Source: an uncultured virus (IMG/VR IMGVR_UViG_2600255157_000003) (lineage: Duplodnaviria > Heunggongvirae > Uroviricota > Caudoviricetes). From it: a stretch of 57,517 nt of DNA. The position numbers were made by a program, and so were the translations under genes. Positions 1 to 57,517 of this stretch are shown piece by piece. The stretch is from the IMG/VR virus record IMGVR_UViG_2600255157_000003; one strand, 5' to 3'. How positions within the stretch are numbered: position 1 is the first letter of the stretch; each line of letters opens with the position of its first letter. The notes under the pieces are model-generated. The model made no database searches. It was not told the origin of the DNA and saw nothing but the letters and a program-made list of their open reading frames with translations.

Positions 1-37
1 ACATTACCATCAGAGTAGACGTACTGAACATAGTGGG
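1..37 (-). ncRNA. DGR template repeat (TR), 5' part, truncated by window edge
   Basis: 34/37 identical to 594-630; all three mismatches (5/598, 16/609, 34/627) are A in TR and G in VR on the minus strand; lies just downstream of avd. Confidence 0.9.
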
Positions 38-59
38 TCATACAATAGGCAACCTAAAA

Positions 60-428
60 TTATCTTTCTTTATCTTTTGAACGCCAAGCAATACTCATAT
101 ATTTCACATCATTTATTTGTTTCTGCCAATATCCTACTGTATCACTTCCTATTAAATTCAATTTCATAGAAAGTTCTACATAACAAGATAACTTATCACA
201 ACATGAAATCGCTTTTGTTTGCAGTTCTTGACGTTCTGATTTTGAAGTATCCAATTTCAGTCTATTTGCATCAAGCAAATATTCATATATATCCATACAG
301 CGATTTTGGATGCGTTTCACCAATGTTAAATGCTTAACTGGATACCTCTTTCGGTTTGATGTAATTGTCATAGTATATTCCATAAGATTTATTGCTTTTA
401 CAATAACATCCAGTTTCGCTTCGCTCAC
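60..428 (-). CDS. avd: DGR accessory variability determinant (Avd-like four-helix bundle)
   Basis: 122 aa helical protein with KRYPVKH..LVKRIQ and W...I..V..M..AW motifs; between target gene and TR; GAAAGGAG RBS before GTG. Confidence 0.85.
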   Translation of the reverse strand: MSEAKLDVIVKAINLMEYTMTITSNRKRYPVKHLTLVKRIQNRCMDIYEYLLDANRLKLDTSKSERQELQTKAISCCDKLSCYVELSMKLNLIGSDTVGYWQKQINDVKYMSIAWRSKDKER

Positions 429-468
429 TGGCTACTCCGCTCCTTTCAGTCGCTCATAGGCTGTTGAC

Positions 469-490
469 GGCAAGGGCTTACGCCCTCGCC
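469..490 (-). promoter_or_regulatory. DGR target-recognition stem-loop downstream of VR
   Basis: GGCGAGGGC-GTAA-GCCCTTGCC on the minus strand, 3 nt after the target stop codon. Confidence 0.75.
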
Positions 491-493
491 TAG

Positions 494-1300
494 TTACTGG
501 CTATCCGTTACATTGTCGCAAGATCCAAAGATATCAGATTGGAGGATGAAAAACGGACGCACACCCCTGCCATAAACACACCTGCCGTAGCTCACATCAC
601 CATCAGAGCAGACGTACTGAACATAGCGGGAATCTCCTCTCTTTGGTGTTTGATTAGGATTTGCAAGCCAATACAAGTCTTCAATCAATGGAATATTCTC
701 CCCAAACTTCATAAGTAACTGAATATTTGGAATCGCTAAAATATCTCCTTCAACTGTGCCATAGTCCTTAAAACCATCCATAGATGTTAGATCCAGAGAA
801 ATGGGAACCAATTTATCTCCAAATTCTTTCTTTAACTCTGCAGCTAACTCACTATTGACAAGATAATTGCGCACATAGGAATCTGCATAATTATTTGTCT
901 TACCAAACTCTGATTTTTTAAGAATTCCATTCAGAAAATAATATGTAAGGTTCCCATCAGTAACACTTGTCCAATAATGTCCACAAATGAATTTGAAGTT
1001 CTTCTTCCAATCTTCCATATATTTTTCAACGGCATTTCTAAATTCCTGCACGTATCTCTCTGGATCTTTTTCATACCAGTCTGGTACAATATCTTGATCA
1101 ACCTTATATCTCCAGTCTTTTACATCACTCATTCTATCATTATTTTTCGGAATCAACTCAGCTCTCACAAATGTCTTTGTTGCATTCATATGAGTATCTG
1201 CAATTCCAAGGCTTTCTAACAAATCTGAATGACTTTCGTTACCTTTTGGTGTTAATACAACCTTGTTTTTTAAAATAATTCCACTCTTAAACTGACACAT
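494..1300 (-). CDS. DGR target protein with C-terminal C-type-lectin-like (DUF6273-like) variable region
   Basis: YWLANP...VQYVCSDGDVSY...GVRPFF C-terminus; VR matches TR. Confidence 0.85.
   Translation of the reverse strand: MCQFKSGIILKNKVVLTPKGNESHSDLLESLGIADTHMNATKTFVRAELIPKNNDRMSDVKDWRYKVDQDIVPDWYEKDPERYVQEFRNAVEKYMEDWKKNFKFICGHYWTSVTDGNLTYYFLNGILKKSEFGKTNNYADSYVRNYLVNSELAAELKKEFGDKLVPISLDLTSMDGFKDYGTVEGDILAIPNIQLLMKFGENIPLIEDLYWLANPNQTPKRGDSRYVQYVCSDGDVSYGRCVYGRGVRPFFILQSDIFGSCDNVTDSQ
594..630 (-). repeat. DGR variable repeat (VR), part alignable to the visible TR
   Basis: Direct alignment to 1-37 with adenine-only differences. Confidence 0.9.
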
Positions 1301-1360
1301 AATTTATCTCTCCTTTTCTTCTTTGTTAATGTATACTTCTCTTTTCTGTTCTTGAAAGTT

Positions 1361-1522
1361 TCATTTTATGTCTGGTTCTTCATCACTTATAATTCCAATG
1401 CTACGCATGTAATCTTCTTCTAACATTAAAATCGTTTCTATGATTTCCTTACTGGTATCACATCTTTCCGAAATAAAATTAATTGCGTCTTCAAAATCAT
1501 ATACTGGTGTATTGTTATCCAT
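1361..1522 (-). CDS. Small acidic hypothetical protein (53 aa), similar to 54079-54249
   Basis: MDNNTPVYDFEDAINFI...IETILMLEEDYMRSIGII; GGAGG RBS; below ORF-track cutoff. Confidence 0.65.
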   Translation of the reverse strand: MDNNTPVYDFEDAINFISERCDTSKEIIETILMLEEDYMRSIGIISDEEPDIK

Positions 1523-1693
1523 ATCATTTCCTCCAATTTCTAAACCTACAATTATTTTAATTTTGCTTATTGCAATTTAACAACCGACAAGTTACAATAT
1601 ATATTAATGGTATGCCACCTGTGACATGCTTTGCTAAAGTGAATACACCTCGAATAAAGCTCAATTATCAAGCTACAAAGGAGGTGATAAGAC

Positions 1694-1795
1694 ATGGGCA
1701 ATGTACCTATGGTGCGTGTCCGTGCTTACTGGCGGTTCCGTCTGAACAGATGGGAACACGTTCGTAAGCATCTGCGTCATTATCCTAACCGATAA
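1694..1795 (+). CDS. 33-aa Arg-rich peptide with its own promoter
   Basis: MGNVPMVRVRAYWRFRLNRWEHVRKHLRHYPNR; AAAGGAGGTGA RBS; TTGCAA-17-TACAAT at 1570-1598. Confidence 0.7.
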   Translation: MGNVPMVRVRAYWRFRLNRWEHVRKHLRHYPNR

Positions 1796-1856
1796 TGGGC
1801 AGAGGTGGCTATACCAGAAATACCAAATAAAATCAAATTTTCATTGACAAAACATA

Positions 1857-2111
1857 CTAATAAAGCATTTGTCCGCAACCACAATATCCTGGATATTTCA
1901 TCAAATTGTGACACTTTGGACAAAAATATTTTCCTTCAATTATTTCTCTTGAAATTGCGACTTGTTTTTCCAGAGCAATAATCGCTACAGAAATTGCTTG
2001 CCCCAATTCACATTCAGTATCGTCAAAACCGCCTACATATCTTCCATCAATCATTTTTGCAGTTTTTGGATAATTTTTCTTTAATATTTCTATTGCATCT
2101 CTAGTTTCCAT
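1857..2111 (-). CDS. Hypothetical phage protein with C-terminal Zn ribbon
   Basis: ALEKQ...CPKC...CGCGQ; start taken at METRD. Confidence 0.7.
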   Translation of the reverse strand: METRDAIEILKKNYPKTAKMIDGRYVGGFDDTECELGQAISVAIIALEKQVAISREIIEGKYFCPKCHNLMKYPGYCGCGQMLY

Positions 2112-2144
2112 ATAATTCTCCAACCTTTCCACGAAATGAATTTT

Positions 2145-2855
2145 TTATTTCATAATTTTTTCAATATCTTTTTCTATCATCTTATAAGCCTCTTCAATAT
2201 TTCCGTTAAAGATATATTTTACAAAATCATTTTGTGCTTTAATTTCTTTTTTACGTCCTAAATTGCAGATCTTAAATTTTTCTGGACTTTCATCAAACTG
2301 TACGTCTCTAATCTCATTACCAAATTCCCAAAAAAGTCCATAAGTCATTACCTGCTCTAACTCAAAGGCACTTGCAATGTCTATAATCTTCCCTCTCATT
2401 TTCATAAACCATACAGTGTTTTTAAGTGCCGTCATTTCACTATATCCTTTACGATTATGCAAAGCCAGCAACCGATAACGACATTCACCATCCCATTTTT
2501 CTTTGTTAAATTTCTTATCCATGATATTATAAATTTGTATTGTTTCTCCCATTCTCCTATCAAATTCAGCATTCAACTTATCTTTGATATTTTTTTGTTG
2601 CTCATATGGAATACTTTCATACAATTCATGATCAAATCCGAATTCTGATATAACTGTTGCCATATCTCGCAATTCTTCAAAATCCAAAATAGACATATTT
2701 ATTTCCGTTTTTAATCCATCAATACCATACTTTTTAATTACTCTTGCTCTTGCATCTGCAATTATATCTTCATCTGCCCATTTAACAAATTCAGGTGTTT
2801 TATACATAATGTTTTCCTCCAACGCCATATCTTGAAATGTTAGATTTATTGCCAT
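2145..2855 (-). CDS. Hypothetical protein
   Basis: 236 aa ORF overlapping the upstream gene. Confidence 0.7.
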   Translation of the reverse strand: MAINLTFQDMALEENIMYKTPEFVKWADEDIIADARARVIKKYGIDGLKTEINMSILDFEELRDMATVISEFGFDHELYESIPYEQQKNIKDKLNAEFDRRMGETIQIYNIMDKKFNKEKWDGECRYRLLALHNRKGYSEMTALKNTVWFMKMRGKIIDIASAFELEQVMTYGLFWEFGNEIRDVQFDESPEKFKICNLGRKKEIKAQNDFVKYIFNGNIEEAYKMIEKDIEKIMK

Positions 2856-3130
2856 TTAATATCATATCCACAAAGAGTATCAAAAGCATTTCTTTGTTCT
2901 TCTACAATAAACCCCATATTTTCTAATTCTTTCGCGTATAACTCTGGACAGGTATCAACAGTGAGACAGGTATGTTTTCTACCATCTAATTCTGCTTCCA
3001 CAATCCAATGAACACATTCTGATAATTCACTTGTAGATTCCTCAAAGTTGGAACGCATCAGTTTTTTCTTTTCCTCTAAATCCAAAATATTTTTCGTTAC
3101 TTCTTTGAATTGCAACATTGTAAGACTCAT
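2846..3130 (-). CDS. Hypothetical protein
   Basis: 94 aa ORF with GAGGTG RBS, abuts Thg1 stop. Confidence 0.7.
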   Translation of the reverse strand: MSLTMLQFKEVTKNILDLEEKKKLMRSNFEESTSELSECVHWIVEAELDGRKHTCLTVDTCPELYAKELENMGFIVEEQRNAFDTLCGYDIKWQ

Positions 3131-3132
3131 AT

Positions 3133-3987
3133 TTACACCTCTCCCACATTCACAAACCGTTCAATATATTCTCGACCATCGCCTTTGAAAATCGGGATAT
3201 CCTTGTCGATAATCCAATTATTCTCACCTTGTTTCTGATCTCGCAACATACATTTTTCTGTAACTTCATCGCATTCAAGAACAACTTTATTTCTTACCAC
3301 ACAGCTCCCACGTTTCTGATATGTGGGCAAGTCGTTCCAATTAATACCCTTCTGAGTCATAAGCATATCCTGAATATCATTACAGGACTTATGTTGTAAT
3401 TCTTTATGACTGAAATTTGCTTGTCCTACCATCTGAATACTGTTTCTGGAAGCATCAAGTTGCCGCCAGTAAAAATTGTTTGTAACTTCTTCTTTTGGAA
3501 GATTAAATACACGAGAATCAAATACTAATCCCATCTTTATTGCTTTTTTGAGAACTTTAACATATTTTTCTTCTACATCGGAATGATTCCATGCTTCATA
3601 AAAATCATCTATATACATCTCAGCATTACTTGTAAAATATTTATTAAAAGCAAGCGTAGCCATAGCAGCCGAAATAGAAATTATTTTATCAATTCTATAA
3701 TCAAACCACGACTCAGTATTTAGTTTCTCATAATCTACAAGTAATAAAGTTATCTCGTCACTTTGTATGTAAGCACATTGACATCCTTGTATATTCTCAC
3801 ACAAATACTTTGCTGTTTCTTGCATACTTTTCATGAAGATTTCATCAAATGGTCTTTTAAAACCTTTTGTAAATGTGTGTCCAGCCCTTGAATCTAACCT
3901 AATGATTACTGGCAATCTTTTCTGTAAATAATATCTATTGCGTTTTTCATAATCTTTCATTCTATTTGCCAAATCACTTGTATCCAC
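3133..3987 (-). CDS. tRNA(His) guanylyltransferase Thg1-like 3'-5' polymerase
   Basis: IIRLDSRAGHTFT, YIQSDEITL, FDSRVF, WRQLDASRNS and INWNDLP motifs. Confidence 0.92.
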   Translation of the reverse strand: MDTSDLANRMKDYEKRNRYYLQKRLPVIIRLDSRAGHTFTKGFKRPFDEIFMKSMQETAKYLCENIQGCQCAYIQSDEITLLLVDYEKLNTESWFDYRIDKIISISAAMATLAFNKYFTSNAEMYIDDFYEAWNHSDVEEKYVKVLKKAIKMGLVFDSRVFNLPKEEVTNNFYWRQLDASRNSIQMVGQANFSHKELQHKSCNDIQDMLMTQKGINWNDLPTYQKRGSCVVRNKVVLECDEVTEKCMLRDQKQGENNWIIDKDIPIFKGDGREYIERFVNVGEV

Positions 3988-3999
3988 TTTTATTCCTCC

Positions 4000-4515
4000 C
4001 TATATTGTCAAGTGATTTTCCTTAAAAAATCAAGGAATTTATAGTTACATATCTCAGATGAATGAGCCAAGGAGATGGACATTTCTCTGTATCTGGTACG
4101 AAAATAGAGGGTGAAGGGTACACGAAGTAGAACGTCTTTGTTTTCGCTCTACATGGCCTTATGTATACCCATCCTTCTATGGCAGCGTACCTCCCGTGTC
4201 TACCAGGATCACCCTGCATCTCTACTGGGGTCCTAACTTCCTTCGTCCCGCCTGTCCATAACCAGGGTGCCGGCTCAGCTCCTAACCAGGGTCATGCCCT
4301 ATGGAAAATATTCCTGCCGGCTACCAGCTCATTCTTTGTATAAGTCTTACTGACCTGTATGTTTTCCACGGCCGGCACCTTGCGGTGGACGTTTTTCCGG
4401 CCGGTTTTCCATACCTTCCAGCTTTCCTGTCACCGCTGGATTCAGCTCCCGGCAGCGTCTGACGGAGGCTCAGTCCAACTGTGACAGGGCATTGTCTGTT
4501 TTTTCCCGTTGTTTG
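4000..4515 (-). ncRNA. IS110 non-coding end, candidate bridge/seek RNA
   Basis: About 515-nt GC-rich segment with no credible ORF inside the IS, downstream of the recombinase; IS110 elements encode guide RNAs in non-coding ends. Confidence 0.55.
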
Positions 4516-5802
4516 TTATGCTGCCTGTACCTGTGGCCTCTTGATGTCTCCCAGCAGCTTCTTTGGGTCATACTCTACACCTTTTGTGAGGATTGCATAA
4601 AATATCCTTAGTATCTTGCAGGCTACCGCCACTACCGACTGCATCTTTTTCAGCGGGTTCTCCTTCCTCGTCCGGTAGTATTCATGTATCTCCCGGAACT
4701 CTGCATTCTTCCCCACCAGCGATATTGCTGCCTCATACAGTACATATCTCAGGCGTTTCCGCCCACGGTAGCTGATCCGGCTTTCCCCATTATGTTTTCC
4801 GGAATCATTCGCCACGATGGCATATCCTGCCAGCTTCTGCAGCTGTTTGGGATTGTCAAACCGTCCTATGTCCCCAACTTCCGCTATAAAGCCGCTGACC
4901 GTCACCATTCCGATCCCCTTGATAGCCAGCAGGTTGTCTATATATGGGATCTCTTTCAGTTTTTCTTCTATATTTCGGAGCAGTCCCTCCTGCCTTGCTG
5001 TATATACATCCATGTCATCCAGCAGGTTCTTCAGTTCCATCCTTGCGGCTTCCGGTGCTTCCTTGCTTCCAACGCTATGCTCCGCGGCCGTTACAAGGGT
5101 CTTTGCCCTCTTCATTCCAGCACCTCTCAGCTTTGCGTCCCTCCATATCCGGTTCACACCTTCCACTCCCAGTTTTCTGATGTCCTCCGGCAGCGGTGCC
5201 TCCTTCAGCACCATCCTCCCGCTCACCGCCTTCAAATCCCCGTAAACGTCTTTATATTCAGGAAAGTAGATGGCGAACCATCTGGCCAGGCGGTTCTTGA
5301 TCCTCGTGAGCTCCTCCTGCGTCTGGAAGCGCAGGTTCGATAAGCTCCTGATCTCTGCATAGATGCCGACTGGCATGTAAGGGTATGAGAATCTTCCCTC
5401 GTTGACAAGCGCAGCGATCGTCTTGGGATCCTTTCGGTCATTCTTGTTGGGGTTGTTGTCATCCAGTTCTTTCGATTTCTTCACATGGTGGGGATTTACA
5501 TGTACCGGCTTCATTCCGTTATCCTGCAGGAATTTCCCCAGGGCGAACCAATAGTGGCCTGTCGGCTCCATGCCGGGGATTACAGCAGTTTTGCCATGTT
5601 TCTCCGCCATGTCCTCCATCCATGCTTTGAATGTCTGGAATCCGGCCTCTGTGTTGCTGAACTCCAGCGGTTTCTTTGTGTACTCGTAGTTGCGCCAGTC
5701 AAATGCTCGGGCATAATGAGTTTCACTTCCCACATCAATACCAACGATCAAAGTTTTTTCAGTTATGGATGCAATTTTTGCGTTCTGTGTGTTATAATTC
5801 AT
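4516..5802 (-). CDS. IS110 DEDD transposase/recombinase
   Basis: IVGIDVGS, GMEPTGHYW, NKNDRKDP, IKGIG and NDSGK...SRISYRG motifs. Confidence 0.95.
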   Translation of the reverse strand: MNYNTQNAKIASITEKTLIVGIDVGSETHYARAFDWRNYEYTKKPLEFSNTEAGFQTFKAWMEDMAEKHGKTAVIPGMEPTGHYWFALGKFLQDNGMKPVHVNPHHVKKSKELDDNNPNKNDRKDPKTIAALVNEGRFSYPYMPVGIYAEIRSLSNLRFQTQEELTRIKNRLARWFAIYFPEYKDVYGDLKAVSGRMVLKEAPLPEDIRKLGVEGVNRIWRDAKLRGAGMKRAKTLVTAAEHSVGSKEAPEAARMELKNLLDDMDVYTARQEGLLRNIEEKLKEIPYIDNLLAIKGIGMVTVSGFIAEVGDIGRFDNPKQLQKLAGYAIVANDSGKHNGESRISYRGRKRLRYVLYEAAISLVGKNAEFREIHEYYRTRKENPLKKMQSVVAVACKILRIFYAILTKGVEYDPKKLLGDIKRPQVQAA

Positions 5803-5934
5803 CTTGGATACCTCTCTGTTAAATAAGATTTTTACTAACCATCCAAAAGTCAGTAATCTTATTTTACTCTGAGGTATCTTTTTATCAACCACCCTTCTTG
5901 GAATTCCCTATATTTGAATTATACAGGAAGCTCC

Positions 5935-6360
5935 TTATAGTAAGCATGGCAATGCGTTTAAATATTTTTCTTTTAATTCATCTGTCAATGTCTCTGTTTC
6001 AGATAAATGATCCTTCATGTCAGCCATCTTGACCCAATATGCTTCTGGATAAGAATTAAAGTTACTCTTTATATTGATCAAATAATCCTCATATGAAACT
6101 TTTTCTTTATCTCTTGTAAGTAATTCAAGACATTTTTTAATGTAAGAATCATATGACTGAATGTCAGGATCATTAAAATAATCAAACTTCGTATCTTCCT
6201 GTAAATCATGCATAATCGCTAACGCTACACATTTTTCCAACTTTTCCTTTGGAATTGAATTGTCATTTACTACAAATGCAACCACTCTCATTGCATGATA
6301 GTATGTATTTTTATTGTAGTATTTTCTTGCTACTTTAATTGCATCCGTAATCACACTCAT
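5935..6360 (-). CDS. HD-domain hydrolase, SpoT/Mesh1-like (small alarmone hydrolase candidate)
   Basis: YYHAMRV, MHDLQEDT, LLTR and VKMADMKDH motifs. Confidence 0.8.
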   Translation of the reverse strand: MSVITDAIKVARKYYNKNTYYHAMRVVAFVVNDNSIPKEKLEKCVALAIMHDLQEDTKFDYFNDPDIQSYDSYIKKCLELLTRDKEKVSYEDYLINIKSNFNSYPEAYWVKMADMKDHLSETETLTDELKEKYLNALPCLL

Positions 6361-6922
6361 TCTTTTTTCTCACTTTCCTGCTCATTTCTTCATTATCTAT
6401 GGTAATTTTCTTTACAATCTTTTTTACGGGCATATCTACAGGACATTCAGATACTCTCTCTATTCTTGTAACTATAATAGGCGCATTCCCATATCTTGTT
6501 TTTGCCAATACGGTATCACCGACACATAATATACATTCCCATTCTTTCTGAAACTTGTTTGGTACTCTCCAAACCCGTTCTTTAGTTCTTCCTAGATGAA
6601 TACCAAAAACATATAGGGTTTCCATGTCTCTGTACGACTTTGATTTCTTGTTGCTGTTTTTTCTTACTTTTAATTTCCTTCTTTTATATACTTTTTTATC
6701 ATAATCTTTTACTACAACATCTTGTATACCGTTCTCTTTTAGCAATAAATATTGAATATAACCATTTACAAGATAGTCTTTATTATTTACAACAATATCG
6801 TGAAGATAAAATCCATGTTGATCCCAATATTCTCTACACTGTGCAAGCTTGTAATCATTTGGAATAGAATTTTTAAATGAACCTTTAATTCTAATATCAG
6901 ATAATTTCATTACTCTTGTCAT
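6335..6922 (-). CDS. Hypothetical protein with degenerate ParB-like N-terminus
   Basis: IVVN...LVNGYIQY motif. Confidence 0.55.
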   Translation of the reverse strand: MTRVMKLSDIRIKGSFKNSIPNDYKLAQCREYWDQHGFYLHDIVVNNKDYLVNGYIQYLLLKENGIQDVVVKDYDKKVYKRRKLKVRKNSNKKSKSYRDMETLYVFGIHLGRTKERVWRVPNKFQKEWECILCVGDTVLAKTRYGNAPIIVTRIERVSECPVDMPVKKIVKKITIDNEEMSRKVRKKNECDYGCN

Positions 6923-7257
6923 ATTTCAATTTCCTCATTTTCTTCATTTTCACGTTTATCTTTCCACATTTTTCTAAATCTCTCACTAGCAGCTTCTTTT
7001 TGTTCTTCTGTCATTTCCCTTGTAGTGATATTCGATCTGAACGAAATTAAACGCTTATGTGTTTCATATGTCTTTCCGATCAATTCACCATTATGCAATC
7101 TGTGTTCTTCCTTCAGTTTCCAGTGTGGTGACTTATCACTTTCTGCCAATTTATCAAGTTTTGTCATAACAGTGCTGTCAGACGTATAAACAGTGCAAAT
7201 ATCGCTGTCTCTTGTGAAAATGACTGATGTTTCTTGCTCAGAAATATTTAATCCCAT
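6919..7257 (-). CDS. Hypothetical phage protein
   Basis: EQETSV...REMTEEQKEAASERF; GGAGG RBS. Confidence 0.7.
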   Translation of the reverse strand: MGLNISEQETSVIFTRDSDICTVYTSDSTVMTKLDKLAESDKSPHWKLKEEHRLHNGELIGKTYETHKRLISFRSNITTREMTEEQKEAASERFRKMWKDKRENEENEEIEI

Positions 7258-7267
7258 AATACGCCTC

Positions 7268-8719
7268 CTATACATTTATCTTTGCTTTTGCTTCTATGTA
7301 ATTATTTAGTTCTTTCTTCATATGTAAAAAATTTTTTCGCTGATCCGGGAAATACATATTATTTTTTGCAGCATACTGTTCTAACCACTCGTCCAAATCC
7401 ACATCTCGCTCATATGAATACGCCACCAAAGCTAATAATGATTTTCTATTCTCGATATTAAGAAGTTTTGAACCATCTCTAATTGTTTTGTCAGTCAAAC
7501 TATAAAGTGTTTCATTATATACTTCCATTTCTTCAATAACTTTTTCCAGATCCATGTTGAGCACATCAGCAATGAAAGACTCATTTTCTGTGTCACAAAT
7601 GCCATTATCGGTTTCATTTTTTGCGTCTATATGTAAAAATTCGTTCATTAGATTTATGATATAATCAATCTTTCTGTTTATTAAACTTTTATCTTTTGTA
7701 TTGCGGTCGGAATCAATCTTTCCCCAATCTTCACCATCTATTTCTTTGAATTTCAGACTATTAACAAATGCCTTTAAAAATTCGCCAAATCTATCATCTG
7801 AAATATGCAAGTTTGTAAATCTGTTGAATACCATCATCCAGATAAACAAATTTTTCGATGTAAAAAGAGCGGCAACCTCACTTTCATCAATTTTGTCACA
7901 ATATGGAATTAATCTCTTAAAATATACTTCTATATTCTTATATTCCTGTTCTGATGAATTTTCATTAAGGTAATCACACATATCCTTCGGTGTCCTTTTC
8001 CAGTTCTCATAATGATAAATACCCATCACACACTCAGAAATAACCCTTTCCCATATGCCCTTTTCTTTTTCATTTTCCGATAACATAGTACAATCCATTA
8101 AAAATCTGTTCGTATCTTTAATTCTCTTTATTTCATCCGCATATTTACCTATATAAGTAAATGCTTTTTGAGCAGCGTTCATGGCAACATGATTATTATA
8201 AAGAAGTACTAATTCTGATGTTTCTTCAGTTGCACAGTCCTGATATATTACTGTAGTCAATGGACATCCATTAAATTTATTTTTTAACTCCTGTGGCAAA
8301 TCTTCGTATGTTTTTCCTCTGATATCAAATTCTTCTACTTCACATTGGATATTTCCATACTCATCTCTTAAATATTCTCCATTTTCATCAGTTTTTTTCT
8401 TTGTGTAGGGAACAATATAACTTCTTAATTTATTTGTAATTTTATACCCGTTATACTTAAACTGATATAAGGTCTCTGTTCTTTGCCCGCCATCAACAAC
8501 ATAAGTCTGTTTAGTTCCGTCTTTTTTCTTTTCTTCTGCAAGTATTAAGTTGGGAATATATATTTTTCGTGATAATGCACTATATATAAGAGCATTCATC
8601 ATCTCTTTGCCCCAGCAAAAACTTCTTTGTACAGCCTGATCAATCTTTATGTCTTCACTTTCTACACCATCTAAATACTGCCCTACACTTAACGGCTCAA
8701 TCCTATATTCATCTAACAT
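7268..8719 (-). CDS. DUF262 (GmrSD/ParB-Srx fold) protein
   Basis: VQRSFCW and VVDGGQRT motifs. Confidence 0.8.
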   Translation of the reverse strand: MLDEYRIEPLSVGQYLDGVESEDIKIDQAVQRSFCWGKEMMNALIYSALSRKIYIPNLILAEEKKKDGTKQTYVVDGGQRTETLYQFKYNGYKITNKLRSYIVPYTKKKTDENGEYLRDEYGNIQCEVEEFDIRGKTYEDLPQELKNKFNGCPLTTVIYQDCATEETSELVLLYNNHVAMNAAQKAFTYIGKYADEIKRIKDTNRFLMDCTMLSENEKEKGIWERVISECVMGIYHYENWKRTPKDMCDYLNENSSEQEYKNIEVYFKRLIPYCDKIDESEVAALFTSKNLFIWMMVFNRFTNLHISDDRFGEFLKAFVNSLKFKEIDGEDWGKIDSDRNTKDKSLINRKIDYIINLMNEFLHIDAKNETDNGICDTENESFIADVLNMDLEKVIEEMEVYNETLYSLTDKTIRDGSKLLNIENRKSLLALVAYSYERDVDLDEWLEQYAAKNNMYFPDQRKNFLHMKKELNNYIEAKAKINV

Positions 8720-8721
8720 TT

Positions 8722-9381
8722 TTATCTCCTCCTGACTAATCCAGATATACATCTTACATTTTTATACGATCTTATTGCCGCTATACAATCTAAGTATAAC
8801 TTTGTATCTATATGTAATATGCTTTTAATCTCTTCAGATGAATAGCCATCTGCCATAAGCTCTAAAACTCTAATCTGAATTTTTGATAATCTCCCCAAGT
8901 ACCTTTTCATTTCTGGAGAAAACTCTTCTTTAGATCCAATTATTTCTGATAAAACACTTTCTATGGTAAAATCAGACTGTAGCGTATCCCCAATCGTCAT
9001 ATTCTCATATTCATTTAAAGGCGTATCAATAGAAACATCTGTTAAAGGAATTTTCACTTTATTGCCTTTCTCGTCAATAGATTCAATTTTAAATACACGT
9101 TTATCACGATATCGCTTTTTATATTCATCTTTAATAGCAAATAATATGGATCTGTATATATATCCGTCAAAATCTCCTTTAGACGGATCATATCTTTTAT
9201 TCCAGAGAATATCCATTACCACATCACTTCCTATTCCATAAAACTCTTCCATGTCTTTTCCCGTAATTCCACCATAGTGTGTAATAAAAATCTGATTTAT
9301 AACAGTATGAAGTTTTTTTGCGTTATCAGCATAATATGCATTTATTATCTGCTCCAAATAGACATCTGACACCTGTTTCAT
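8722..9381 (-). CDS. Phage sigma-70-like factor
   Basis: YDPSKGDFDGYIY region 2, SIDTPL, and C-terminal LSKIQIRVLEL..DGYSSEEI HTH. Confidence 0.75.
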   Translation of the reverse strand: MKQVSDVYLEQIINAYYADNAKKLHTVINQIFITHYGGITGKDMEEFYGIGSDVVMDILWNKRYDPSKGDFDGYIYRSILFAIKDEYKKRYRDKRVFKIESIDEKGNKVKIPLTDVSIDTPLNEYENMTIGDTLQSDFTIESVLSEIIGSKEEFSPEMKRYLGRLSKIQIRVLELMADGYSSEEIKSILHIDTKLYLDCIAAIRSYKNVRCISGLVRRR

Positions 9382-9412
9382 TTTGATACACCTTCCTAGC
9401 AATATATGTATG

Positions 9413-9601
9413 TTATCTACTTCTACTTTTTTGAATTTCCTTATTCATTACTTCCTGAAAATTCGCTCCATTATAATATTTTCTATAATGACAGCTTGGA
9501 CACTCATCATATCTTCGATAACCTCTATCCTCTTTATTCCTCTTAGGCTCATACGAAGTTCCCGAGATACTCATTACAATATTACATTTTTTGCACAGCA
9601 T
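9413..9601 (-). CDS. Small Zn-ribbon protein
   Basis: CKKC...CPSC. Confidence 0.65.
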   Translation of the reverse strand: MLCKKCNIVMSISGTSYEPKRNKEDRGYRRYDECPSCHYRKYYNGANFQEVMNKEIQKSRSR

Positions 9602-10283
9602 TCTGCTTTCCTCCACAATCCAATATATTTAACGCAATTTGATAGTACTCTGTTCTGCCTTGATATTCTGTATGTTTCGCTTTTACAAGCTCTAATTTGA
9701 TTTTCTCTATCGTATAGTTATATGTAATTGCATTTTCGAACACTTGTATGTAATCTATACACTGTTTAATATTTTCATGCTTGTCCCTTATTTCTCCCAA
9801 AAGATATCCAATCTTTGCCGCCTTGTGAGCCTGTGGATTTTTGCCATTATTATCTTCTTTATATTTCTGAAGGGCATGTTCAATATCTGAAACAGCAGAA
9901 TCATACTTTGATAATCCAATACTAAGCTGCTCTTTGTATGTTTTAATCTGTGCCATACTCCATCCAGCAAGACCAGTTATTGATTTTGCTTCGTTATATA
10001 TTCTTGTAATGATTGAATCGTCAAATTTTATATCATTTACACCAATATACACTCCGCCATTACCTTTGTATGATGATGAGTTTTCCGATATTTGTCCGGT
10101 TTCCTTATCAACCATGTAGTAAGAACCAATCCACTTCATTTTTTTACTTCTGTTGTTTAATACGGTTCTTGCCTGTTTAAATGAAAATTCCTTAGCCATA
10201 ACTGGAGAAGAAGTGCTAATATACACTCCTTGTTGTACAGGATTCTCCATTATATAATTTTTCCCATCTGTTAAAATAAACAT
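9582..10283 (-). CDS. Hypothetical coiled-coil protein
   Basis: Start at MFILTDG after AAGGAAGGAG; the longer track ORF runs through the tRNA-like gene. Confidence 0.7.
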   Translation of the reverse strand: MFILTDGKNYIMENPVQQGVYISTSSPVMAKEFSFKQARTVLNNRSKKMKWIGSYYMVDKETGQISENSSSYKGNGGVYIGVNDIKFDDSIITRIYNEAKSITGLAGWSMAQIKTYKEQLSIGLSKYDSAVSDIEHALQKYKEDNNGKNPQAHKAAKIGYLLGEIRDKHENIKQCIDYIQVFENAITYNYTIEKIKLELVKAKHTEYQGRTEYYQIALNILDCGGKQNAVQKM

Positions 10284-10346
10284 TTTTTCTTCTCCTTCCT
10301 TAAAAATGGGTATAAAAAATACAGTGTACTTGAAACACTGATTTAA

Positions 10347-10421
10347 TGGATTTATTGGGAATCGAACCCAAGACATACTGACTTTAAAATCAACTGCTAC
10401 TACCAACTGAGCTATAAATCC
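10347..10421 (-). tRNA. tRNA-like gene with aberrant 8-nt anticodon loop (Lys-derived or pseudo-tRNA)
   Basis: GGATTTA/TAAATCC acceptor, TAGCTCAGTTGGTA D arm, TTGGG-TTCGATT-CCCAA T arm; loop TTTTAAAG. Confidence 0.7.
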
Positions 10422-10487
10422 ACATTTTTATTTTCTTTGAAATTTGAGTATTTTGCAGAACCGCTTGATAAAACTTTTAAAATTCAC

Positions 10488-10605
10488 TTGAAATTTACTG
10501 ATAAATATGTAATAATATCATAAGCGCATTCTGCGTGAAGCTATAAAGACCTGTCCATCAGAGGTGTTGTTGCACCGTTTGTATGATCGGATAGGTCTTT
10601 TTTAT
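10488..10605 (+). ncRNA. Candidate antisense small RNA (promoter plus terminator hairpin)
   Basis: TTGAAA-17-AATAAT at 10488-10516; AAAGACCTGTCC...GGATAGGTCTTT hairpin followed by a T run. Confidence 0.45.
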
Positions 10606-10696
10606 TTAGTTCTTACTGACAAATATAAGTATAGAACAAACATCCGTTTTTGTCAATATTGTTTTCGTATATTTGTTCGGAAAATTTGTTTGTATT

Positions 10697-10966
10697 TTAT
10701 TCCAGTTGTGGAAATAAAATGTTATGAATAATGTTTTTCTCTTTGAGTACTCCATATAATGACAAAGTACCAAAAAAATCATTATTTTGATAAAGGATAT
10801 CATCTGCTTGTTTTATTAACTCTTCTCCATTTTTCTTTTTAATTTTTTTCGGCACATCATGTAAATATGTTTTCTTGTCAACAACGGTCAATATCACTAT
10901 ATCATTTTCATCCATATGTTTCATTAATTCACATGCCTCTTTGACTGAGCATACTATCAATCCCAC
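10697..10966 (-). CDS. Hypothetical protein
   Basis: ORF directly after MazF stop; GTG start inferred from GAGGTG RBS. Confidence 0.6.
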   Translation of the reverse strand: MGLIVCSVKEACELMKHMDENDIVILTVVDKKTYLHDVPKKIKKKNGEELIKQADDILYQNNDFFGTLSLYGVLKEKNIIHNILFPQLE

Positions 10967-11346
10967 TATGCTAACACCTCTTCCCAATCAATGTTTTCTC
11001 CAAAGAAAAATGTATTAAAACATACCTTATTAACATTATTTCTCTGTTTTTTATCTGATACATTTCCTAATTTTTTAATAACCTCTTCTTTACATATTGT
11101 TTGAGGTTGCTCACCTAAGATCATTGAATACATTGACAAACCAGTTTCTGATTCTGCCTGCAAACATCCATGAACCGGGAGATGTTGCTTTTTTATAATA
11201 TGAGTCAAAGGCATAACAGTAATGATACTTGCATTTGCTGTGCCTTTCTCATTACTTACAATTATATATGGTCTTCTCTTTTTTTGAATAGAGCCAGTTC
11301 CATACGCTAATTCTGCCTCTATAATATCATATCTATGAAGCTCCAT
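10966..11346 (-). CDS. PemK/MazF-like protein, no adjacent MazE
   Basis: GSIQKKRRPYIIVSN, VMPLT and EQPQTI motifs. Confidence 0.85.
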   Translation of the reverse strand: MELHRYDIIEAELAYGTGSIQKKRRPYIIVSNEKGTANASIITVMPLTHIIKKQHLPVHGCLQAESETGLSMYSMILGEQPQTICKEEVIKKLGNVSDKKQRNNVNKVCFNTFFFGENIDWEEVLA

Positions 11347-11520
11347 ACGTATCCTCCTCTCTTGCACTATGTATTTGATTTTGCCTTTGATATTTCATAT
11401 TGTATCAAGTTGACAGCAACTTGTCAACAACTTTGTGCCAATTTATCAAAATAATTGACACAAAGTTTATGGCAACTTATAATAAACTATATTACATTTT
11501 GATATTTAAGAGGTGCTTAT

Positions 11521-11697
11521 ATGCCACAAGGGAAAATTTCACAAAAAAATACAAGAATATCTATAGTAATTCCAAAAGATTTAAAACTTGAAGCTGACAA
11601 AATTGCAAATAATGATGGCAGGTCATTAGGAGGTTGGATCAGAAAACTAATATCTGATGCTGTATCTGAATATAACAAAAGCGATACCTCTCAATAA
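11521..11697 (+). CDS. Ribbon-helix-helix (Arc/CopG-like) regulator, 58 aa
   Basis: NTRISIVIPKDLKLEADKIANNDGRSLGGWIRKLI; AAGAGGTG RBS; divergent from MazF; below track cutoff. Confidence 0.8.
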   Translation: MPQGKISQKNTRISIVIPKDLKLEADKIANNDGRSLGGWIRKLISDAVSEYNKSDTSQ

Positions 11698-11708
11698 GTA
11701 TCGCTTTT
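11677..11708. terminator. Bidirectional intrinsic terminator; related copy at 12601-12631
   Basis: AAAAGCGATAC...GTATCGCTTTT between convergent genes. Confidence 0.7.
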
Positions 11709-11742
11709 ATAGTCCTATCCATATCCATATTATCTATTTTGT

Positions 11743-12276
11743 TTACTGTACCTTTATAGAAAACCCTTCATAAATCCCAACAGATACATCTTCACCAAAA
11801 GAATACTGCTCCATCGTTTCCTTTTCAAATCTATACGCCATCACCATTTCTTTTATCGGATCAACGATCCAATATTCCCTAACTCCTGCAGCTTGATATT
11901 TAAATAATTTCTTATAATAATCCATCTCTTTAGTTCCAGGAGAAATAATCTCGATAATCCAATCAGGCGCGCCATGACATCCCTTATCTGTGATCTTATC
12001 TTTATCACAAATAACAGAGATATCCGGCTCCACATAATTCTTATCATCCTTATTCAAAAATACAGCAAACGGAGATGGAAACACCTCACACTCACCACTA
12101 TTGTCTCTAATGTATATATTAATCTCTGTACTAATAAAATTTAACAATCTTTGATGTCTTGTGCTTGGCGGTGCCATATAATATATTTTTCCATCAATTA
12201 GTTCTGCCCGCTCTCCTTCAGGTAATGCATAGATATCTTTTATTGTATAATATTCCAATTCTCTTGCTGCGTCCAT
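11743..12276 (-). CDS. Uma2 (DUF820) PD-(D/E)xK nuclease-fold protein
   Basis: AELIDG..YYMAPPS..HQ, VEPDISV, GAPDWIIEIISP and GVREYWIVDP motifs. Confidence 0.92.
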   Translation of the reverse strand: MDAARELEYYTIKDIYALPEGERAELIDGKIYYMAPPSTRHQRLLNFISTEINIYIRDNSGECEVFPSPFAVFLNKDDKNYVEPDISVICDKDKITDKGCHGAPDWIIEIISPGTKEMDYYKKLFKYQAAGVREYWIVDPIKEMVMAYRFEKETMEQYSFGEDVSVGIYEGFSIKVQ

Positions 12277-12649
12277 CTAATCAACCTCCTTCTATATAAC
12301 TATCATACCTTATGCAGAACATTATATCAATATTAATTTTAATACTTGCGACATTTAATATAAAGTTATCAATGTGCATTTTCATAAAAGAAAAATTACT
12401 TTTCAAAAATAAATAAAACCATAATTTTATCTTGTTTTCATTCGTAAAAATGTCTATTTTACACACTTTTGTACTTTTGGATTATTATTTCATGTTACAG
12501 TTTTATCCATTACTTCCATGTTTTTAGTATAGAAATATAGCTTTTTCTATGTTATACTGGCTATTATAAAAGATAAAATTATGGTTTCTATATCAATATA
12601 AAAAACGATACTATTTTTAAGTATCGCTTTTTACATTGATATCATTAAC

Positions 12650-13204
12650 TTAAAATACACCTTCAAAAATATCGCTCAATGTCATCACAATATGCGGAAA
12701 TACCTTTAAACAAATTTCCTGATCAGCATTATAATCCTCATCTTCTTTATCAGTTTGTAGCATATAATTCTGTTCCAAAACATATCGTCCATCTTCCAAA
12801 TAATAAATTTCAACAGATCCTTGCGGAGAAACAATCCAATATTCTTCTACCCCTGCTTTTTCATAAATATCTTTCTTCTCTGTTCTATCTCTTTTTGCTG
12901 TGGAGTGACTTAACGTTTCAGCGACAAATTTAGGAACTCCATAATAGGCTCCACCCTTTAAATGTTTTCGATCACATACAATCATAATATCTGGACACAA
13001 ATAATCATCATTTACTTCAGGTTGATATTTAAAATCCAAATTCTCCATAAATACTAGACATAGACTATTTTTCAAATTATTTCCTATAATTCTATTTATA
13101 TTATTATTAATAATTCCATGTTTAAAACTTGGTGATGGCGACATATCATAAATTACACCATTAATTTTCTCATCTTTTTTTCGCTCAAAATCCGCCAATC
13201 CCAT
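12650..13204 (-). CDS. Uma2 (DUF820) protein, second copy
   Basis: EKINGVIYDMSPSP, PDIMIVCD and GVEEYWIV motifs. Confidence 0.9.
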   Translation of the reverse strand: MGLADFERKKDEKINGVIYDMSPSPSFKHGIINNNINRIIGNNLKNSLCLVFMENLDFKYQPEVNDDYLCPDIMIVCDRKHLKGGAYYGVPKFVAETLSHSTAKRDRTEKKDIYEKAGVEEYWIVSPQGSVEIYYLEDGRYVLEQNYMLQTDKEDEDYNADQEICLKVFPHIVMTLSDIFEGVF

Positions 13205-13283
13205 ATTATCACATCCCTTCTTACCACCAATTATAACATGAGTCAATAAATAAATAAAGATTATTTGCACTTCAAACAGTTCT

Positions 13284-13688
13284 TTAATTGATGGTATTAA
13301 AAAATTCTGCTTTAGATATATCTTTATAACCCAATTCCTCAGCACACTTTATCGCATCCATAATTGAAGCACCATTAAATTCTCCTTCTTGTATTCTTCC
13401 GTTTATATATCCCTGCACAATATATGTTTTTAATTCACTTTCCTTATTGACAGTGGATACTGCTGGTGCATATGCCTTATATGTCGAATTTCTTTTCCCT
13501 GATGCTACCACTACAATTACTCTGTCATAATCTTCGACAAAATTAAAATTACAATTTGAATCTTTTACTTGCTCAAATTTATCGCGAAATGTAAATGCAT
13601 CAATTTTTTTTGGAACAAATGTAACCACTCTTCCAATAAAATTATTTTTCCCATAACTAAAACTTACATTATCTCCAATATTGATCAA
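13284..13688 (-). CDS. Hypothetical protein
   Basis: 134 aa with GGGAGG RBS. Confidence 0.65.
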   Translation of the reverse strand: MINIGDNVSFSYGKNNFIGRVVTFVPKKIDAFTFRDKFEQVKDSNCNFNFVEDYDRVIVVVASGKRNSTYKAYAPAVSTVNKESELKTYIVQGYINGRIQEGEFNGASIMDAIKCAEELGYKDISKAEFFNTIN

Positions 13689-13955
13689 ATTTATCCTCCC
13701 ATAGTTCTATTTGTTTAATACTATATTTATTGTCCGTTCACATGCTTCTTTTAATATTTCTACTGCTTTGTCTAATTTTTCTTGTTCTTCATTCGTTAAA
13801 ACATTAATATTAGCAATCCTTACACCTTCCATTTTAGCAATCATTAAATCAGTTTGAAATTTTTGAGAAAAAACTATTAAATCAGATAAAACTTCAATAT
13901 TTTACTTATTCATTCTTTACCACCTTTAAAATATTATGAAATTTCACTTTTAAGT

Positions 13956-14174
13956 CTATATAAATAATCCAATTATCTGAAATATGCTCCCTACAACAAT
14001 GAAAGAGGTTCCTATAATAACCTTCATCTTATCTTTTTTGAAGCTTTCTTGCTGATGATCAAACCAATGAGCAGTGCCCACATAATTACCTTTAGTACCA
14101 AGTATAGACCACAAACTGAAAATTGTGCCAGCCACGACCAAAATAATTCCTATTGCACTCAATATCTTACTCAT
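13956..14174 (-). CDS. Small two-TM membrane protein
   Basis: Two hydrophobic helices; bounded by junction motifs 13937 and 14194. Confidence 0.7.
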   Translation of the reverse strand: MSKILSAIGIILVVAGTIFSLWSILGTKGNYVGTAHWFDHQQESFKKDKMKVIIGTSFIVVGSIFQIIGLFI

Positions 14175-14213
14175 ATTAATACCTCAAATTCTATGAAACT
14201 GAACATTCATCCA

Positions 14214-14490
14214 TCAATAACCCATTTTTTTCATCTGATTTATATCAAACTTCCAGAATGCTACTACATTATTTCCATATTTCTTAACAGCTGCTTGTCT
14301 TAATCCTTCACTCGTAAATATCAGTTCACATTTCTTTAAATCTTTGAATAATTTCTTACTCATTATAGGAGTGGATTTGTTAAAACCAAAACCAATTTTC
14401 TTGGTTATAATTTGATAACAAGCTCCATTATCCAAAATCAAATCATTTTCATCTATATCAAATATTTCTTCCGACTTTTAATTTTACCAT
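14214..14490 (-). pseudogene. Hypothetical protein with apparent frameshift near 14460
   Basis: MVKLKVGRNI* continues in another frame as DIDENDLILDNGACYQ. Confidence 0.5.
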
Positions 14491-14510
14491 TTTGTTATCC
14501 CTAATTTATT

Positions 14511-15242
14511 CTACATAAAATACTTACATTTTTCTAAATAAAACTGCTGCTCTTTTTCAAACAGACTGTTCAACAAATTCAAAGATTTTTCTTCTCTATA
14601 CTGTTTCAAAGCCTCCAGATACTCATTTCTATTTGCATCTTCAATCACAATCGGCACTATTCCATTTTTTAGACATTCCCTGAAAACAATTAACCTTCCA
14701 GTTCTGCCATTTCCGTCTTGAAACGGATGGATACTCTCGTATCTGGCATGAAACTCAGCCAATACAGAAATATTAATACCCTGATTATTATACCAGTCTA
14801 TAAGCAAAGACATCTCCTGTACAACATTCTCTGGTCTGACAGTCTGATACATACCAATCATATTAGGACGCTGTTTGTAATCACCAATAGCATATCCATT
14901 CGCACGATCCTCAAATACTCCCGATTTCAATTCATAATGAAATTGTTTTATCAGCTCTTGCGTCAATGATTCACCTAATGTATCCAACATCTTATTGAAC
15001 ATCAGAAAATGACCGTTCATTTCTTCAACATCTTTTGCTCTGTAATAATCGTCTGATTTTGGCAGCGTTCCATTATTAAACAGAGAAGCCGTTTGTTCCT
15101 CAGTAAGTGTACTCCCTTCAATCTTATTAGAATTATAGGCAAGTAAACGTTGTGTATATGCATATACCCCAGATCTATCAAACTTCTCTCTTTCTATTTT
15201 GAATCTTTCCAATAGGAAATCTAAAAACTTATCATCACCCAT
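14511..15242 (-). CDS. Fic-domain protein
   Basis: HPFQDGNGRTGR and YNSNKIEGSTLT motifs. Confidence 0.92.
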   Translation of the reverse strand: MGDDKFLDFLLERFKIEREKFDRSGVYAYTQRLLAYNSNKIEGSTLTEEQTASLFNNGTLPKSDDYYRAKDVEEMNGHFLMFNKMLDTLGESLTQELIKQFHYELKSGVFEDRANGYAIGDYKQRPNMIGMYQTVRPENVVQEMSLLIDWYNNQGINISVLAEFHARYESIHPFQDGNGRTGRLIVFRECLKNGIVPIVIEDANRNEYLEALKQYREEKSLNLLNSLFEKEQQFYLEKCKYFM

Positions 15243-15277
15243 AACAATTACCTTTCACAACAAATTTGTTAATTTAA

Positions 15278-15643
15278 CTAACAAATATTAAATATTTTCT
15301 CGTTTTTATATTTATTCTCTAATTCATCATAAGTAAAAACTTTGTTTGCTCCTTCAACACTAATTAAACCCAGTTCTGCATTTAATACTTTAAATGTTTT
15401 CCCATCATTGTGTTCAAAATGTATTTCACAAGGCACGGCATTATGAATATATGCATAATTAACTACTTCCTCTAAAGTGAGACATTTTTTATGTTCAGTA
15501 TAATTAATTATATTTCCATTAAGAATCTTTTGATTAAACCAATCATCAAATGTTGTTTTTTTATTCATTCTACTATGAGAATATATTTCTCTTAACTGAT
15601 TATAAGTATATATATTACCTTTAAACTTATATAATGTTTTCAA
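15278..15643 (-). CDS. Hypothetical protein
   Basis: 121 aa ORF. Confidence 0.6.
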   Translation of the reverse strand: MKTLYKFKGNIYTYNQLREIYSHSRMNKKTTFDDWFNQKILNGNIINYTEHKKCLTLEEVVNYAYIHNAVPCEIHFEHNDGKTFKVLNAELGLISVEGANKVFTYDELENKYKNEKIFNIC

Positions 15644-15667
15644 TATATTTATTAAACCAACCTTTCA

Positions 15668-15952
15668 TTAAAACCATGATATATTTACATCTATATTTTT
15701 ATCTTGAGCCATTTTAATAATGTCTTGTAAATCACGCAGTTTATATTCACTAATTCCTTCCAAAGAATGTATAACTTCTATATTGTCTATTCCATGTGCC
15801 TGCAAAAAATAAATATCTTTTGGTCGCCAAATATTTAATTTACTATGATATAACTCATCTTCGTAGTCAATAATTATTCCAAATAACTGTTCACCAATTC
15901 CCCAATCATGAAAACTTATTACATCTCCAATCTTTAATTCTTTTTTATCCAA
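15668..15952 (-). CDS. Hypothetical protein
   Basis: ORF between junction motifs 15652 and 15979; start inferred from GGAGGGG RBS. Confidence 0.6.
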   Translation of the reverse strand: MDKKELKIGDVISFHDWGIGEQLFGIIIDYEDELYHSKLNIWRPKDIYFLQAHGIDNIEVIHSLEGISEYKLRDLQDIIKMAQDKNIDVNISWF

Positions 15953-15996
15953 TACACTTCCCCTCCACACTCTCCTCTTAAAAACAGCAATTCATC

Positions 15997-16262
15997 CTAC
16001 TTCATTTTATAATATTTATACCACATTCTATATAATTCATTGTCTGAATGTGTTTCATGACTAAATTTTGATACCCGCTTTTTATAAGAACTGAATGTCC
16101 TGAAAAATCTGTAATCACAAATATCATAGGAACAAAATAATTTTTATATGCCCTTCCAGATGGAATATCTAAATAATTTCTACGCAAATGTCTATTTGCA
16201 CGCTTTTTCATTCCACGGTTATAATCCTTGTAACATGGAACTTTCTTATAACTTCTACTCAT
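15997..16262 (-). pseudogene. Basic phage protein (MSRSYKK type) with -1 frameshift in an A run
   Basis: One more A at 16141-16145 gives AYKKLFCSYDICDY...KMK*. Confidence 0.6.
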
Positions 16263-16288
16263 AACATTTCCCTCTTAAAAGCAACATT

Positions 16289-16519
16289 CTATTGCCTTGA
16301 CTCACTTAATGTATTAAGTAAACCCTTACCACCTTCCATTTGATTTAATCTAAATTCGACATCACTTACTGTATTCTGTGATACAAGTTTAATGAATTCA
16401 ATTGGAATATTATTTCCATTCTTTTTAGCAACCTGTTCTAAACCCTTTACTAATGATTCTGATCCAACCTTAACTCCTGCTAAATACGCTAATCTTATAC
16501 TATCCATAAATAATACCAC
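16289..16519 (-). CDS. Hypothetical protein
   Basis: 76 aa; stop codon inside junction motif. Confidence 0.6.
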   Translation of the reverse strand: MVLFMDSIRLAYLAGVKVGSESLVKGLEQVAKKNGNNIPIEFIKLVSQNTVSDVEFRLNQMEGGKGLLNTLSESRQ

Positions 16520-16580
16520 CTCACCAACTCATGCCATTTTTCTTCTTTTAAAATTTCTAATTTTTTTATTGTTAATCTTT

Positions 16581-16985
16581 CTATATATTAATTCCCAGCA
16601 TTTTATTAATCCATATACTTGCATTCAAATTGTCCGTTTTTAGGCATACCATTCCAATTAACGCCTGTTCCATTGTCTCGTACAAGACATTGCTATAATT
16701 ATTCAGTATAATTGGCTGATACCAAAATCCATGTTCTGGATTATCATCTCTCTGTGCCACAACAATAGCAGATTGTCCATCAATAACAATCACTTCTCTA
16801 ATATATTTTCTTCCAGACTTTTCTTCAAATTTATCTTTTAACTGATTTAATTCATATTCTCGTTTTGCTGCTGAAAACATTCTAACAACCTCTATTTTGT
16901 TTCCAAGATTTCCTTTATCTACAATCTCTTTTACGGCATTAAATATATCATCAGTTCCCTCTAATTCTCTATCATATAAACCCAT
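16581..16985 (-). CDS. Hypothetical protein
   Basis: 134 aa with RBS. Confidence 0.65.
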   Translation of the reverse strand: MGLYDRELEGTDDIFNAVKEIVDKGNLGNKIEVVRMFSAAKREYELNQLKDKFEEKSGRKYIREVIVIDGQSAIVVAQRDDNPEHGFWYQPIILNNYSNVLYETMEQALIGMVCLKTDNLNASIWINKMLGINI

Positions 16986-17002
16986 CTGATTATCCCTTCC
17001 CT

Positions 17003-17335
17003 CTATGCCTTTACGAATACTAGATTTTCTAAATCTGGCTTAATGCTTTTCCACGCTTCCATCACAGCCTCTTTTAATTTATCTTCACCAACAAATTCTA
17101 TGTATTTTTCTTTAACATATTGTTCACGTTCTTTTTGATCCAATTGCCTATACTCATACCTATCCCTAATCGTTGTGGATAAATATGTATATTTTCGTTG
17201 TCTTGAAGACTTATATCCAATATCAACAATTTGCCATATATTATTGTTTTGGTATCCATATCCTACCTGTAAATCTACCACAATAATAATATCCTGATTA
17301 TCTTCTGTTCTATATTTTAAAGCATCTATCCTCAT
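17003..17335 (-). CDS. Hypothetical protein
   Basis: 110 aa with GGGAGG RBS. Confidence 0.65.
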   Translation of the reverse strand: MRIDALKYRTEDNQDIIIVVDLQVGYGYQNNNIWQIVDIGYKSSRQRKYTYLSTTIRDRYEYRQLDQKEREQYVKEKYIEFVGEDKLKEAVMEAWKSIKPDLENLVFVKA

Positions 17336-17370
17336 ATATTATCCTCCCATTTTTCTATGAAAACCGGATT

Positions 17371-17776
17371 TCAAGATACTTTCTCTAACCATTTATAAGG
17401 ATAATGAAAAAATGTTGTCCTTCCATTTCCAGTATTGTGTCTTTTAGTCCAATCACAATCAAAACTTTGTATTATCCCAATACATTTTACTTTTACTTCC
17501 TTTAATACCCAAACTTCGTGTGTATATTTTGAATCTCTTACGTCTTTTACACAAGGATAGTATAATTCATTGCTATCCAACTCTTCATCTGGAACATAAA
17601 CAAAATATTTTCTTGGTATATCCTGAAGAGAAGATAAACATCCTTCTATCCAATCTGAAAAACAAACTCTTTTAGTAACTGTATCTTCATACATAGAAAC
17701 CGCACATTCTGGAACTCTTGGTGTTAGTTTCTTTAAATTTTTATCTATTGATAAATGATATAGTATATTGTTCACC
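17371..17776 (-). CDS. Hypothetical phage protein, possibly ADP-ribosyltransferase-like fold
   Basis: LYHLS...PRVP...RVCFS...HEVW pattern; fold call is tentative; GTG start after GGGAGG. Confidence 0.5.
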
Positions 17777-17795
17777 TCCCAATAAAAATCGAAAT

Positions 17796-18017
17796 TCATC
17801 TGTTGTCTTCATACCATAATTCTGCTAAAACTCTTGTTAAATCAGTTATTAACATGAGTATTCCGTTTGGTCGATAACGTTCACAATACTCATCTCTAAT
17901 TTTTCCTAACTCATTATCTGGAATTGAACCCGTTTTCTCAGATTCTAAAAACTGCTCAAATAATAAGATTAATTCTTCATGAGTTTTACTATAAAAAACA
18001 TTATTGTTGTCTACCAT
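17796..18017 (-). CDS. Hypothetical protein, paralog of 18052-18270
   Basis: EELILLFEQFLESEKTG.I...EL..IRD.YCE...LWY. Confidence 0.7.
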   Translation of the reverse strand: MVDNNNVFYSKTHEELILLFEQFLESEKTGSIPDNELGKIRDEYCERYRPNGILMLITDLTRVLAELWYEDNR

Positions 18018-18051
18018 ATATACCTCCATACTACTAAATAAAATCAGACAT

Positions 18052-18270
18052 TCATCGGTTCCAGTACCATAAATCCGCCATTGTATGTAACAAGTCGTAT
18101 TGTATCATATTAAGCGGATTAGAATTAAACCATTCACAATATAAATCACGAATCTCTCTTAATTCCTCGCCTGTAATAACACCTGTCTTTTCAAATTCCA
18201 AAAACTGCCCATACAGTTTTTTCAACTCTTCGTCATTCTTTTCTTTAAAAATATTTCTATATTCATTCAT
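18052..18270 (-). CDS. Hypothetical protein, paralog of 17796-18017
   Basis: EELKKLYGQFLEFEKTG.I...EL..IRD.YCE...LWY. Confidence 0.7.
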   Translation of the reverse strand: MNEYRNIFKEKNDEELKKLYGQFLEFEKTGVITGEELREIRDLYCEWFNSNPLNMIQYDLLHTMADLWYWNR

Positions 18271-18311
18271 ACTGCATTTACCTGCGCTTTCCTTAAAATC
18301 AGATTCATCAC

Positions 18312-18608
18312 CTAATACATCAACGCCACTTCCATTTTGTTCTTCAGCTTAACATAGATTGTACTTTCGCTGCTTTTAATCTTATAGTCTTCCAGTTCCC
18401 ATTTATAAATATCAATTTCGATATCTGTTAATTTTGATTTTAGATATAACATATCGGAATTGATACTTTCTACGAAACCGTTTACATCTACCAAATCTCT
18501 AAAGCCATATGTAGAAACTGCACTATATACAATTCCTACAAGATTTCCTTCCTTCGCTTTATTGTACGCATCTACAATAAGATTCTTAAATTTATTGTCA
18601 TTATTCAT
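18312..18608 (-). CDS. Hypothetical protein
   Basis: 98 aa with AAAGGA RBS. Confidence 0.65.
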   Translation of the reverse strand: MNNDNKFKNLIVDAYNKAKEGNLVGIVYSAVSTYGFRDLVDVNGFVESINSDMLYLKSKLTDIEIDIYKWELEDYKIKSSESTIYVKLKNKMEVALMY

Positions 18609-18620
18609 ATAGTTATCCTT

Positions 18621-18839
18621 TCACACCTCAAACGCTTCATTTCCAAGTAACATTTCTACGTGCTGTTTTAAACTTGATATTGCAGAAATATCAAAATTAA
18701 TCATTTCCTGCTCAAGCTCATCTGATAAATTGCTCATTGCAGAAAGTTTCTCTAATGACCTTTCCATACGCTCGTATGCCTCATCCAAATCGTTCCAGAC
18801 TTCCATCAGCCTACCTTGTGTTTTGTTTATTCTCGCCAT
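18621..18839 (-). CDS. Hypothetical coiled-coil protein
   Basis: Start at MARINKTQ. Confidence 0.6.
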   Translation of the reverse strand: MARINKTQGRLMEVWNDLDEAYERMERSLEKLSAMSNLSDELEQEMINFDISAISSLKQHVEMLLGNEAFEV

Positions 18840-19107
18840 ATAATCCCTCTCCCATCTCCTGAAGATAATGCCACAAGTCAACACCATCCACGCTGCTCAT
18901 ATCAGTTTTATACCATTCTTTCTGAAATATAAAATAGAAATAGCATCTATTTGTTCTCACAGTAAACCAGAACTTCACTTTCTGATCATTGATGTTTCTC
19001 TCAAAATTATCCCAATAATCATTTTTGCTATTGATTTTCGGTGGCTGTTTCAATTTAATACATTTTACTTTATCTCCGTCCTCTGTATATAAAATCATCC
19101 AAATCAC
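18811..19107 (-). CDS. Hypothetical protein
   Basis: 98 aa ORF with GGAGG RBS. Confidence 0.6.
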   Translation of the reverse strand: MIWMILYTEDGDKVKCIKLKQPPKINSKNDYWDNFERNINDQKVKFWFTVRTNRCYFYFIFQKEWYKTDMSSVDGVDLWHYLQEMGEGLYGENKQNTR

Positions 19108-19130
19108 CTGCCTCCAATAAAATCAAGTTT

Positions 19131-19916
19131 TCAATTACCAAAAATTCCTTCAAATGCCTCATAATTTTTATCCCTTCCTTTAGGAACTGCAAATATAACT
19201 TTTTCAAAACATTTGTGTGATGTATCAAGATATTCTTTAAATATTTCAGCAACTTCCTTTGCATTTTGTCCAAAAACGCCACAGCCATATGCTCCAAGAA
19301 TCAAAAGATCAACTTGGTTTTCCTTTGCCATATCTAACACAAATTTAATTCTTGATCTCAATACTTTTGTGTTCTCCTCATCTGAAACATTCTGATATTT
19401 TTGTGCTGCTGACTTGTTGGGAGCCGCACATGTGATAACATCACATAATACACAATTTCCATCCTTATAGAAAACAATACTAGGAGAATATAACCCTCTG
19501 TTCAGATATAATGCTTTGTTCTTATTTCTATTATTCCAATCATAAAACGGTAGTACAAACTCTGATAATACATTATATAAACATGATTCATGACACAAAC
19601 ATTCTTCCTGCGCTTTGCTTCCGTTAATAAACATTCCTCCAGGATTCTTATATGACGAGAAGTTCAACACTGCCATACGATTTTTACAATCTTTTGCATG
19701 ATTTATGATGGCAGAAACGCTGTCAACCGCTTCCACAATAATATCCATTTTACATGAATACGATTTACTACATTCAAAGTCAACATCATAAATAATACTG
19801 TTTTCTATTGACTCTTTTATTCTTCCGCTATATACTTGTTCCATTTCTTTAATATGTTTCTTAGCTTGTTCTGCTCTCTTTTCTTTGTTATTCCAATACT
19901 CTTTTATGTATGCCAT
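19131..19916 (-). CDS. Bacterial-type poly(ADP-ribose) glycohydrolase (TIGR02452/DUF2263 macrodomain)
   Basis: VLNFSSYKNPGGMFINGSKAQEECLC, ITCAAPN and LILGAYGCGVF motifs. Confidence 0.9.
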   Translation of the reverse strand: MAYIKEYWNNKEKRAEQAKKHIKEMEQVYSGRIKESIENSIIYDVDFECSKSYSCKMDIIVEAVDSVSAIINHAKDCKNRMAVLNFSSYKNPGGMFINGSKAQEECLCHESCLYNVLSEFVLPFYDWNNRNKNKALYLNRGLYSPSIVFYKDGNCVLCDVITCAAPNKSAAQKYQNVSDEENTKVLRSRIKFVLDMAKENQVDLLILGAYGCGVFGQNAKEVAEIFKEYLDTSHKCFEKVIFAVPKGRDKNYEAFEGIFGN

Positions 19917-19988
19917 TTTTCTTTCCTCCAATAAAATCAATCTTTCAAATACATAATCATCCTTTTATTCATTTTATCACAACTATAA

Positions 19989-21011
19989 CTATTTTGCTAT
20001 CATTTCAAGTCCATCCAACAATTGATTATACAGTTTCATAATTTCAACCGCGTTAGTCTCATCTTTAGCATCTAAAATTTTTCCAAAAGCGCAAAGCATA
20101 TAATCCCTAAGTTCAGAATTGTCATAAACACTCACTGGCTTCTTGACAACAAAAGGTATTTCTTGCCCGTCCATAACATACTTCTTATATTTCTCCCCAA
20201 AATCTTGTAAATATTCTCTTTCAAGTTTCGCTGTTTCTCCTAAATATTTATTAGTTATTTTTTCGGACGAATGGTTATATAGTTCCATAAGAACTGATTT
20301 TGCTACTAGATCGTTCGGATGAAGCTCAATCATCATTTTACCCATCCCACGTCTCATAGAATGTGAACGAATATCATAATCAAGGTATTCTCCAGCTTTA
20401 ATAAGTGCCTGCCTATAACCTTCCTGTGAAATAACTTTTCCTCTATGGGTTCCGTGTAATTGCTTAAAAATATATTCATCATAATCATATTCAAAATCAA
20501 TACTTTTCTCATTCTCCAGAAAAATCCTAAATGCCTCTTGGATAGCAATATTAATGAATAACTCTTTCTTTTTTCTTGTTTTTTTCTCACCATCTACACG
20601 GTATCCCAATTCATCTATTCTTTTTACATCCCAGAATTTTTTCATATTCCCATTTTTATAAAAAAAATCTGACCACTTAGACTGAAGTAGATCTGAAATC
20701 CGTCTTCCAGTATTAATATTTAATGTAAACAACAAGTAAAAATTCCACTTTTTGTTTTCAATAAAATAATCCTGTATTTTCTTCATATCCTCAAAATTTT
20801 CTATTGCCGTTTTAATAGATTTTGTACCACACTGTTTATTCGCGACACACCCATTCTTATCAAGATACTTTCTTTCACCATTAACATCAATAAAACATTT
20901 TCCATTAGAAATATCACTGAACACAAAATATAATTCCCCTTGGTATTCACATGTATTTTTAATGCTTTCCTGTTTACTTTCTATCACTTTTTCTTCACTA
21001 ATCTCTACCAT
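19989..21011 (-). CDS. Tyrosine recombinase
   Basis: NTGRRISDLL, EKKTRK, RSHSMRR, YNHSS and KYLG: catalytic set appears intact. Confidence 0.9.
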   Translation of the reverse strand: MVEISEEKVIESKQESIKNTCEYQGELYFVFSDISNGKCFIDVNGERKYLDKNGCVANKQCGTKSIKTAIENFEDMKKIQDYFIENKKWNFYLLFTLNINTGRRISDLLQSKWSDFFYKNGNMKKFWDVKRIDELGYRVDGEKKTRKKKELFINIAIQEAFRIFLENEKSIDFEYDYDEYIFKQLHGTHRGKVISQEGYRQALIKAGEYLDYDIRSHSMRRGMGKMMIELHPNDLVAKSVLMELYNHSSEKITNKYLGETAKLEREYLQDFGEKYKKYVMDGQEIPFVVKKPVSVYDNSELRDYMLCAFGKILDAKDETNAVEIMKLYNQLLDGLEMIAK

Positions 21012-21146
21012 ATTAACCCAATCCTTTCTTAATTGTTACACTTTTCTCTGACCTCTGGCTGAATTACCAATGGTAAATCTTCCGCTTTGTATATACTTCC
21101 ATTCATATAGTTACACCTCCAATCAAATGGTGATTTCAAGACTATA

Positions 21147-21455
21147 TTACCAATATTTCGATGGATGAGTGCTTATCTTATTCATAAGTCTTGCACTTTC
21201 CATATATTCATTCGTTCTTCCATGTGTGACTCTGTTCATAAAAGAATATAACCATCTAAGCCTTTCAAGTGCCATTTCTGCATTTCGTTTTCTTTTTTCT
21301 GCCTCTTTTTTTTCGTATTCTTCTAAGCGCTGTTTTTGCTTCTCTGTTAGAGAGTTGTACCAATCATCATATAGCTTTTTTCTGTAAATCTGTATCATAT
21401 TAACTCCATTGATACAATACCACTTTCTTCGCTTTAATTCTGCATACCAAGTCAT
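21147..21455 (-). CDS. Hypothetical protein
   Basis: 102 aa with GGAGG RBS. Confidence 0.65.
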   Translation of the reverse strand: MTWYAELKRRKWYCINGVNMIQIYRKKLYDDWYNSLTEKQKQRLEEYEKKEAEKRKRNAEMALERLRWLYSFMNRVTHGRTNEYMESARLMNKISTHPSKYW

Positions 21456-21553
21456 ACATTTCCTCCAATCATTTTATATAAACTACTTCTCTTTTTCGTT
21501 GAAAAGTATAAAGCACGTTCCAACATTTCATATCAACGTGAAATGTGTTATAC

Positions 21554-22504
21554 TTATGCTGTAAACTTATCCCATTTTTCAATCATATTATTAATTGGCA
21601 TATCACAGTTGATGATATCAATTAAATACAATTTTATTTTCTTGCTCTCGTCTTTAAACTGGGGGTATCTGACTGTTGCATTGATCAACAATTCATCAGG
21701 TGTACTCTTTCGTAAATGTGATACCAGTTTACTTTGTACAAATTCATTATCCTCAGCCAAAACTTTTCTTATCTCATATAAAGAATTGATCACCCTGTGA
21801 CAATGGGACTGCGCCAACTCATTCCATCTTGCTTTATGTAATAATTCTAATACCCACTCAAAATATTCTCTGTCTTCTTCCCCTTTTTCAAATATTTTTC
21901 TTGCCAGAGTAAGGCATGATAAATTTCCGGCTTTCTTATTGTTTTTATCTACTGACAAACCGTATTTATCACACATACCCTTGATCGCAGAATCTATCTC
22001 CTCGCCAGAACATACATTAGCTTTATAAATATCATAGGGATTTGGCTTTTTGATCCCATTCCCTTGACAGCCGAATAATGCTGCCTCTTGTTTCTGGGTC
22101 AATCCTACAGTTATTACACATAATACATAATCAATTCCCATAATCTTTAATGCAACCAATCTATGCTGTCCATCCCATACATACAAATTTCCATCTTCCC
22201 TGTAATTGATTTTTAAAGGATCACACTTCATATCGTCCCATTCTTCCGCAATAGTTCTTACATGATTCTGAACAGTACGTTGATAGGATTCATCAATATG
22301 CAAGTCTTCTACTGGAACCAGCACAAAGACTTTATTTCCAACTGGAATACCACCCATAAGCGTTTTTAAAGCATTCTTTCGACTCTCCATATTATCATTA
22401 TGTTTGGCATTCATTTTCCTCATTTTGTCAATCATTTGATCTTTTGTTAGTAATTTTTGTTTTTTCGTTTCCGTTCCTGATGTTTTCATAATTATCTTCT
22501 CCAT
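21554..22504 (-). CDS. ParB/Srx-like (DUF6551-like) protein
   Basis: IDESYQR and VWDGQHRL motifs. Confidence 0.75.
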   Translation of the reverse strand: MEKIIMKTSGTETKKQKLLTKDQMIDKMRKMNAKHNDNMESRKNALKTLMGGIPVGNKVFVLVPVEDLHIDESYQRTVQNHVRTIAEEWDDMKCDPLKINYREDGNLYVWDGQHRLVALKIMGIDYVLCVITVGLTQKQEAALFGCQGNGIKKPNPYDIYKANVCSGEEIDSAIKGMCDKYGLSVDKNNKKAGNLSCLTLARKIFEKGEEDREYFEWVLELLHKARWNELAQSHCHRVINSLYEIRKVLAEDNEFVQSKLVSHLRKSTPDELLINATVRYPQFKDESKKIKLYLIDIINCDMPINNMIEKWDKFTA

Positions 22505-22589
22505 TCTTTTTTTTATTTTCTTGTATAAAAAAGCATCTGGATTTTATTTTCCAAATGCTTATAATATCAATTAAATGTATGTTTCTCTC

Positions 22590-22820
22590 TTATAGTTTTC
22601 CCTTATATTCAAATTCAATTTTAATTGCCTTATCCTCAAACTCTCCTTTGTAATTATATATTTTATATTGAAATCCAAGTTTTTCAAATTCTAAAATTAT
22701 TTGTAGATCATCCATGCTATGACTTCCATCTCGTCTCCAAATAATTTTATTTCCTAATTTCCCTTCCTCAGCTAGAAATTCCACATCATTAAAACGAATT
22801 TCATCTATAATTTTATCCAT
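22590..22820 (-). CDS. Hypothetical protein
   Basis: 76 aa with GAGG RBS. Confidence 0.6.
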   Translation of the reverse strand: MDKIIDEIRFNDVEFLAEEGKLGNKIIWRRDGSHSMDDLQIILEFEKLGFQYKIYNYKGEFEDKAIKIEFEYKGKL

Positions 22821-22845
22821 AAACTATCATCCTCTAATTAAATAT

Positions 22846-23574
22846 CTAATTTCCTTGACTAGATCTTTTTAATGAATTTTGAATCATCAATTGCGTTTTA
22901 GTGGCACCATTTGGCGAAATAACATTTCTATATGAAGGGTGATTAGGATATATCTTCATTAATTCCTCAAAGAAAAATTTTGCACCGTTTTCTGGTTCTA
23001 ATCTTTTAGCAATGAATAAAGAACCTGGCATCATATCTCCAAAACATGATCTTTCACTAGCTTTCATATTATTCAACCTATCAACATATCTCTTAGCCAA
23101 TATTTCTCTAATTTCATCTTTTGAGTTTGCTCTCATAGATTTTAGTTCTTCAATATCACTATCTGATGACATATCAAGCATATATATTCCTTTATATACT
23201 ATTGCACAATGATGTATGGGTCTATCATCAGTACAATTATAAAACCACCCCACATATGCAGATATATCATTAATTCCTGCATTCATTAAATTTTTTAATA
23301 ATCTATTAGAATTGTTATAACAATTTCCATACTTAAACTCGGTTTCATCGTATATTTTTTTGATTTGATTATCTTCTAACTTTTTTGTATTATATGTAGT
23401 AAAAATTTCAATTTCTCCTGTTCCTATTAATGGATACATTTTGCTTGGAATTACTATTTTTTCTGACTCAGCAACCTCATAAGTCATATAACTAATTATA
23501 CGATTTTCCTTTAAAATAATATCTTTTCCAAAATGTTCTTCTATCCACTCTCTATACTCTTTTGATATATTCAT
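22846..23574 (-). CDS. Hypothetical protein, possible transglutaminase/papain-like fold
   Basis: GNCYNNS...HHCAI...LD (Cys-His-Asp pattern). Confidence 0.55.
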   Translation of the reverse strand: MNISKEYREWIEEHFGKDIILKENRIISYMTYEVAESEKIVIPSKMYPLIGTGEIEIFTTYNTKKLEDNQIKKIYDETEFKYGNCYNNSNRLLKNLMNAGINDISAYVGWFYNCTDDRPIHHCAIVYKGIYMLDMSSDSDIEELKSMRANSKDEIREILAKRYVDRLNNMKASERSCFGDMMPGSLFIAKRLEPENGAKFFFEELMKIYPNHPSYRNVISPNGATKTQLMIQNSLKRSSQGN

Positions 23575-23608
23575 ATTTAATATCCTTCGTTAAAACTTAG
23601 ATTTTATC

Positions 23609-24214
23609 CTACAACTCTTCTGCCTTAAAGGTATTATATCCTTCATAATAATAGCTTACATCAATACCTTTCATATATACTTCCCTATCATCTATCTGAT
23701 CTGTTAATGCGTTCTTCAGTAAAACCTTAATTTCAACATCCTTAATCGGACTTCTTTCCATAGCAAGCAAATAGTCTTCTTTATCGACTCGGTTCCAGTC
23801 TATAACAAATTTTAATTCTTTTTTTAAAATCAAGTCCAGCCATATGCGTGTGCTTCTCCCATTCCCTTCCCTAAAAGGATGTGCAACATTCATTTCCACA
23901 TATTTTTCAATTATTTCATCAAAATTAGATTGCGGCATATCATCAATATGTTTTAGTGCAGCGTCCAAATACATTACAGGAGCAAATCTAAAATTACCTT
24001 TTGCAATATTTACTGTCCTGATTTTTCCCGCAAAATCATATATTTCTTCAAACAAAAATTTATGAATTTTAGCAAGCCCAGAAAATTTTCCAACTTCGCA
24101 ATTTTCAACAATGTTACTTTCATATAATTTAATGGCTTTAGTTTTACTTATTCTCTCTTCTACTCTTGCGAGTTCTGCCGAATTATTAATACCTAATTTA
24201 TTTTTCAGAGCCAT
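23609..24214 (-). CDS. Fic family AMP-transferase (class III-like)
   Basis: HPFREGNGRSTRIW; C-terminal SYYYEG inhibitory motif. Confidence 0.92.
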   Translation of the reverse strand: MALKNKLGINNSAELARVEERISKTKAIKLYESNIVENCEVGKFSGLAKIHKFLFEEIYDFAGKIRTVNIAKGNFRFAPVMYLDAALKHIDDMPQSNFDEIIEKYVEMNVAHPFREGNGRSTRIWLDLILKKELKFVIDWNRVDKEDYLLAMERSPIKDVEIKVLLKNALTDQIDDREVYMKGIDVSYYYEGYNTFKAEEL

Positions 24215-24249
24215 AAACCCTCCATAAATCTATTATTTCAACTGCTCTA

Positions 24250-24582
24250 TCAGAAAAACGCTTTAACATACGCCAAAGTTTTCTCTAACAAGTCTTCTGG
24301 TATTTTCTCTACAAACTGAATATTCCTACTGATTACATCCAAGCACTTCATATATTCCGTCAGTATCACACCTGTCGTTTTCGTTCTATCGTCTAAAGGG
24401 ATATGCAGTGGAAATTTGTTGCGTGTATTTGTAATCGGACACACCACAGCAAATTTAGTTCTCGCAAAAAACTGCTCATTACTAATAACTACTCCAGGTC
24501 TTTTTCCTGCTTGTTCATGTCCTGATTGTGGGCTAAAATCCAAAAATACAATATCTCCTTGTTGCGGATTATACATTACCAC
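24250..24582 (-). CDS. mazF: MazF/PemK toxin
   Basis: DFSPQSGHEQAGKRPGVVIS and VCPIT motifs. Confidence 0.92.
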   Translation of the reverse strand: MVMYNPQQGDIVFLDFSPQSGHEQAGKRPGVVISNEQFFARTKFAVVCPITNTRNKFPLHIPLDDRTKTTGVILTEYMKCLDVISRNIQFVEKIPEDLLEKTLAYVKAFF

Positions 24583-24821
24583 ACTTCCCTTCCAACAGGA
24601 GAACCCCAGTCAAATTCCTCTGCTACATATTCTCCGTCATAATCTTTGAATATATCTTCCAGTGTCAATTCCTTTTTCTCTTTAACTTTTGTAATCACAA
24701 TATTATCATCAACACGGTTAAGTTCCACAAGGTCATTTTCCATCATTCCTAATGCTTCAAGAAATGCTTTTGGTATTCTTATCCCCTGTGAATTTCCCCA
24801 TTTCTGAATTGTTGCTTGCAT
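24576..24821 (-). CDS. mazE: MazE (AbrB-type) antitoxin
   Basis: IQKWGNSQGIRIPK...DWGSPVGREVW; TTGACA promoter with GTATATAC palindromes upstream. Confidence 0.92.
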   Translation of the reverse strand: MQATIQKWGNSQGIRIPKAFLEALGMMENDLVELNRVDDNIVITKVKEKKELTLEDIFKDYDGEYVAEEFDWGSPVGREVW

Positions 24822-24908
24822 AAAATCATCTCCTTCCATACATTTAGTATATACAATAGTATATACATTGTCAATGACTTTATACGAAAAAGAAGAACCT
24901 CTTACGTA

Positions 24909-25388
24909 TTATTCCAACGGTTGTTCTTCTGTATTTCCCGTCAAATAATCCAACAAATCAGTTCTTCCACCATACATACAATGTACTTTTTCCATTTTCC
25001 CCTGATCATGTAACCACATAGCAGCTATAAACCTATGATTTCCATCTACAATTACAGGTATTGGACAAATGTACTTTCCATTACAAATATTATCAATTTC
25101 AATATCTCTAATTTCATCTGGATTCTTTATAAAATACAAAATCCTTCCTATATGCCATTCAGTAGGCTTGCTTTCCCAACATACATGTTTCCAGTTATCA
25201 CCAAATGGTTCTGACTCTTCCGCTTGCCCATCATGAATTGCACAAGCAATATCATCAAGTTCTACAACCTCACCTTCATTCCATGACCAACTATTGACAG
25301 GGAAAAATTCTGATAATCTATCTATCAGGATCATGTCGCCTGTGTAATCATCAATCGGTGTAAAATCTCCATGTTTCAATATTTTCAC
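24909..25388 (-). CDS. ParB/Srx-like hypothetical protein
   Basis: IVDGNHRF motif; start uncertain. Confidence 0.6.
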   Translation of the reverse strand: MKILKHGDFTPIDDYTGDMILIDRLSEFFPVNSWSWNEGEVVELDDIACAIHDGQAEESEPFGDNWKHVCWESKPTEWHIGRILYFIKNPDEIRDIEIDNICNGKYICPIPVIVDGNHRFIAAMWLHDQGKMEKVHCMYGGRTDLLDYLTGNTEEQPLE

Positions 25389-25402
25389 CCCCAAGGAAAC
25401 AA

Positions 25403-25594
25403 TCATTTCAACTGTAAACAAAATTCCAATTCAGCAACTTCTGTTTTCAATTTTTTAATTTCCAATAGTGAACTGATTGCATTATCCTCATATGTTGCTG
25501 AATCCATATTTTTTATGTCAATTCTAAAATATTCCTGCTGTCGCTCTAATTCTCTTTTCTTAGCAGCAAGCCTCTGTTCCATAACTTCTACCAT
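25403..25594 (-). CDS. Small coiled-coil protein
   Basis: 63 aa with AGGAGG RBS. Confidence 0.65.
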   Translation of the reverse strand: MVEVMEQRLAAKKRELERQQEYFRIDIKNMDSATYEDNAISSLLEIKKLKTEVAELEFCLQLK

Positions 25595-25635
25595 ATAAAC
25601 CTCCTATCTCAGGCAATGAAATAATCCTTTTCTGT

Positions 25636-25821
25636 CTATGCTAATTTTCTATTCTGTCTCACTCTATTCCCATTTTTCCATCGTTCAGGTCTTAACTGTC
25701 CGAAAACCCATTTCCATTCTTCTTCTGGCATTACATGAGTTCCATGTTCAAACTTAACAATAAACATGTATTTTCCATGAGAAATAAAATTTCCAACTAT
25801 TTCAAATCTAATCTTATCCAT
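25636..25821 (-). CDS. Hypothetical protein
   Basis: 61 aa with GGAGGT RBS. Confidence 0.6.
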   Translation of the reverse strand: MDKIRFEIVGNFISHGKYMFIVKFEHGTHVMPEEEWKWVFGQLRPERWKNGNRVRQNRKLA

Positions 25822-25928
25822 TCTTAATTACCTCCATATTATACCATTTTATCAATATAAAAGCCACCGGATTTTTTCTTTCTGGTGGCTTCAAATTATC
25901 TGTTCTATATTCAATTTTAATTTTCGCA

Positions 25929-26129
25929 TCATCTCTTATCATATTTTCCTGACAAGATATTCTGATTTACCTGTGAATTAGATAAGTCATTAAGAATCCT
26001 ATCCTCGTTCATCTTGCCATAATCAATTTTTCCAACATGGGTGTTTAAATAATTACTTGATCTGCCATCTTGTAATTTAAACCAGCTAACAATTCCTAAA
26101 ATAAAAAGTGCACTTAAAATAATTTCCAT
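25929..26129 (-). CDS. Small single-TM protein
   Basis: MEIILSALFILGIVSWF after AAAGGA RBS. Confidence 0.6.
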   Translation of the reverse strand: MEIILSALFILGIVSWFKLQDGRSSNYLNTHVGKIDYGKMNEDRILNDLSNSQVNQNILSGKYDKR

Positions 26130-26214
26130 AATATTTTCCTTTCTGTCACCATGTAGAACTTCACTATATTTTCTTTTTAATTTTATTGTGTCATGTACCA
26201 AAGAAAGGTACATT

Positions 26215-26424
26215 TCATGACTTCTCAACTTTGTTGATATAAATTCTATCAGTCCAAAACATACTTTTTCTTCTCTCTGATCCATCAGGATGAAACAATC
26301 CCCTATAGTCCTTTACTCTAATATTGCCTCCTCCAGTTATCTCTGTTACTTCTGTTTTACGAATTACCTTTCCAAAGAAATCTTTTACTTCTACTTTGTC
26401 TCCAACTTCAAAACTATTATTCAT
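26215..26424 (-). CDS. Small beta-barrel-like hypothetical protein
   Basis: FEVGDKVEV; AAAGGAG RBS. Confidence 0.6.
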   Translation of the reverse strand: MNNSFEVGDKVEVKDFFGKVIRKTEVTEITGGGNIRVKDYRGLFHPDGSERRKSMFWTDRIYINKVEKS

Positions 26425-26508
26425 AAAAATTTCTCCTTTTTCGCATAATAAAAGCATCTGGATATTCCTTCTCCAAATGCTTTTAAATGATTCACTATTT
26501 TCTATTAC

Positions 26509-26835
26509 TTACATGAAACTATTTATCAGTTCCTTTGCTTCGTTCCATAAATCTTCTGGACATTCTTCTTTAAACCGAGCATTTCTAGCACCAACATCCA
26601 ACATCTTCGCCTGATCACACAATATCACTCCTGTTGTTTGTGTCCGTTCATCTAATTCTATATGAAACGGATGCTTTTTGTTGGTGTTTGTTATCGGACA
26701 AACAAATGCCAATGAGCTATGATGATTCAAAATATCATTACTCAGGACAAGTGCTGGTCTTCTTCCACTCTGTTCATGTCCCTTTTGAGGGTTAAAGTCC
26801 ATAACAATTATGTCACCTTGTTTATACGTTACCAA
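26509..26835 (-). CDS. mazF: MazF/PemK toxin, second pair
   Basis: DFNPQKGHEQSGRRPALVLS motif. Confidence 0.92.
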   Translation of the reverse strand: MVTYKQGDIIVMDFNPQKGHEQSGRRPALVLSNDILNHHSSLAFVCPITNTNKKHPFHIELDERTQTTGVILCDQAKMLDVGARNARFKEECPEDLWNEAKELINSFM

Positions 26836-27134
26836 ATTTCATTACCCTTTGGATCACCTACATCAACCTCTTGCGTACTTTCGACATAAATTTCGTCAAT
26901 CGGTCTTTTGTAGAATGCTTCCAGCCTTTCTGCTAAATTAAGGTATTTAGGCTTGTTGATTTTCTCAACAGTCATTTTTCCATCGTAAACATTTATTCCT
27001 ACAGTGTCATTCTCTTGTAAATTCATTTGTGCCAATATTTCTTTGGATAATCTAATGCCCTGACTGTTTCCCCACCTCCTTATGTTCGTTTGTATCACAT
27101 ATTTTCCATCCTTTTGTATTGTTGTTTGTTCCAT
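26829..27134 (-). CDS. mazE: MazE antitoxin, second pair
   Basis: IRRWGNSQGIRLSK...GDPKGNEIW. Confidence 0.9.
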   Translation of the reverse strand: MEQTTIQKDGKYVIQTNIRRWGNSQGIRLSKEILAQMNLQENDTVGINVYDGKMTVEKINKPKYLNLAERLEAFYKRPIDEIYVESTQEVDVGDPKGNEIW

Positions 27135-27257
27135 TGACTTCTCCCTTCAAGTATATACGATGGATATACCTTTGATATTAGTATATACATAGTATATCCA
27201 TTTGTCAATATTAAAATCCACCTTCTTTCATGTCATTCAATGAATTGCGAATTTTAT

Positions 27258-27647
27258 CTACCAATCATTTCCCTCATTGTATTCTATTTTCTTACCACAC
27301 CAAGGACATATATCATATTCTCCATCCTCAATTCTTTTTGGCTGATCAAATCCCCTAACATATGGAAAGTATGTATGTCCGCAATCTGTGTCATAATTTA
27401 CTGAGCCATTTCCACTTGACCATTTGCAAAAATCATCTTCAATATCATCTTCTAAAAGCTCATTTTCTTCTTTTACTTCCGACACAAACAATTCTCTGTC
27501 ATACTTATAATCTTTTCCATCACAAGGCAGATTAATTTCACCCTCGTTTATCTTATCATCAATATCCTGATAAGCTATATCTTCGTTCTTAGCTTCCACT
27601 TCTACATATCTTCTATATGTTTCCACAATTTCTACTTTAAATTTCAC
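27258..27647 (-). CDS. DpnD/PcfM-like protein with Zn ribbon
   Basis: FKVEIVETYRRYVEVEA; CPWCG. Confidence 0.6.
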   Translation of the reverse strand: MKFKVEIVETYRRYVEVEAKNEDIAYQDIDDKINEGEINLPCDGKDYKYDRELFVSEVKEENELLEDDIEDDFCKWSSGNGSVNYDTDCGHTYFPYVRGFDQPKRIEDGEYDICPWCGKKIEYNEGNDW

Positions 27648-27807
27648 TACAATTCCTCCCTAATGCCTTTAATACCCTTTTAACATATTTTCTATTTCCG
27701 TCTATAACAACGTCTCTTGAATCCAATGTATCAGGATACCAGTCAAAATCTTCTCTTTCCAAAATGTCAATTTCTTTATCTGTAACGTCCGTAATAATAA
27801 ATTCCAT
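27637..27807 (-). CDS. Hypothetical protein
   Basis: Start at MEFIITD after GGAGGG. Confidence 0.55.
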   Translation of the reverse strand: MEFIITDVTDKEIDILEREDFDWYPDTLDSRDVVIDGNRKYVKRVLKALGRNCSEI

Positions 27808-27854
27808 CTTTAATCCCTCCATTTTTGCCAAGGAAATACGAGATTCAAAGCAAT

Positions 27855-28043
27855 CTACAAATTCAAGTAATTAAGCTGAGTCTGAAAACGATCACTTGTT
27901 ACATATTCTATAATTGCTTTTTCATGTTCCTTAATTTTTCTTTCCAATAATTCTTTATTTTCTGGATACTTAGAAAGCAATTCCTTGTCCATTCTATAAC
28001 GTGATACATAGTGTTTAAGTGATATTGGTGATCTTTGAATCAT
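27855..28043 (-). CDS. Hypothetical protein
   Basis: 62 aa between junction motifs. Confidence 0.6.
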   Translation of the reverse strand: MIQRSPISLKHYVSRYRMDKELLSKYPENKELLERKIKEHEKAIIEYVTSDRFQTQLNYLNL

Positions 28044-28077
28044 TTTTTCTCCTTCCTACCGTCATGAAATTCCGAAT

Positions 28078-28278
28078 TCATTTCCTAGTTGCCCTAAACA
28101 TTACTTTTAAATCTTTTGCCATATAATCCATTCCAAGACTGCCACATGAAATACAATGAATATTATTTTGCTCTTCAATTGCATTTTTTAACTCTGGTTT
28201 ATTAACTTCAATTTCATTGCGTTTAAACATACACCCACAACTTGGACACACATAAGTATCTTCTTCAATAAATTTCAT
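28078..28278 (-). CDS. Small Zn-ribbon protein
   Basis: CPSC...CISC; bounded by motifs 28065 and 28302. Confidence 0.65.
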   Translation of the reverse strand: MKFIEEDTYVCPSCGCMFKRNEIEVNKPELKNAIEEQNNIHCISCGSLGMDYMAKDLKVMFRATRK

Positions 28279-28314
28279 TTTTCTTTCCTCCATTTTCCTG
28301 TTAAAATCCTGATT

Positions 28315-29115
28315 TCAGACTTCAATTACATATGCTTGATCCGTCAATCTTTCTTCTGGTTCTACTTGTGTCTGATTTACTTCCTGTACCATATTACTTA
28401 ATTCTTCAATAGCACATTTTCCATCATCAGGAATAACGATCATTTCGTGAATAGAACTAGGCAACACAATGAATTTTGACACATCTAATTTCTGTGACAA
28501 TTTCTTTAATGCTTCTCCATCCAGAATTGCGGACGCTCCTCTAAAATTTATAGTATTAGTTACTATGTACTGTATTGGAATACCTTCCATTTCTTCAATT
28601 TCCTGTCCCATTAATTCAGACAATTTTTCCGACATAGATACAATCTCAGTATTTGCAAAAGTAATAGTTTCCGCTGCTTTCCAGGCTTCATCTCGACTGA
28701 TCTTTAATGTTTCCAGCAGTCCATATGTTAGCTTAAAAGAGGCGTTTTCATTCATTTTTACATATAAATACTTCTCAATACCTTCAAAATCTGTATCTGA
28801 CCTTACAATATCTTCTACGCTTGTCTTCTGCATTCCGATATAAAGATTTTCCATAATAAAGTCAGAATCAAGCAAGTTATCTTTATTAAAATCCATAATA
28901 TCAGCATTATTGTAGGTATCTATTGCCTTTTCAACCGCTTCAGAAAGTGATTCAGAATCAGCTATGATTTCATCTGTGTAGATCACAGGACAAATCCCGT
29001 TATCATTCATAAAGCGGATTCCATCAAATTCTACACCGTTTTTAATGCTTGTGTGTGCTTCTACTTTATAATTTCTGTTTGCAAGTTCCTGAATAATATC
29101 TTCTCTCCTAAACAT
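28315..29115 (-). CDS. DUF5688-like protein
   Basis: KNGV, YIVTN...GAS.IL, VLPSSIHEMI and MVQEVN...L.D motifs. Confidence 0.8.
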   Translation of the reverse strand: MFRREDIIQELANRNYKVEAHTSIKNGVEFDGIRFMNDNGICPVIYTDEIIADSESLSEAVEKAIDTYNNADIMDFNKDNLLDSDFIMENLYIGMQKTSVEDIVRSDTDFEGIEKYLYVKMNENASFKLTYGLLETLKISRDEAWKAAETITFANTEIVSMSEKLSELMGQEIEEMEGIPIQYIVTNTINFRGASAILDGEALKKLSQKLDVSKFIVLPSSIHEMIVIPDDGKCAIEELSNMVQEVNQTQVEPEERLTDQAYVIEV

Positions 29116-29152
29116 TTTTATTTCCTCTCTTTCTCTACTTAGAATTGTGTTT

Positions 29153-29680
29153 TCATCTGCTAATATAAATCCTTACTGAATTCCCATTGTCAAAGGCTTC
29201 TATAATATTTTTTTCATTTTCCAACAATGTATATTTGATCCTGTATCTAATTCCACCATTATAAAGTTTCTCATAATAATATGAATCAAACTCCTCCATA
29301 GTCATTTCAATTTCTTTTCCGTCTTCAAATACAGTAACACTATCAATTCTATTGAATGACACATATTTTCCAGAATTAATTAACTCTTCCAATGTAACAG
29401 CTCTTTTCCTCATTCTTAACAAATGTTTTCCATAGTCATACATTGTGCAATAGCGACTTCCAATCTTTAAGTCAAATCCTCCTGATTCTTTTGCTGGTTT
29501 GCTATCTTTCATAAATCCTTCTGCATATTCAATAAAAGCATCTTCTGTATAGATTTTCCCATTCCAATCATCACGACTTCTTCCCGATGTATCATTATTA
29601 CATCCACTTAAATCCAAATGAAGCGACCGTCCATCTGATAATTTGATAATCTTTGTTTCAAAAATAATTGAATAACTCAT
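29153..29680 (-). CDS. Hypothetical protein
   Basis: Start at MSYSIIFETK. Confidence 0.65.
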   Translation of the reverse strand: MSYSIIFETKIIKLSDGRSLHLDLSGCNNDTSGRSRDDWNGKIYTEDAFIEYAEGFMKDSKPAKESGGFDLKIGSRYCTMYDYGKHLLRMRKRAVTLEELINSGKYVSFNRIDSVTVFEDGKEIEMTMEEFDSYYYEKLYNGGIRYRIKYTLLENEKNIIEAFDNGNSVRIYISR

Positions 29681-29865
29681 ATTCTTAACCATCCTTTCCA
29701 CTCTGTATTTCTCCATTTATTCGGCGTTTACAGTCACTATAAAAGGCACTAACGAATATTTCCGCTAATGCCTTCTAACTGGTTATCATTCCCGGCAACC
29801 ATCTGATCTACTGCTGATTGTGAAAATAATCCTAAATTTTGCATTGTTATTCCTCCTCGTTTATA

Positions 29866-30429
29866 TTATCCTAACCCTGCATATTCACCATAATATTTTT
29901 CACGCATTTCTTTAGCAAATTTCCCAGCTTCTTCTAATCTATCTTTTGAAAATCTTCCTAAACAAGTACCTTTTCCGTTTACTTGTAGTTGTACAATCCA
30001 TGCTGAACCATCCCAACTTACATTTCTATATCCTGATTTATTGTTGATATTTCTACTTTCTCTATTTTTCCCGTTATCAGGTACATTTGTTATTCTCAAA
30101 TTCTCTTTTCTATTATCTAATGTATTATGATTTTCATGATCTACATTAAATTCTCTTGCTGTTTTATCAAGTCCCATTATAAACTGATGCATTAATATTG
30201 TTCTTCCATGTTTTAATTCTGGTAAATATTGAGTTGCACAAGCATAATAACCTTTTGCGTTTGCGCTGTATTTTGCATACCATGTATATGGAAAATTAAT
30301 TACTTTATCTAAATCCTCCAAGTCAATTATTACCCACATATTTTCACTGTTTCTTCTATTAAGTTCAATTTTCACTATATTGTTTTCTTTGTCTACAATA
30401 TAGTTGTTACCCTTTTTGCAATTACCCAA
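29866..30429 (-). CDS. HNH-AP2 homing endonuclease
   Basis: MHQFIM, VDHENHNTLDNRKENLR, SGYRNVSW and AP2-like C-terminus. Confidence 0.9.
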   Translation of the reverse strand: MGNCKKGNNYIVDKENNIVKIELNRRNSENMWVIIDLEDLDKVINFPYTWYAKYSANAKGYYACATQYLPELKHGRTILMHQFIMGLDKTAREFNVDHENHNTLDNRKENLRITNVPDNGKNRESRNINNKSGYRNVSWDGSAWIVQLQVNGKGTCLGRFSKDRLEEAGKFAKEMREKYYGEYAGLG

Positions 30430-30457
30430 TTAATAAATCAATCCTTTCTTTAATCAA

Positions 30458-30520
30458 AATATCATTCTCTGCATTAGTGGCTTGAAACACTCTGAATAAA
30501 TCAGGCTGCATTATAATATT
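30458..30520 (-). ncRNA. Twister ribozyme (type P1)
   Basis: AAUAUUA-UAA-UGCA-GC-[CUGA..UCAG]-A-GUG-UUUCAAGC-CAC-UAA-UGCA-GAGAA-UGAUAUU: P1, P2, P3, P4 and both pseudoknots can form. Confidence 0.85.
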
Positions 30521-30715
30521 CTACAAAGTCCTGTTGACCGTTACCCATTCACAATACTGCACTCGTTCCACCATCAACCCAAAAGAGGTTTTAAGAGTTC
30601 TTTTGGTACTCTATAAAGCGCTTATTTGCTTTACAATTATATTATATAGCTTTATGGCTATATTGTCAAGTATAAAAATAGCTTTGTGGCTATTTTTATT
30701 TTCCACAAAGCTATT

Positions 30716-30931
30716 CTATATTCTTTCATCGTTAATAATAAAACTACCTTCAAACTTACATCCACATACTTCCGCAATATGTATTAGATCTGATTCCCTC
30801 CAATCATCCAACTTGAATTTTTTAGATAATGTTGGTTGAGCAACTTCTAATTTGTCAGCTAATTCCTTTTGAGTGATTCCTTTTTTTATCATAAGTATTT
30901 TTATTTTCTCTGTCATTCCTATTTTAATCAC
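30716..30931 (-). CDS. Xre/Cro HTH regulator
   Basis: GITQKELADKLEVAQPTLSKK. Confidence 0.85.
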   Translation of the reverse strand: MIKIGMTEKIKILMIKKGITQKELADKLEVAQPTLSKKFKLDDWRESDLIHIAEVCGCKFEGSFIINDERI

Positions 30932-30991
30932 CTTCTTTCATATAGCAGATAGAATATATTATAGCCTATCTGCTATATATTTTCAATATTT

Positions 30992-31222
30992 TTATCCTCT
31001 GATCATCTCAAAATCTTCCAGTTCCTTCTGTGTCAATTCCCTGTTATAGAACAACTCAGCCCATACCATACGCCCACTCACTTCCGTTCTGGTGTCATAG
31101 TTAATAAAATCCATCAAGCCGTTTTTAGGGTGTGTTCCGATACTTACAGGACGCATAACAGAATAATATTTGTTCCAATGGTATTTTTGTGCTGATTGCC
31201 TGATGTAATTATTTGTGTTCAT
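30992..31222 (-). CDS. DarA_C-like small protein
   Basis: YYS..RPVSIGT.PK...Y.RELT..EL.DFEM. Confidence 0.6.
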   Translation of the reverse strand: MNTNNYIRQSAQKYHWNKYYSVMRPVSIGTHPKNGLMDFINYDTRTEVSGRMVWAELFYNRELTQKELEDFEMIRG

Positions 31223-31232
31223 GATCCGCCTC

Positions 31233-31694
31233 CTATATTCCATTTTCATGAAAGCTATAATAACTATTTCCAACAATAACACTGTCTAACACATTTATTC
31301 CTATTAGTTTTCCAGCTTCTTTCAAACGGTTATATGATTCTATATCCTCTTTTGATGGCGTTGTATCTCCACTTGGATGGTTATGTGCAATAACAATTCC
31401 ACTTGCTCCACATAATAAGGCTTTAATAAAAATTTCCCTAGGATTGCATATTGTCATGTTTACCATTCCATGAGATATTTCAAACACGCCTAAAGGCTTT
31501 CCTTTATTATCCAATGCGATCATATATAAATATTCCTCTGTTTGTTTATTCAGCCGAAAAACAACATTGAACATTTCCGCTATCAATGATGGTGTATTCA
31601 ATGTTTCAACACCTGTACAATTACAAGATTTTTCTTTTACTAAAACATTGAGATTGTCTTGGTTTAATTCCGTTTTATATGTTGTAATTCTCAT
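31233..31694 (-). CDS. RadC-like JAB domain protein
   Basis: PREIF, AHNHPSGD..PS.ED and IGINVLD motifs. Confidence 0.9.
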   Translation of the reverse strand: MRITTYKTELNQDNLNVLVKEKSCNCTGVETLNTPSLIAEMFNVVFRLNKQTEEYLYMIALDNKGKPLGVFEISHGMVNMTICNPREIFIKALLCGASGIVIAHNHPSGDTTPSKEDIESYNRLKEAGKLIGINVLDSVIVGNSYYSFHENGI

Positions 31695-31785
31695 GTTATT
31701 ACCCTCCATTTTACAATAATAAAAGCAAATAACATTTTTACTTGTCACTTGCTTAATACTTCTATATTTATACCGTTTATTTGCA

Positions 31786-32163
31786 TTATACAGGCATTCC
31801 AACACTAACAGGTAATAATTCTTGCTTATTGTTAAAATCTACCATATAAAGCCCTTCTGAACCATCTGAACGCCTACAAAATCCATATGCTTCATTAGTC
31901 CATAAAGCACAATGTAACCGCTCTAAAATATATTCAATTCCATTCAATACAAATATTTCAGGATAATATAATTCAAGTGTTGGAATATCCGTTTGTTTAT
32001 CCTCATTTTCTGCCAATAACTGAGTACCGCTTATAGAAAAATCATTGAAATATTTCCGTGCCAGATGTAAAGCATAGTATGATGTGTCTCTGTTGTCCTT
32101 TTCATTCACATTTACATATGCCATTATATTGCTTCCAGCTTTAAATATTTTCCATGTATTCAT
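31786..32163 (-). CDS. Hypothetical protein
   Basis: 125 aa with AGGAGG RBS. Confidence 0.65.
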   Translation of the reverse strand: MNTWKIFKAGSNIMAYVNVNEKDNRDTSYYALHLARKYFNDFSISGTQLLAENEDKQTDIPTLELYYPEIFVLNGIEYILERLHCALWTNEAYGFCRRSDGSEGLYMVDFNNKQELLPVSVGMPV

Positions 32164-32409
32164 GATTATATATCCTCCTGACGTTCTTATTTATCTTATT
32201 TAAGGACTTAATGCAACGCACATACATTTTTGCATATGCGCTAATTTAAGGCTTTAAATAATCTTGTATGGTAGGTTCATCGTGGCGTTATCCCGACACC
32301 TTTATAACCGAATGGGCATGAGGATATTATTATTCTTTGCCATCGGTCACGACTCATTTAAACTTATCCAAGGTCTTGATAATGTCCTATCAAACAGTAG
32401 TTTCATTGC

Positions 32410-32640
32410 TTATCCAAACAACGGAATACATTTTCCCATTAATTCACTGTTATATGCTTCTCCGTTTACTGAATTTTCATTATTTATGCTCTCCTGTAAA
32501 TGCTGTTCGCAATATCCAGAAATTACCTTCACATCAATATAATTTCCAAGCGCCATTCTTTCTTTTGCGGTTACATATCCATGCCATCCAACCGCTTTTT
32601 TTCCACATATAACGCAATTTTCAGTTTTTAAATGTTGCAT
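32410..32640 (-). CDS. Hypothetical protein (CxxC)
   Basis: Start at MQHLKTENCVIC. Confidence 0.6.
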   Translation of the reverse strand: MQHLKTENCVICGKKAVGWHGYVTAKERMALGNYIDVKVISGYCEQHLQESINNENSVNGEAYNSELMGKCIPLFG

Positions 32641-32893
32641 TATTTTTCCTCCCTCCATGAAATACACGATTTATGCCTTTAATCTTCCATCAAAAAATCT
32701 ATCTGATTTTTAATTTCTTCTACTACCACATTATAAGATATTGCATTTATAAATAGTTTCCGTGCAAGTGTTTTAGAAATTTCTCTTTCCTCTGCAATTT
32801 GATCTATCAAATAATCTGTCACTTGTTTTAATGTGAAATTTTCTAATTCCTTCATGACTATACCTCCATAAAAAACACAAATTTGTCATTACA

Positions 32894-33169
32894 CTAAAAT
32901 GTCATAACCTTTTCCCGTGCCAGCAACAAAAATATCCCAAAAGGCAGTGCAACAAGTGAAAATGTTGCATCTCCATCCAATATAAACGGCGTTGCAATTC
33001 CGATAGCTGTCATTATTGCACCTGATAAACGTTGTTTCATATAATAAAGATGTTCTGTCCTCTGTCTGATTCTCCGTTTTGTTTCCCGGCGGTTATATTC
33101 TTTGAACCATTCTTCATAGGTATATACTGTTTCAATGGCTTCATATCCAATGCTATATATTACTCTCAT
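32894..33169 (-). CDS. Membrane protein, two C-terminal TM helices
   Basis: Hydrophobic C-terminus with DGDAT turn. Confidence 0.65.
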   Translation of the reverse strand: MRVIYSIGYEAIETVYTYEEWFKEYNRRETKRRIRQRTEHLYYMKQRLSGAIMTAIGIATPFILDGDATFSLVALPFGIFLLLAREKVMTF

Positions 33170-33269
33170 AATTTTCTTTTGTCCTCCCTCTATCTATAAT
33201 ATTTTAGCGCAATTTATAAGCACTACGAAACGGCTATAGCCTTATATTCTCCATAGCCGTTCTAACTGC

Positions 33270-33470
33270 CTACAAAATTCCATCAAGCGGATTACACAAC
33301 GCTTTCATTCCTTCATTAATTGTAATTAATCCGTGTTCTGTATTTTTCAAAATACGCTCTATGGTTTCCAGTGCCATATCTTTGTACTTTTTCTGCATCA
33401 ATTCATTATCTACATAACTTTTCCGCTGTGCATTGGCATACTCTTTCATGTATCGTGGTATTGTGTTCAT
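33270..33470 (-). CDS. Hypothetical protein
   Basis: Start at MNTIPRYMKEYA. Confidence 0.6.
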   Translation of the reverse strand: MNTIPRYMKEYANAQRKSYVDNELMQKKYKDMALETIERILKNTEHGLITINEGMKALCNPLDGIL

Positions 33471-33701
33471 GTATTTCCCTTCCTTCAAATTACAATTTTA
33501 TTGATTGCTAACACCAGTTAAAAATTAATTGAGAAAACGACTTTTCCAATTCTTTAGAATTGCTACAAATATAATCACCAATCATTTTCCCGTTTTGTAT
33601 ATGTTCCCTCTGTATTCTCCATCATTCGGATAAAAAGTAATGTCGATTTTATCAGCTTTCTTGTAATTGTCTCCATACCACATATCAATATTGATCATGC
33701 C

Positions 33702-34340
33702 CTACACCTCCACAACAAATTTTCTTTCTCCTGTCCATCCTGATTCTTTTAAAACCTTATCAGACACACCGATTCTTGCAACAAGTTCACCATTTTCAAT
33801 ATAATAACTTGTATTATCGTATTTCTGATTGAATAAAATGCAAAATTCTTTCTTCATTTCTTCAACTTTTGCCCTGCGTCTTCTGGTCAAGTCTTCATCA
33901 TAGTTGAATACATCACCGAAGTTGTACCCTTCAGAAGTGTTACATTTGTTAGTGTCCGCAAACACTCTATAACCTGCAAGATTATCAAGCACAACAATTT
34001 CATCAAAATCAGCGTTGCAATACTGATTCACAAAAGCAGTTATATTTTCTTTTGTATACTCTACTTTTTCGATTTCCTGATTGCGTTCACAGCTTAATCT
34101 TGACTTGTTGCAATCATCAATTTCCGGATCATCTGTGATATAAAAACATGCATCACAAGACAGATAATTAGGTTCTGAAACAACTTTTCCGTTTTTTTGC
34201 CGTGTATGCTTATATCCGCTTAAAAACTCAATATAGATTTTCTTTCCCTCTTTGTTTGTAAATGCCGTTCTAATTCTGCAATTTTCTACATCATTACAAG
34301 GTACACATCCAGCACCTTCAAAATATAATGTTTTCTTCAT
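33702..34340 (-). CDS. Hypothetical phage protein
   Basis: 212 aa, LYFEGAG...NCRIRTAF; GGAGG RBS. Confidence 0.7.
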   Translation of the reverse strand: MKKTLYFEGAGCVPCNDVENCRIRTAFTNKEGKKIYIEFLSGYKHTRQKNGKVVSEPNYLSCDACFYITDDPEIDDCNKSRLSCERNQEIEKVEYTKENITAFVNQYCNADFDEIVVLDNLAGYRVFADTNKCNTSEGYNFGDVFNYDEDLTRRRRAKVEEMKKEFCILFNQKYDNTSYYIENGELVARIGVSDKVLKESGWTGERKFVVEV

Positions 34341-34509
34341 AGTTTTCTTTCCTCCATCTCTTTAATCTGTTTATATACTTCTTCAGCGGTCATTCCTTCT
34401 TTTACACTTCCATCGTAAATATGATTTCCGTATTTTGTCACTTCGCACCATGTACCGCCTATGTAAATATGATATCCATTGATTGTTTTATTAATTTCTG
34501 CCATAATCT

Positions 34510-34755
34510 TTATACCTCTGCTTTCTGAATCGGTTTCATAATGCTGTTTACTGCCTGGACTGCTCCATATAACCAGCCATTAAGATAATCAATGTTGTAG
34601 CAATACTGTGTCCAGCTTCCTTGTTCTACTCTCTGTTTATCCGTAAAGATGTAAAATCCTTTTCCGTAATCTTCTTTTTCAATTTTGATATAGCCAAAAT
34701 TAGCTATGTATGCGTTCAAATTATCTTTAATGATTTCTTTCTGTCTCTTTGTCAT
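34510..34755 (-). CDS. Hypothetical protein
   Basis: NIDYLNGWLYGAVQ motif. Confidence 0.6.
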   Translation of the reverse strand: MTKRQKEIIKDNLNAYIANFGYIKIEKEDYGKGFYIFTDKQRVEQGSWTQYCYNIDYLNGWLYGAVQAVNSIMKPIQKAEV

Positions 34756-34937
34756 AATTTCCACCGTTTAACCTTCCTTAATGTTTTCTATATCTGTATT
34801 TACCTTTATGTATTTCTACTTTCTGATAAAAATAAGTGCCTCATTATCTGAAGCACTTACAACGACTACCGTTTTATAAATAACTTTTAAAATCTGATAT
34901 TCTTTAAATGATACACGTTTCATTTTTCTCTTTCCTC

Positions 34938-35010
34938 CTTATTACACTCTGCATTATGGACTTGAGACTGTCTGAAAGTTGATCAGGATTCCAGGCTGCA
35001 TTATAACAAG
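34938..35010 (-). ncRNA. Twister-like ribozyme, degenerate copy
   Basis: P1 (CUUGUUA/UAAUAAG), UAA-UGCA-GC, P3 and P2 retained; P4 and T1 have mismatches. Confidence 0.6.
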
Positions 35011-35062
35011 TAAGGCAGACGGTTTTATTTTCCATCTGCCTTTAAATATCCCTTTTATTGTC

Positions 35063-35449
35063 TCATGCCAACACACAATTATTTATATTTGTTCTCATTC
35101 CGTTATCGAGATACAAATAGTCTGCTTGCCATCTTCTATATCTATCATAAAACGGCTTTATCTCTTTTACTATTGCAACCGTTCCAATGGGAACCTTACG
35201 CCCTTTAACAACTTTTATCTGGTCTCCTTCCTGAATGACTCCAGCTCTATGTAACCATAACCGACGCACATCTTTATTAATTGGCATATACCGATATATT
35301 TGCACCTCTTCATCCTGATCAAGTCTTATATCGTCTATATCCCATGTGATTTTTGTAAAAGATTCTTGTGTATCCGGATTGTAAAATGTTCCAACGCATA
35401 CACCGCCATTATTTTCTGCCACTTTGTAAAATCCATTGTAACTATTCAT
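35063..35449 (-). CDS. Hypothetical protein
   Basis: GDQIKVVKGRKVPIGT motif. Confidence 0.65.
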   Translation of the reverse strand: MNSYNGFYKVAENNGGVCVGTFYNPDTQESFTKITWDIDDIRLDQDEEVQIYRYMPINKDVRRLWLHRAGVIQEGDQIKVVKGRKVPIGTVAIVKEIKPFYDRYRRWQADYLYLDNGMRTNINNCVLA

Positions 35450-35476
35450 ATTAAAGTCTCCCTTCAAATAATTGTT

Positions 35477-35647
35477 TTATTGATTCAGGTTAGGACACAA
35501 TCCTAAACCGCCATCAATGACAGGCACACGCCTAAAAGCGTTACGGTGTACGCAATCTTTATTATCGCACTGTGTACAGTCACATTTCTGAAATTCCTCA
35601 TAACTCATTTTCCAGTTGGTATTGTTTTCAAAGTGTTCTTTCGTCAT
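35477..35647 (-). CDS. Cys-rich 56-aa protein
   Basis: CDCTQCDNKDCVHRNAFRR.P..DGGLGLCP; AAGGGAG RBS; below track cutoff. Confidence 0.65.
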   Translation of the reverse strand: MTKEHFENNTNWKMSYEEFQKCDCTQCDNKDCVHRNAFRRVPVIDGGLGLCPNLNQ

Positions 35648-35667
35648 TATATCTTTTTTCTCCCTTC

Positions 35668-35859
35668 TTATCTCAAATAAATATCAATTTTCTTTTTCAG
35701 TTCTGAAAGCGTTCTTGCTGCATCAAATAAAGCGTTGTCTTCATCATCCGCATAAGCAGTATACACTATTGTATCTTTCTTGATTGTTCCGTCTGCATTT
35801 TCTTCATATGATTTTTCGATTTCAAAACCTTTGTACGGTTTTAATAATTTAACTGTCAT
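35668..35859 (-). CDS. Hypothetical protein
   Basis: 63 aa with AAGGAAGG RBS. Confidence 0.65.
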   Translation of the reverse strand: MTVKLLKPYKGFEIEKSYEENADGTIKKDTIVYTAYADDEDNALFDAARTLSELKKKIDIYLR

Positions 35860-35861
35860 GT

Positions 35862-37250
35862 TGTTATACCTTCCTTTTCTTCTTACTTTTATTACTTATC
35901 CATACCCACAAAAGAGACTTTTCATTTGGTCTTGATCGACTACTTTTCAAAATCCCCGTTTGCTTTATTCCAGACAGAAACCACATATTTTTGCATTCAT
36001 TCCTACTACTTGCTACTCAGGTACAAGCCTTTCACTTTTGCCCAGATGAACACTTATTTTCTGTGATATGCTAGACATGATGCACTTGTGGGACAGGATA
36101 AATAATAAATCTATGCCGTATATGTCAGGCAGCCAGACAGCGGCTTTTTAAGTTTACAGCTATAATATATAGCCTTCTTCCTTGTCGGGGGTTCGCCCGT
36201 TCAAGTTGTCGTTCTTCTGAAGGTATTCCTTGACCCTTTAACCTTCCCTTTTTCAGACATCACTATTATCGTTAATGCCCAACGGCGGTAATCATTGTAA
36301 GTGTGCTACCTGCTTTCACACAATGCCGGCACAATTTATTAATCGCATTGCCGATCTTGAGCGATCCGGGAAGTATCAGCCGTTCCCTTGCTTTTTGGGG
36401 TTCCTGGTTAACGTGTACTCTTCCCCAAACCGTCACGGGTAATTATTTTGTATCGCCACTCTAACGATATAGGGCACTTGCAAGGACTTATTCTTGTGGT
36501 GCCTTACAAGATTTTTGTTTTGGTTGTTCCGTACTAATGTAAAGAAAAAAGATACTAAACAATAGTATCTTGAAATCTGTTTTTTCTATATGTATTTATT
36601 ATCCCGCTTTGTTATAAGTCCTTGTTGCTCATGTTAGCGGTCGGGAAAAGCTTTCTGATTGATTTACGTTTTCAATCTAGCGGTATTTTCAGTTACTTGT
36701 TACAATCTCATAGCAGATTTTCACATTCAATCCTTTGCTATACTAGGCGCTTTTCCTATGCCTCAAAGACAAGTTGTAGAAACCTTGCCCGCCTTCATCG
36801 GTCGCAATACTGCACAACGTTCGTTGTTGGTCTAATTCCGTGAAGTAGATTTTTTCTGATAAAATCTTATAAATCAGACTTAAAAGTCATATGTAAAGGA
36901 ATGGATAACGTGTCCTAATTCACGATCAATTTCTCAAATTAGAATCGGCTCAAATTGATAAGATGCTATGCTGCCCAGCGATATGAGTCGTGATGTCCAG
37001 CTCATACCAGTCTACCGTCTTATAGGCTATGCTATATACGGATTCGGTCGTCTTTCAAGCATACCATCGAGAACCTATTTTATAATCACCTCCCAATTAC
37101 TTTTTTGCTCTAAGGAATTTTTGTGTGAAAACACTTGAAAAGCGAATAATGAAATGTTAGAATGATTAGTACAATCACTTTTAAGTGTTTGGGTGAAAAG
37201 TCGGTGATTACTTTGGTCGGTAGCAACCGGCTTTTCGTATTTCCTTAACT
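35862..37250 (-). ncRNA. Candidate long structured non-coding RNA or leader (about 1.4 kb)
   Basis: No credible ORF, higher GC, many hairpins, upstream minus-strand promoter; strand not certain. Confidence 0.45.
37135..37236 (+). ncRNA. Candidate antisense sRNA
   Basis: TTGAAA-17-TAGAAT (37135-37163) followed by hairpin 37195-37236. Confidence 0.5.
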
Positions 37251-37256
37251 GTATTT

Positions 37257-37285
37257 ATCTTACCACATTTAAAAATGATCGTCAA
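37257..37285 (-). promoter_or_regulatory. Sigma-A promoter
   Basis: TTGACG-17-TAAGAT with TG extended -10. Confidence 0.7.
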
Positions 37286-37296
37286 TCGTTTTTTGT

Positions 37297-37524
37297 TTAT
37301 TTTTTAAAATTATTTTCGATTACTATTTTTGCATCATAACCAATAATATTTAAAATCCTGTTTGCATCGTCAAGGGAAAAGTTCTTTTTACTCATTAAAC
37401 GATTGAAATTTTGATTTGAAATACCCATTTTTTCAGACAACCATATCTTTTTAATACCGTTATCGTCTATTATTTTTTCTATGGCTTGTGCAAGCTCTTG
37501 ATTTGTTTTAATTGTCAATTTCAA
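37297..37524 (-). CDS. Xre/Cro HTH regulator
   Basis: GIKKIWLSEKMGISNQNFNRLM. Confidence 0.8.
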   Translation of the reverse strand: MKLTIKTNQELAQAIEKIIDDNGIKKIWLSEKMGISNQNFNRLMSKKNFSLDDANRILNIIGYDAKIVIENNFKK

Positions 37525-37600
37525 TTCCCCCTATATCATAAAAGGGTGCTCAACTGATAGACCTTGCACCCTTTTTATTTGCTATTATTCAATTCTGTTT

Positions 37601-37792
37601 TTACTCTTTGATCTCGTCAATTTCTGTCAGGTTAACGCCGGAAACATTAAGTAATGCTTTTAAAGTTTGATATTCTTTCTTTAATTCTGCATATGTTTCA
37701 GTGGCGTTTTCTTTTTTAGCTAATCTCATATACATTTGGATTTTTTTGAAATCATCAAGTGCAGTTTTTGTTACTTCGATACCAGATGGCAT
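37601..37792 (-). CDS. Small helical protein, related to 39120-39287
   Basis: GGGAGGTGA RBS; C-terminal L...GVNLTEI. Confidence 0.7.
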   Translation of the reverse strand: MPSGIEVTKTALDDFKKIQMYMRLAKKENATETYAELKKEYQTLKALLNVSGVNLTEIDEIKE

Positions 37793-38027
37793 ATATATTC
37801 ACCTCCCAATTATGAAACACATTGTTGTATCATATTTAGTATATCATAACTGGAATGCAAAGTCTATTAATTTTCTAACACTTCATTATTCACTTTCCAA
37901 GGTACACAATTGTTACTTCTTTTCGCCCTTCAGGTAATACACATTGTCTTGTGTAAGCACTTCATAAGGATTTATTGACACTATCATATAAAATGTTGTC
38001 CCTGTTGGATTTTAGGATTGTATTTCT

Positions 38028-38086
38028 ATCCCGACTACCCTTGTTTGGGTAGTTTCGTCTTAATTTTCAAAGACTCTTCAGGGGAT
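38028..38086 (-). ncRNA. Hammerhead ribozyme (type I)
   Basis: AUCCC-CUGAAGA-GUCUU..AAGAC-GAAA-CUACCC..GGGUAG-UC-GGGAU: canonical core, three stems, GUC cleavage triplet. Confidence 0.92.
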
Positions 38087-38407
38087 TTATTTTACTACTC
38101 TTGTACAGAAATAATAATTGTAACCGTCTTTATACTCTATTTCATCGGTATCTTTGTTTATTTGACTTGCACCAAATACTTCTTCAACTTCTACGAAGAA
38201 ACCGCCTTCACTGCCTTTTGGTGTGCAATTAAGTAAATCTATCGCATCCTGTTTACCTTTTGTCATGAATGTTTGAACTTCACATGGGCAAATATTTTTC
38301 ATCAATCTTGCTATATCATGCATAACACCATTAAGCGTTTTTGCACTGCTATAGCCGTCTATAATTAGTGTTTCTGGTCTATCTATGATACCTACGAATG
38401 TTGTCAT
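38087..38407 (-). CDS. Hypothetical protein, first gene of leftward arm
   Basis: AAGGAGG RBS, 106 aa. Confidence 0.7.
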   Translation of the reverse strand: MTTFVGIIDRPETLIIDGYSSAKTLNGVMHDIARLMKNICPCEVQTFMTKGKQDAIDLLNCTPKGSEGGFFVEVEEVFGASQINKDTDEIEYKDGYNYYFCTRVVK

Positions 38408-38462
38408 GGTGTGTTTGTCCTCCTTGTGTGGTTGTTTTTGTTTGGTTGTTTGTGTGACCTTG

Positions 38463-38988
38463 TAAGACTATGATACACTTATTTCAAGTGTATGTCTATT
38501 GACTATATTACTAAATTATACACTTATTTTTTGTGTATAATGCACACTTGTTTTAAGTGTATATTATTTTATACCAATCTTATAACACCACACTTGAAAT
38601 AAGTGCATAAATGTGATATGCTAAAGAAAAAAGGAGATTGAAAAAATGTTAAAATATAGAATTGATATATTAGAAGCTCTAAAAGAAAAAGGTTATACTT
38701 CTTATAAGATAAGAAAAGACAAATTAATTGGTGAAGCTCAACTAACCAAAATAAGAAATGGTGAAATAGCAAGTAAAGAAATACTTAATACGATATGTAA
38801 ATTATTAAGCTGCCAGCCTGGCGATATATTAGAATATATAGAAAGCGATACTGAATAATCTCAATAAGTAAAATATTATATAATTTCCTATACACTTGTT
38901 TAAAGTGTGCATTATGCACTAAAAACAAGTGTATTTTTTATACCTTTTACCTATATACATACACCTATTTTAAGTGTATAATAGTCTT
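38463..38988. promoter_or_regulatory. Divergent switch: seven TACACTT-N5-AAGTGTA operators and two outward promoters
   Basis: Operators at 38474, 38519, 38543, 38589, 38891, 38915, 38960; promoters TAGACA-17-TATCAT (-) and TATACA-17-TATAAT (+). Confidence 0.85.
38646..38858 (+). CDS. Cro/CI-type (HTH_26-like) repressor
   Basis: LNTICKLLSCQPGDILEY; flanked by operators. Confidence 0.88.
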   Translation: MLKYRIDILEALKEKGYTSYKIRKDKLIGEAQLTKIRNGEIASKEILNTICKLLSCQPGDILEYIESDTE

Positions 38989-39119
38989 ATCAACAAACAA
39001 CAAAGCACCTTGATAATTGAATAAAGGCTTTACACTCTTCTACAAAACCGCTATAATAAGTATATATCAATTAACAATCACATCAATCAAAAGGCGGTGA
39101 CGATATGGAGGTATTGGAA

Positions 39120-39287
39120 ATGTCAGATAAAGAACTAATCACAACAACTATTGATAGATATACCGACTTGCAACAGATTAAAAAGGCAAATGGCGGTCAC
39201 GAAAATGAAATGCTCGATTACCTCATTAAAGTGACTACTGCAAAGTTATCCTCTTTAGGCGTTAATGTTGAGGATATAACGCTTTAA
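39120..39287 (+). CDS. Small helical protein
   Basis: GGAGGT RBS; own promoter TTTACA-17-TATAAT (39029-39057). Confidence 0.7.
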   Translation: MSDKELITTTIDRYTDLQQIKKANGGHENEMLDYLIKVTTAKLSSLGVNVEDITL

Positions 39288-39313
39288 CAACTAAATAGCA
39301 ACTCATAACTTAG

Positions 39314-39360
39314 AAAAGTGTAAAGTCTTTATTGAATTATCAAGGACTTTACACTTTTTT
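39314..39360 (+). terminator. Intrinsic terminator
   Basis: AAAAGTGTAAAGTCTT...AGGACTTTACACTTTTTT. Confidence 0.75.
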
Positions 39361-39687
39361 ATTTTAGGAGGTCAACGACAATGATCAAAACAGTTACATA
39401 CTTTGAATATCAAGCATTAAAGGCAATCGGTAAGAAGATCACAGTGTTAAGAGCTAACGACAATACAGCAACTATTGTTATAGGTAAGTAGACAAAAAGC
39501 AATCACAAACATTCATCAATCAACAAACAATAATAACCATTAATCAATCACATTCAACCCAACAATCAGTTCTCTAAGCAAAGTAGTACCACGTCGGCAG
39601 TTGAATCAATTAGTTGGCAGTGCTGGAAAAGTAGCAAGAAACTGTTTAACAGGCTGGAGCAAGTTTAAGAATAGGAGGTCATGAGAT

Positions 39688-40206
39688 ATGAAGTATTTTA
39701 ACAATGTAAGCACACTTGAGGAGCTGAGACGACAGTACAAAGAGCTGCTCAAAAAGTATCACCCTGATAACCCACAAGGCAGTACAACCGCAACACAAGA
39801 AATCAATGCTGAATACGATAGACTGTTTAAGGTACTGAAAGATAAGCATGAAAACAAATCAGATAAGACGGCAGATAATACAGCTCATAAGCAGACAAGT
39901 TACAATGCTAACATGTACGACTGGGAAAATGATAGATCATTGCGTGAGGTGTTACAGAAGATTATCAACTTTGATGGAATTGAAATTGAGTTAGTCGGCG
40001 CATGGTTATGGGTGTCTGGTAATACATACAAATACAAGAAAGAACTGAAAGAAATCGGATTTAAGTGGGCATCACAGAAAAAGATGTGGTACTGGAAATC
40101 AGAAGCATATCAAAAGAAAAGTCGCAAGTCATTGAGCATGGACGATATCAGAAACTATTACGGCAGTACAAAGGTATATACAGATACAAGGGTATTATTA
40201 GCGTGA
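39688..40206 (+). CDS. J-domain (DnaJ-like) phage protein
   Basis: ELRRQYKELLKKYHPD...QEINAEY; C-terminal GAWLWVSGNT..GFKW..KKMWYW. Confidence 0.88.
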   Translation: MKYFNNVSTLEELRRQYKELLKKYHPDNPQGSTTATQEINAEYDRLFKVLKDKHENKSDKTADNTAHKQTSYNANMYDWENDRSLREVLQKIINFDGIEIELVGAWLWVSGNTYKYKKELKEIGFKWASQKKMWYWKSEAYQKKSRKSLSMDDIRNYYGSTKVYTDTRVLLA

Positions 40207-40312
40207 TTCAATTCGATTCAGTATGAACACAAGCACAATGTATCAGCGTAAAAAATAAGGGTGTAACCATACGGAACGGCTACACACTAACATAAAGAAA
40301 GGAACTATAATT

Positions 40313-40594
40313 ATGTTAATTTTAAAATATGAACGTTTAGACTTTTTCAATCACCGGATTTATACAGAGGATAAGAAAGAGAACTACACAAGAGACAATT
40401 TGAAAAAGGTATTTGCATATTTCAGTAAGACACATGATGCAAGTATTCAGATTGATAACGTGGTTGTTTATTGGGACTGCTTATCGGAATATGAAAACAG
40501 AATTGTTACTGTGAGAAATTATGATGGGATGAACTATAATGAATCAAAGAAAAGCTTTGATAAGGTGAAAAAGGAATGTTATGCGATGGCATGA
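40313..40594 (+). CDS. Hypothetical protein
   Basis: 93 aa with AAAGGA RBS; terminator at about 40620-40651. Confidence 0.65.
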   Translation: MLILKYERLDFFNHRIYTEDKKENYTRDNLKKVFAYFSKTHDASIQIDNVVVYWDCLSEYENRIVTVRNYDGMNYNESKKSFDKVKKECYAMA

Positions 40595-41028
40595 CGATTA
40601 TTTAACAGAACAAATGATTAAGGCTATGAGTTTGACGCTCGTAGCCTTTTTTGTTTTGTGATCTGAATGATGGTATATGATGGCAGTGCATGTGTATTCA
40701 GCTTGTATACTTGCGTCTGGTTGCTTTGTTACATTATTAATTAAGGCTTAATTAGGAATTTGAAGTGTGTTTATGTGGAGAATATCGTTTGAGTGTGTAT
40801 AATCGCTCTACGTGGCTTGTAGTGCGTTGTAGAGGTATTCTAAGTTTTCAGATATAATAATGCACAGAATTATATTTTGATATCATTTGCGCATATAGTA
40901 TTTAATACTATATATTGCAGTGTTGCATGTTGTATTATATAGTTTTATTAACAATATATTGCGCGCTAATATTAGTTTATTATAGTTATGTATATATTGT
41001 AATATAGTTTTAGTTATGCACTTCGTTT

Positions 41029-41212
41029 TGTGGATAAGTGGATAATTTACAGTAGATAGAACTATATTGTGGATAACTTATTTGATGTATATGTATATAA
41101 TTTTATGTGATATTATGTATAATTTGCTTGATTTATACAGTAATTATGGATAATTTATGCATATTATTGTATATTAATGTTAGATATATTATGTGGATAA
41201 ATATGTGGATAA
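41029..41212. promoter_or_regulatory. DnaA-box cluster in a long AT-rich non-coding region
   Basis: Perfect TGTGGATAA at 41029, 41068, 41192 and 41204, plus near matches, all in one orientation. Confidence 0.75.
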
Positions 41213-42151
41213 GTTGGTATATATTGTGTATATTTTTTTAAATTTGCAAATGATTTGCATTTTTAGTTTTATTTACCGAACTTGTAAAATAATATTACTT
41301 TACAAATATATTACTGGTCTCATTTAGCAGAAAATCATCAATCAAAATTACTCAGCAGAATATATGTATGCATATCAATCTAAGTTGCAAATATATACAA
41401 AAAACAAGTTAATACCTATTAACTGTATAAAGGGGGTATGTTTACATATTAAAACAACTTATTTATTCTCAGAATCGCCCTATCTAATCCACTCACACAA
41501 CGACCTAAATTTACAAAATATAGCCCTTTATAATTGTGTCTATTTTACAAACAATTTCCAAAAATTATTCGGTAATCTGTTCGGTATCAAGCTCTAAAAT
41601 CCTTTAAAATCAATGCTTTGTAAATTTTGTGACAATTTAATTCGAGTTCAAAATCCAATAAATTGCATCTAAAATGCATTAAATCCTTGCAAAATCAACA
41701 TTTACTCGAACTCACCTCAAATTTTATTTTTTTCAGAATTCCATGTTTGAAATTCGTACAAAAATCATACTATTAAATCTCTAAAAACCTAATAAAATCA
41801 ATGATTTTTCAAATTATGTAGCTTCTAAAACTTCTCTCCCACCGAACACATCTAATAAATTACTTTTAATTTGACATATAAATCCACTCCTAATTGCTAA
41901 ACTAGATCTGGTTGAACCAATAATATATTAAAATTCGTATTCTTATAAGGCAGTTTACACTCTCTGTCTTATTTTTATGTTTAAAATCATTTCTATTGTT
42001 AAATCTTTTATAAAATTTACCCTTAAAAAATAGATTAACCTATATCTTTCTACAATATGATCCTATAATTATGAAAAATTTATCAAAATAAAAATAGAAA
42101 TACTATTTAGAAACTTATAACACACAAATTAATAACTAAAGGAGTTTTTTT

Positions 42152-43018
42152 ATGACAAATAACTCAGCTTTACAAGTAACTAATTTTAATTTTTACGGAG
42201 ATGAACTGATTGCATTGAAAGATAATGCAACTGGTGAAATCTATGCTTCTATCACACATGTTTTTAGAGGGATTGGGTTCACAGAAAAACAGATTGAACA
42301 CCAAAAAAAGAAAATAATGAATGATGAGATACTGAAAAATCACACCCAAAAATTTTCGGGAGTGGATTTGAATATGCCAAGCGTAAATGAAATATCCTGT
42401 ATTTCTAATCGTAAACTGCCTTTAGCATTAGCTAAAATAACCATTACACCCAAAATGAAACAAACACAACCTGAACTAAGCCAAAAATTATTAAGGTATC
42501 AGGATAAATGTGCAGATGTATTAGCTTCAGTATTTATAGATCACAAAACAACAGATCAGATTAACATACAGCCAATATTAGATACGCTAAACTCCCTCAC
42601 TAAAGCAACAAATGATACTCTCCTATCTTTAAATGAAAGAATGTCCAAAATAGAAGAAAAACAATTACAGACTGAAAAATCATTGCCATCAAAAAGATTT
42701 TCATACTGGACATCTAAAATGTTTCCAAAGTATCAATTATTAATGGATTATTTTGAGATACCAACTGGTAAAAATGGAATCTTATATAAAGAACTATATA
42801 AAGAATTTCATAATACATACCCAGATATAGAAATAAATCAGATTGTAGATGATTACTGTTATGATAACGGACTTGATAGCTGTTTCACATTAGACGCCAT
42901 AGAACATGACAAAATAATCAGAAAATTATTTGAATCTATGGTTGATGGATTATTAGAAAAATATGAATTACTTTCGGAAAATATAACTGTGAGGGAGAAA
43001 ACGATTTTTGATGATTGA
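42152..43018 (+). CDS. Phage antirepressor N-terminal (P22 AR-N-like) domain protein
   Basis: FYGDELIA...LPLALAKI...L.RYQ..CADVL. Confidence 0.75.
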   Translation: MTNNSALQVTNFNFYGDELIALKDNATGEIYASITHVFRGIGFTEKQIEHQKKKIMNDEILKNHTQKFSGVDLNMPSVNEISCISNRKLPLALAKITITPKMKQTQPELSQKLLRYQDKCADVLASVFIDHKTTDQINIQPILDTLNSLTKATNDTLLSLNERMSKIEEKQLQTEKSLPSKRFSYWTSKMFPKYQLLMDYFEIPTGKNGILYKELYKEFHNTYPDIEINQIVDDYCYDNGLDSCFTLDAIEHDKIIRKLFESMVDGLLEKYELLSENITVREKTIFDD

Positions 43019-43329
43019 ATTATAGCTGAGATAATTTTTTAAAAACAGTAAAAGTTAAATAACATTTGGAGAAGTAGATTATATACACCATCACCATTAC
43101 AACATTAACCATCAACAATCAAAAAGTTTTTAAGAGAGTAATGAATTATGAGTGTATACGAATAATTCATTACGATAGTAGTCTTTATTTATTATTACAG
43201 TCTTTTATTATAAAAAGACGGCTGATTCTGCACACTGTAGTGTGATATACTTTGCCATTTTTTCTTCAAGTATATCACACTGTGATGTGATATACCTTAA
43301 AAACCGAATTAGAAGAAAGGAATAAAATT

Positions 43330-44181
43330 ATGAGAATTACAAACAAGAACAACACAAAACCAAGAAAAGAAAAAGTATATAAAAGTGAGTCATTCAAAGA
43401 CGGAAAATTTACTGAAGAAGAATTAAAACAATATGGATTATCAGATGAAGAAATCTCTACAATCATTGAATATCAGACACTTTTACCCATTTTACAGTCT
43501 GATGAAAATGATTCAAAAGTCAACGCAAGAGACTTACATAAGCAATTAAATTCTGGCCGTCAATTTACAGATTGGATTGAAAACCGTATTGAATCTTATC
43601 AGCTTATAAAGGATGCGGATTATTTTACGATTTCACGAAAGTATGAAACCGTGAAAAATAGCGGTTTACAGCCCAAAGAGACACTGGACTACTCTCTCAC
43701 TCTTGATTGTGCAAAACAGTTAGCAATGGTTGAGCGTACAAGTATTGGAGCTTTGGTCAGAAGATATTTCATCATTATAGAGAAAGCATTTAAAAACCGC
43801 ACAAGTTGGAATAAGAATCGCAAAAACACCCTTATTAACTGTAAAGAATTGCGCAGTGCTTTAATTGTAAAAAGTGACGAATTACTTAATGGCGTTCCTG
43901 AGTGGATTACCAATGGCAACTTATATTCCATTGAGTTTTCATTACTAAACACCGTTATACTTGGAATGTCAGCTACCCAGTATCGTAAGGAACATAATAT
44001 ATCTTCTAATGACCAAATACGGAACTATTTTTCTGAGGATCAGTTGGATGATGTAGAAAGGTTAGAAAGATACGATGCACAATTAATCATTTCTCAGGAA
44101 ATTTACTCCTATGAAGATAGAAAACATATTTTGCAAACAGAGTACAATCGTGTAAAAAACAGAAAAACTAAGTGGGTATAA
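43330..44181 (+). CDS. AntA/AntB antirepressor-family protein
   Basis: VNARDLHKQL...QFTDWIENRI...LTLDCAKQLAMVE. Confidence 0.85.
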   Translation: MRITNKNNTKPRKEKVYKSESFKDGKFTEEELKQYGLSDEEISTIIEYQTLLPILQSDENDSKVNARDLHKQLNSGRQFTDWIENRIESYQLIKDADYFTISRKYETVKNSGLQPKETLDYSLTLDCAKQLAMVERTSIGALVRRYFIIIEKAFKNRTSWNKNRKNTLINCKELRSALIVKSDELLNGVPEWITNGNLYSIEFSLLNTVILGMSATQYRKEHNISSNDQIRNYFSEDQLDDVERLERYDAQLIISQEIYSYEDRKHILQTEYNRVKNRKTKWV

Positions 44182-44199
44182 GAAGGGAGATGCTTTTAC

Positions 44200-45054
44200 A
44201 TAGAAAATAATAAATCACCAACGGAAGAATTAGAGCTTCCAACTACTATAAATCGTTTTGTAAAGATTCCAAAAGAAGTAATTTTGGCAAATACTTTACC
44301 AGAGCATAGAATTTCAGCTTTACTCTATTTTAATTATAACCAAACCTGGGAAAATACCGTACACTACTCTCCTATTTATATGATCCAATGGTGTAAGTAT
44401 AAAGCAAATTGGCATAGGGGTACTGAAAAGAATATTTTCACAAAATTCAGGGATTGTATGGATTGGTATTTTGATAATGGTTACATTATTGATTTCGATA
44501 AAGAGAAGTATATACAGAATACATTTCAATCATCTTTATTAAATTGTGAAAAAATCAACCCTGGAAACAATTTTGGTATTTTATATGACTTTGAAATAGA
44601 AACAATAAACAAATATCGGTCGCCATACAAACCACTTAACAAAAGCATACTTTTTCTTCTCTTATCGTATATAAAAGCATTTACATGGATTAGAACAAAT
44701 GAGTTGTCTGGACATTCAGAAAAGTCAAAAAAGAATAAACCAGAAATATTTTATTCACAGTTTCAAACTATAGCTACTTTTATAGGTAGCGACAGAAAAA
44801 TGATTGCAAGAGCGACGAAAGTTTTAGAAGAGCTTGGATTAATTAAGACTCACAGAATGCCACGATATAAAGACTCAAACGATAAATGGCACACTGATGA
44901 TATTATATATATTTGTCCATATAGATTTATTTGGAGAAATAACCAAGTAGTTCAATGTACAAAAGAAGAATATAACTATAAGAAAGAATTAGAATATGGA
45001 ATTTTATTTTTACGTGAACAAAAATATGTGAGTAAAAAGTTTTACCAGAATTAA
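44200..45054 (+). CDS. Putative replication initiator / winged-helix protein
   Basis: FVKIPKE near N-terminus; IATFIG.DRKMIARA..VLEELGLI HTH; frame is open upstream of the track start, ATA start at 44200 is inferred. Confidence 0.5.
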   Translation: MENNKSPTEELELPTTINRFVKIPKEVILANTLPEHRISALLYFNYNQTWENTVHYSPIYMIQWCKYKANWHRGTEKNIFTKFRDCMDWYFDNGYIIDFDKEKYIQNTFQSSLLNCEKINPGNNFGILYDFEIETINKYRSPYKPLNKSILFLLLSYIKAFTWIRTNELSGHSEKSKKNKPEIFYSQFQTIATFIGSDRKMIARATKVLEELGLIKTHRMPRYKDSNDKWHTDDIIYICPYRFIWRNNQVVQCTKEEYNYKKELEYGILFLREQKYVSKKFYQN

Positions 45055-45176
45055 AGAAAAAGTAGAAATATATTACCACCACCACAATTCTCATATAAGA
45101 AGCTTTAAACTATGATAATTATATCAACTACAATCTAAAAATTTAATATTAGAAAAGGAGACAAAACTACAAACAT

Positions 45177-45395
45177 ATGACAATGCCAGAAACATATTAC
45201 AGAACAGGAAATTGTAAAGTAGACCATTCAACATTCGGAGGTGTGATTCTTCCATCAGACTATGACACAGGACATTCAAGATCGAGAAATATAGCTACAA
45301 GAATTATAGCAGCATGGAATTTTGATACTCAGTGTAGAAACTATAAAGGAAATAATTACAAATTGCCAAAAGGAAGGAATAAGAAAAATGATTAA
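45177..45395 (+). CDS. Hypothetical protein
   Basis: 72 aa with AAAGGAG RBS. Confidence 0.55.
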   Translation: MTMPETYYRTGNCKVDHSTFGGVILPSDYDTGHSRSRNIATRIIAAWNFDTQCRNYKGNNYKLPKGRNKKND

Positions 45396-45873
45396 GTGCA
45401 GAGATAAGAGGACTACATTAACAGTTGATTTACCAGAAGAATGTGGCTATGCTGGCTATTCTGTAGACTGCAGCTATTCTTTTGATAAAGAGCAGAAACA
45501 ATATTTATTATCTATGGAATTATTCAGAAATGATATTGGTGACAAGCAGTGTATTGACGGTCAGTATATTAACGGTGATGAATCCATTATTGAATCTAAT
45601 ATTCGTCATATTGTTGAATATGCGTCAATGAGTGGATATTTTGATAAATATATCAAGAAGTATGAATATACATATAAATGTTTTGATAAAGGTAATGAAT
45701 TTTTCGAAGGAGAATCTTTAAAGCAATTATGTCTTGTTAGAGAATGCAACGTTATCAGAAAGGCTTTTTATTGTAGTCATTGCGGTTCATATATTGAAGA
45801 AAATCAGACTTACTGTCCACATTGTAATGCTAAATTAGATTGGGATTCTATTGAAAAGGAACCAACGTCATGA
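45388..45873 (+). CDS. Hypothetical protein with C-terminal Zn ribbon
   Basis: CSHC...YCPHC; start at MIKCRD. Confidence 0.65.
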   Translation: MIKCRDKRTTLTVDLPEECGYAGYSVDCSYSFDKEQKQYLLSMELFRNDIGDKQCIDGQYINGDESIIESNIRHIVEYASMSGYFDKYIKKYEYTYKCFDKGNEFFEGESLKQLCLVRECNVIRKAFYCSHCGSYIEENQTYCPHCNAKLDWDSIEKEPTS

Positions 45874-46301
45874 TTTATAACACAGATTACAAATATTTCG
45901 ATAAGGCAAGACAAGCTGCACTGATATCCGATTTTCATAAAACACACATAGGCTGTGTTGCTGTTTATCAAGGAAATGTAATTGGTATTGGATGCAATTG
46001 TAATAAAACGCATCCAATGCAGAAAAAATATAATAAGTATCGCACAAAGTCTGACGGATTGCTACCCAAATTGCACGCCGAGATTAATTGTATTAATTCG
46101 ATCAAACATCTGGATATTAACTTTTCAAAGGTTAAACTGTACATATATCGGATCAGGAAGGATCAGCCCTATGGACTAGCACGCCCATGTCCTTCCTGCA
46201 TGGCTGCTATAAGGGATTTAGGAATCCGGGATATTTATTATACAACAAATGACGGATATGTTTACGAAAGATTAGAGAAGTATAAAGGAGGTGTTGCATA
46301 A
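45870..46301 (+). CDS. Zn-dependent nucleoside/nucleotide deaminase
   Basis: LHAEINC...ARPCPSC motif. Confidence 0.85.
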   Translation: MIYNTDYKYFDKARQAALISDFHKTHIGCVAVYQGNVIGIGCNCNKTHPMQKKYNKYRTKSDGLLPKLHAEINCINSIKHLDINFSKVKLYIYRIRKDQPYGLARPCPSCMAAIRDLGIRDIYYTTNDGYVYERLEKYKGGVA

Positions 46302-46526
46302 TTGTGCGAGATATGTATACATACACCTTGTTTGGTGTCTTGTCCAAATTTCATACCACCAAGAACTTCACACTATTGCTCTTCCTGTGGAGAAGGGATT
46401 TATGCTGGAGACGAATATATTGAAAACCAAAATGGCGAGTATAGACATTATGAATGTTTTCATGGTATGAGAGACTTACTGGAATGGCTTGGTTATAGGA
46501 TTAGAACTATGCAAAATATAACATGA
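46302..46526 (+). CDS. Small Cys-rich protein
   Basis: CEIC..PC..CP..CSSC..H..C; AAAGGAGGTG RBS. Confidence 0.65.
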   Translation: MCEICIHTPCLVSCPNFIPPRTSHYCSSCGEGIYAGDEYIENQNGEYRHYECFHGMRDLLEWLGYRIRTMQNIT

Positions 46527-46541
46527 AAATGAAAGGAAAGA

Positions 46542-47368
46542 ATGATGAACGAAAACAATAATAATTTGAGAAAAAATAGTTTTAAAGAAGAAGAATTGAA
46601 GCAATATGTCAAAAATGGAGATTTAAAGGAATCTGATATTAAAATCATATTAGATTACCAAAAACTGCTTCCTGTGTTACAGCAAGAGGACGGATCTTGG
46701 ATTGATGCAAGGACATTACATAAGGAATTGAAAGTTGAAAAGATTTTACAACTTGGATTAAAGGCAAAATAAGTAAATATGAGTTTATTGAGAATGAAGA
46801 CTGGAAATTAACGTTCACCAAAACGGGGGAACGTAAAAATGTAAAAGTAAATAATTACTCTCTCACTCTTGATATGGCAAAAGAATTGTCCATGGTGGAG
46901 AATAATAAAATTGGACGTATTTCTCGCAAATACTTTATTGCTATTGATAAAGCATTTAAAACAAGACGCTTGTGGAACATTGATAGATGGGAAACATTAG
47001 AACATTACAAAAATTATCGCAGGATTATTAACCTATCCAAAAAGGAACTGATGCCTACAATGCCAGACTGGTGTAAAAAGCGTGGCGATCAGGGAGTATT
47101 CATGGGAGAAGCTAACCTGCTTAATGAAATCATTATTGGCATGAGTGCATCAGACTATCGTTTTAAACACTGTCTACCTAAAGATGAACCTGTGAGAAAC
47201 CATTTCAATAACTTTGAACTCCAGATGGTCGCTGAGTTGGAAAAGTTTGATACAGATTTGATCCGTCTTCAGGAAATGTATGATTATGAAGAAAGACGAA
47301 AGCTGCTTGCAAAAAAATATCAGTCATTGCTCGATAATAATAATTTCGAGGATAATGACTTAGAATAG
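46542..47368 (+). pseudogene. AntA-family protein split by a -1 frameshift at about 46740
   Basis: IDARTLHKEL continues in another frame as DFTTWIK...LTLDMAKEL; paralog of 43330-44181. Confidence 0.75.
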
Positions 47369-47720
47369 AAATTTCATTGGAGTAATATAAAATGAATCTT
47401 TGCACATTTTGTAAAAAGGATGGAAATATAAAGAAAAATTATATTCCTATTTGTGAATATCTTATTCAAACAAAAATAAAAAAAACATAAATTAACACGC
47501 TTTAGGTCTGATGATATTGTTAAGGAATATTGTTGTTATACAACTCCTTATAAACGGTTCACAATAACAAAGGAAAAAGAAAATTTTCTCATTAAAATAA
47601 GAGAAATTTGCAATTATTTTAATGTAACAATACAAACTGAGTGGATATATCCAGACGTAAGTATTGAATTTAAAAAACAGAATGTCCAAAATATGATAGA
47701 CACAATCAAAAGAATGTTAG

Positions 47721-50471
47721 GTGGTGGTATATATACTTGATAAGCAATATAATATGTATTCTGTAGATACTGGGCATTTTTACAGCAATCATGAGAAATA
47801 TTTACATAATATGAATTGCAAATATCGCAGAGAACGTAATTATGTCCAGAATAAATTACCAGAAATTAAAAAGCAGTTGAAACAGTTTGGATATACAGAA
47901 GATGATATTAAAAACTTAAAAAATGATAAAACAGAAGAAGTTAATATTATTGAATCTTCTTATGACACTGTTTCTGAATATTTACATTGGGCAAGGTTAA
48001 TTAAGCATAAAAGAGAAAAAGCGAAAGAGTCAAAAGCAAAGTTGCTTACTCTTTTATCTAATAAAGTTAATCAGAATGAATTAACAGATGGAAAAGATCA
48101 TACTCGTACAATCAAAAAAGACAGTTTGAATGATACAAATATAATATCTGTGTTTGACTCTGCTCTCAGCAGAACCATTGGTATTAAACAGGATGAATTA
48201 ACTGATGCTCTAATGGTGGTTCAGGTTTACTATTTTGATGTGTTTAAGGATATATCCTTTTATGGATTTACATATAAAGGCGAAAAATATAAGTATTTTA
48301 CTTCTTCAGCAGGACAGATCCGTAAAAAGAAGGCAGTATTTGTTAAAGAATCTGTATGGAATGAGATTGAAAAGACTGTTATGTGTGGTCTTACAATAGA
48401 TAAAATTAATTCAAAAGGTGGAAACAATGTCAATAAGCATCTGGCTTATATGGCTTTAACAAACTCTGCTACTGATGAGTGGAAAGAATTTGATATTGAT
48501 AAATCCATTGTCATTGATGATTTTGAGACTGATGTATATGGTACTTTTGACTTTGTAGATGAGACTGATTATTCAATTACAAGAAAAACTGATTATGTGC
48601 CAATTCCTCATACTGACGGAGCTGGTATGATTCTGCCGTCAGTTTCCAGTAAAAACTTTATGTTCCGTGCGCCCTGGATTAAGGGATTATTAGGTGTGTT
48701 CAATTTTAGGAAGTTTATAGAAGTTAATAACTACTCTCCTATTATTACAGACATTTATGGTCAGGAATACGATGTTATTAAAGAGGATATACAGATTATC
48801 TTTACAAAATCACAGTTCAAGATGTACAAATATTATGACTCATGGGACGAATATAAGGAATATTTCAAAGAGTATCGTTGTAGCGCCGGTAAATGTAATG
48901 TTGAAGAAGATAGGATAAAAAATGCAAAGATAAATTATCAGATGCTCCAGACTCTTACAAATATCACTGATGATGAAATTGATTTGCTGACACAAAAATC
49001 AGCAGAACGGATTAGTAATGTATGCAGTTCTAAAGATACTATGATGGATATTTTGGGTATTACGCCATACAACACGAATATGACTGCTTTTCAAAAGGCA
49101 GTTAAAATGTATCCTGCTTTACTTAATGATTCATATGCTAAAGATGTGATCCGTGAAGTAAAGAACAGTCTTTTGAAAAAATATCGTAGTGGCAAGTTAG
49201 AAGTCAATGGTAAATATACTTTCTTACTTCCTGACTTCTATGCTGCTTGCGAATATTGGTTTGGTCATATTAATACCCCTACTGGTTTATTAAGCGACAA
49301 AGAGGTATTCTGTTGGTTATTTAAGCGATATGAAAAATTGGATTGTTTAAGAAGTCCTCATCTATACAAAGAACATGCAATTCGCTTTAATGTTGCCAAT
49401 GAAGTTTATGGAGACAGGTCAAAATATATCAGAGAATGGTTTACTACTGATGGAATTTATGCCAGCACACATGATCTAATCAGTAAGATTTTGATGTATG
49501 ATGTTGACGGAGATAAAAGTCTTGTTGTAGCAGATAGGGATTTTATAAGAATTGCAGAACGTAATATGAACGGTATTGTACCACTCTATTATAATATGCG
49601 AAAGGCAGAACCAACTCAGCTTAACAATAAGAACATATATGTTGGACTTAATGCTGCTTTTACGGGTGGGAATATTGGTATATATAGTAATAATATTTCT
49701 AAGATATGGAATGATGATGTATTTATTTCTGGAACCGATATAGAAAAATCGGAAGCAATTGATTGTGTAAAAAGATTATGTTGTCAAAACAATTTTGTGA
49801 TCGACTACGCCAAAACCTTATATAAACCAGAATTTCCTCATGAAATAAATGAACAGATTGCTAAATACACAAATTGCAAATTACCCGCTTTCTTTGAATA
49901 TGCAAAGGATAAAGAAAAATCACAAGTAAAAAAGCGTAATGAAAGTTTTGTAAATAAGATATATGAGAGAATTCCTAATAAGCCTATAAATACTCGTGGT
50001 TTGAAATTAGATAGTATCAATTATAAACATATGATGTCTAATCTCCAAATTATTTGTAGTAAAGAGGTATCTGATTTATATGATGAGTTAAACAAACAAT
50101 ACCGTTATATGATCAATATGAAAGATGAATATATAGATAATCTCAGATATATTGCTTGTAAAATACGAAAAGAATTTGCTATATTTGGATATTCAGAAGA
50201 AACCATCACAGATATGTTAGTAGAATATCTATATGGTAAAGGAAAACGATATAAACAGTTATTATGGTTCTGTTATGGACAATATATTGTAAATAATTTG
50301 GAAAGAAATATTGAAGTGGAGAAGACTAAATTTATTAAATGTATTGATTGCGGTGAATGGCTTGAAGTTCTTACTAACAGTAAAAGAATCAGGTGTGATG
50401 ATTGTTTGCAGCAAGAACGAAAAGAACATAATAAAAAGATGTATCAAAAAAGAAAAATTCAACCAAGTTGA
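47721..50471 (+). CDS. yonO: YonO-like single-subunit (two-barrel) RNA polymerase
   Basis: TSSAGQIR, HTDGAGM, RAPWIKGLL, RSPHL and catalytic YDVDGD motifs; C-terminal Zn ribbon. Confidence 0.88.
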   Translation: MVVYILDKQYNMYSVDTGHFYSNHEKYLHNMNCKYRRERNYVQNKLPEIKKQLKQFGYTEDDIKNLKNDKTEEVNIIESSYDTVSEYLHWARLIKHKREKAKESKAKLLTLLSNKVNQNELTDGKDHTRTIKKDSLNDTNIISVFDSALSRTIGIKQDELTDALMVVQVYYFDVFKDISFYGFTYKGEKYKYFTSSAGQIRKKKAVFVKESVWNEIEKTVMCGLTIDKINSKGGNNVNKHLAYMALTNSATDEWKEFDIDKSIVIDDFETDVYGTFDFVDETDYSITRKTDYVPIPHTDGAGMILPSVSSKNFMFRAPWIKGLLGVFNFRKFIEVNNYSPIITDIYGQEYDVIKEDIQIIFTKSQFKMYKYYDSWDEYKEYFKEYRCSAGKCNVEEDRIKNAKINYQMLQTLTNITDDEIDLLTQKSAERISNVCSSKDTMMDILGITPYNTNMTAFQKAVKMYPALLNDSYAKDVIREVKNSLLKKYRSGKLEVNGKYTFLLPDFYAACEYWFGHINTPTGLLSDKEVFCWLFKRYEKLDCLRSPHLYKEHAIRFNVANEVYGDRSKYIREWFTTDGIYASTHDLISKILMYDVDGDKSLVVADRDFIRIAERNMNGIVPLYYNMRKAEPTQLNNKNIYVGLNAAFTGGNIGIYSNNISKIWNDDVFISGTDIEKSEAIDCVKRLCCQNNFVIDYAKTLYKPEFPHEINEQIAKYTNCKLPAFFEYAKDKEKSQVKKRNESFVNKIYERIPNKPINTRGLKLDSINYKHMMSNLQIICSKEVSDLYDELNKQYRYMINMKDEYIDNLRYIACKIRKEFAIFGYSEETITDMLVEYLYGKGKRYKQLLWFCYGQYIVNNLERNIEVEKTKFIKCIDCGEWLEVLTNSKRIRCDDCLQQERKEHNKKMYQKRKIQPS

Positions 50472-50683
50472 CAAAATAAAATAGACTCGTTATTTACGGT
50501 TGAAAAAATGAACAAAAAAATTTTTCAGACGTAAATAACGACAGAAGTTTTGTGCGTATAAGAGAAAGAACAATCATATCGCACATATAACAAAATACGG
50601 AGGTATTAAATGTTAAAATTTACAAAGAAAGATATGATTCTTTACAATCGAATTCGATACCAGAATGGAGGTAGAAAAGTTAT

Positions 50684-50995
50684 TTGAATGTTACACAAGA
50701 TGTTTTAATAAATCAAATAGCAACAAAAGAAGATATAGATGTAGCGACAGTCCGTAAGATATTAAAATCGGCAGAGAATATTATTTTTGACTACTTGTCT
50801 TCTATCACTCCATCTGAAGAAGTAAATATAAAACTTTTAAATGGTATCAACATAAAAAGGAAATACATAAAAAAGAAGAAATATTCAAAAGGAATGTTTC
50901 AAAATATAGAATGTCCTGACCATGTAAATGTAAAAGCATGTTTATCTAAATATTATAATGGACAGGTTAATCAATATTTGTTTGATAGACAATAA
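50684..50995 (+). CDS. HU/IHF-like DNA-binding protein
   Basis: TQDVLINQIA...VRKIL; position of SPbeta yonN. Confidence 0.65.
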   Translation: MNVTQDVLINQIATKEDIDVATVRKILKSAENIIFDYLSSITPSEEVNIKLLNGINIKRKYIKKKKYSKGMFQNIECPDHVNVKACLSKYYNGQVNQYLFDRQ

Positions 50996-51077
50996 AATTT
51001 GTCATTTATGGCAGCTAAAAAGAGAAGGACTAAATGTAACTGAAAATATATTGAATTATGAAAAGGAGTAAAAAATT

Positions 51078-51692
51078 ATGAATCTAAAAGAATCATACCG
51101 TTATGCAAATTACCTTGATACACTTTTAAATACAGCTTATCGTTATTTACAGAACAAAGGGTTTACTACTACAACCAAACAGAATCACTTGCGTTCAAAA
51201 GCAAATAGCGAAGCCAGTGATGAAATAGTTGAGGTACAGAAACCATATGACGTAGAATTCACTCCAAATGATGTTATTGATTTTGTCGTAGGTGTGATTA
51301 CCGAAAAAGAACTACTGGCTAATGCCATTGCAAAGGCTAAATCTGGTGCAGAGATTAATATTGATAATGCTGTTGCGATGAATAAAAAGAAACAGGCATT
51401 TGTTTCTGTATTGAGTGGAATCGTTAATATTAAACCTAGTGAGAAAACGACACAGGGCACTGATTACAAATTTAATCAGCAGGACGGCAATCAGATTCGA
51501 TATTATTACAATATTGAAGAGACAACAATTATCGACTTTAATCGAAATGATGTTAAGGCATTGATTAAGAAATATAGTAAAGAATGTGATGATATTTCTG
51601 CAAAGTTGGATGCTATTGAAATCAATACAATTGTTGAACATACACAGAAGTATGATATTTCTGATACGTTTGAAGATCTGGTGGGTGCATAA
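51078..51692 (+). CDS. Coiled-coil protein, weakly DIP1984-like
   Basis: MNLKES.. N-terminal helix and IKKYSKECDDISAKLDAIEINT C-terminal helix; family call is tentative. Confidence 0.6.
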   Translation: MNLKESYRYANYLDTLLNTAYRYLQNKGFTTTTKQNHLRSKANSEASDEIVEVQKPYDVEFTPNDVIDFVVGVITEKELLANAIAKAKSGAEINIDNAVAMNKKKQAFVSVLSGIVNIKPSEKTTQGTDYKFNQQDGNQIRYYYNIEETTIIDFNRNDVKALIKKYSKECDDISAKLDAIEINTIVEHTQKYDISDTFEDLVGA

Positions 51693-51713
51693 TCCCACCA
51701 CTCTTCTACCCTC

Positions 51714-52232
51714 ATATCAGATGTTTAAAACAGAATTGAAATTGATTTTGTAATGGTCAATCGGTTCAGATGCAGATGAACTATGACGCTGCGAGGATAA
51801 CATTATCCAGAAAATGTTAAAATCCAATAGTAAATAATGCATTTACATATATATTACTTTCAAGAAAATGGTAAGTTTAAGACTTATTGATTGATGAGGA
51901 AAATATATAAATATTCCAAAACTATTCAATTATCTAATAGTGCTATGTATATTGCGATTTGCTATTTCGATATTTTGTAATTTTGACAATTTGTTAAATT
52001 GAGAATTTGAAATTTTGAAAATCACTTCGTTATTCGTTTATTCAGAATATTGGTTATAGGGATACCCTATTATAGATGATAATATTAACAAATATTATTT
52101 CTTTAATGAAAAAGAAAAATTTTTGAACAATATATTTCAAATTAAAAAACTTGATTTATATCAGTATTTTACTGATAACAAATTGATTGAGATTACATAA
52201 AAGATTTCAGTTCTGTTTTAAACATCTGATAT
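51714..52232 (+). ncRNA. Candidate ~520-nt structured RNA with long closing stem and 8-nt periodic tract
   Basis: 51714-51743 pairs 30/30 (two G-U) with 52203-52232; inner stem 51749-51766 with 52181-52197. Confidence 0.7.
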
Positions 52233-52319
52233 TTGGAAACTCTTTGCTTCATAATTTTATTTCTCATTTCTGTCACAGGTGACGGTACTGCTATTCTAGC
52301 GGTATCGTCATTTGTTCTT

Positions 52320-52393
52320 GTATCCATAGCTCAGTTTGGTAGAGCATCTGACTTTTAATCAGAATGTCATAGGTTCAAATCCTATTGGGTACA
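52320..52393 (+). tRNA. tRNA-Lys(UUU)
   Basis: GTATCCA/TGGGTAC acceptor; TCTGA-CTTTTAA-TCAGA; ATAGG-TTCAAAT-CCTAT. Confidence 0.92.
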
Positions 52394-52395
52394 TT

Positions 52396-52465
52396 TGCGG
52401 TAAGGTGTAAATGGTTGCATATTGGGTTCATACCCCAATGGGTCTGTTCGAGTCAGAATCCGCTA
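52396..52465 (+). tRNA. tRNA with CAT anticodon, initiator-like, imperfect acceptor stem
   Basis: TTGGG-TTCATAC-CCCAA with three G-C pairs; 1:72 mismatch; TCTG-TTCGAGT-CAGA. Confidence 0.65.
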
Positions 52466-52585
52466 CTCTTTTGTCTGTTTAGTACAAACAGTCCTCCGTT
52501 GCTAGGCTCATCGTCAATAGCCCACCATATGTAAACATATAACAAATTGATAATAAAAAAAATATAAATGAAAGGAAGATTTCAA

Positions 52586-52798
52586 ATGGCAAAATTAGAT
52601 AATACACACCAAACAATTGAAAATATTGTAGGTGCAAGAGTTGAGGAAATCAATGGCGAATTAGTTTTAGTGAATGAGGAAGCATTTGACGCTCCTATTA
52701 GTATTGTAAATATGTTTAAACAGTATGTTGGACAGGCTATTGATCTTAAATTGGGTGGAGCTGCTCCAATTTCTAGTTCGATGTTTGATGAAGAATGA
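52586..52798 (+). CDS. Small acidic protein, YonK-like by synteny
   Basis: About 70 aa immediately before the YonJ-like gene. Confidence 0.5.
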   Translation: MAKLDNTHQTIENIVGARVEEINGELVLVNEEAFDAPISIVNMFKQYVGQAIDLKLGGAAPISSSMFDEE

Positions 52799-52804
52799 AA
52801 GTAG

Positions 52805-54049
52805 GTGACTACTCTGTATAATTTTAATGAAGAATTAGCAAAGTATGGATTAACTACTGATACATATGAAAAGGTATGTAAGGATATTTCTGATAAATTA
52901 GAAGGAAATAACGATCTTGATTGGGCAGAGATCCAAGCAAAATATAATATTACCTGCAATTCAGATACAATTCGCAAGGCATCTTCTACTATCTTTGGCG
53001 GTCAGTTTAGAACAGAATATCTTAAAAATCAAATCTATACCAATCCAGAAGAATTTTCAAGAGAGAAAGAATTAGATAAGAAAATTGCAGATATGCGAAA
53101 AGAACGTATGAAATTGCAGACTGCCAATATAGAGCGGAACCGTGTAGATAGAAATGAATCTCGTCAAGAAATGTATTATGAATATGTTGGTAATGTTTGT
53201 ACCGCTCTTCCACTTCCAGAATTTCAGCCACTATATTATGATTCAGCAGAAAACGAATTAGGATATATCATGTCTCTTGCAGACATCCATTATGGTGCAA
53301 AATTTAAAAGTGAAAATAATGAATATTCACCAGAAATCGTAAAAGAACGATTTGAAAATTTATCTGGATATGTTATTGAATTCATTCAAAAACATAAAGC
53401 AACAAAACTTCATATAGCTTCATTGGGCGATATGGTACAGGGAATTTTACGTGTTAGTGATTTAAAAATTAACGATTCTACCATTGTTAGATCTACTGTG
53501 GAGATTAGTAGGTTAATCGCATTATTTTTAAGAGAATTATCTGTGTATACAAAAATTGAATACTATCATACCCCTTCGGCAAATCATAGTCAATTACGTC
53601 CATTAGGAACTAAAGCAAGTGAAATTGCAGATGAAGATTTAGAATATCTTATTGGAAATTATATAAAAGACTTATGTATTGGTAATAAAAGAATTTCTGT
53701 TCATTTGGCTGAAGAAGGCAAACAATACATAGAAATTCCAATTATGGGAAATGAAGTTATTGCTATGCATGGCCATCAGTTAAAAAATATAGAAAATTCT
53801 ATACGTGATTTAAGTATGATGAGACGAAGCTTTATTGACTATCTATTATTAGGACATTTTCATTCTGGTAAGGAAATTCCTAGTTTTGAAGGATGTTGTA
53901 ATGATACGGAAATATTGGTAAGTCCTTCTTTCATTGGTAGCGATCCTTATAGTGATTCTATTATGAAAGGTAGCAAAGCTGCTGTTAAAATATATGGATT
54001 TGATAGTACATACGGACACATAGAAACATACAAATTTATTTTGAATTAG
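52805..54049 (+). CDS. Calcineurin-like metallophosphoesterase (YonJ-like)
   Basis: LADIHYG, LGDMVQG, ANHS, MHGH and LGHFH motifs. Confidence 0.85.
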   Translation: MTTLYNFNEELAKYGLTTDTYEKVCKDISDKLEGNNDLDWAEIQAKYNITCNSDTIRKASSTIFGGQFRTEYLKNQIYTNPEEFSREKELDKKIADMRKERMKLQTANIERNRVDRNESRQEMYYEYVGNVCTALPLPEFQPLYYDSAENELGYIMSLADIHYGAKFKSENNEYSPEIVKERFENLSGYVIEFIQKHKATKLHIASLGDMVQGILRVSDLKINDSTIVRSTVEISRLIALFLRELSVYTKIEYYHTPSANHSQLRPLGTKASEIADEDLEYLIGNYIKDLCIGNKRISVHLAEEGKQYIEIPIMGNEVIAMHGHQLKNIENSIRDLSMMRRSFIDYLLLGHFHSGKEIPSFEGCCNDTEILVSPSFIGSDPYSDSIMKGSKAAVKIYGFDSTYGHIETYKFILN

Positions 54050-54078
54050 CAACAAAATACTAATTTTAAGGAGAAAAT

Positions 54079-54249
54079 ATGGACGAAAATAAAGAGGTTG
54101 CAGTTTTAGATTTTAATGAAATGGTTGATTGGATCAAATTAGAAACGGAATATGATAGAGATACAATTGAACATATTCTCGAAATGGAGACTGAATGGTT
54201 GAAACAGGCAGGAGTTGTCATTGAGGAAGGAGAAAGCCCTAATGAATAA
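54079..54249 (+). CDS. Small acidic protein (56 aa), similar to 1361-1522
   Basis: VLDFNEMVDWI...IEHILEMETEWLKQAGVV; AAGGAG RBS. Confidence 0.65.
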   Translation: MDENKEVAVLDFNEMVDWIKLETEYDRDTIEHILEMETEWLKQAGVVIEEGESPNE

Positions 54250-54751
54250 ACTTATATATTATATTAAACAGTTATTACCACTAAAATATCACTCAAAGTA
54301 CAGTCTCCAGAATGGAGAAAAGAAACTCACAATCTGGAGACAATGGTTTGGTAGACCATTTAATATTGAGCATTTCACTTTGATGTCTTAATGGAACTCA
54401 GTACCATTACATTTAGGGCATGGTGGTAAAGTATCTGTGTCATCATCTAACACTACTACCTGTCCACAATTATCACAGGTATATGCGCCTGCTCCTGGTT
54501 TTTCTCCTGTAGTTGCCATGCAAATCATCTCCTCTCTTGTGTGATGATATTATTGTACTACAGATTTGGAAATTATGGGGTATTATTTTAACAAGTAAAA
54601 TCGTTATGAATGGACGATTATTATATTATCAACTAGAAATGGCGAGACTGATAACTGACTTGGCTGACAAAGCCACAAATACATGTGTTGGAGAGTAAAT
54701 GCTACTCTCCTATTTTATTGAAAAACATTGAAAACAAAGGAGATTTTTATA

Positions 54752-55027
54752 ATGGTAAAGAATGATATGATTAAAGCTGTTGCTTCTGAGGCAGAAGTTA
54801 CAAATAAGGTTGCAGAGGCAGTTATGGATGCCTATGGAAAGTTTTTACTTGGAGCATTGAACGAGAGTCGTGATGAAAAGGTTCCTCTTCCTGGAATTGG
54901 TACGTTTTCTGTAAGGCATGTTGCTGAGCGAAGTGGTGTTGCTGCTCTTGCAGGATGCAAGGAATGGACAAAGCCAGCGCATGATGAATTGAAATTTACA
55001 ATTAGTAAATCTGTTAAGACGCTATAA
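54752..55027 (+). CDS. HU family DNA-binding protein
   Basis: MVKNDMIKAVA...VPLPGIGTFSV...R.G...PAH..LKF..SK. Confidence 0.88.
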   Translation: MVKNDMIKAVASEAEVTNKVAEAVMDAYGKFLLGALNESRDEKVPLPGIGTFSVRHVAERSGVAALAGCKEWTKPAHDELKFTISKSVKTL

Positions 55028-55386
55028 TTCAGACTGGCGGTGACAATATTGTATGACGAAATTGTAAAATCCGTAGATCTCACAGATGATGAGCTTACTA
55101 TTCTCAAAGAACTACTCTTCTATCGCTTAGATGAGTGTGTATCTATTGGAGAGGAAATTACTGTGAGAGATTTACTGGAAAAGTTGGAAAATTGAATTTG
55201 GTATCTGATAATTGATAAGAATTTAAAAAAGGCTTGCGTTCAGAAAATGAGCGTAGGTCTTATTTGTTTGGAGAAAGATGTAGTGTAAACAATTTATGGT
55301 CTGTCAGTTAGATAGGTAAAGAGAATTACAAGGATATTTCTTATCTCTACCTTCAATTTTAAGAATATAAAAATTGGAGGAAATAC

Positions 55387-56082
55387 ATGAACGAAATTAT
55401 TAAAGTAAATTATGAAACAGATGAACCAACAGTATCGGCAAGAAGTTTATATGAAGGACTAGAAATCAAGAAAAGATTTAGTTCTTGGTTTGGTTCAAAC
55501 AGTCAAGGTTTTATTGAAGGCGAAGATTTTACAAGTGTACTTTCAGGTACGGTTGTAAATAATGGAGCACATAGAGACTTACAAGATTATTTATTGTCTG
55601 TAGACATGGCAAAACATATATGTTTAATGAGTAGAACTGATAAAGGTAAACAATGCAGACAATATTTAATTGATTTGGAAAAGGCATGGAATACACCAGA
55701 ACAGGTGATGGCTCGTGCATTAAAACTCGCAGATAAAACAATAAAAAATCTTGAATTAACAATTGAAGAACAACGTCCTCTTGTGGATTTCGCAAATAAA
55801 GTTTCTGACAGTAGTAATCTTATTGATATGGGTAAAATGGCAAAATTGCTAAAAGATGAGCACATTAATATCGGTCGCAATAGATTATTTGAGTGGTTGA
55901 GAAGAAAAGAAATTTTAATGAAAAATAATATTCCTTATCAAAGATATATTGATGGTGGATATTTTCAGGTAAAAGAATCCGTATACGAAACGCCATATGG
56001 TTCTAAGACACAACAAACTACATACGTTACAGGACGAGGACAAATATACATAACTGAAAAGTTAAGAAAAGAATACAAATAA
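55387..56082 (+). CDS. AntA plus KilAC (ANT) antirepressor
   Basis: VSARSLY..L, DMAKHIC, WNTPEQVMARAL, IGRNRLFEWLR and VTGRGQ motifs. Confidence 0.92.
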   Translation: MNEIIKVNYETDEPTVSARSLYEGLEIKKRFSSWFGSNSQGFIEGEDFTSVLSGTVVNNGAHRDLQDYLLSVDMAKHICLMSRTDKGKQCRQYLIDLEKAWNTPEQVMARALKLADKTIKNLELTIEEQRPLVDFANKVSDSSNLIDMGKMAKLLKDEHINIGRNRLFEWLRRKEILMKNNIPYQRYIDGGYFQVKESVYETPYGSKTQQTTYVTGRGQIYITEKLRKEYK

Positions 56083-56171
56083 TTTTTATATAGAGATTTG
56101 TGTGCGGTGAAAGTTGCTACCTACCAGTGATGAGACTGGTTACTTATTGGACGGAAGGAAGTGAATATTTT

Positions 56172-57209
56172 ATGGGAAATGGCAGAAAAACTGTTTATAA
56201 TAGTATTTCATCACCAGATAAATTAGCAAAAGTCAATCCTGAGAATATTCAGTTAGGAAATGATTTCCTTGAATATCTCACTTCTATTGATAGAAGTAAA
56301 TCTACAGTGGATGCCTATCGAAATGATTTAAATATTTTCTGGTGTTGGTGCTTAGAGTTTAATCAAAACAAGTTTTTTGTTGATTTGTCTAAGAGAGAAA
56401 TTGCAAAATATCAAAATTACTGTTTAAACACATTAGGTTGGAGTCCTGCAAGAATGCGAAGAGTAAAATCTACTCTCTCATCGCTTTCCAATTATATTGA
56501 GTCCATGCTTGATGATGAATTTGATTTCAGACCAATTATCCGCAAAATTGAGAATCCGGCTGCATGTGCTGTAAGAGAAAAAACTATTCTTGATGGTGAG
56601 CAGCTTCAAGATTTATTAGAAAAACTCATTGAAAAGAAACAATACGACAAGGCATGTATGCTTTCATTAGCAATGAATAATGGAAGAAGGAAATCTGAAT
56701 TGCCCAGGATGAAATTATCATATTTTACAGAAGATAATGTAATTTATGGCTCTTTATATAAAACACCCGAAACTGTTACTACTAAGGGTAGAGGATCACG
56801 AGGCAAGCAACTTACAGTTTATACTTTAAGAAATGGATTTCAAAAATATCTGGACTTATGGTTGAAATATAGAGAAGAAAATAATATTACATCTGAATGG
56901 TTAATTCCCAGAAAAGAAAATGGTGTTTATATTGATGAGCAGATTCCTATAACTACTATGGATAGTTGGGCTGACACTTTTACAAGGATGTTAGGTGTCC
57001 CGTTTTACTGGCATAGTCTGAGACATTATTTTACAACTGCTTGTTCTCGTAGTGGATTACCAGACGATGTTATTAAAAACCTTGTTGGCTGGGAATCAAA
57101 CGACATGGTTGCCGTTTATAAAGACATCTCTGCTGATGAGCAGTTTGCTCAATATTTTGGAGAAGATGGTATTAAGGAAGTCGAAAAGAAATCATTATCT
57201 GATATGTAG
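56172..57209 (+). CDS. Tyrosine recombinase (XerC/D-like with SAM domain)
   Basis: GRRKSEL, TKGRG, HSLRH, LVGW and VY motifs. Confidence 0.9.
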   Translation: MGNGRKTVYNSISSPDKLAKVNPENIQLGNDFLEYLTSIDRSKSTVDAYRNDLNIFWCWCLEFNQNKFFVDLSKREIAKYQNYCLNTLGWSPARMRRVKSTLSSLSNYIESMLDDEFDFRPIIRKIENPAACAVREKTILDGEQLQDLLEKLIEKKQYDKACMLSLAMNNGRRKSELPRMKLSYFTEDNVIYGSLYKTPETVTTKGRGSRGKQLTVYTLRNGFQKYLDLWLKYREENNITSEWLIPRKENGVYIDEQIPITTMDSWADTFTRMLGVPFYWHSLRHYFTTACSRSGLPDDVIKNLVGWESNDMVAVYKDISADEQFAQYFGEDGIKEVEKKSLSDM

Positions 57210-57307
57210 TGTACATGGAACTCCAATTTTAAAGAACTTTCTTATGATAAATATATTTATTTATATCATAATCTAGTGTATAATTAAGATATAAATACAC
57301 AAAGGTA

Positions 57308-57471
57308 GTGATATATATGAATGTTTTACAAAATATTAAAGTTTATGATGGAATATTTATTTTTGCTATTATATTCTTTTTTACTGCAACTTTATGTGTT
57401 AATTGTATTAGTGGAAAAAATTTTAAAAATAATATAGATGATGCTATTCTAAAAGATGCCTATTATAGAAG
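57308..57471 (+). pseudogene. Membrane protein gene interrupted by IS110
   Basis: TM helix; the last codons of the track ORF come from the IS left end. Confidence 0.55.
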
Positions 57472-57517
57472 CTTCCTGTATAATTCAAATATAGGGAATT
57501 CCAAGAAGGGTGGTTGA
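57470..57517 (+). mobile_element. Left end of a second copy of the same IS110, truncated by window
   Basis: 48/48 identical to the reverse complement of 5885-5932. Confidence 0.9.

Follow-up and report, generated by a model that had tools for sequence, protein, structure and literature searches.

Short inverted-repeat sites with individually conserved centres are candidate crossover points for accessory-gene exchange between SPbeta-like phages

The 16-bp sites that recur at gene junctions of this uncultured caudovirus are, on balance, probably crossover points for the exchange of accessory-gene modules between SPbeta-like phages, as judged from comparison with related sequences. The sites bound units of one to three genes, and relatives gain, lose and replace genes exactly there. 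We propose that the short inverted arms, TGAAA on one side and TTTCA on the other, would form a dimer site on double-stranded DNA, and that the six-base centre would serve as the address of each site. A tyrosine recombinase bound to the arms would exchange strands across the centre, both enzyme and chemistry being putative, and the exchange would be completed only between equal centres, a presumed requirement modelled on Cre/lox, FLP/FRT and Xer/dif. Because all centres of one genome differ, its sites would not recombine mutually and gene order would be kept, while site k of one phage could recombine with its counterpart in a co-resident relative, a pair of such events swapping out the genes in between. 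Candidate enzymes are array-encoded (P0001 here, an XerH-like protein in some relatives) or the host Xer.

The analysis covered a stretch of 57,517 nucleotides, referred to as the window. The original prediction placed an inverted repeat with a 6-bp spacer at 25 positions, and the motif was found at all of them, 16 as exact matches to TRAAW-N6-WTTYA and nine with one arm mismatch; as also predicted, no two of the 25 centres are alike. Enrichment over shuffled sequence was borne out as well, since both strands of the window hold 37 matches, versus 12.5 (sd 4.8) as the mean of 100 dinucleotide-preserving shuffles, none of which reached 37. Among arm spacings of 0–15, only a spacing of 6 is enriched (25 matches versus 1–12, positions 1–36,000 of the window). 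The window is part of a ~183-kb AT-rich SPbeta-like giant prophage, which encodes a YonO-type RNA polymerase. Over the whole AT-rich island, spacing 6 gives 81 matches versus 19–39 for the other spacings. Base preferences are symmetric and extend one base outward on each side (a-TGAAAy-N4-rTTTCA-t). Positions 2 and 15 of the arms do not covary (Fisher p 0.83), and a mismatch in one arm is not compensated by a change in the other, which indicates a sequence read by a dimer and disfavours a hairpin. A search for an attC-like extended or folded palindrome at the sites was negative. The SPBRE operator of SPbeta was considered as a possible identity of the sites and rejected, as it differs in sequence and is located at promoters.

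Read in the direction of the genes, with centres given on the gene-sense strand, the sites of the array include CGTGTA (32658..32673), an exact match whose centre and order are kept in the relative G091 (at 8137), followed by CTACTG (32390..32405; same centre in G091 at 8514), ACACAA (29140..29155; G091 counterpart at 13434) and TCAGGA (28302..28317; at 14272). Centre TCGGAA (28065..28080) had no counterpart in the relatives searched. The core centre CTCGTA (27832..27847) and the shared centre TTCGCA (27241..27256) are collinear in relatives, as are TGTACC (26202..26217), GGATTA (25617..25632), TGATTG (25395..25410), TAATAG upstream (24225..24240) and TCTAAG downstream (23591..23606) of a Fic gene, TTAGAT (22839..22854), GATTGA (19932..19947), ACTTGA (19118..19133), GTCTGA (18039..18054), TTCGAT (17783..17798), TCCGGT (17358..17373), TGTTGC (16276..16291), TGCTGT (15979..15994), GTTCAG (14194..14209) and GTGAAA (13937..13952). 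TCACCA (21123..21138) corresponds to TCATCG in relatives, and GGTTGG (15652..15667) to GGCTGG. One arm mismatch is carried by each of the sites with centres CTACTG, ACACAA, CTCGTA, TGTACC, GGATTA, TGATTG, TTAGAT, TCACCA, TGTTGC and GGTTGG. Four sites, at 22839, 32390, 12414 and 2833, come in addition to those first reported.

The sites follow a stop codon and precede the next ribosome-binding site, 1–12 nt upstream of GGAGG, and 41 of the 84 strict matches of the island fall outside called ORFs, a fraction amounting to ~12% of its sequence. Along the leftward arm (13.5–33 kb), an exact site occupies 10 of the 34 tight same-strand junctions, versus 0–1 of 34 for other arm spacings, and a site with at least nine of the ten fixed positions occupies 20. 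The claimed scarcity elsewhere was likewise seen, with sites at none of the 8 junctions of the 5.9–13.4 kb operon and at 2 of the 17 in the rightward arm. Overlap of sites with stop codons, reported for 10 of them, was also observed, albeit with a count of nine by crude leftward ORF calls.

The centres are conserved in order across relatives. Of 24 sites, 21 have counterparts with the same centre and in unchanged order on contigs of related phages and in islets of bacterial genomes. The island and G091 share 24 identical centres, 23 of them collinear, whereas order shuffling gives a mean of 7.4 collinear centres (maximum 11) and random centres share 1.4 on average. Collinearity was also observed for 18 of 19 centres between the island and G090, and for 22 of 22 between G091 and G090. 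Among 34 IMG/VR loci with one 16-mer, 10 carry at least three window centres, in order. Across 16 sequences, 159 of the 163 matches of core centres (defined by recurrence in at least three sequences) are collinear, though related phages are non-independent samples, and shared centres have the same orientation in 63 cases and the reverse in 2. In the model family, a small sample, SPbeta shares eight centres with SPbetaL4 and seven with phi3T, all collinear. Since each centre is position-specific and ordered in every related array, free shuffling, which would scramble the order, is disfavoured, and the kept order and orientation fit an exchange in which different phages recombine at corresponding sites.

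In contrast to the centres, the flanking DNA is mostly dissimilar. In 470 of 585 same-centre site pairs neither 100-nt flank is similar; the upstream flank alone is similar in 61, the downstream flank alone in 50, and both in only 4. Each arm tracks the gene on its own side, upstream for the left arm and downstream for the right: where the upstream flank is homologous, identity rises at left-arm position 2 (75% versus 58–61%), at position 5 (98% versus 80–84%) and at position -1 (95% versus 70%), and with a homologous downstream flank at right-arm position 15 (78% versus 42–52%) and position +1 (92% versus 67–69%). That arm identity follows the homologous flank suggests a breakpoint inside the site. 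BLAST homology ends at most 12 nt from a site centre in both genomes in 108 of 632 cases (null 0.5%), the remaining 524 ends lying away from sites. In this check, made without selection on the centre, 73 of the 108 site-adjacent ends have identical centres; 13 of the 35 with different centres differ by 1–2 bases, and several of the others are mis-registered 9/10 matches.

Between sites, the cargo varies. Among the 290 genome pairs that have both flanking centres in common, it is unrelated even as protein in 231 and similar in 59, and the slot from TCCGGT to TGTTGC holds nine cargo clusters among 11 sequences. The association of cargo with address is not absolute: some cargo families adjoin different centres or occupy other slots, and segment pairs whose cargo is similar as protein differ in slot label in 171 cases and agree in 59. 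Variants from mouse-gut metagenome runs, all represented by contigs, bear on the claim that breakpoints fall at the motif, which they support in part. Of the 15 joints listed, 8 touch a site; among their 30 endpoints, 11 lie in or within 2 nt of a site, sites plus 2 nt covering ~2.5% of the stretch, but the other 19 lie elsewhere. The contigs yielded no circle, chimeric read or other recombination product. Joint ends lie inside TGTACC and GTTCAG, 1 nt from GGATTA, and both inside and 2 nt from TGATTG. Between 17358 and 16276, 1068 nt of cargo are replaced by 1017 other letters, with one joint end 1 nt from TCCGGT and the other inside TGTTGC. At the edge of site 24225, an extra gene of 363–372 nt is inserted in G000:C1 and in 4 of 4 metagenome runs. 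The idea of recombination joints bounding one- to three-gene units thus appears sound.

As had been predicted, an intact tyrosine recombinase gene lies within the array (P0001, 340 aa, 19989..21011, minus strand, Pfam PF00589), between sites 21123 and 19932. In 26 homologues, R103/R104, K144/K147, H217, R220, H247 and Y256 are invariant. Its layout comprises a small N-terminal beta domain, a catalytic domain and a C-terminal helical extension, and its structure model (pLDDT 81.8) gives weak fold matches to lambda Int, XerH and XerA. The enzyme's connection with the array is strengthened by relatives, as all 8 phage arrays that cover the slot preceding centre GATTGA encode a tyrosine recombinase there, with the catalytic residues (R, K, H-x-x-R, H and Y) conserved. 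These recombinases are of at least two widely divergent types (P0001-like, XerH-like), the best solved-structure match of the P0003 type of relatives being XerH (E 1.2e-13). The arms and their base usage are nevertheless the same in all phages, and the array enzyme may therefore not be the reader of the sites. In G090, the P0001 homologue is separated from the shared array by ~15 kb, and spacing-6 enrichment is absent from the 20 kb surrounding this homologue; in the bacterial genomes G017 and G008, which have small arrays, the nearest P0001 relatives are on other contigs. For a tyrosine recombinase, arms with 5–6 specific bp are short, and this, like the lack of outward extension of the palindrome, counts against a crossover site. 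The arms resemble Helicobacter difH, given in the cited portion of its description as TGAAAA-N6-TTTTCA (PMC3325230), and XerH, according to the text cited here, recognises no more than the 5 inner bp of either arm, with a central region of 6 bp in between (PMC5241119).

The comparative pattern reveals recombination at the sites, not its chemistry, and the sites could instead be conserved linkers for general or short-homology recombination by host RecA or a phage single-strand annealing protein, as Botstein's modular theory would have it, with no site-specific enzyme and a palindrome kept otherwise, for example by regulator binding. SPbeta carries an annotated Sak4-like annealing protein (yorG), and the array recombinases are too diverse for an obvious common DNA specificity. 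However, we regard this as rather unlikely: the identity run of orthologous sites is often only ~9–14 bp, cut short by differences between the partners at arm positions 2, 5 and 15, and such lengths are very short for homology-driven exchange. Linkers would also leave strict dyad symmetry with one fixed spacing, and the constant slot of the recombinase, without a reason. It is improbable that the sites are operators of a dimeric phage DNA-binding protein, or intercistronic RNA signals, that control early accessory genes, selection on the control element setting the mosaic boundaries. Their location between stop codon and ribosome-binding site would suit such a role, the half-site geometry may fit a helix-turn-helix dimer, several sites are spanned by RNA-library contigs (with DNA carry-over possible), and in SPbeta the repeated SPBRE is bound by the recombinase-fold repressor MrpR (PMC10516654). 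Yet a regulator needs no per-site centre kept identical across phages with unrelated flanks, and P0001 keeps the catalytic residues, whereas MrpR is reported in that paper to lack crucial ones. The earlier operator alternative is further weakened by promoter-like sites, which are not enriched in the region (110 versus 112 expected), the strong ones being elsewhere, and the RNA-processing alternative by the absence of compensatory arm changes, though either could be a secondary function of the sites.

Capture and shuffling analogous to integrons, with a Tn916-type recombinase that tolerates mismatched overlaps and reinserts circular cassettes at any array site, had been the favoured interpretation at first. 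A recombinase gene within the array, cargo families beside different centres and the extra gene of G000:C1 speak for it, but free reinsertion would have eroded the order and orientation conserved in 16 sequences, attC-like sites were not found, and the centres, each tied to its position, do not behave as arbitrary overlaps; we now hold it very unlikely. Barely plausible is a phage nuclease that cuts the six-base centre, fragments of co-infecting phages being religated in an order dictated by their overhangs. It would account equally for unique, ordered, conserved centres and for the linkage of arms to flanks, and the window encodes two Uma2-family nucleases and one of GmrSD type, with a ligase-like protein annotated in SPbeta. 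Cutting its own genome at dozens of places would be costly, however, and no nuclease is linked to the array by its position, unlike the tyrosine recombinase. To our knowledge, no phage system of overhang-ordered religation has been described.

The cargo genes between the sites (13956..32667, minus strand; Pfam scan and ORF map) include Fic and MazEF (twice each), PARG, DUF6551, DUF5688, DpnD/PcfM-like and RadC, besides many small ORFs without a family. Beyond this span, sites occur with centre TTATGG (12414..12429, collinear in relatives), TGAAAC (1353..1368, collinear in G091 and G090) and ATTTGA (1828..1843, with a counterpart in G090), and at 2132..2152, where a reading that starts at 2132 and has one mismatch overlaps an exact match at 2137.

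The inverted repeat TRAAA-N6-WTTYA was found 37 times, compared with 12.5 ± 4.8 times in dinucleotide-preserving shuffles (0 of 100 reached 37), so that the enrichment anticipated in the original prediction was borne out. When arm spacings of 0-15 were compared, a spacing of 6 alone was enriched, both in positions 1-36000 of the window (25 versus 1-12) and in the island, the ~183-kb AT-rich prophage region of contig C12 that contains the window (81 versus 19-39). All 25 coordinates that had been read from the sequence alone proved to be sites, 16 of them exact and nine with one arm mismatch, and their 25 centres are all different. It was likewise correct that sites can supply the stop codon of the upstream gene, with nine such cases by our ORF calls instead of the ten reported before. 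The island holds 84 strict sites, 41 of which lie outside called ORFs, and these ORFs leave ~12% of the sequence uncovered. Within 13.5-33 kb, an exact site occupies 10 of 34 tight gene junctions (0-1 of 34 for other spacings) and a match to at least nine of the ten fixed positions occurs in 20 of 34, counts that are approximate because the ORF calls are a crude longest-ORF set. The apparent scarcity of sites elsewhere was confirmed as well, as they were found at 0 of 8 junctions in the 5.9-13.4 kb operon and at 2 of 17 in the right arm. Genes run leftward from ~36 kb down to base 1 and rightward past ~36 kb; in gene sense, a stop codon, in many cases provided by the left arm as TGA or TAA, is followed by the site and, 1-12 nt further on, by GGAGG.

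A megablast search for close cultured relatives among 50,697 phage records gave no match to 13-33 kb. With the array proteins as queries, two related IMG/VR phage contigs were found, G090 (110 kb) and G091 (129 kb), which are both syntenic with the island yet mosaic, and which carry 43 and 71 sites versus 21 and 10 matches to a reversed control pattern, respectively. When the sites of the island, G091 and G090 are listed in gene order, the six-base centres recur in the same order. The stretch 13.9-32.7 kb contains 24 sites: 21 have a counterpart with an identical centre, in order, in at least one other element, two have relatives whose centres vary by one or two bases (TCACCA/TCATCG and GGTTGG/GGCTGG), and one has no counterpart. 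Based on strict sites only, the island and G091 share 24 centres, 23 of them collinear (order-shuffled mean 7.4, maximum 11; random centres shared, mean 1.4), the island and G090 share 19, with 18 collinear (6.4, 10; 1.1), and G091 and G090 share 22, all collinear (7.0, 11; 0.5). A scan of IMG/VR with a single 16-mer (centre TCCGGT) returned 34 loci, ten of which, including G090 and G091, carry at least three window centres in order, and the remaining 24 look like chance matches. Besides, subsets of the centres occur in the same order in small AT-rich islets of four genomes of the same genus and in the first 5 kb of contig C1 of the window's own genome (G000). For the 21 core centres, which recur in at least three sequences, 159 of 163 matches across 16 sequences are collinear, and shared centres have the same orientation in 63 cases versus two that are reverse-complemented. 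There is no duplicate among the 84 centres of the island; this uniqueness was dropped as evidence, since chance expects fewer than one duplicate pair. As far as sequence comparison goes, the centres are addresses of their positions.

What lies between the sites is exchanged. Among the 23 collinear identical-centre pairs of the island and G091, the 120-nt flanks are dissimilar on both sides in 20, similar on one side in three, and similar on both sides in none; for 585 same-centre site pairs overall, neither flank is similar in 470, only the upstream flank in 61, only the downstream flank in 50, and both in four. Slots, the intervals between neighbouring sites, vary in length and content even with the same two bounding centres, as illustrated by the slot TCCGGT>TGTTGC (9 DNA clusters in 11 sequences), the slot TCTAAG>TTAGAT (6 in 6), and the interval GATTGA-ACTTGA, which encodes PARG in the window and an unrelated 233-aa ORF in G091. 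At the protein level, any similar cargo ORF was detected in only 59 of 290 genome pairs that have both flanking centres in common, and some cargo families occur beside other centres.

The variable bases of the arms help to locate the joins. Agreement within the left arm is 75% at position 2 and 98% at position 5 where the same-side flank is homologous, versus 58-61% and 80-84% otherwise, and the adjacent position -1 agrees in 95% versus 70%; on the right, the values are 78% versus 42-52% at position 15 and 92% versus 67-69% at position +1. Where homology is confined to the upstream flank, the right arm stays at background, and where it is confined to the downstream flank, agreement in the left arm is not raised. 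Each arm thus travels with its own flank, which places the join in the interval that separates the arms, within the centre or at its borders. In a centre-blind check, 108 of 632 BLAST homology ends between arrays were, in both genomes, at most 12 nt from a site centre (null 0.5%), with centres that are identical in 73 cases, differ by one base in eight, by two in five, and by three or more in 22, several of the latter being mis-registered weak matches. The original prediction had asked whether break points between related phages fall inside the spacer; the joins at sites are in or next to it, and most homology ends lie elsewhere.

Natural variants were collected from contigs of four mouse-gut runs (two DNA and two RNA-library) aligned to 13500-33000, where a joint is a stretch that is skipped or replaced. 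Among the 15 listed of 29 joints, eight touch a site and 11 of 30 endpoints lie inside a site or at most 2 nt away, and the sites plus 2 nt make up ~2.5% of the stretch. In one joint, a 1068-nt segment bounded by sites 17358 and 16276 gives way to 1017 other letters; further joints omit or replace the Fic gene that lies between 24225 and 23591, or skip a 63-aa gene between 25617 and 25395. A 363-letter insert at the edge of site 24225 appeared in all four runs, and the same arrangement is present on contig C1, where the insert encodes a 114-aa ORF between MazF and Fic homologues with TGAAA on each side. This end of the contig (G000:C1:1-5000) is a second short AT-rich array with DUF6551, MazF and Fic homologues and the centres TAATAG, TCTAAG and TTAGAT in order; its Fic copy is partly given as N. 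The gut joints are population variants, as opposed to observed reactions. Two mouse-gut metatranscriptome runs (X15 and X16) cover 83-85% of the sampled words of 14000-23900, with contigs of up to 5.3 kb spanning several sites, and the array may be transcribed through its sites in the gut if this sequence is RNA; DNA carry-over is possible and contigs cannot show 5' ends, so these contigs were set aside as RNA evidence, and stretches that the two runs leave uncovered carry no weight either.

We then turn to the kind of site. Symmetric base preferences extend past the initial pattern to a-TGAAAy-N4-rTTTCA-t, with 5-6 conserved bp per arm; the outer arm bases are not conserved, and in 72 of 81 island sites the palindrome reaches just 0-1 bp further outward. 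The bases at arm positions 2 and 15 are independent of each other (G-C 23, G-T 23, A-T 20, A-C 18; Fisher p 0.83), and in the nine mismatched sites among the 25 the arm changes are one-sided and uncompensated. Symmetric arms without maintained pairing argue for a protein dimer that reads two half-sites on duplex DNA and not for an RNA or cruciform stem. The RNA signal that had been offered as an alternative, including an RNA hairpin, was rejected for the same lack of covariation and compensation, and for Rfam matches that are limited to two tRNAs. Promoter or terminator identity was rejected too, as promoter-like matches in the array region (110 versus 112 expected) and terminator-like matches (4 versus 3.9) are at chance level and neither is co-located with sites. 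The four best promoters of the region lie away from sites, and two of them precede MazE genes. Near-consensus sigma-70 promoters (11/12) stand at 24846-24874 and 27180-27208 on the minus strand before both MazE-MazF pairs, so that these toxin-antitoxin cargoes come with promoters of their own, in contrast to most of the array. Three long perfect palindromes outside the prophage (G000:C11:26957, C1:345971 and C11:3978; arms of 13-16 bp, six-base centre) also hold the motif at their core; a host dif look-alike was considered and discarded, as they are arranged differently from canonical dif.

As had been noted before, an intact tyrosine recombinase, P0001 (19989-21011, minus strand), is flanked by two sites, 21123 and 19932. 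The slot before centre GATTGA, in turn, encodes a tyrosine recombinase in 8 of 8 phage arrays that cover it, five of the P0001 type (26-44% identity to P0001; 340-346 aa, or 286 aa in a shorter form) and three of an unrelated XerD/XerH-like type (P0003; 331-342 aa), and one bacterial islet retains an 88-aa recombinase fragment there. The catalytic set of P0001 is invariant among 26 homologues (R103/R104, K144/K147, H217, R220, H247 and Y256), and the P0003 type also retains the catalytic R, H-x-x-R, H and Y. The P0001 model (pLDDT 81.8) comprises a small N-terminal domain of four strands, the catalytic domain and, at the C-terminus, an extension made of helices; the helical core-binding domain is absent. 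A fold search returned generic tyrosine recombinases only, with weak scores (TM ~0.35-0.5), a sequence search of solved structures found no match, and Pfam assigned only the general PF00589 family to this gene, which sits inside the array between two ordinary sites. P0003, compared by sequence with solved structures, matches XerH best (E 1.2e-13). Arm base usage is alike in arrays with either recombinase type. Strict co-occurrence of P0001 and the motif was rejected, as G091 carries 71 sites and no P0001 homologue in 129 kb of a record estimated to be 71% complete; its GATTGA slot holds a different recombinase instead. In G090 a P0001 homologue lies away from the shared array, and in the same-genus genomes with small arrays P0001 has only distant relatives, which are located on different contigs. 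The occurrence of two unrelated recombinase types with the same arms, together with the placement in G090, speaks against a simple pairing of one enzyme with the sites. Another tyrosine recombinase near the end of the window, P0002 (56100-57209, plus strand), is 27% identical to SPbeta YomM (E 7e-16) and stands beside a very AT-rich stretch. A further one was found at each island edge (C12:189351-189887 and C12:365881-366351), either of which could be the integrase.

The same kind of site is also present in SPbeta. A spacing of 6 gives 27 matches in the 60-110 kb early arm of the SPbeta record versus 3-11 at other spacings, and 10 versus 4-18 in its late region; the layout of stop, site and RBS is the same, and the arms are mostly TAAAA and TTTTA. 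Over a small sample of 14 kb, 8 of 13 centres are common to SPbeta and SPbetaL4, all of them collinear, and four of these eight pairs are without homology in either flank; SPbeta and phi3T share seven, likewise all collinear. The maximum with shuffled order is 6. SPbeta is known for another repeat, SPBRE, which is reported to lie at ~ten promoters and to be bound by the recombinase-fold repressor MrpR, a protein without crucial catalytic residues (PMC10516654). Read from the SPbeta record upstream of the reported target genes, SPBRE is ATACAAAWAATATGTAT-like; an SPBRE identity of the junction sites was therefore rejected, and SPbeta has both elements. The two systems resemble each other in phage family and in combining a repeated intergenic element with an early-arm protein of the tyrosine recombinase fold, and they differ in that SPBRE has another sequence and stands at promoters, and in that P0001 keeps the catalytic residues. 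SPbeta also encodes YopP, a conserved tyrosine recombinase. P0001 was not assigned as a homologue of MrpR or YopP, as no significant BLASTP match was obtained, and against YopR the E value was 7.0. Two annotated 'palindrome' features of the SPbeta record (77856-77871 and 82394-82411) flank the yopM-yopR operon and are neither SPBRE nor the junction dyad.

The pattern of shared centres between exchanged genes requires recombination that begins and ends at the sites with each centre kept. A tyrosine recombinase could achieve this by pairing sites via their common arms and testing the 6-bp overlap, a check that is established for Cre, FLP, lambda Int and Xer. An operator, the other alternative named in the original prediction, would fit a symmetric dyad read by a protein dimer, but a regulator alone gives no reason for site-specific centres that stay identical across phages with unrelated flanks. 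Exchange by homology only would have to make use of ~9-14 bp of identity, and leaves the strict dyad without a reason. Overlap-checking recombination, by comparison, would account for the site geometry, the linkage of arm and flank, the fact that the centres are conserved and ordered, the lack of inversions and the resident recombinase gene. We therefore lean slightly towards exchange at the sites by an overlap-checking tyrosine recombinase, and infer the acting enzyme to be of this kind. This reading is weakened by the homology ends, most of which lie away from the sites, and by the cargo families that occur beside other centres. A broader proposal, to which we give somewhat less than even weight, is a natural cassette-exchange system in SPbeta-like phages including SPbeta itself, in which dozens of sites with common arms and mutually different six-base centres would form an ordered address code, so that one recombinase could swap any accessory (defence or anti-defence) module with the same slot of a related phage and its own genome would never be scrambled or deleted.

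Among known systems, XerH, from the single-recombinase Xer/dif systems, is close in several respects. It acts on two arms around a 6-bp central region and reads specifically only the inner 5 bp of each arm (PMC5241119), and its difH sites are given as TGAAAA-CTGCAC-TTTTCA in Helicobacter and TGAAAA-CTATAA-TTTTCA in Campylobacter (PMC3325230). The difH arms are almost those found here, likewise inverted around a 6-bp central region, and among solved structures XerH is the best relative of P0003; nearly these arms, in the same architecture, are thus in use in a known tyrosine recombinase family. In difH, TGAAA and TTTCA are 8 bp apart, compared with 6 bp here, and difH occurs once per chromosome and resolves dimers, whereas a phage here has dozens of sites that differ in their centres; moreover, the outer arm bases are not conserved here, and P0001 of the window is not Xer-like in sequence. 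In terms of the Xer/dif core site in general, two inverted arms with a 6-8-bp central region are present, as 6 alone is enriched and the arm preferences are symmetric. Xer-family arms are ~11 bp long compared with the 5-6 bp conserved here, the latter being close to the inner 5 bp that XerH is described to read. Instead of a single dimer-resolving site per replicon, the island has 84 strict sites, which cluster at gene junctions.

The pdif modules of Acinetobacter plasmids are likewise bounded by Xer-type sites with 6-bp centres, enclose small accessory modules that differ between related replicons, and carry resistance and toxin-antitoxin genes. These sites are 28 bp long, asymmetric (XerC and XerD arms), alternate in orientation and are served by host XerCD. 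The likeness lies in the many 6-bp-centre sites that bound small accessory modules; we know of no report of position-specific centres in fixed order for pdif. In T4-type phages, PeSL are short repeated intergenic elements in accessory ('hyperplastic') regions, and each combines a promoter with a terminator; it is their mutual similarity that lets them recombine, mini-circles are produced, and PeSL-PeSL recombination accounts for gene insertion, deletion and replacement between relatives (PMC2839356). The promoter of a PeSL unit is a strong sigma-70 promoter and its terminator a stem-loop. Both kinds of element are repeated, intergenic, located in accessory regions of a large phage and tied to gene exchange between relatives, whereas the sites here are 16 bp long, show no promoter or terminator enrichment (110 versus 112; 4 versus 3.9), and have differing centres, which would disfavour exchange within one genome.

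The original prediction had likened the array to an integron. Both have a row of co-oriented, mostly promoterless small genes with recombination sites between them and a tyrosine recombinase gene in or beside the row. attC sites are imperfect palindromes of 57-141 bp with paired R/L boxes, which fold and recombine in single-stranded form at an attI platform, and the cassettes can stand in any order. In an integron, an IntI-type integrase neighbours attI, and a cassette promoter stands at one end of the array. The array differs in its 16-bp duplex-type sites, its fixed order and a recombinase that sits inside it as one cargo, and the analogy does not extend to an attC-type site (outward extension of 0-1 bp in 72 of 81) or to free order (159 of 163 matches collinear). 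A shufflon (Rci/sfx), with sites in both orientations and inversions, is at odds with the 63 same versus two reversed orientations. Engineered cassette exchange with heterospecific lox/FRT uses common arms and different spacers, recombination takes place only with an identical spacer, and a heterospecific pair swaps the segment between without scrambling. That is a laboratory design with two to few variants, whereas more than 80 natural centres occur in one genome here. In the literature searched (SPbeta, SPBRE, difH/XerH and prophage cassettes), no publication describing these junction sites was found.

If the proposal is true, it would amount to a population-level, slot-by-slot gene exchange mechanism without a described natural counterpart. 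So far, illegitimate recombination combined with selection has been invoked for free exchange at fixed gene order; matched crossover sites would provide the modular evolution of phages with a mechanism and would explain the independent reassortment of neighbouring accessory genes, the early arms of SPbeta-like phages being the home of such fast-changing genes. Should the centres enforce partner choice, more than 80 mutually exclusive site variants would be usable for multiplex genome engineering. The idea is directly testable, as SPbeta in Bacillus subtilis is a standard laboratory system with the same kind of sites.

The window corresponds to G000:C12:249055-306571, and its array is part of a region of ~31% G+C and ~183 kb (C12 ~190-373 kb) in a 7-Mb genome whose contigs are mostly 41-47% G+C. 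A YonO-type single-subunit RNA polymerase of 916 aa (47721-50468, plus strand; Pfam RdRP) shares 42% identity with SPbeta YonO across 891 aligned columns (E 0), and further Pfam matches in the window include antirepressors, Cro/C1-type regulators, an HU-like protein and a weak sigma-like match. This polymerase and the prophage-type content identify the element as a very large SPbeta-like prophage; the polymerase thus occurs here in a prophage of 183 kb whose host is AT-poor and not a Bacillus. Accessory genes of the leftward arm encode, by Pfam, two Fic proteins, PARG, three MazF (two with MazE), two Uma2 nucleases, GmrSD, RadC, a DpnD/PcfM-like protein, DUF5688, DUF6551 and Thg1, alongside many small family-less ORFs, and the anti-defence gene Gad1 is annotated in the homologous array of a relative's record. 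The Thg1-like tRNA-His guanylyltransferase is located at 3136-3987 and a tRNA-Lys at 52319-52394. A second tRNA (10346-10422, minus strand; Rfam tRNA, 53 bits) was left without an identity by ARAGORN, which read a four-base anticodon 'ttaa', and may be a phage-carried suppressor (UAA-reading) or frameshift-type tRNA. In addition, an IS110-family element with a 458-aa DEDD transposase and 48% G+C (3992-5938) is inserted in the phage arm. Copies of it occur on C37 and C38 (99.4-99.5% identical) and on C21 (94% identical), and ~100-nt fragments of its ends match at 57456-57564 and 59010-59115 in window coordinates.

What the first reader, a model, noticed from the sequence alone, without database searches (positions are those of the whole stretch)
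51078..52232. Coiled-coil protein followed by a ~520-nt RNA with a long closing stem and a strict 8-nt periodic tract
Seen: 21 nt after the stop, 51714-51743 pairs fully with 52203-52232 and the helix continues via 51749-51766 with 52181-52197. All four non-Watson-Crick pairs are G-U on the + strand, which points to RNA-level selection. Inside, G recurs exactly every 8 nt at 51961, 51969, 51977, 51985, 51993, 52001, 52009 and 52017 within AWWTYG units, flanked by 7-nt TTG/TTCG units; a GC-richer block lies at 51762-51810. Known: ring proteins such as TRAP bind periodically spaced RNA repeats; DIP1984 is an oligomeric coiled-coil protein. Inference: an undescribed ribonucleoprotein in which an oligomer of the upstream protein wraps the periodic tract; the DIP1984 link is tentative.
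Basis: partly seen in the sequence, partly recalled or inferred. Interest (0 to 1): 0.82.

Follow-up and report, generated by a model that had tools for sequence, protein, structure and literature searches.

The report
New phage RNA with partner protein
A prophage of a gut Clostridia bacterium carries a previously undescribed, elaborately folded RNA of about 520 bases that always sits directly behind the gene of one small protein, so the two look like a portable RNA-protein pair whose job is still unknown.

Summary
Arms 51714-51743 and 52203-52232 pair, and eight WTTTGWWA units put a G every 8 nt from 51961 to 52017.

It is a structured RNA, not a MITE. It is single-copy in its 7.0-Mb genome. 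Homologues of the 204-aa ORF (29-90% identity) are followed on the same strand by a long closing helix in 72 of 77 loci. All 26 pairs of the closing stem show compensatory changes. Mismatches are G:T over A:C by 119:38, against 1.24:1 expected.

Inside the stem lies a nearly invariant H-type pseudoknot. Every locus found by searching for that pseudoknot, 42 of 42 and 8 of 8, has the protein gene just upstream.

Rfam 15 has no match.

The protein model (pLDDT 90.6) matches only PDB 3KDQ over its whole length, at Z 10.6.

The strict 8-nt periodicity is confined to the window's AT-rich clade, 17 of 70 elements.

Protein binding to the RNA is inferred, not shown.

The parts
51078..51692 (+). Gene of the 204-aa partner protein. 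It has the fold of PDB 3KDQ and no Pfam, PHROG, NCBIfam or PADLOC family.
   Evidence: ORF. No family hit. 1025 relatives and 903 clusters at 50% identity. Model pLDDT 90.6. 3KDQ at Z 10.6.
51680..51699 (+). Small hairpin GGUGGG-UGCAUAAU-CCCACC lying over the stop codon, with no U-run behind it. Possibly a 3' stabiliser of the mRNA part (inferred).
   Evidence: Sequence. The stem differs but still pairs in relatives (UGUGGG/CCCACA, GUGGUAAA/UUUACCAC, GUGGUGAA/UUCACCAC), read by eye from the alignment.
51714..51743 (+). P1, 5' arm of the closing stem.
   Evidence: All 26 P1 pairs have changes on both sides and 93.4% of cells are paired.
51750..51762 (+). P2, 5' strand (GUAAU, GG bulge, UCAAUC).
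   Evidence: In one search, 10 of 11 pairs have changes on both sides, but only 70.7% of cells pair across all 69 sequences. The alignment of the GC-rich relatives is uncertain here.
51763..51792 (+). PK1, a nearly invariant H-type pseudoknot. S1 is GGUUCA 51763-68 with UGAACU 51777-82. S2 is GCAG 51772-75 with CUGC 51789-92.
   Evidence: The core is present with at most 4 mismatches in 58 of 80 protein loci. The second S1 pair is G-C in 59, C-G in 9 and U-A in 1 of 69 sequences. S2 has one compensatory change, A-U to G-C. Diverged variants with compensatory S2 were read by eye.
51795..51818 (+). PK2, a second pseudoknot. Stem GGAU 51795-98 with AUCC 51805-08. Loop AACAUU 51799-804 pairs with AAUGUU 51813-18.
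   Evidence: Read by eye on the 21-sequence alignment. Both helices keep pairing with different sequences, for example loop UGUGAU with AUCACA and AUGAUAA with UUAUCAU.
51957..52046 (+). G-poor tract, probably single-stranded. Eight 8-nt units WUUUGWWA (51957-52020) are followed by about 7-nt UUCG units.
   Evidence: RNAalifold predicts no conserved pairing here. Relatives have UUUC units or a C/U-rich, G-poor tract instead.
52158..52178 (+). Last internal hairpin (AUCAGUA / UACUGAU), just before the 3' strand of P2.
   Evidence: A hairpin stands at the same place with unrelated sequences in relatives, read by eye.
52185..52196 (+). P2, 3' strand, within the conserved motif AAAUUGRUUGARAUUA.
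52203..52232 (+). P1, 3' arm of the closing stem.
52275..52315 (+). Long hairpin followed by a T-rich tail. Probably the intrinsic terminator of the ORF + RNA unit.
   Evidence: 19 pairs, 7 of them G-C. It is conserved with a changed stem in the AT-rich clade, by eye. Across all loci my loose scan is not above its control: 18 of 56 against 13 of 56.
52319..52394 (+). tRNA-Lys (UUU). A neighbour, not part of the element.
   Evidence: A tRNA directly downstream in 6 of the 7 IMG/VR loci scanned, Lys in five and Thr in one. Met or Lys in L064 and L065.

Best explanation
The region 51714-52232 encodes a large structured noncoding RNA of a family not in Rfam. The RNA and the 204-aa gene in front of it form a portable two-part module carried by phages and prophages of Clostridia.

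Shown:
- The RNA has a closing helix of about 40 bp (P1 + P2).
- Directly inside that helix is an almost invariant H-type pseudoknot (PK1).
- Further in are a second pseudoknot, several hairpins and a G-poor unpaired tract. In this clade the tract is an array of eight 8-nt WUUUGWWA units.
- Gene and RNA are always adjacent, on the same strand and in the same order, while the surrounding genes differ.

Inferred:
- The ORF and the RNA are made as one transcript that ends at the hairpin with T-run at 52275-52315.
- The long P1 helix is a processing or stabilising stem, an RNase III-type substrate like the stems that flank rRNAs. Cutting it would release a stable RNA of about 500 nt.
- The 3KDQ-fold protein binds this RNA. 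PK1 is the most likely specific site and the repeat tract a possible platform for several subunits.
- The resulting particle acts in trans in the infected or lysogenic cell.

My odds:
- A structured RNA family genetically coupled to the protein: about 0.9.
- Direct protein-RNA binding: about 0.5.
- One subunit per 8-nt unit on the tract: about 0.2.

The confidence given for this explanation (0.55) is for the whole statement, including direct binding.
For: Structure and selection:
- On 69 sequences, 89.1% of cells pair against 71.4% in shuffles (0 of 500 shuffles reach it) and 32-42% when partners are slid. P1 has changes on both sides in 26 of 26 pairs.
- With strand-neutral scoring, G:T mismatches outnumber A:C by 119:38 in 56 genome loci and by 71:15 in 15 IMG/VR representatives. 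The ratio expected from arm composition is 1.24. G:T exceeds A:C in 41 loci, is lower in 7 and equal in 8.
- PK1 S1 covaries (G-C 59, C-G 9, U-A 1) and S2 has one compensatory change.
- PK2 and the last hairpin keep pairing with unrelated sequences (by eye).

Linkage to the protein:
- 42 of 42 IMG/VR loci with the exact 23-nt core have the protein gene (46-90% identity) ending about 70-145 nt upstream.
- 8 of 8 loci with the GGU variant of the core have it 86-99 nt upstream. Six are full length, one is split over two frames and one shows only the C-terminal part.
- 58 of 80 protein loci have the core with at most 4 mismatches, 58-264 nt downstream.
- In a motif-free test, 72 of 77 loci have a closing helix above the highest control score. 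Three loci were too short to test.

Portability:
- Neighbouring genes differ between loci.
- The core pattern occurs in 0 of 400 other genomes of the same family, one per genus.
- Both parts are single-copy in the own genome.

Transcription:
- Only 21 nt separate the stop codon from P1, with no U-run terminator between them. A terminator-like hairpin follows P1.
- Metatranscriptome contigs from mouse gut bridge the ORF/RNA junction. X2 record 9 covers 51350-51978 with 0 differences. X4 record 24 covers 51065-52319.

Protein:
- The model is confident: pLDDT 90.6, pTM 0.65.
- Basic and aromatic residues are conserved on the long beta-hairpin: Y130, K131, F132, Y142, Y144.
Against: - No experiment or prediction here shows that the protein binds the RNA.
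- The protein is acidic, pI 5.0-5.4 in three members.
- No nucleic-acid-binding family was detected.
- Lag 8 is the best lag in only 17 of 70 elements. In the other 49 elements, power at period 8 is barely above shuffles, 1.56 against 1.42. The repeats therefore cannot be the universal binding platform.
- The RNA-library evidence consists of assembled contigs. They give no strand or ends, and DNA carry-over is possible.
- A terminator after P1 is not detected above control across all loci: 18 of 56 against 13 of 56.
- G:T asymmetry would also fit a hairpin in single-stranded DNA of the + strand.
- A canonical DIP1984-family gene elsewhere in this genome has no such element behind it.
Confidence: 0.55

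Rival explanations
1. RNA-only machine, as in ROOL and GOLLD. The RNA folds, and perhaps self-assembles, without the protein. The upstream gene is merely co-expressed or acts in the same pathway without binding the RNA.
For: - The setting matches ROOL and GOLLD: large, pseudoknotted, phage or prophage-borne, and here next to a tRNA. [quoted passage not shown]
- The protein is acidic.
Against: - Adjacency is near-absolute in both search directions over 29-90% protein identity, while all other neighbours vary. Such coupling usually marks physical partners.
- ROOL and GOLLD have no such dedicated gene, according to the passages read.
Confidence: 0.17
2. Cis-acting 3' UTR. The structure controls stability, 3' processing or translation of the ORF's own mRNA, possibly through feedback by the protein, and has no function in trans.
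For: - The structure starts 21 nt after the stop codon, on the same strand, with no terminator in between.
- Contigs from RNA libraries bridge the junction.
Against: - Elements of 300-650 nt with two pseudoknots and a 19-nt core almost invariant down to 29% protein identity are far more than a stabilising 3' end needs.
- The RNA core is much better conserved than the protein.
Confidence: 0.1
3. DNA-level element. It would be a replication origin or a single-strand initiation or packaging site, with the 8-bp units as iterons bound by the upstream protein as initiator, and the inverted repeat as a DNA hairpin or cruciform.
For: - It is AT-rich with short tandem repeats beside a gene of unknown function and lies among replication and recombination genes: exonuclease, HU.
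- G.T pairs are also tolerated in single-stranded DNA hairpins.
Against: - The repeats are absent from most relatives, while the pseudoknots and the closing helix are kept.
- The G:T over A:C asymmetry excludes a symmetric duplex site.
- An 8-bp spacing is out of phase with the DNA helix (general knowledge).
- The cumulative GC-skew minimum of the window lies near 38-39 kb, not here.
- The module sits in unrelated gene contexts.
- Contigs from RNA libraries cover it.
Confidence: 0.05
4. Toxin-antitoxin or abortive-infection pair of the type III kind. The RNA would neutralise the protein, which would be a toxin, in a prophage-borne defence or addiction module.
For: - It is a portable module of one protein plus one RNA, with varying neighbours, in prophages.
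- The RNA contains tandem repeats.
Against: - As I recall them, type III systems have the repeat RNA upstream of the toxin behind a terminator, repeats of about 34-45 nt and an endoribonuclease toxin. Here the order is reversed, the units are 8 nt long and clade-specific, and there is no PADLOC hit.
- The module also occurs in large contigs called viral.
Confidence: 0.06
5. MITE or other transposon with terminal inverted repeats.
For: Inverted arms of 30-41 nt enclose about 440 nt.
Against: - It is single-copy in the 7.0-Mb genome.
- No target-site duplication is present.
- The arms covary with a G:T bias.
- Its position and orientation relative to one gene are fixed.
Confidence: 0.01

Closest known systems
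ROOL and GOLLD RNAs (Rfam families; cryo-EM in PMC12286853)
   Same: They are large, pseudoknot-rich noncoding RNAs of unknown function carried by phages and prophages, often beside tRNA genes (passages read). The window's copy is followed by tRNA-Lys.
   Different: - There is no match to either model, even at E up to 10, so this RNA is not a member.
- ROOL and GOLLD are described as RNA-only, with no dedicated protein gene. This RNA is always preceded by one particular gene.
- A tRNA lies within 300 nt in only 2 of 56 genome loci.
OLE RNA with its OapA partner gene (recalled, apart from the mention of OLE in PMC12286853)
   Same: A large ornate RNA of Bacillota that works as a ribonucleoprotein, with a partner gene next to the RNA gene.
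   Different: OLE is chromosomal and its partner is a membrane protein (recalled). There is no Rfam match here. Here the module is phage-borne and the protein has the 3KDQ fold.
TRAP bound to (G/U)AG repeats
   Same: Short, evenly spaced repeats in single-stranded RNA could each contact one subunit of an oligomer.
   Different: TRAP is an 11-subunit beta-sheet ring that binds triplets 5-6 nt apart (recalled). Here the units are 8 nt long, clade-specific and untested. The fold differs, being helical with one long beta-hairpin.
DIP1984 family (NCBIfam NF038048; PDB 3KDQ)
   Same: 3KDQ is the only whole-length fold match: Z 10.6, rmsd 3.1 A, 145 of 152 residues, model residues 1-187. Foldseek gives probability 1.00 and TM 0.52/0.67.
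   Different: - There is no sequence-level similarity. No NCBIfam or Pfam hit was found for 15 members. hhalign against this genome's own DIP1984-family protein gives probability 1.5%.
- That canonical gene (151 aa) is followed about 200 nt later by the next ORF, with no large RNA.
- The function of the family is unknown.
Type III toxin-antitoxin systems such as ToxIN (recalled)
   Same: A pair of one protein and one repeat-containing RNA on mobile elements.
   Different: The gene order, repeat length and toxin type differ (recalled). There is no PADLOC hit.

Membership tests
ROOL (Rfam) | Match to the Rfam covariance model | tested here: not met
   No ROOL row at the gathering threshold over the window, nor at E up to 10 over 51650-52330 or over L131:3100-3700. 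Only tRNAs were found in 20 relatives' loci.
GOLLD (Rfam) | Match to the Rfam covariance model | tested here: not met
   Same searches as for ROOL. No GOLLD row.
ROOL/GOLLD kind (works like) | Phage or prophage-borne, large, multi-pseudoknot RNA near tRNA genes | tested here: met
   The setting is a prophage or phage. There are two pseudoknots. A tRNA lies directly downstream in the window and in 6 of 7 IMG/VR loci, but within 300 nt in only 2 of 56 genome loci.
ROOL/GOLLD kind (works like) | Homo-oligomeric RNA-only assembly | not testable with these tools
   Needs cryo-EM or native gels of the transcript.
DIP1984 family (NF038048) | Score above the curated cut-off of the NCBIfam model | tested here: not met
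   No NF038048 row for any of 15 members at E up to 1. The model does find another gene in this genome at 176.7 bits. hhalign of A3 against that protein gives probability 1.5%.
DIP1984 family (NF038048) | Fold of PDB 3KDQ | tested here: met
   VIA-align Z 10.6, rmsd 3.1 A, 145 of 152 residues. Foldseek probability 1.00. That 3KDQ is DIP1984 is recalled.
MITE / TIR transposon | Multiple dispersed copies and target-site duplication | tested here: not met
   One copy in the own genome. No duplication at the ends.
Type III toxin-antitoxin | Tandem repeats of about 34-45 nt upstream of an endoribonuclease toxin gene (recalled definition) | tested here: not met
   The RNA lies downstream of the gene, and its units are 8 nt long. 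No PADLOC hit.
TRAP-like ring on spaced repeats | Oligomeric ring protein binding evenly spaced RNA repeats | not testable with these tools
The repeats are present but confined to one clade.

The most novel reading that the evidence does not exclude
The module encodes a new kind of phage ribonucleoprotein particle. Subunits of the 3KDQ/DIP1984-fold protein would nucleate on the invariant pseudoknot. They would then line up along the single-stranded tract in an 8-nt register, most visibly in this clade. The result would be a defined RNA-protein assembly that acts on a host process, for example by sequestering a host factor or countering a defence. If so, it would give a first function to the DIP1984 fold. 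It would also add a protein-dependent counterpart to the RNA-only ROOL and GOLLD cages.
Probability: 0.2. Interest if true: 0.88.

Novelty: new variant of a known kind. Interest (0 to 1): 0.78.

Why it matters
Large, highly structured bacterial and phage RNAs are rare, and several of them (ROOL, GOLLD, OLE, raiA) still lack a known function.

This family is widespread in phages of gut Clostridia. Its partner protein has at least 903 clusters at 50% identity.

I found no description of it. It is not in Rfam 15. It did not appear in the paper searches. The core motif is absent from the supplementary files of PMC10690425 and PMC8040213 that could be searched; several large files there could not be searched.

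Unlike ROOL and GOLLD, it comes with an obvious candidate partner protein. That makes its biochemistry directly testable by co-expression, pull-down and cryo-EM.

It also ties a structural-genomics fold of unknown function to RNA.

Tried and rejected
Searches that found nothing:
- A blastn search of cultured phages with 51000-52400 matched only the tRNA. A tblastn search with the protein found nothing.
- A PDB profile search gave no hit.
- The protein atlas returned only unnamed phage clusters.
- Earlier findings of this scan: nothing by place or by sequence.
- Paper searches for DIP1984 and 3KDQ gave nothing relevant.

Steps that could not be run:
Oligomerisation therefore stays untested.

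Negative or weak results:
- The promoter scan gave 16 sites against 16.3 expected, so it is uninformative.
- My terminator heuristic after P1 found 18 of 56 against a control of 13 of 56, so it does not discriminate.
- tRNA adjacency as a defining feature is rejected: 11 of 56 loci have any tRNA within 2.5 kb and 2 of 56 have one within 300 nt.
- 8-nt periodicity as a family-wide feature is rejected.
- Pairing of the periodic tract with the downstream A-rich region appears in the single-sequence MFE but has no support in the consensus fold.
- The automatic pseudoknot finder gave spurious picks in about 20 diverged loci. For those I rely on reading by eye.
- The profile search of 1.84 billion representatives listed only strong hits, so it could not bridge to the DIP1984 family.
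- The depths of the RNA-library contigs cannot rank expression.
Full report
**Observation**

The ORF 51078-51692 encodes 204 aa. Twenty-one bases after its stop codon, 51714-51743 pairs with 52203-52232. The only two non-Watson-Crick positions are U.G on the + strand. The repeat finder gives ungapped arms of 41 nt at 88% complementarity, with 437 nt between them.

After a small internal loop the helix continues. GUAAU 51750-54 pairs with AUUAC 52192-96, and UCAAUC 51757-62 pairs with GAUUGA 52185-90.

About 7-nt TTCG units follow. Its identity at lag 8 is 0.62, above all 210 shuffles (maximum 0.50).

**Not a transposon and not in Rfam**

The element occurs once in its 6.96-Mb, 40-contig genome. 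The only other matches are its own two arms. The ends carry no target-site duplication.

Rfam 15 finds only the tRNA-Lys at 52319-52394 and one other tRNA in the window. At E up to 10 it finds nothing credible over the element or over a GC-rich relative. In 20 relatives' loci it finds only tRNAs.

**Conservation and linkage**

The protein has 1025 relatives in the 5.8-billion-protein collection. It has 903 clusters at 50% identity with E up to 0.001. None are in cultured phage records.

A 23-nt core of the element occurs exactly in 42 IMG/VR contigs. All 42 encode a homologue of the protein, at 46-90% identity, ending about 70-145 nt upstream on the same strand. Two of the 42 are only partly matched. 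The noncoding core is therefore far better conserved than the protein.

A scan of one genome per species with a protein alignment returned 80 loci at 29-71% identity. They come from Lachnospiraceae, Oscillospiraceae and other Clostridia, plus a few MAGs labelled otherwise.
- The core GGTTCAGRTGCAGATGAAC, with at most 4 mismatches, lies 58-264 nt downstream in 58 of the 80.
- Most of the remaining 22 carry visibly diverged versions of the same pseudoknot. One (L129) has only 19 nt of sequence downstream. L070 has the core 1.5 kb away (read by eye).

I then ran a test that uses no motif: a local helix search between the first 280 nt and the following 770 nt downstream of the gene, with the parallel orientation as control.
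- 72 of 77 loci score above the highest control score of 35.
- The median is 45 against 23 for the control.
- L070, L072, L080, L082 and L140 do not exceed the control.
- Three loci were too short to test.

The reverse test with the GGU variant of the core found 8 IMG/VR loci. All 8 have the protein profile ending 86-99 nt upstream: six full length, one split over two frames and one with only the C-terminal part.

The neighbouring genes differ from locus to locus: helicase, phosphoesterase, purine-synthesis genes, regulators. The core pattern is absent from 400 other genomes of the same family, one per genus. The pair therefore behaves as a portable module.

**RNA or DNA**

On a 69-sequence alignment, the structure P1 + P2 + PK1 gives 89.1% paired cells. 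Column shuffles give 71.4% (0 of 500 reach the observed value), and slid partners give 32-42%. All 26 P1 pairs have changes on both sides.

With scoring that treats G:T and A:C alike, the closing helices hold 119 G:T against 38 A:C in 56 genome loci. The 15 IMG/VR representatives hold 71 against 15. Arm composition predicts a ratio of 1.24. G:T exceeds A:C in 41 loci, is lower in 7 and equal in 8. These sequences are related, so the binomial P value is not a true probability.

This asymmetry rules out a symmetric duplex site and points to a + strand single-stranded fold. RNA is favoured over single-stranded DNA for four reasons:
- The orientation behind a gene is fixed.
- Two pseudoknots are present.
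- A terminator-like hairpin with T-run follows P1 at 52275-52315.
- Contigs from mouse-gut metatranscriptome libraries of three studies lie over the region. Two of them bridge the ORF/element junction: X2 record 9 (51350-51978, 0 differences) and X4 record 24 (51065-52319, a relative).

The contig evidence is weak. Contigs carry no strand, and DNA can be present in such libraries.

**Anatomy**

Directly inside P2 lies PK1. S1 is GGUUCA 51763-68 with UGAACU 51777-82. The hairpin loop carries GCAG 51772-75, which pairs with CUGC 51789-92.
- The second pair of S1 is G-C in 59, C-G in 9 and U-A in 1 of 69 sequences.
- S2 is invariant apart from one A-U to G-C double change.
- Diverged loci show S2 as UGUC/GACA, ACAG/CUGU or ACGG/CCGU (by eye).

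That stretch competes with S1. S1 covaries, and the proposed 3' partner does not.

PK2 follows. Its stem is GGAU/AUCC, and its loop AACAUU pairs with AAUGUU 51813-18. Both helices change compensatorily among 21 AT-clade sequences (by eye).

A hairpin at 52158-52178 is likewise kept with unrelated sequences.

The central part is poorly alignable, and RNAalifold predicts no conserved pairing for the periodic tract. In close relatives the units read UUUC instead of UUUG. In GC-rich relatives the equivalent region is a C/U-rich, G-poor tract.

Lag 8 is the best lag in 17 of 70 elements, against 12 of 210 shuffles. Power at period 8 is 3.1 against 1.6 in the AT-rich clade, but only 1.56 against 1.42 in the others. 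The strict array is therefore a clade feature. The pseudoknot and the closing helix define the family.

**The protein**

No Pfam, PHROG, NCBIfam, PADLOC or PDB-sequence match was found.

The AlphaFold2 model from a 15-sequence alignment is confident, with pLDDT 90.6 and pTM 0.65. It shows long helices and one long beta-hairpin at residues 121-150.

Its only whole-length structural match is 3KDQ, annotated as a functionally unknown conserved protein from Corynebacterium diphtheriae.
- VIA-align gives Z 10.6, rmsd 3.1 A and 145 of 152 residues.
- Foldseek gives probability 1.00.
- All other rows align only a helical hairpin of about 60 residues.

Sequence-level membership fails. The genome's own canonical DIP1984-family gene has no large RNA behind it.

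The protein is acidic, pI 5.1. It keeps conserved Lys/Arg residues, and aromatic residues on the beta-hairpin.

**Mechanism**

Shown:
- This is a structured + strand RNA family.
- It is genetically locked to one protein gene in a mobile module.

Inferred:
- The ORF and the RNA are co-transcribed and terminate at 52275-52315.
- P1 is a processing or stability stem.
- The protein binds the RNA, with PK1 the likeliest specific site.
- The particle acts in trans.

It is untested and cannot be the family-wide mode.

**Comparison with known systems and novelty**

In lifestyle the RNA resembles ROOL and GOLLD (passages of PMC12286853 read). It is not a member of either family, and unlike them it has a dedicated gene. 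In having an adjacent partner gene it resembles OLE with OapA (recalled).

I found no earlier description (searches; supplements searched). Some large supplementary files of the two catalogue papers could not be searched. They may hold fragments of this RNA as anonymous candidates.

I rate it a new class within the known kind of large phage-borne structured RNAs, with a candidate protein partner.

Noticed in passing
window 10346-10422 (-): A tRNA gene (Rfam 53 bits) for which ARAGORN reports a four-base anticodon, ttaa, and no amino acid. It could be a suppressor or frameshift-type phage tRNA.
   Followed up: no
window 47721-50471 (+): A 916-aa protein that matches Pfam RdRP (PF05183, E 6e-9) and phrog_8308 (E 4e-250). 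I recall this as the YonO type of single-subunit two-barrel RNA polymerase of SPbeta-like phages. It lies two genes upstream of the module.
   Followed up: partly
window 3133-3987 (-): A Thg1-like tRNA-His guanylyltransferase domain protein (PF04446, E 5e-27). Together with the phage tRNAs it suggests that this phage invests in tRNA repair or supply.
   Followed up: no
window 4001-6000; ORF 4516-5892 (-): An island of 47-49% GC in a window of about 31% GC holds an IS110-family transposase (PF01548 and PF02371). It is probably an insertion sequence inside the prophage.
   Followed up: no
window 7268-8752 (-): A protein with a GmrSD N-terminal domain (PF03235, E 5e-10), the kind found in restriction enzymes that depend on modified DNA.
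   Followed up: no
window 52319-52394 (+) and relatives L006, L007, L064, L065: The tRNA that follows the RNA varies: Lys(UUU) here and in most close relatives, Thr in L006, Met in L064. The position seems to accept different tRNA genes.
   Followed up: partly
L094:1230-1665: This relative carries a second copy of the pseudoknot core about 35 nt after the first (TCAGATGCAGATGAACTTGACGCTGCA), seen in the alignment and.
   Followed up: no
L070 (core at +1476 from the gene end): Here the RNA core lies about 1.5 kb downstream of the protein gene instead of about 80 nt, as if something had been inserted between gene and RNA.
   Followed up: no
G000:C34:57503-57946 (L152:1498-1953): The same genome has a canonical DIP1984-family gene (NF038048, 176.7 bits) elsewhere. 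It has no large noncoding region behind it.
   Followed up: partly
window 52486-52900: Contigs from RNA libraries have their highest summed depths just downstream of the tRNA, over the small ORF 52568-52798. Contigs of relatives replace 52319-52486 with other sequence, so the tRNA slot is variable. The depths of contigs cannot rank expression.
   Followed up: no
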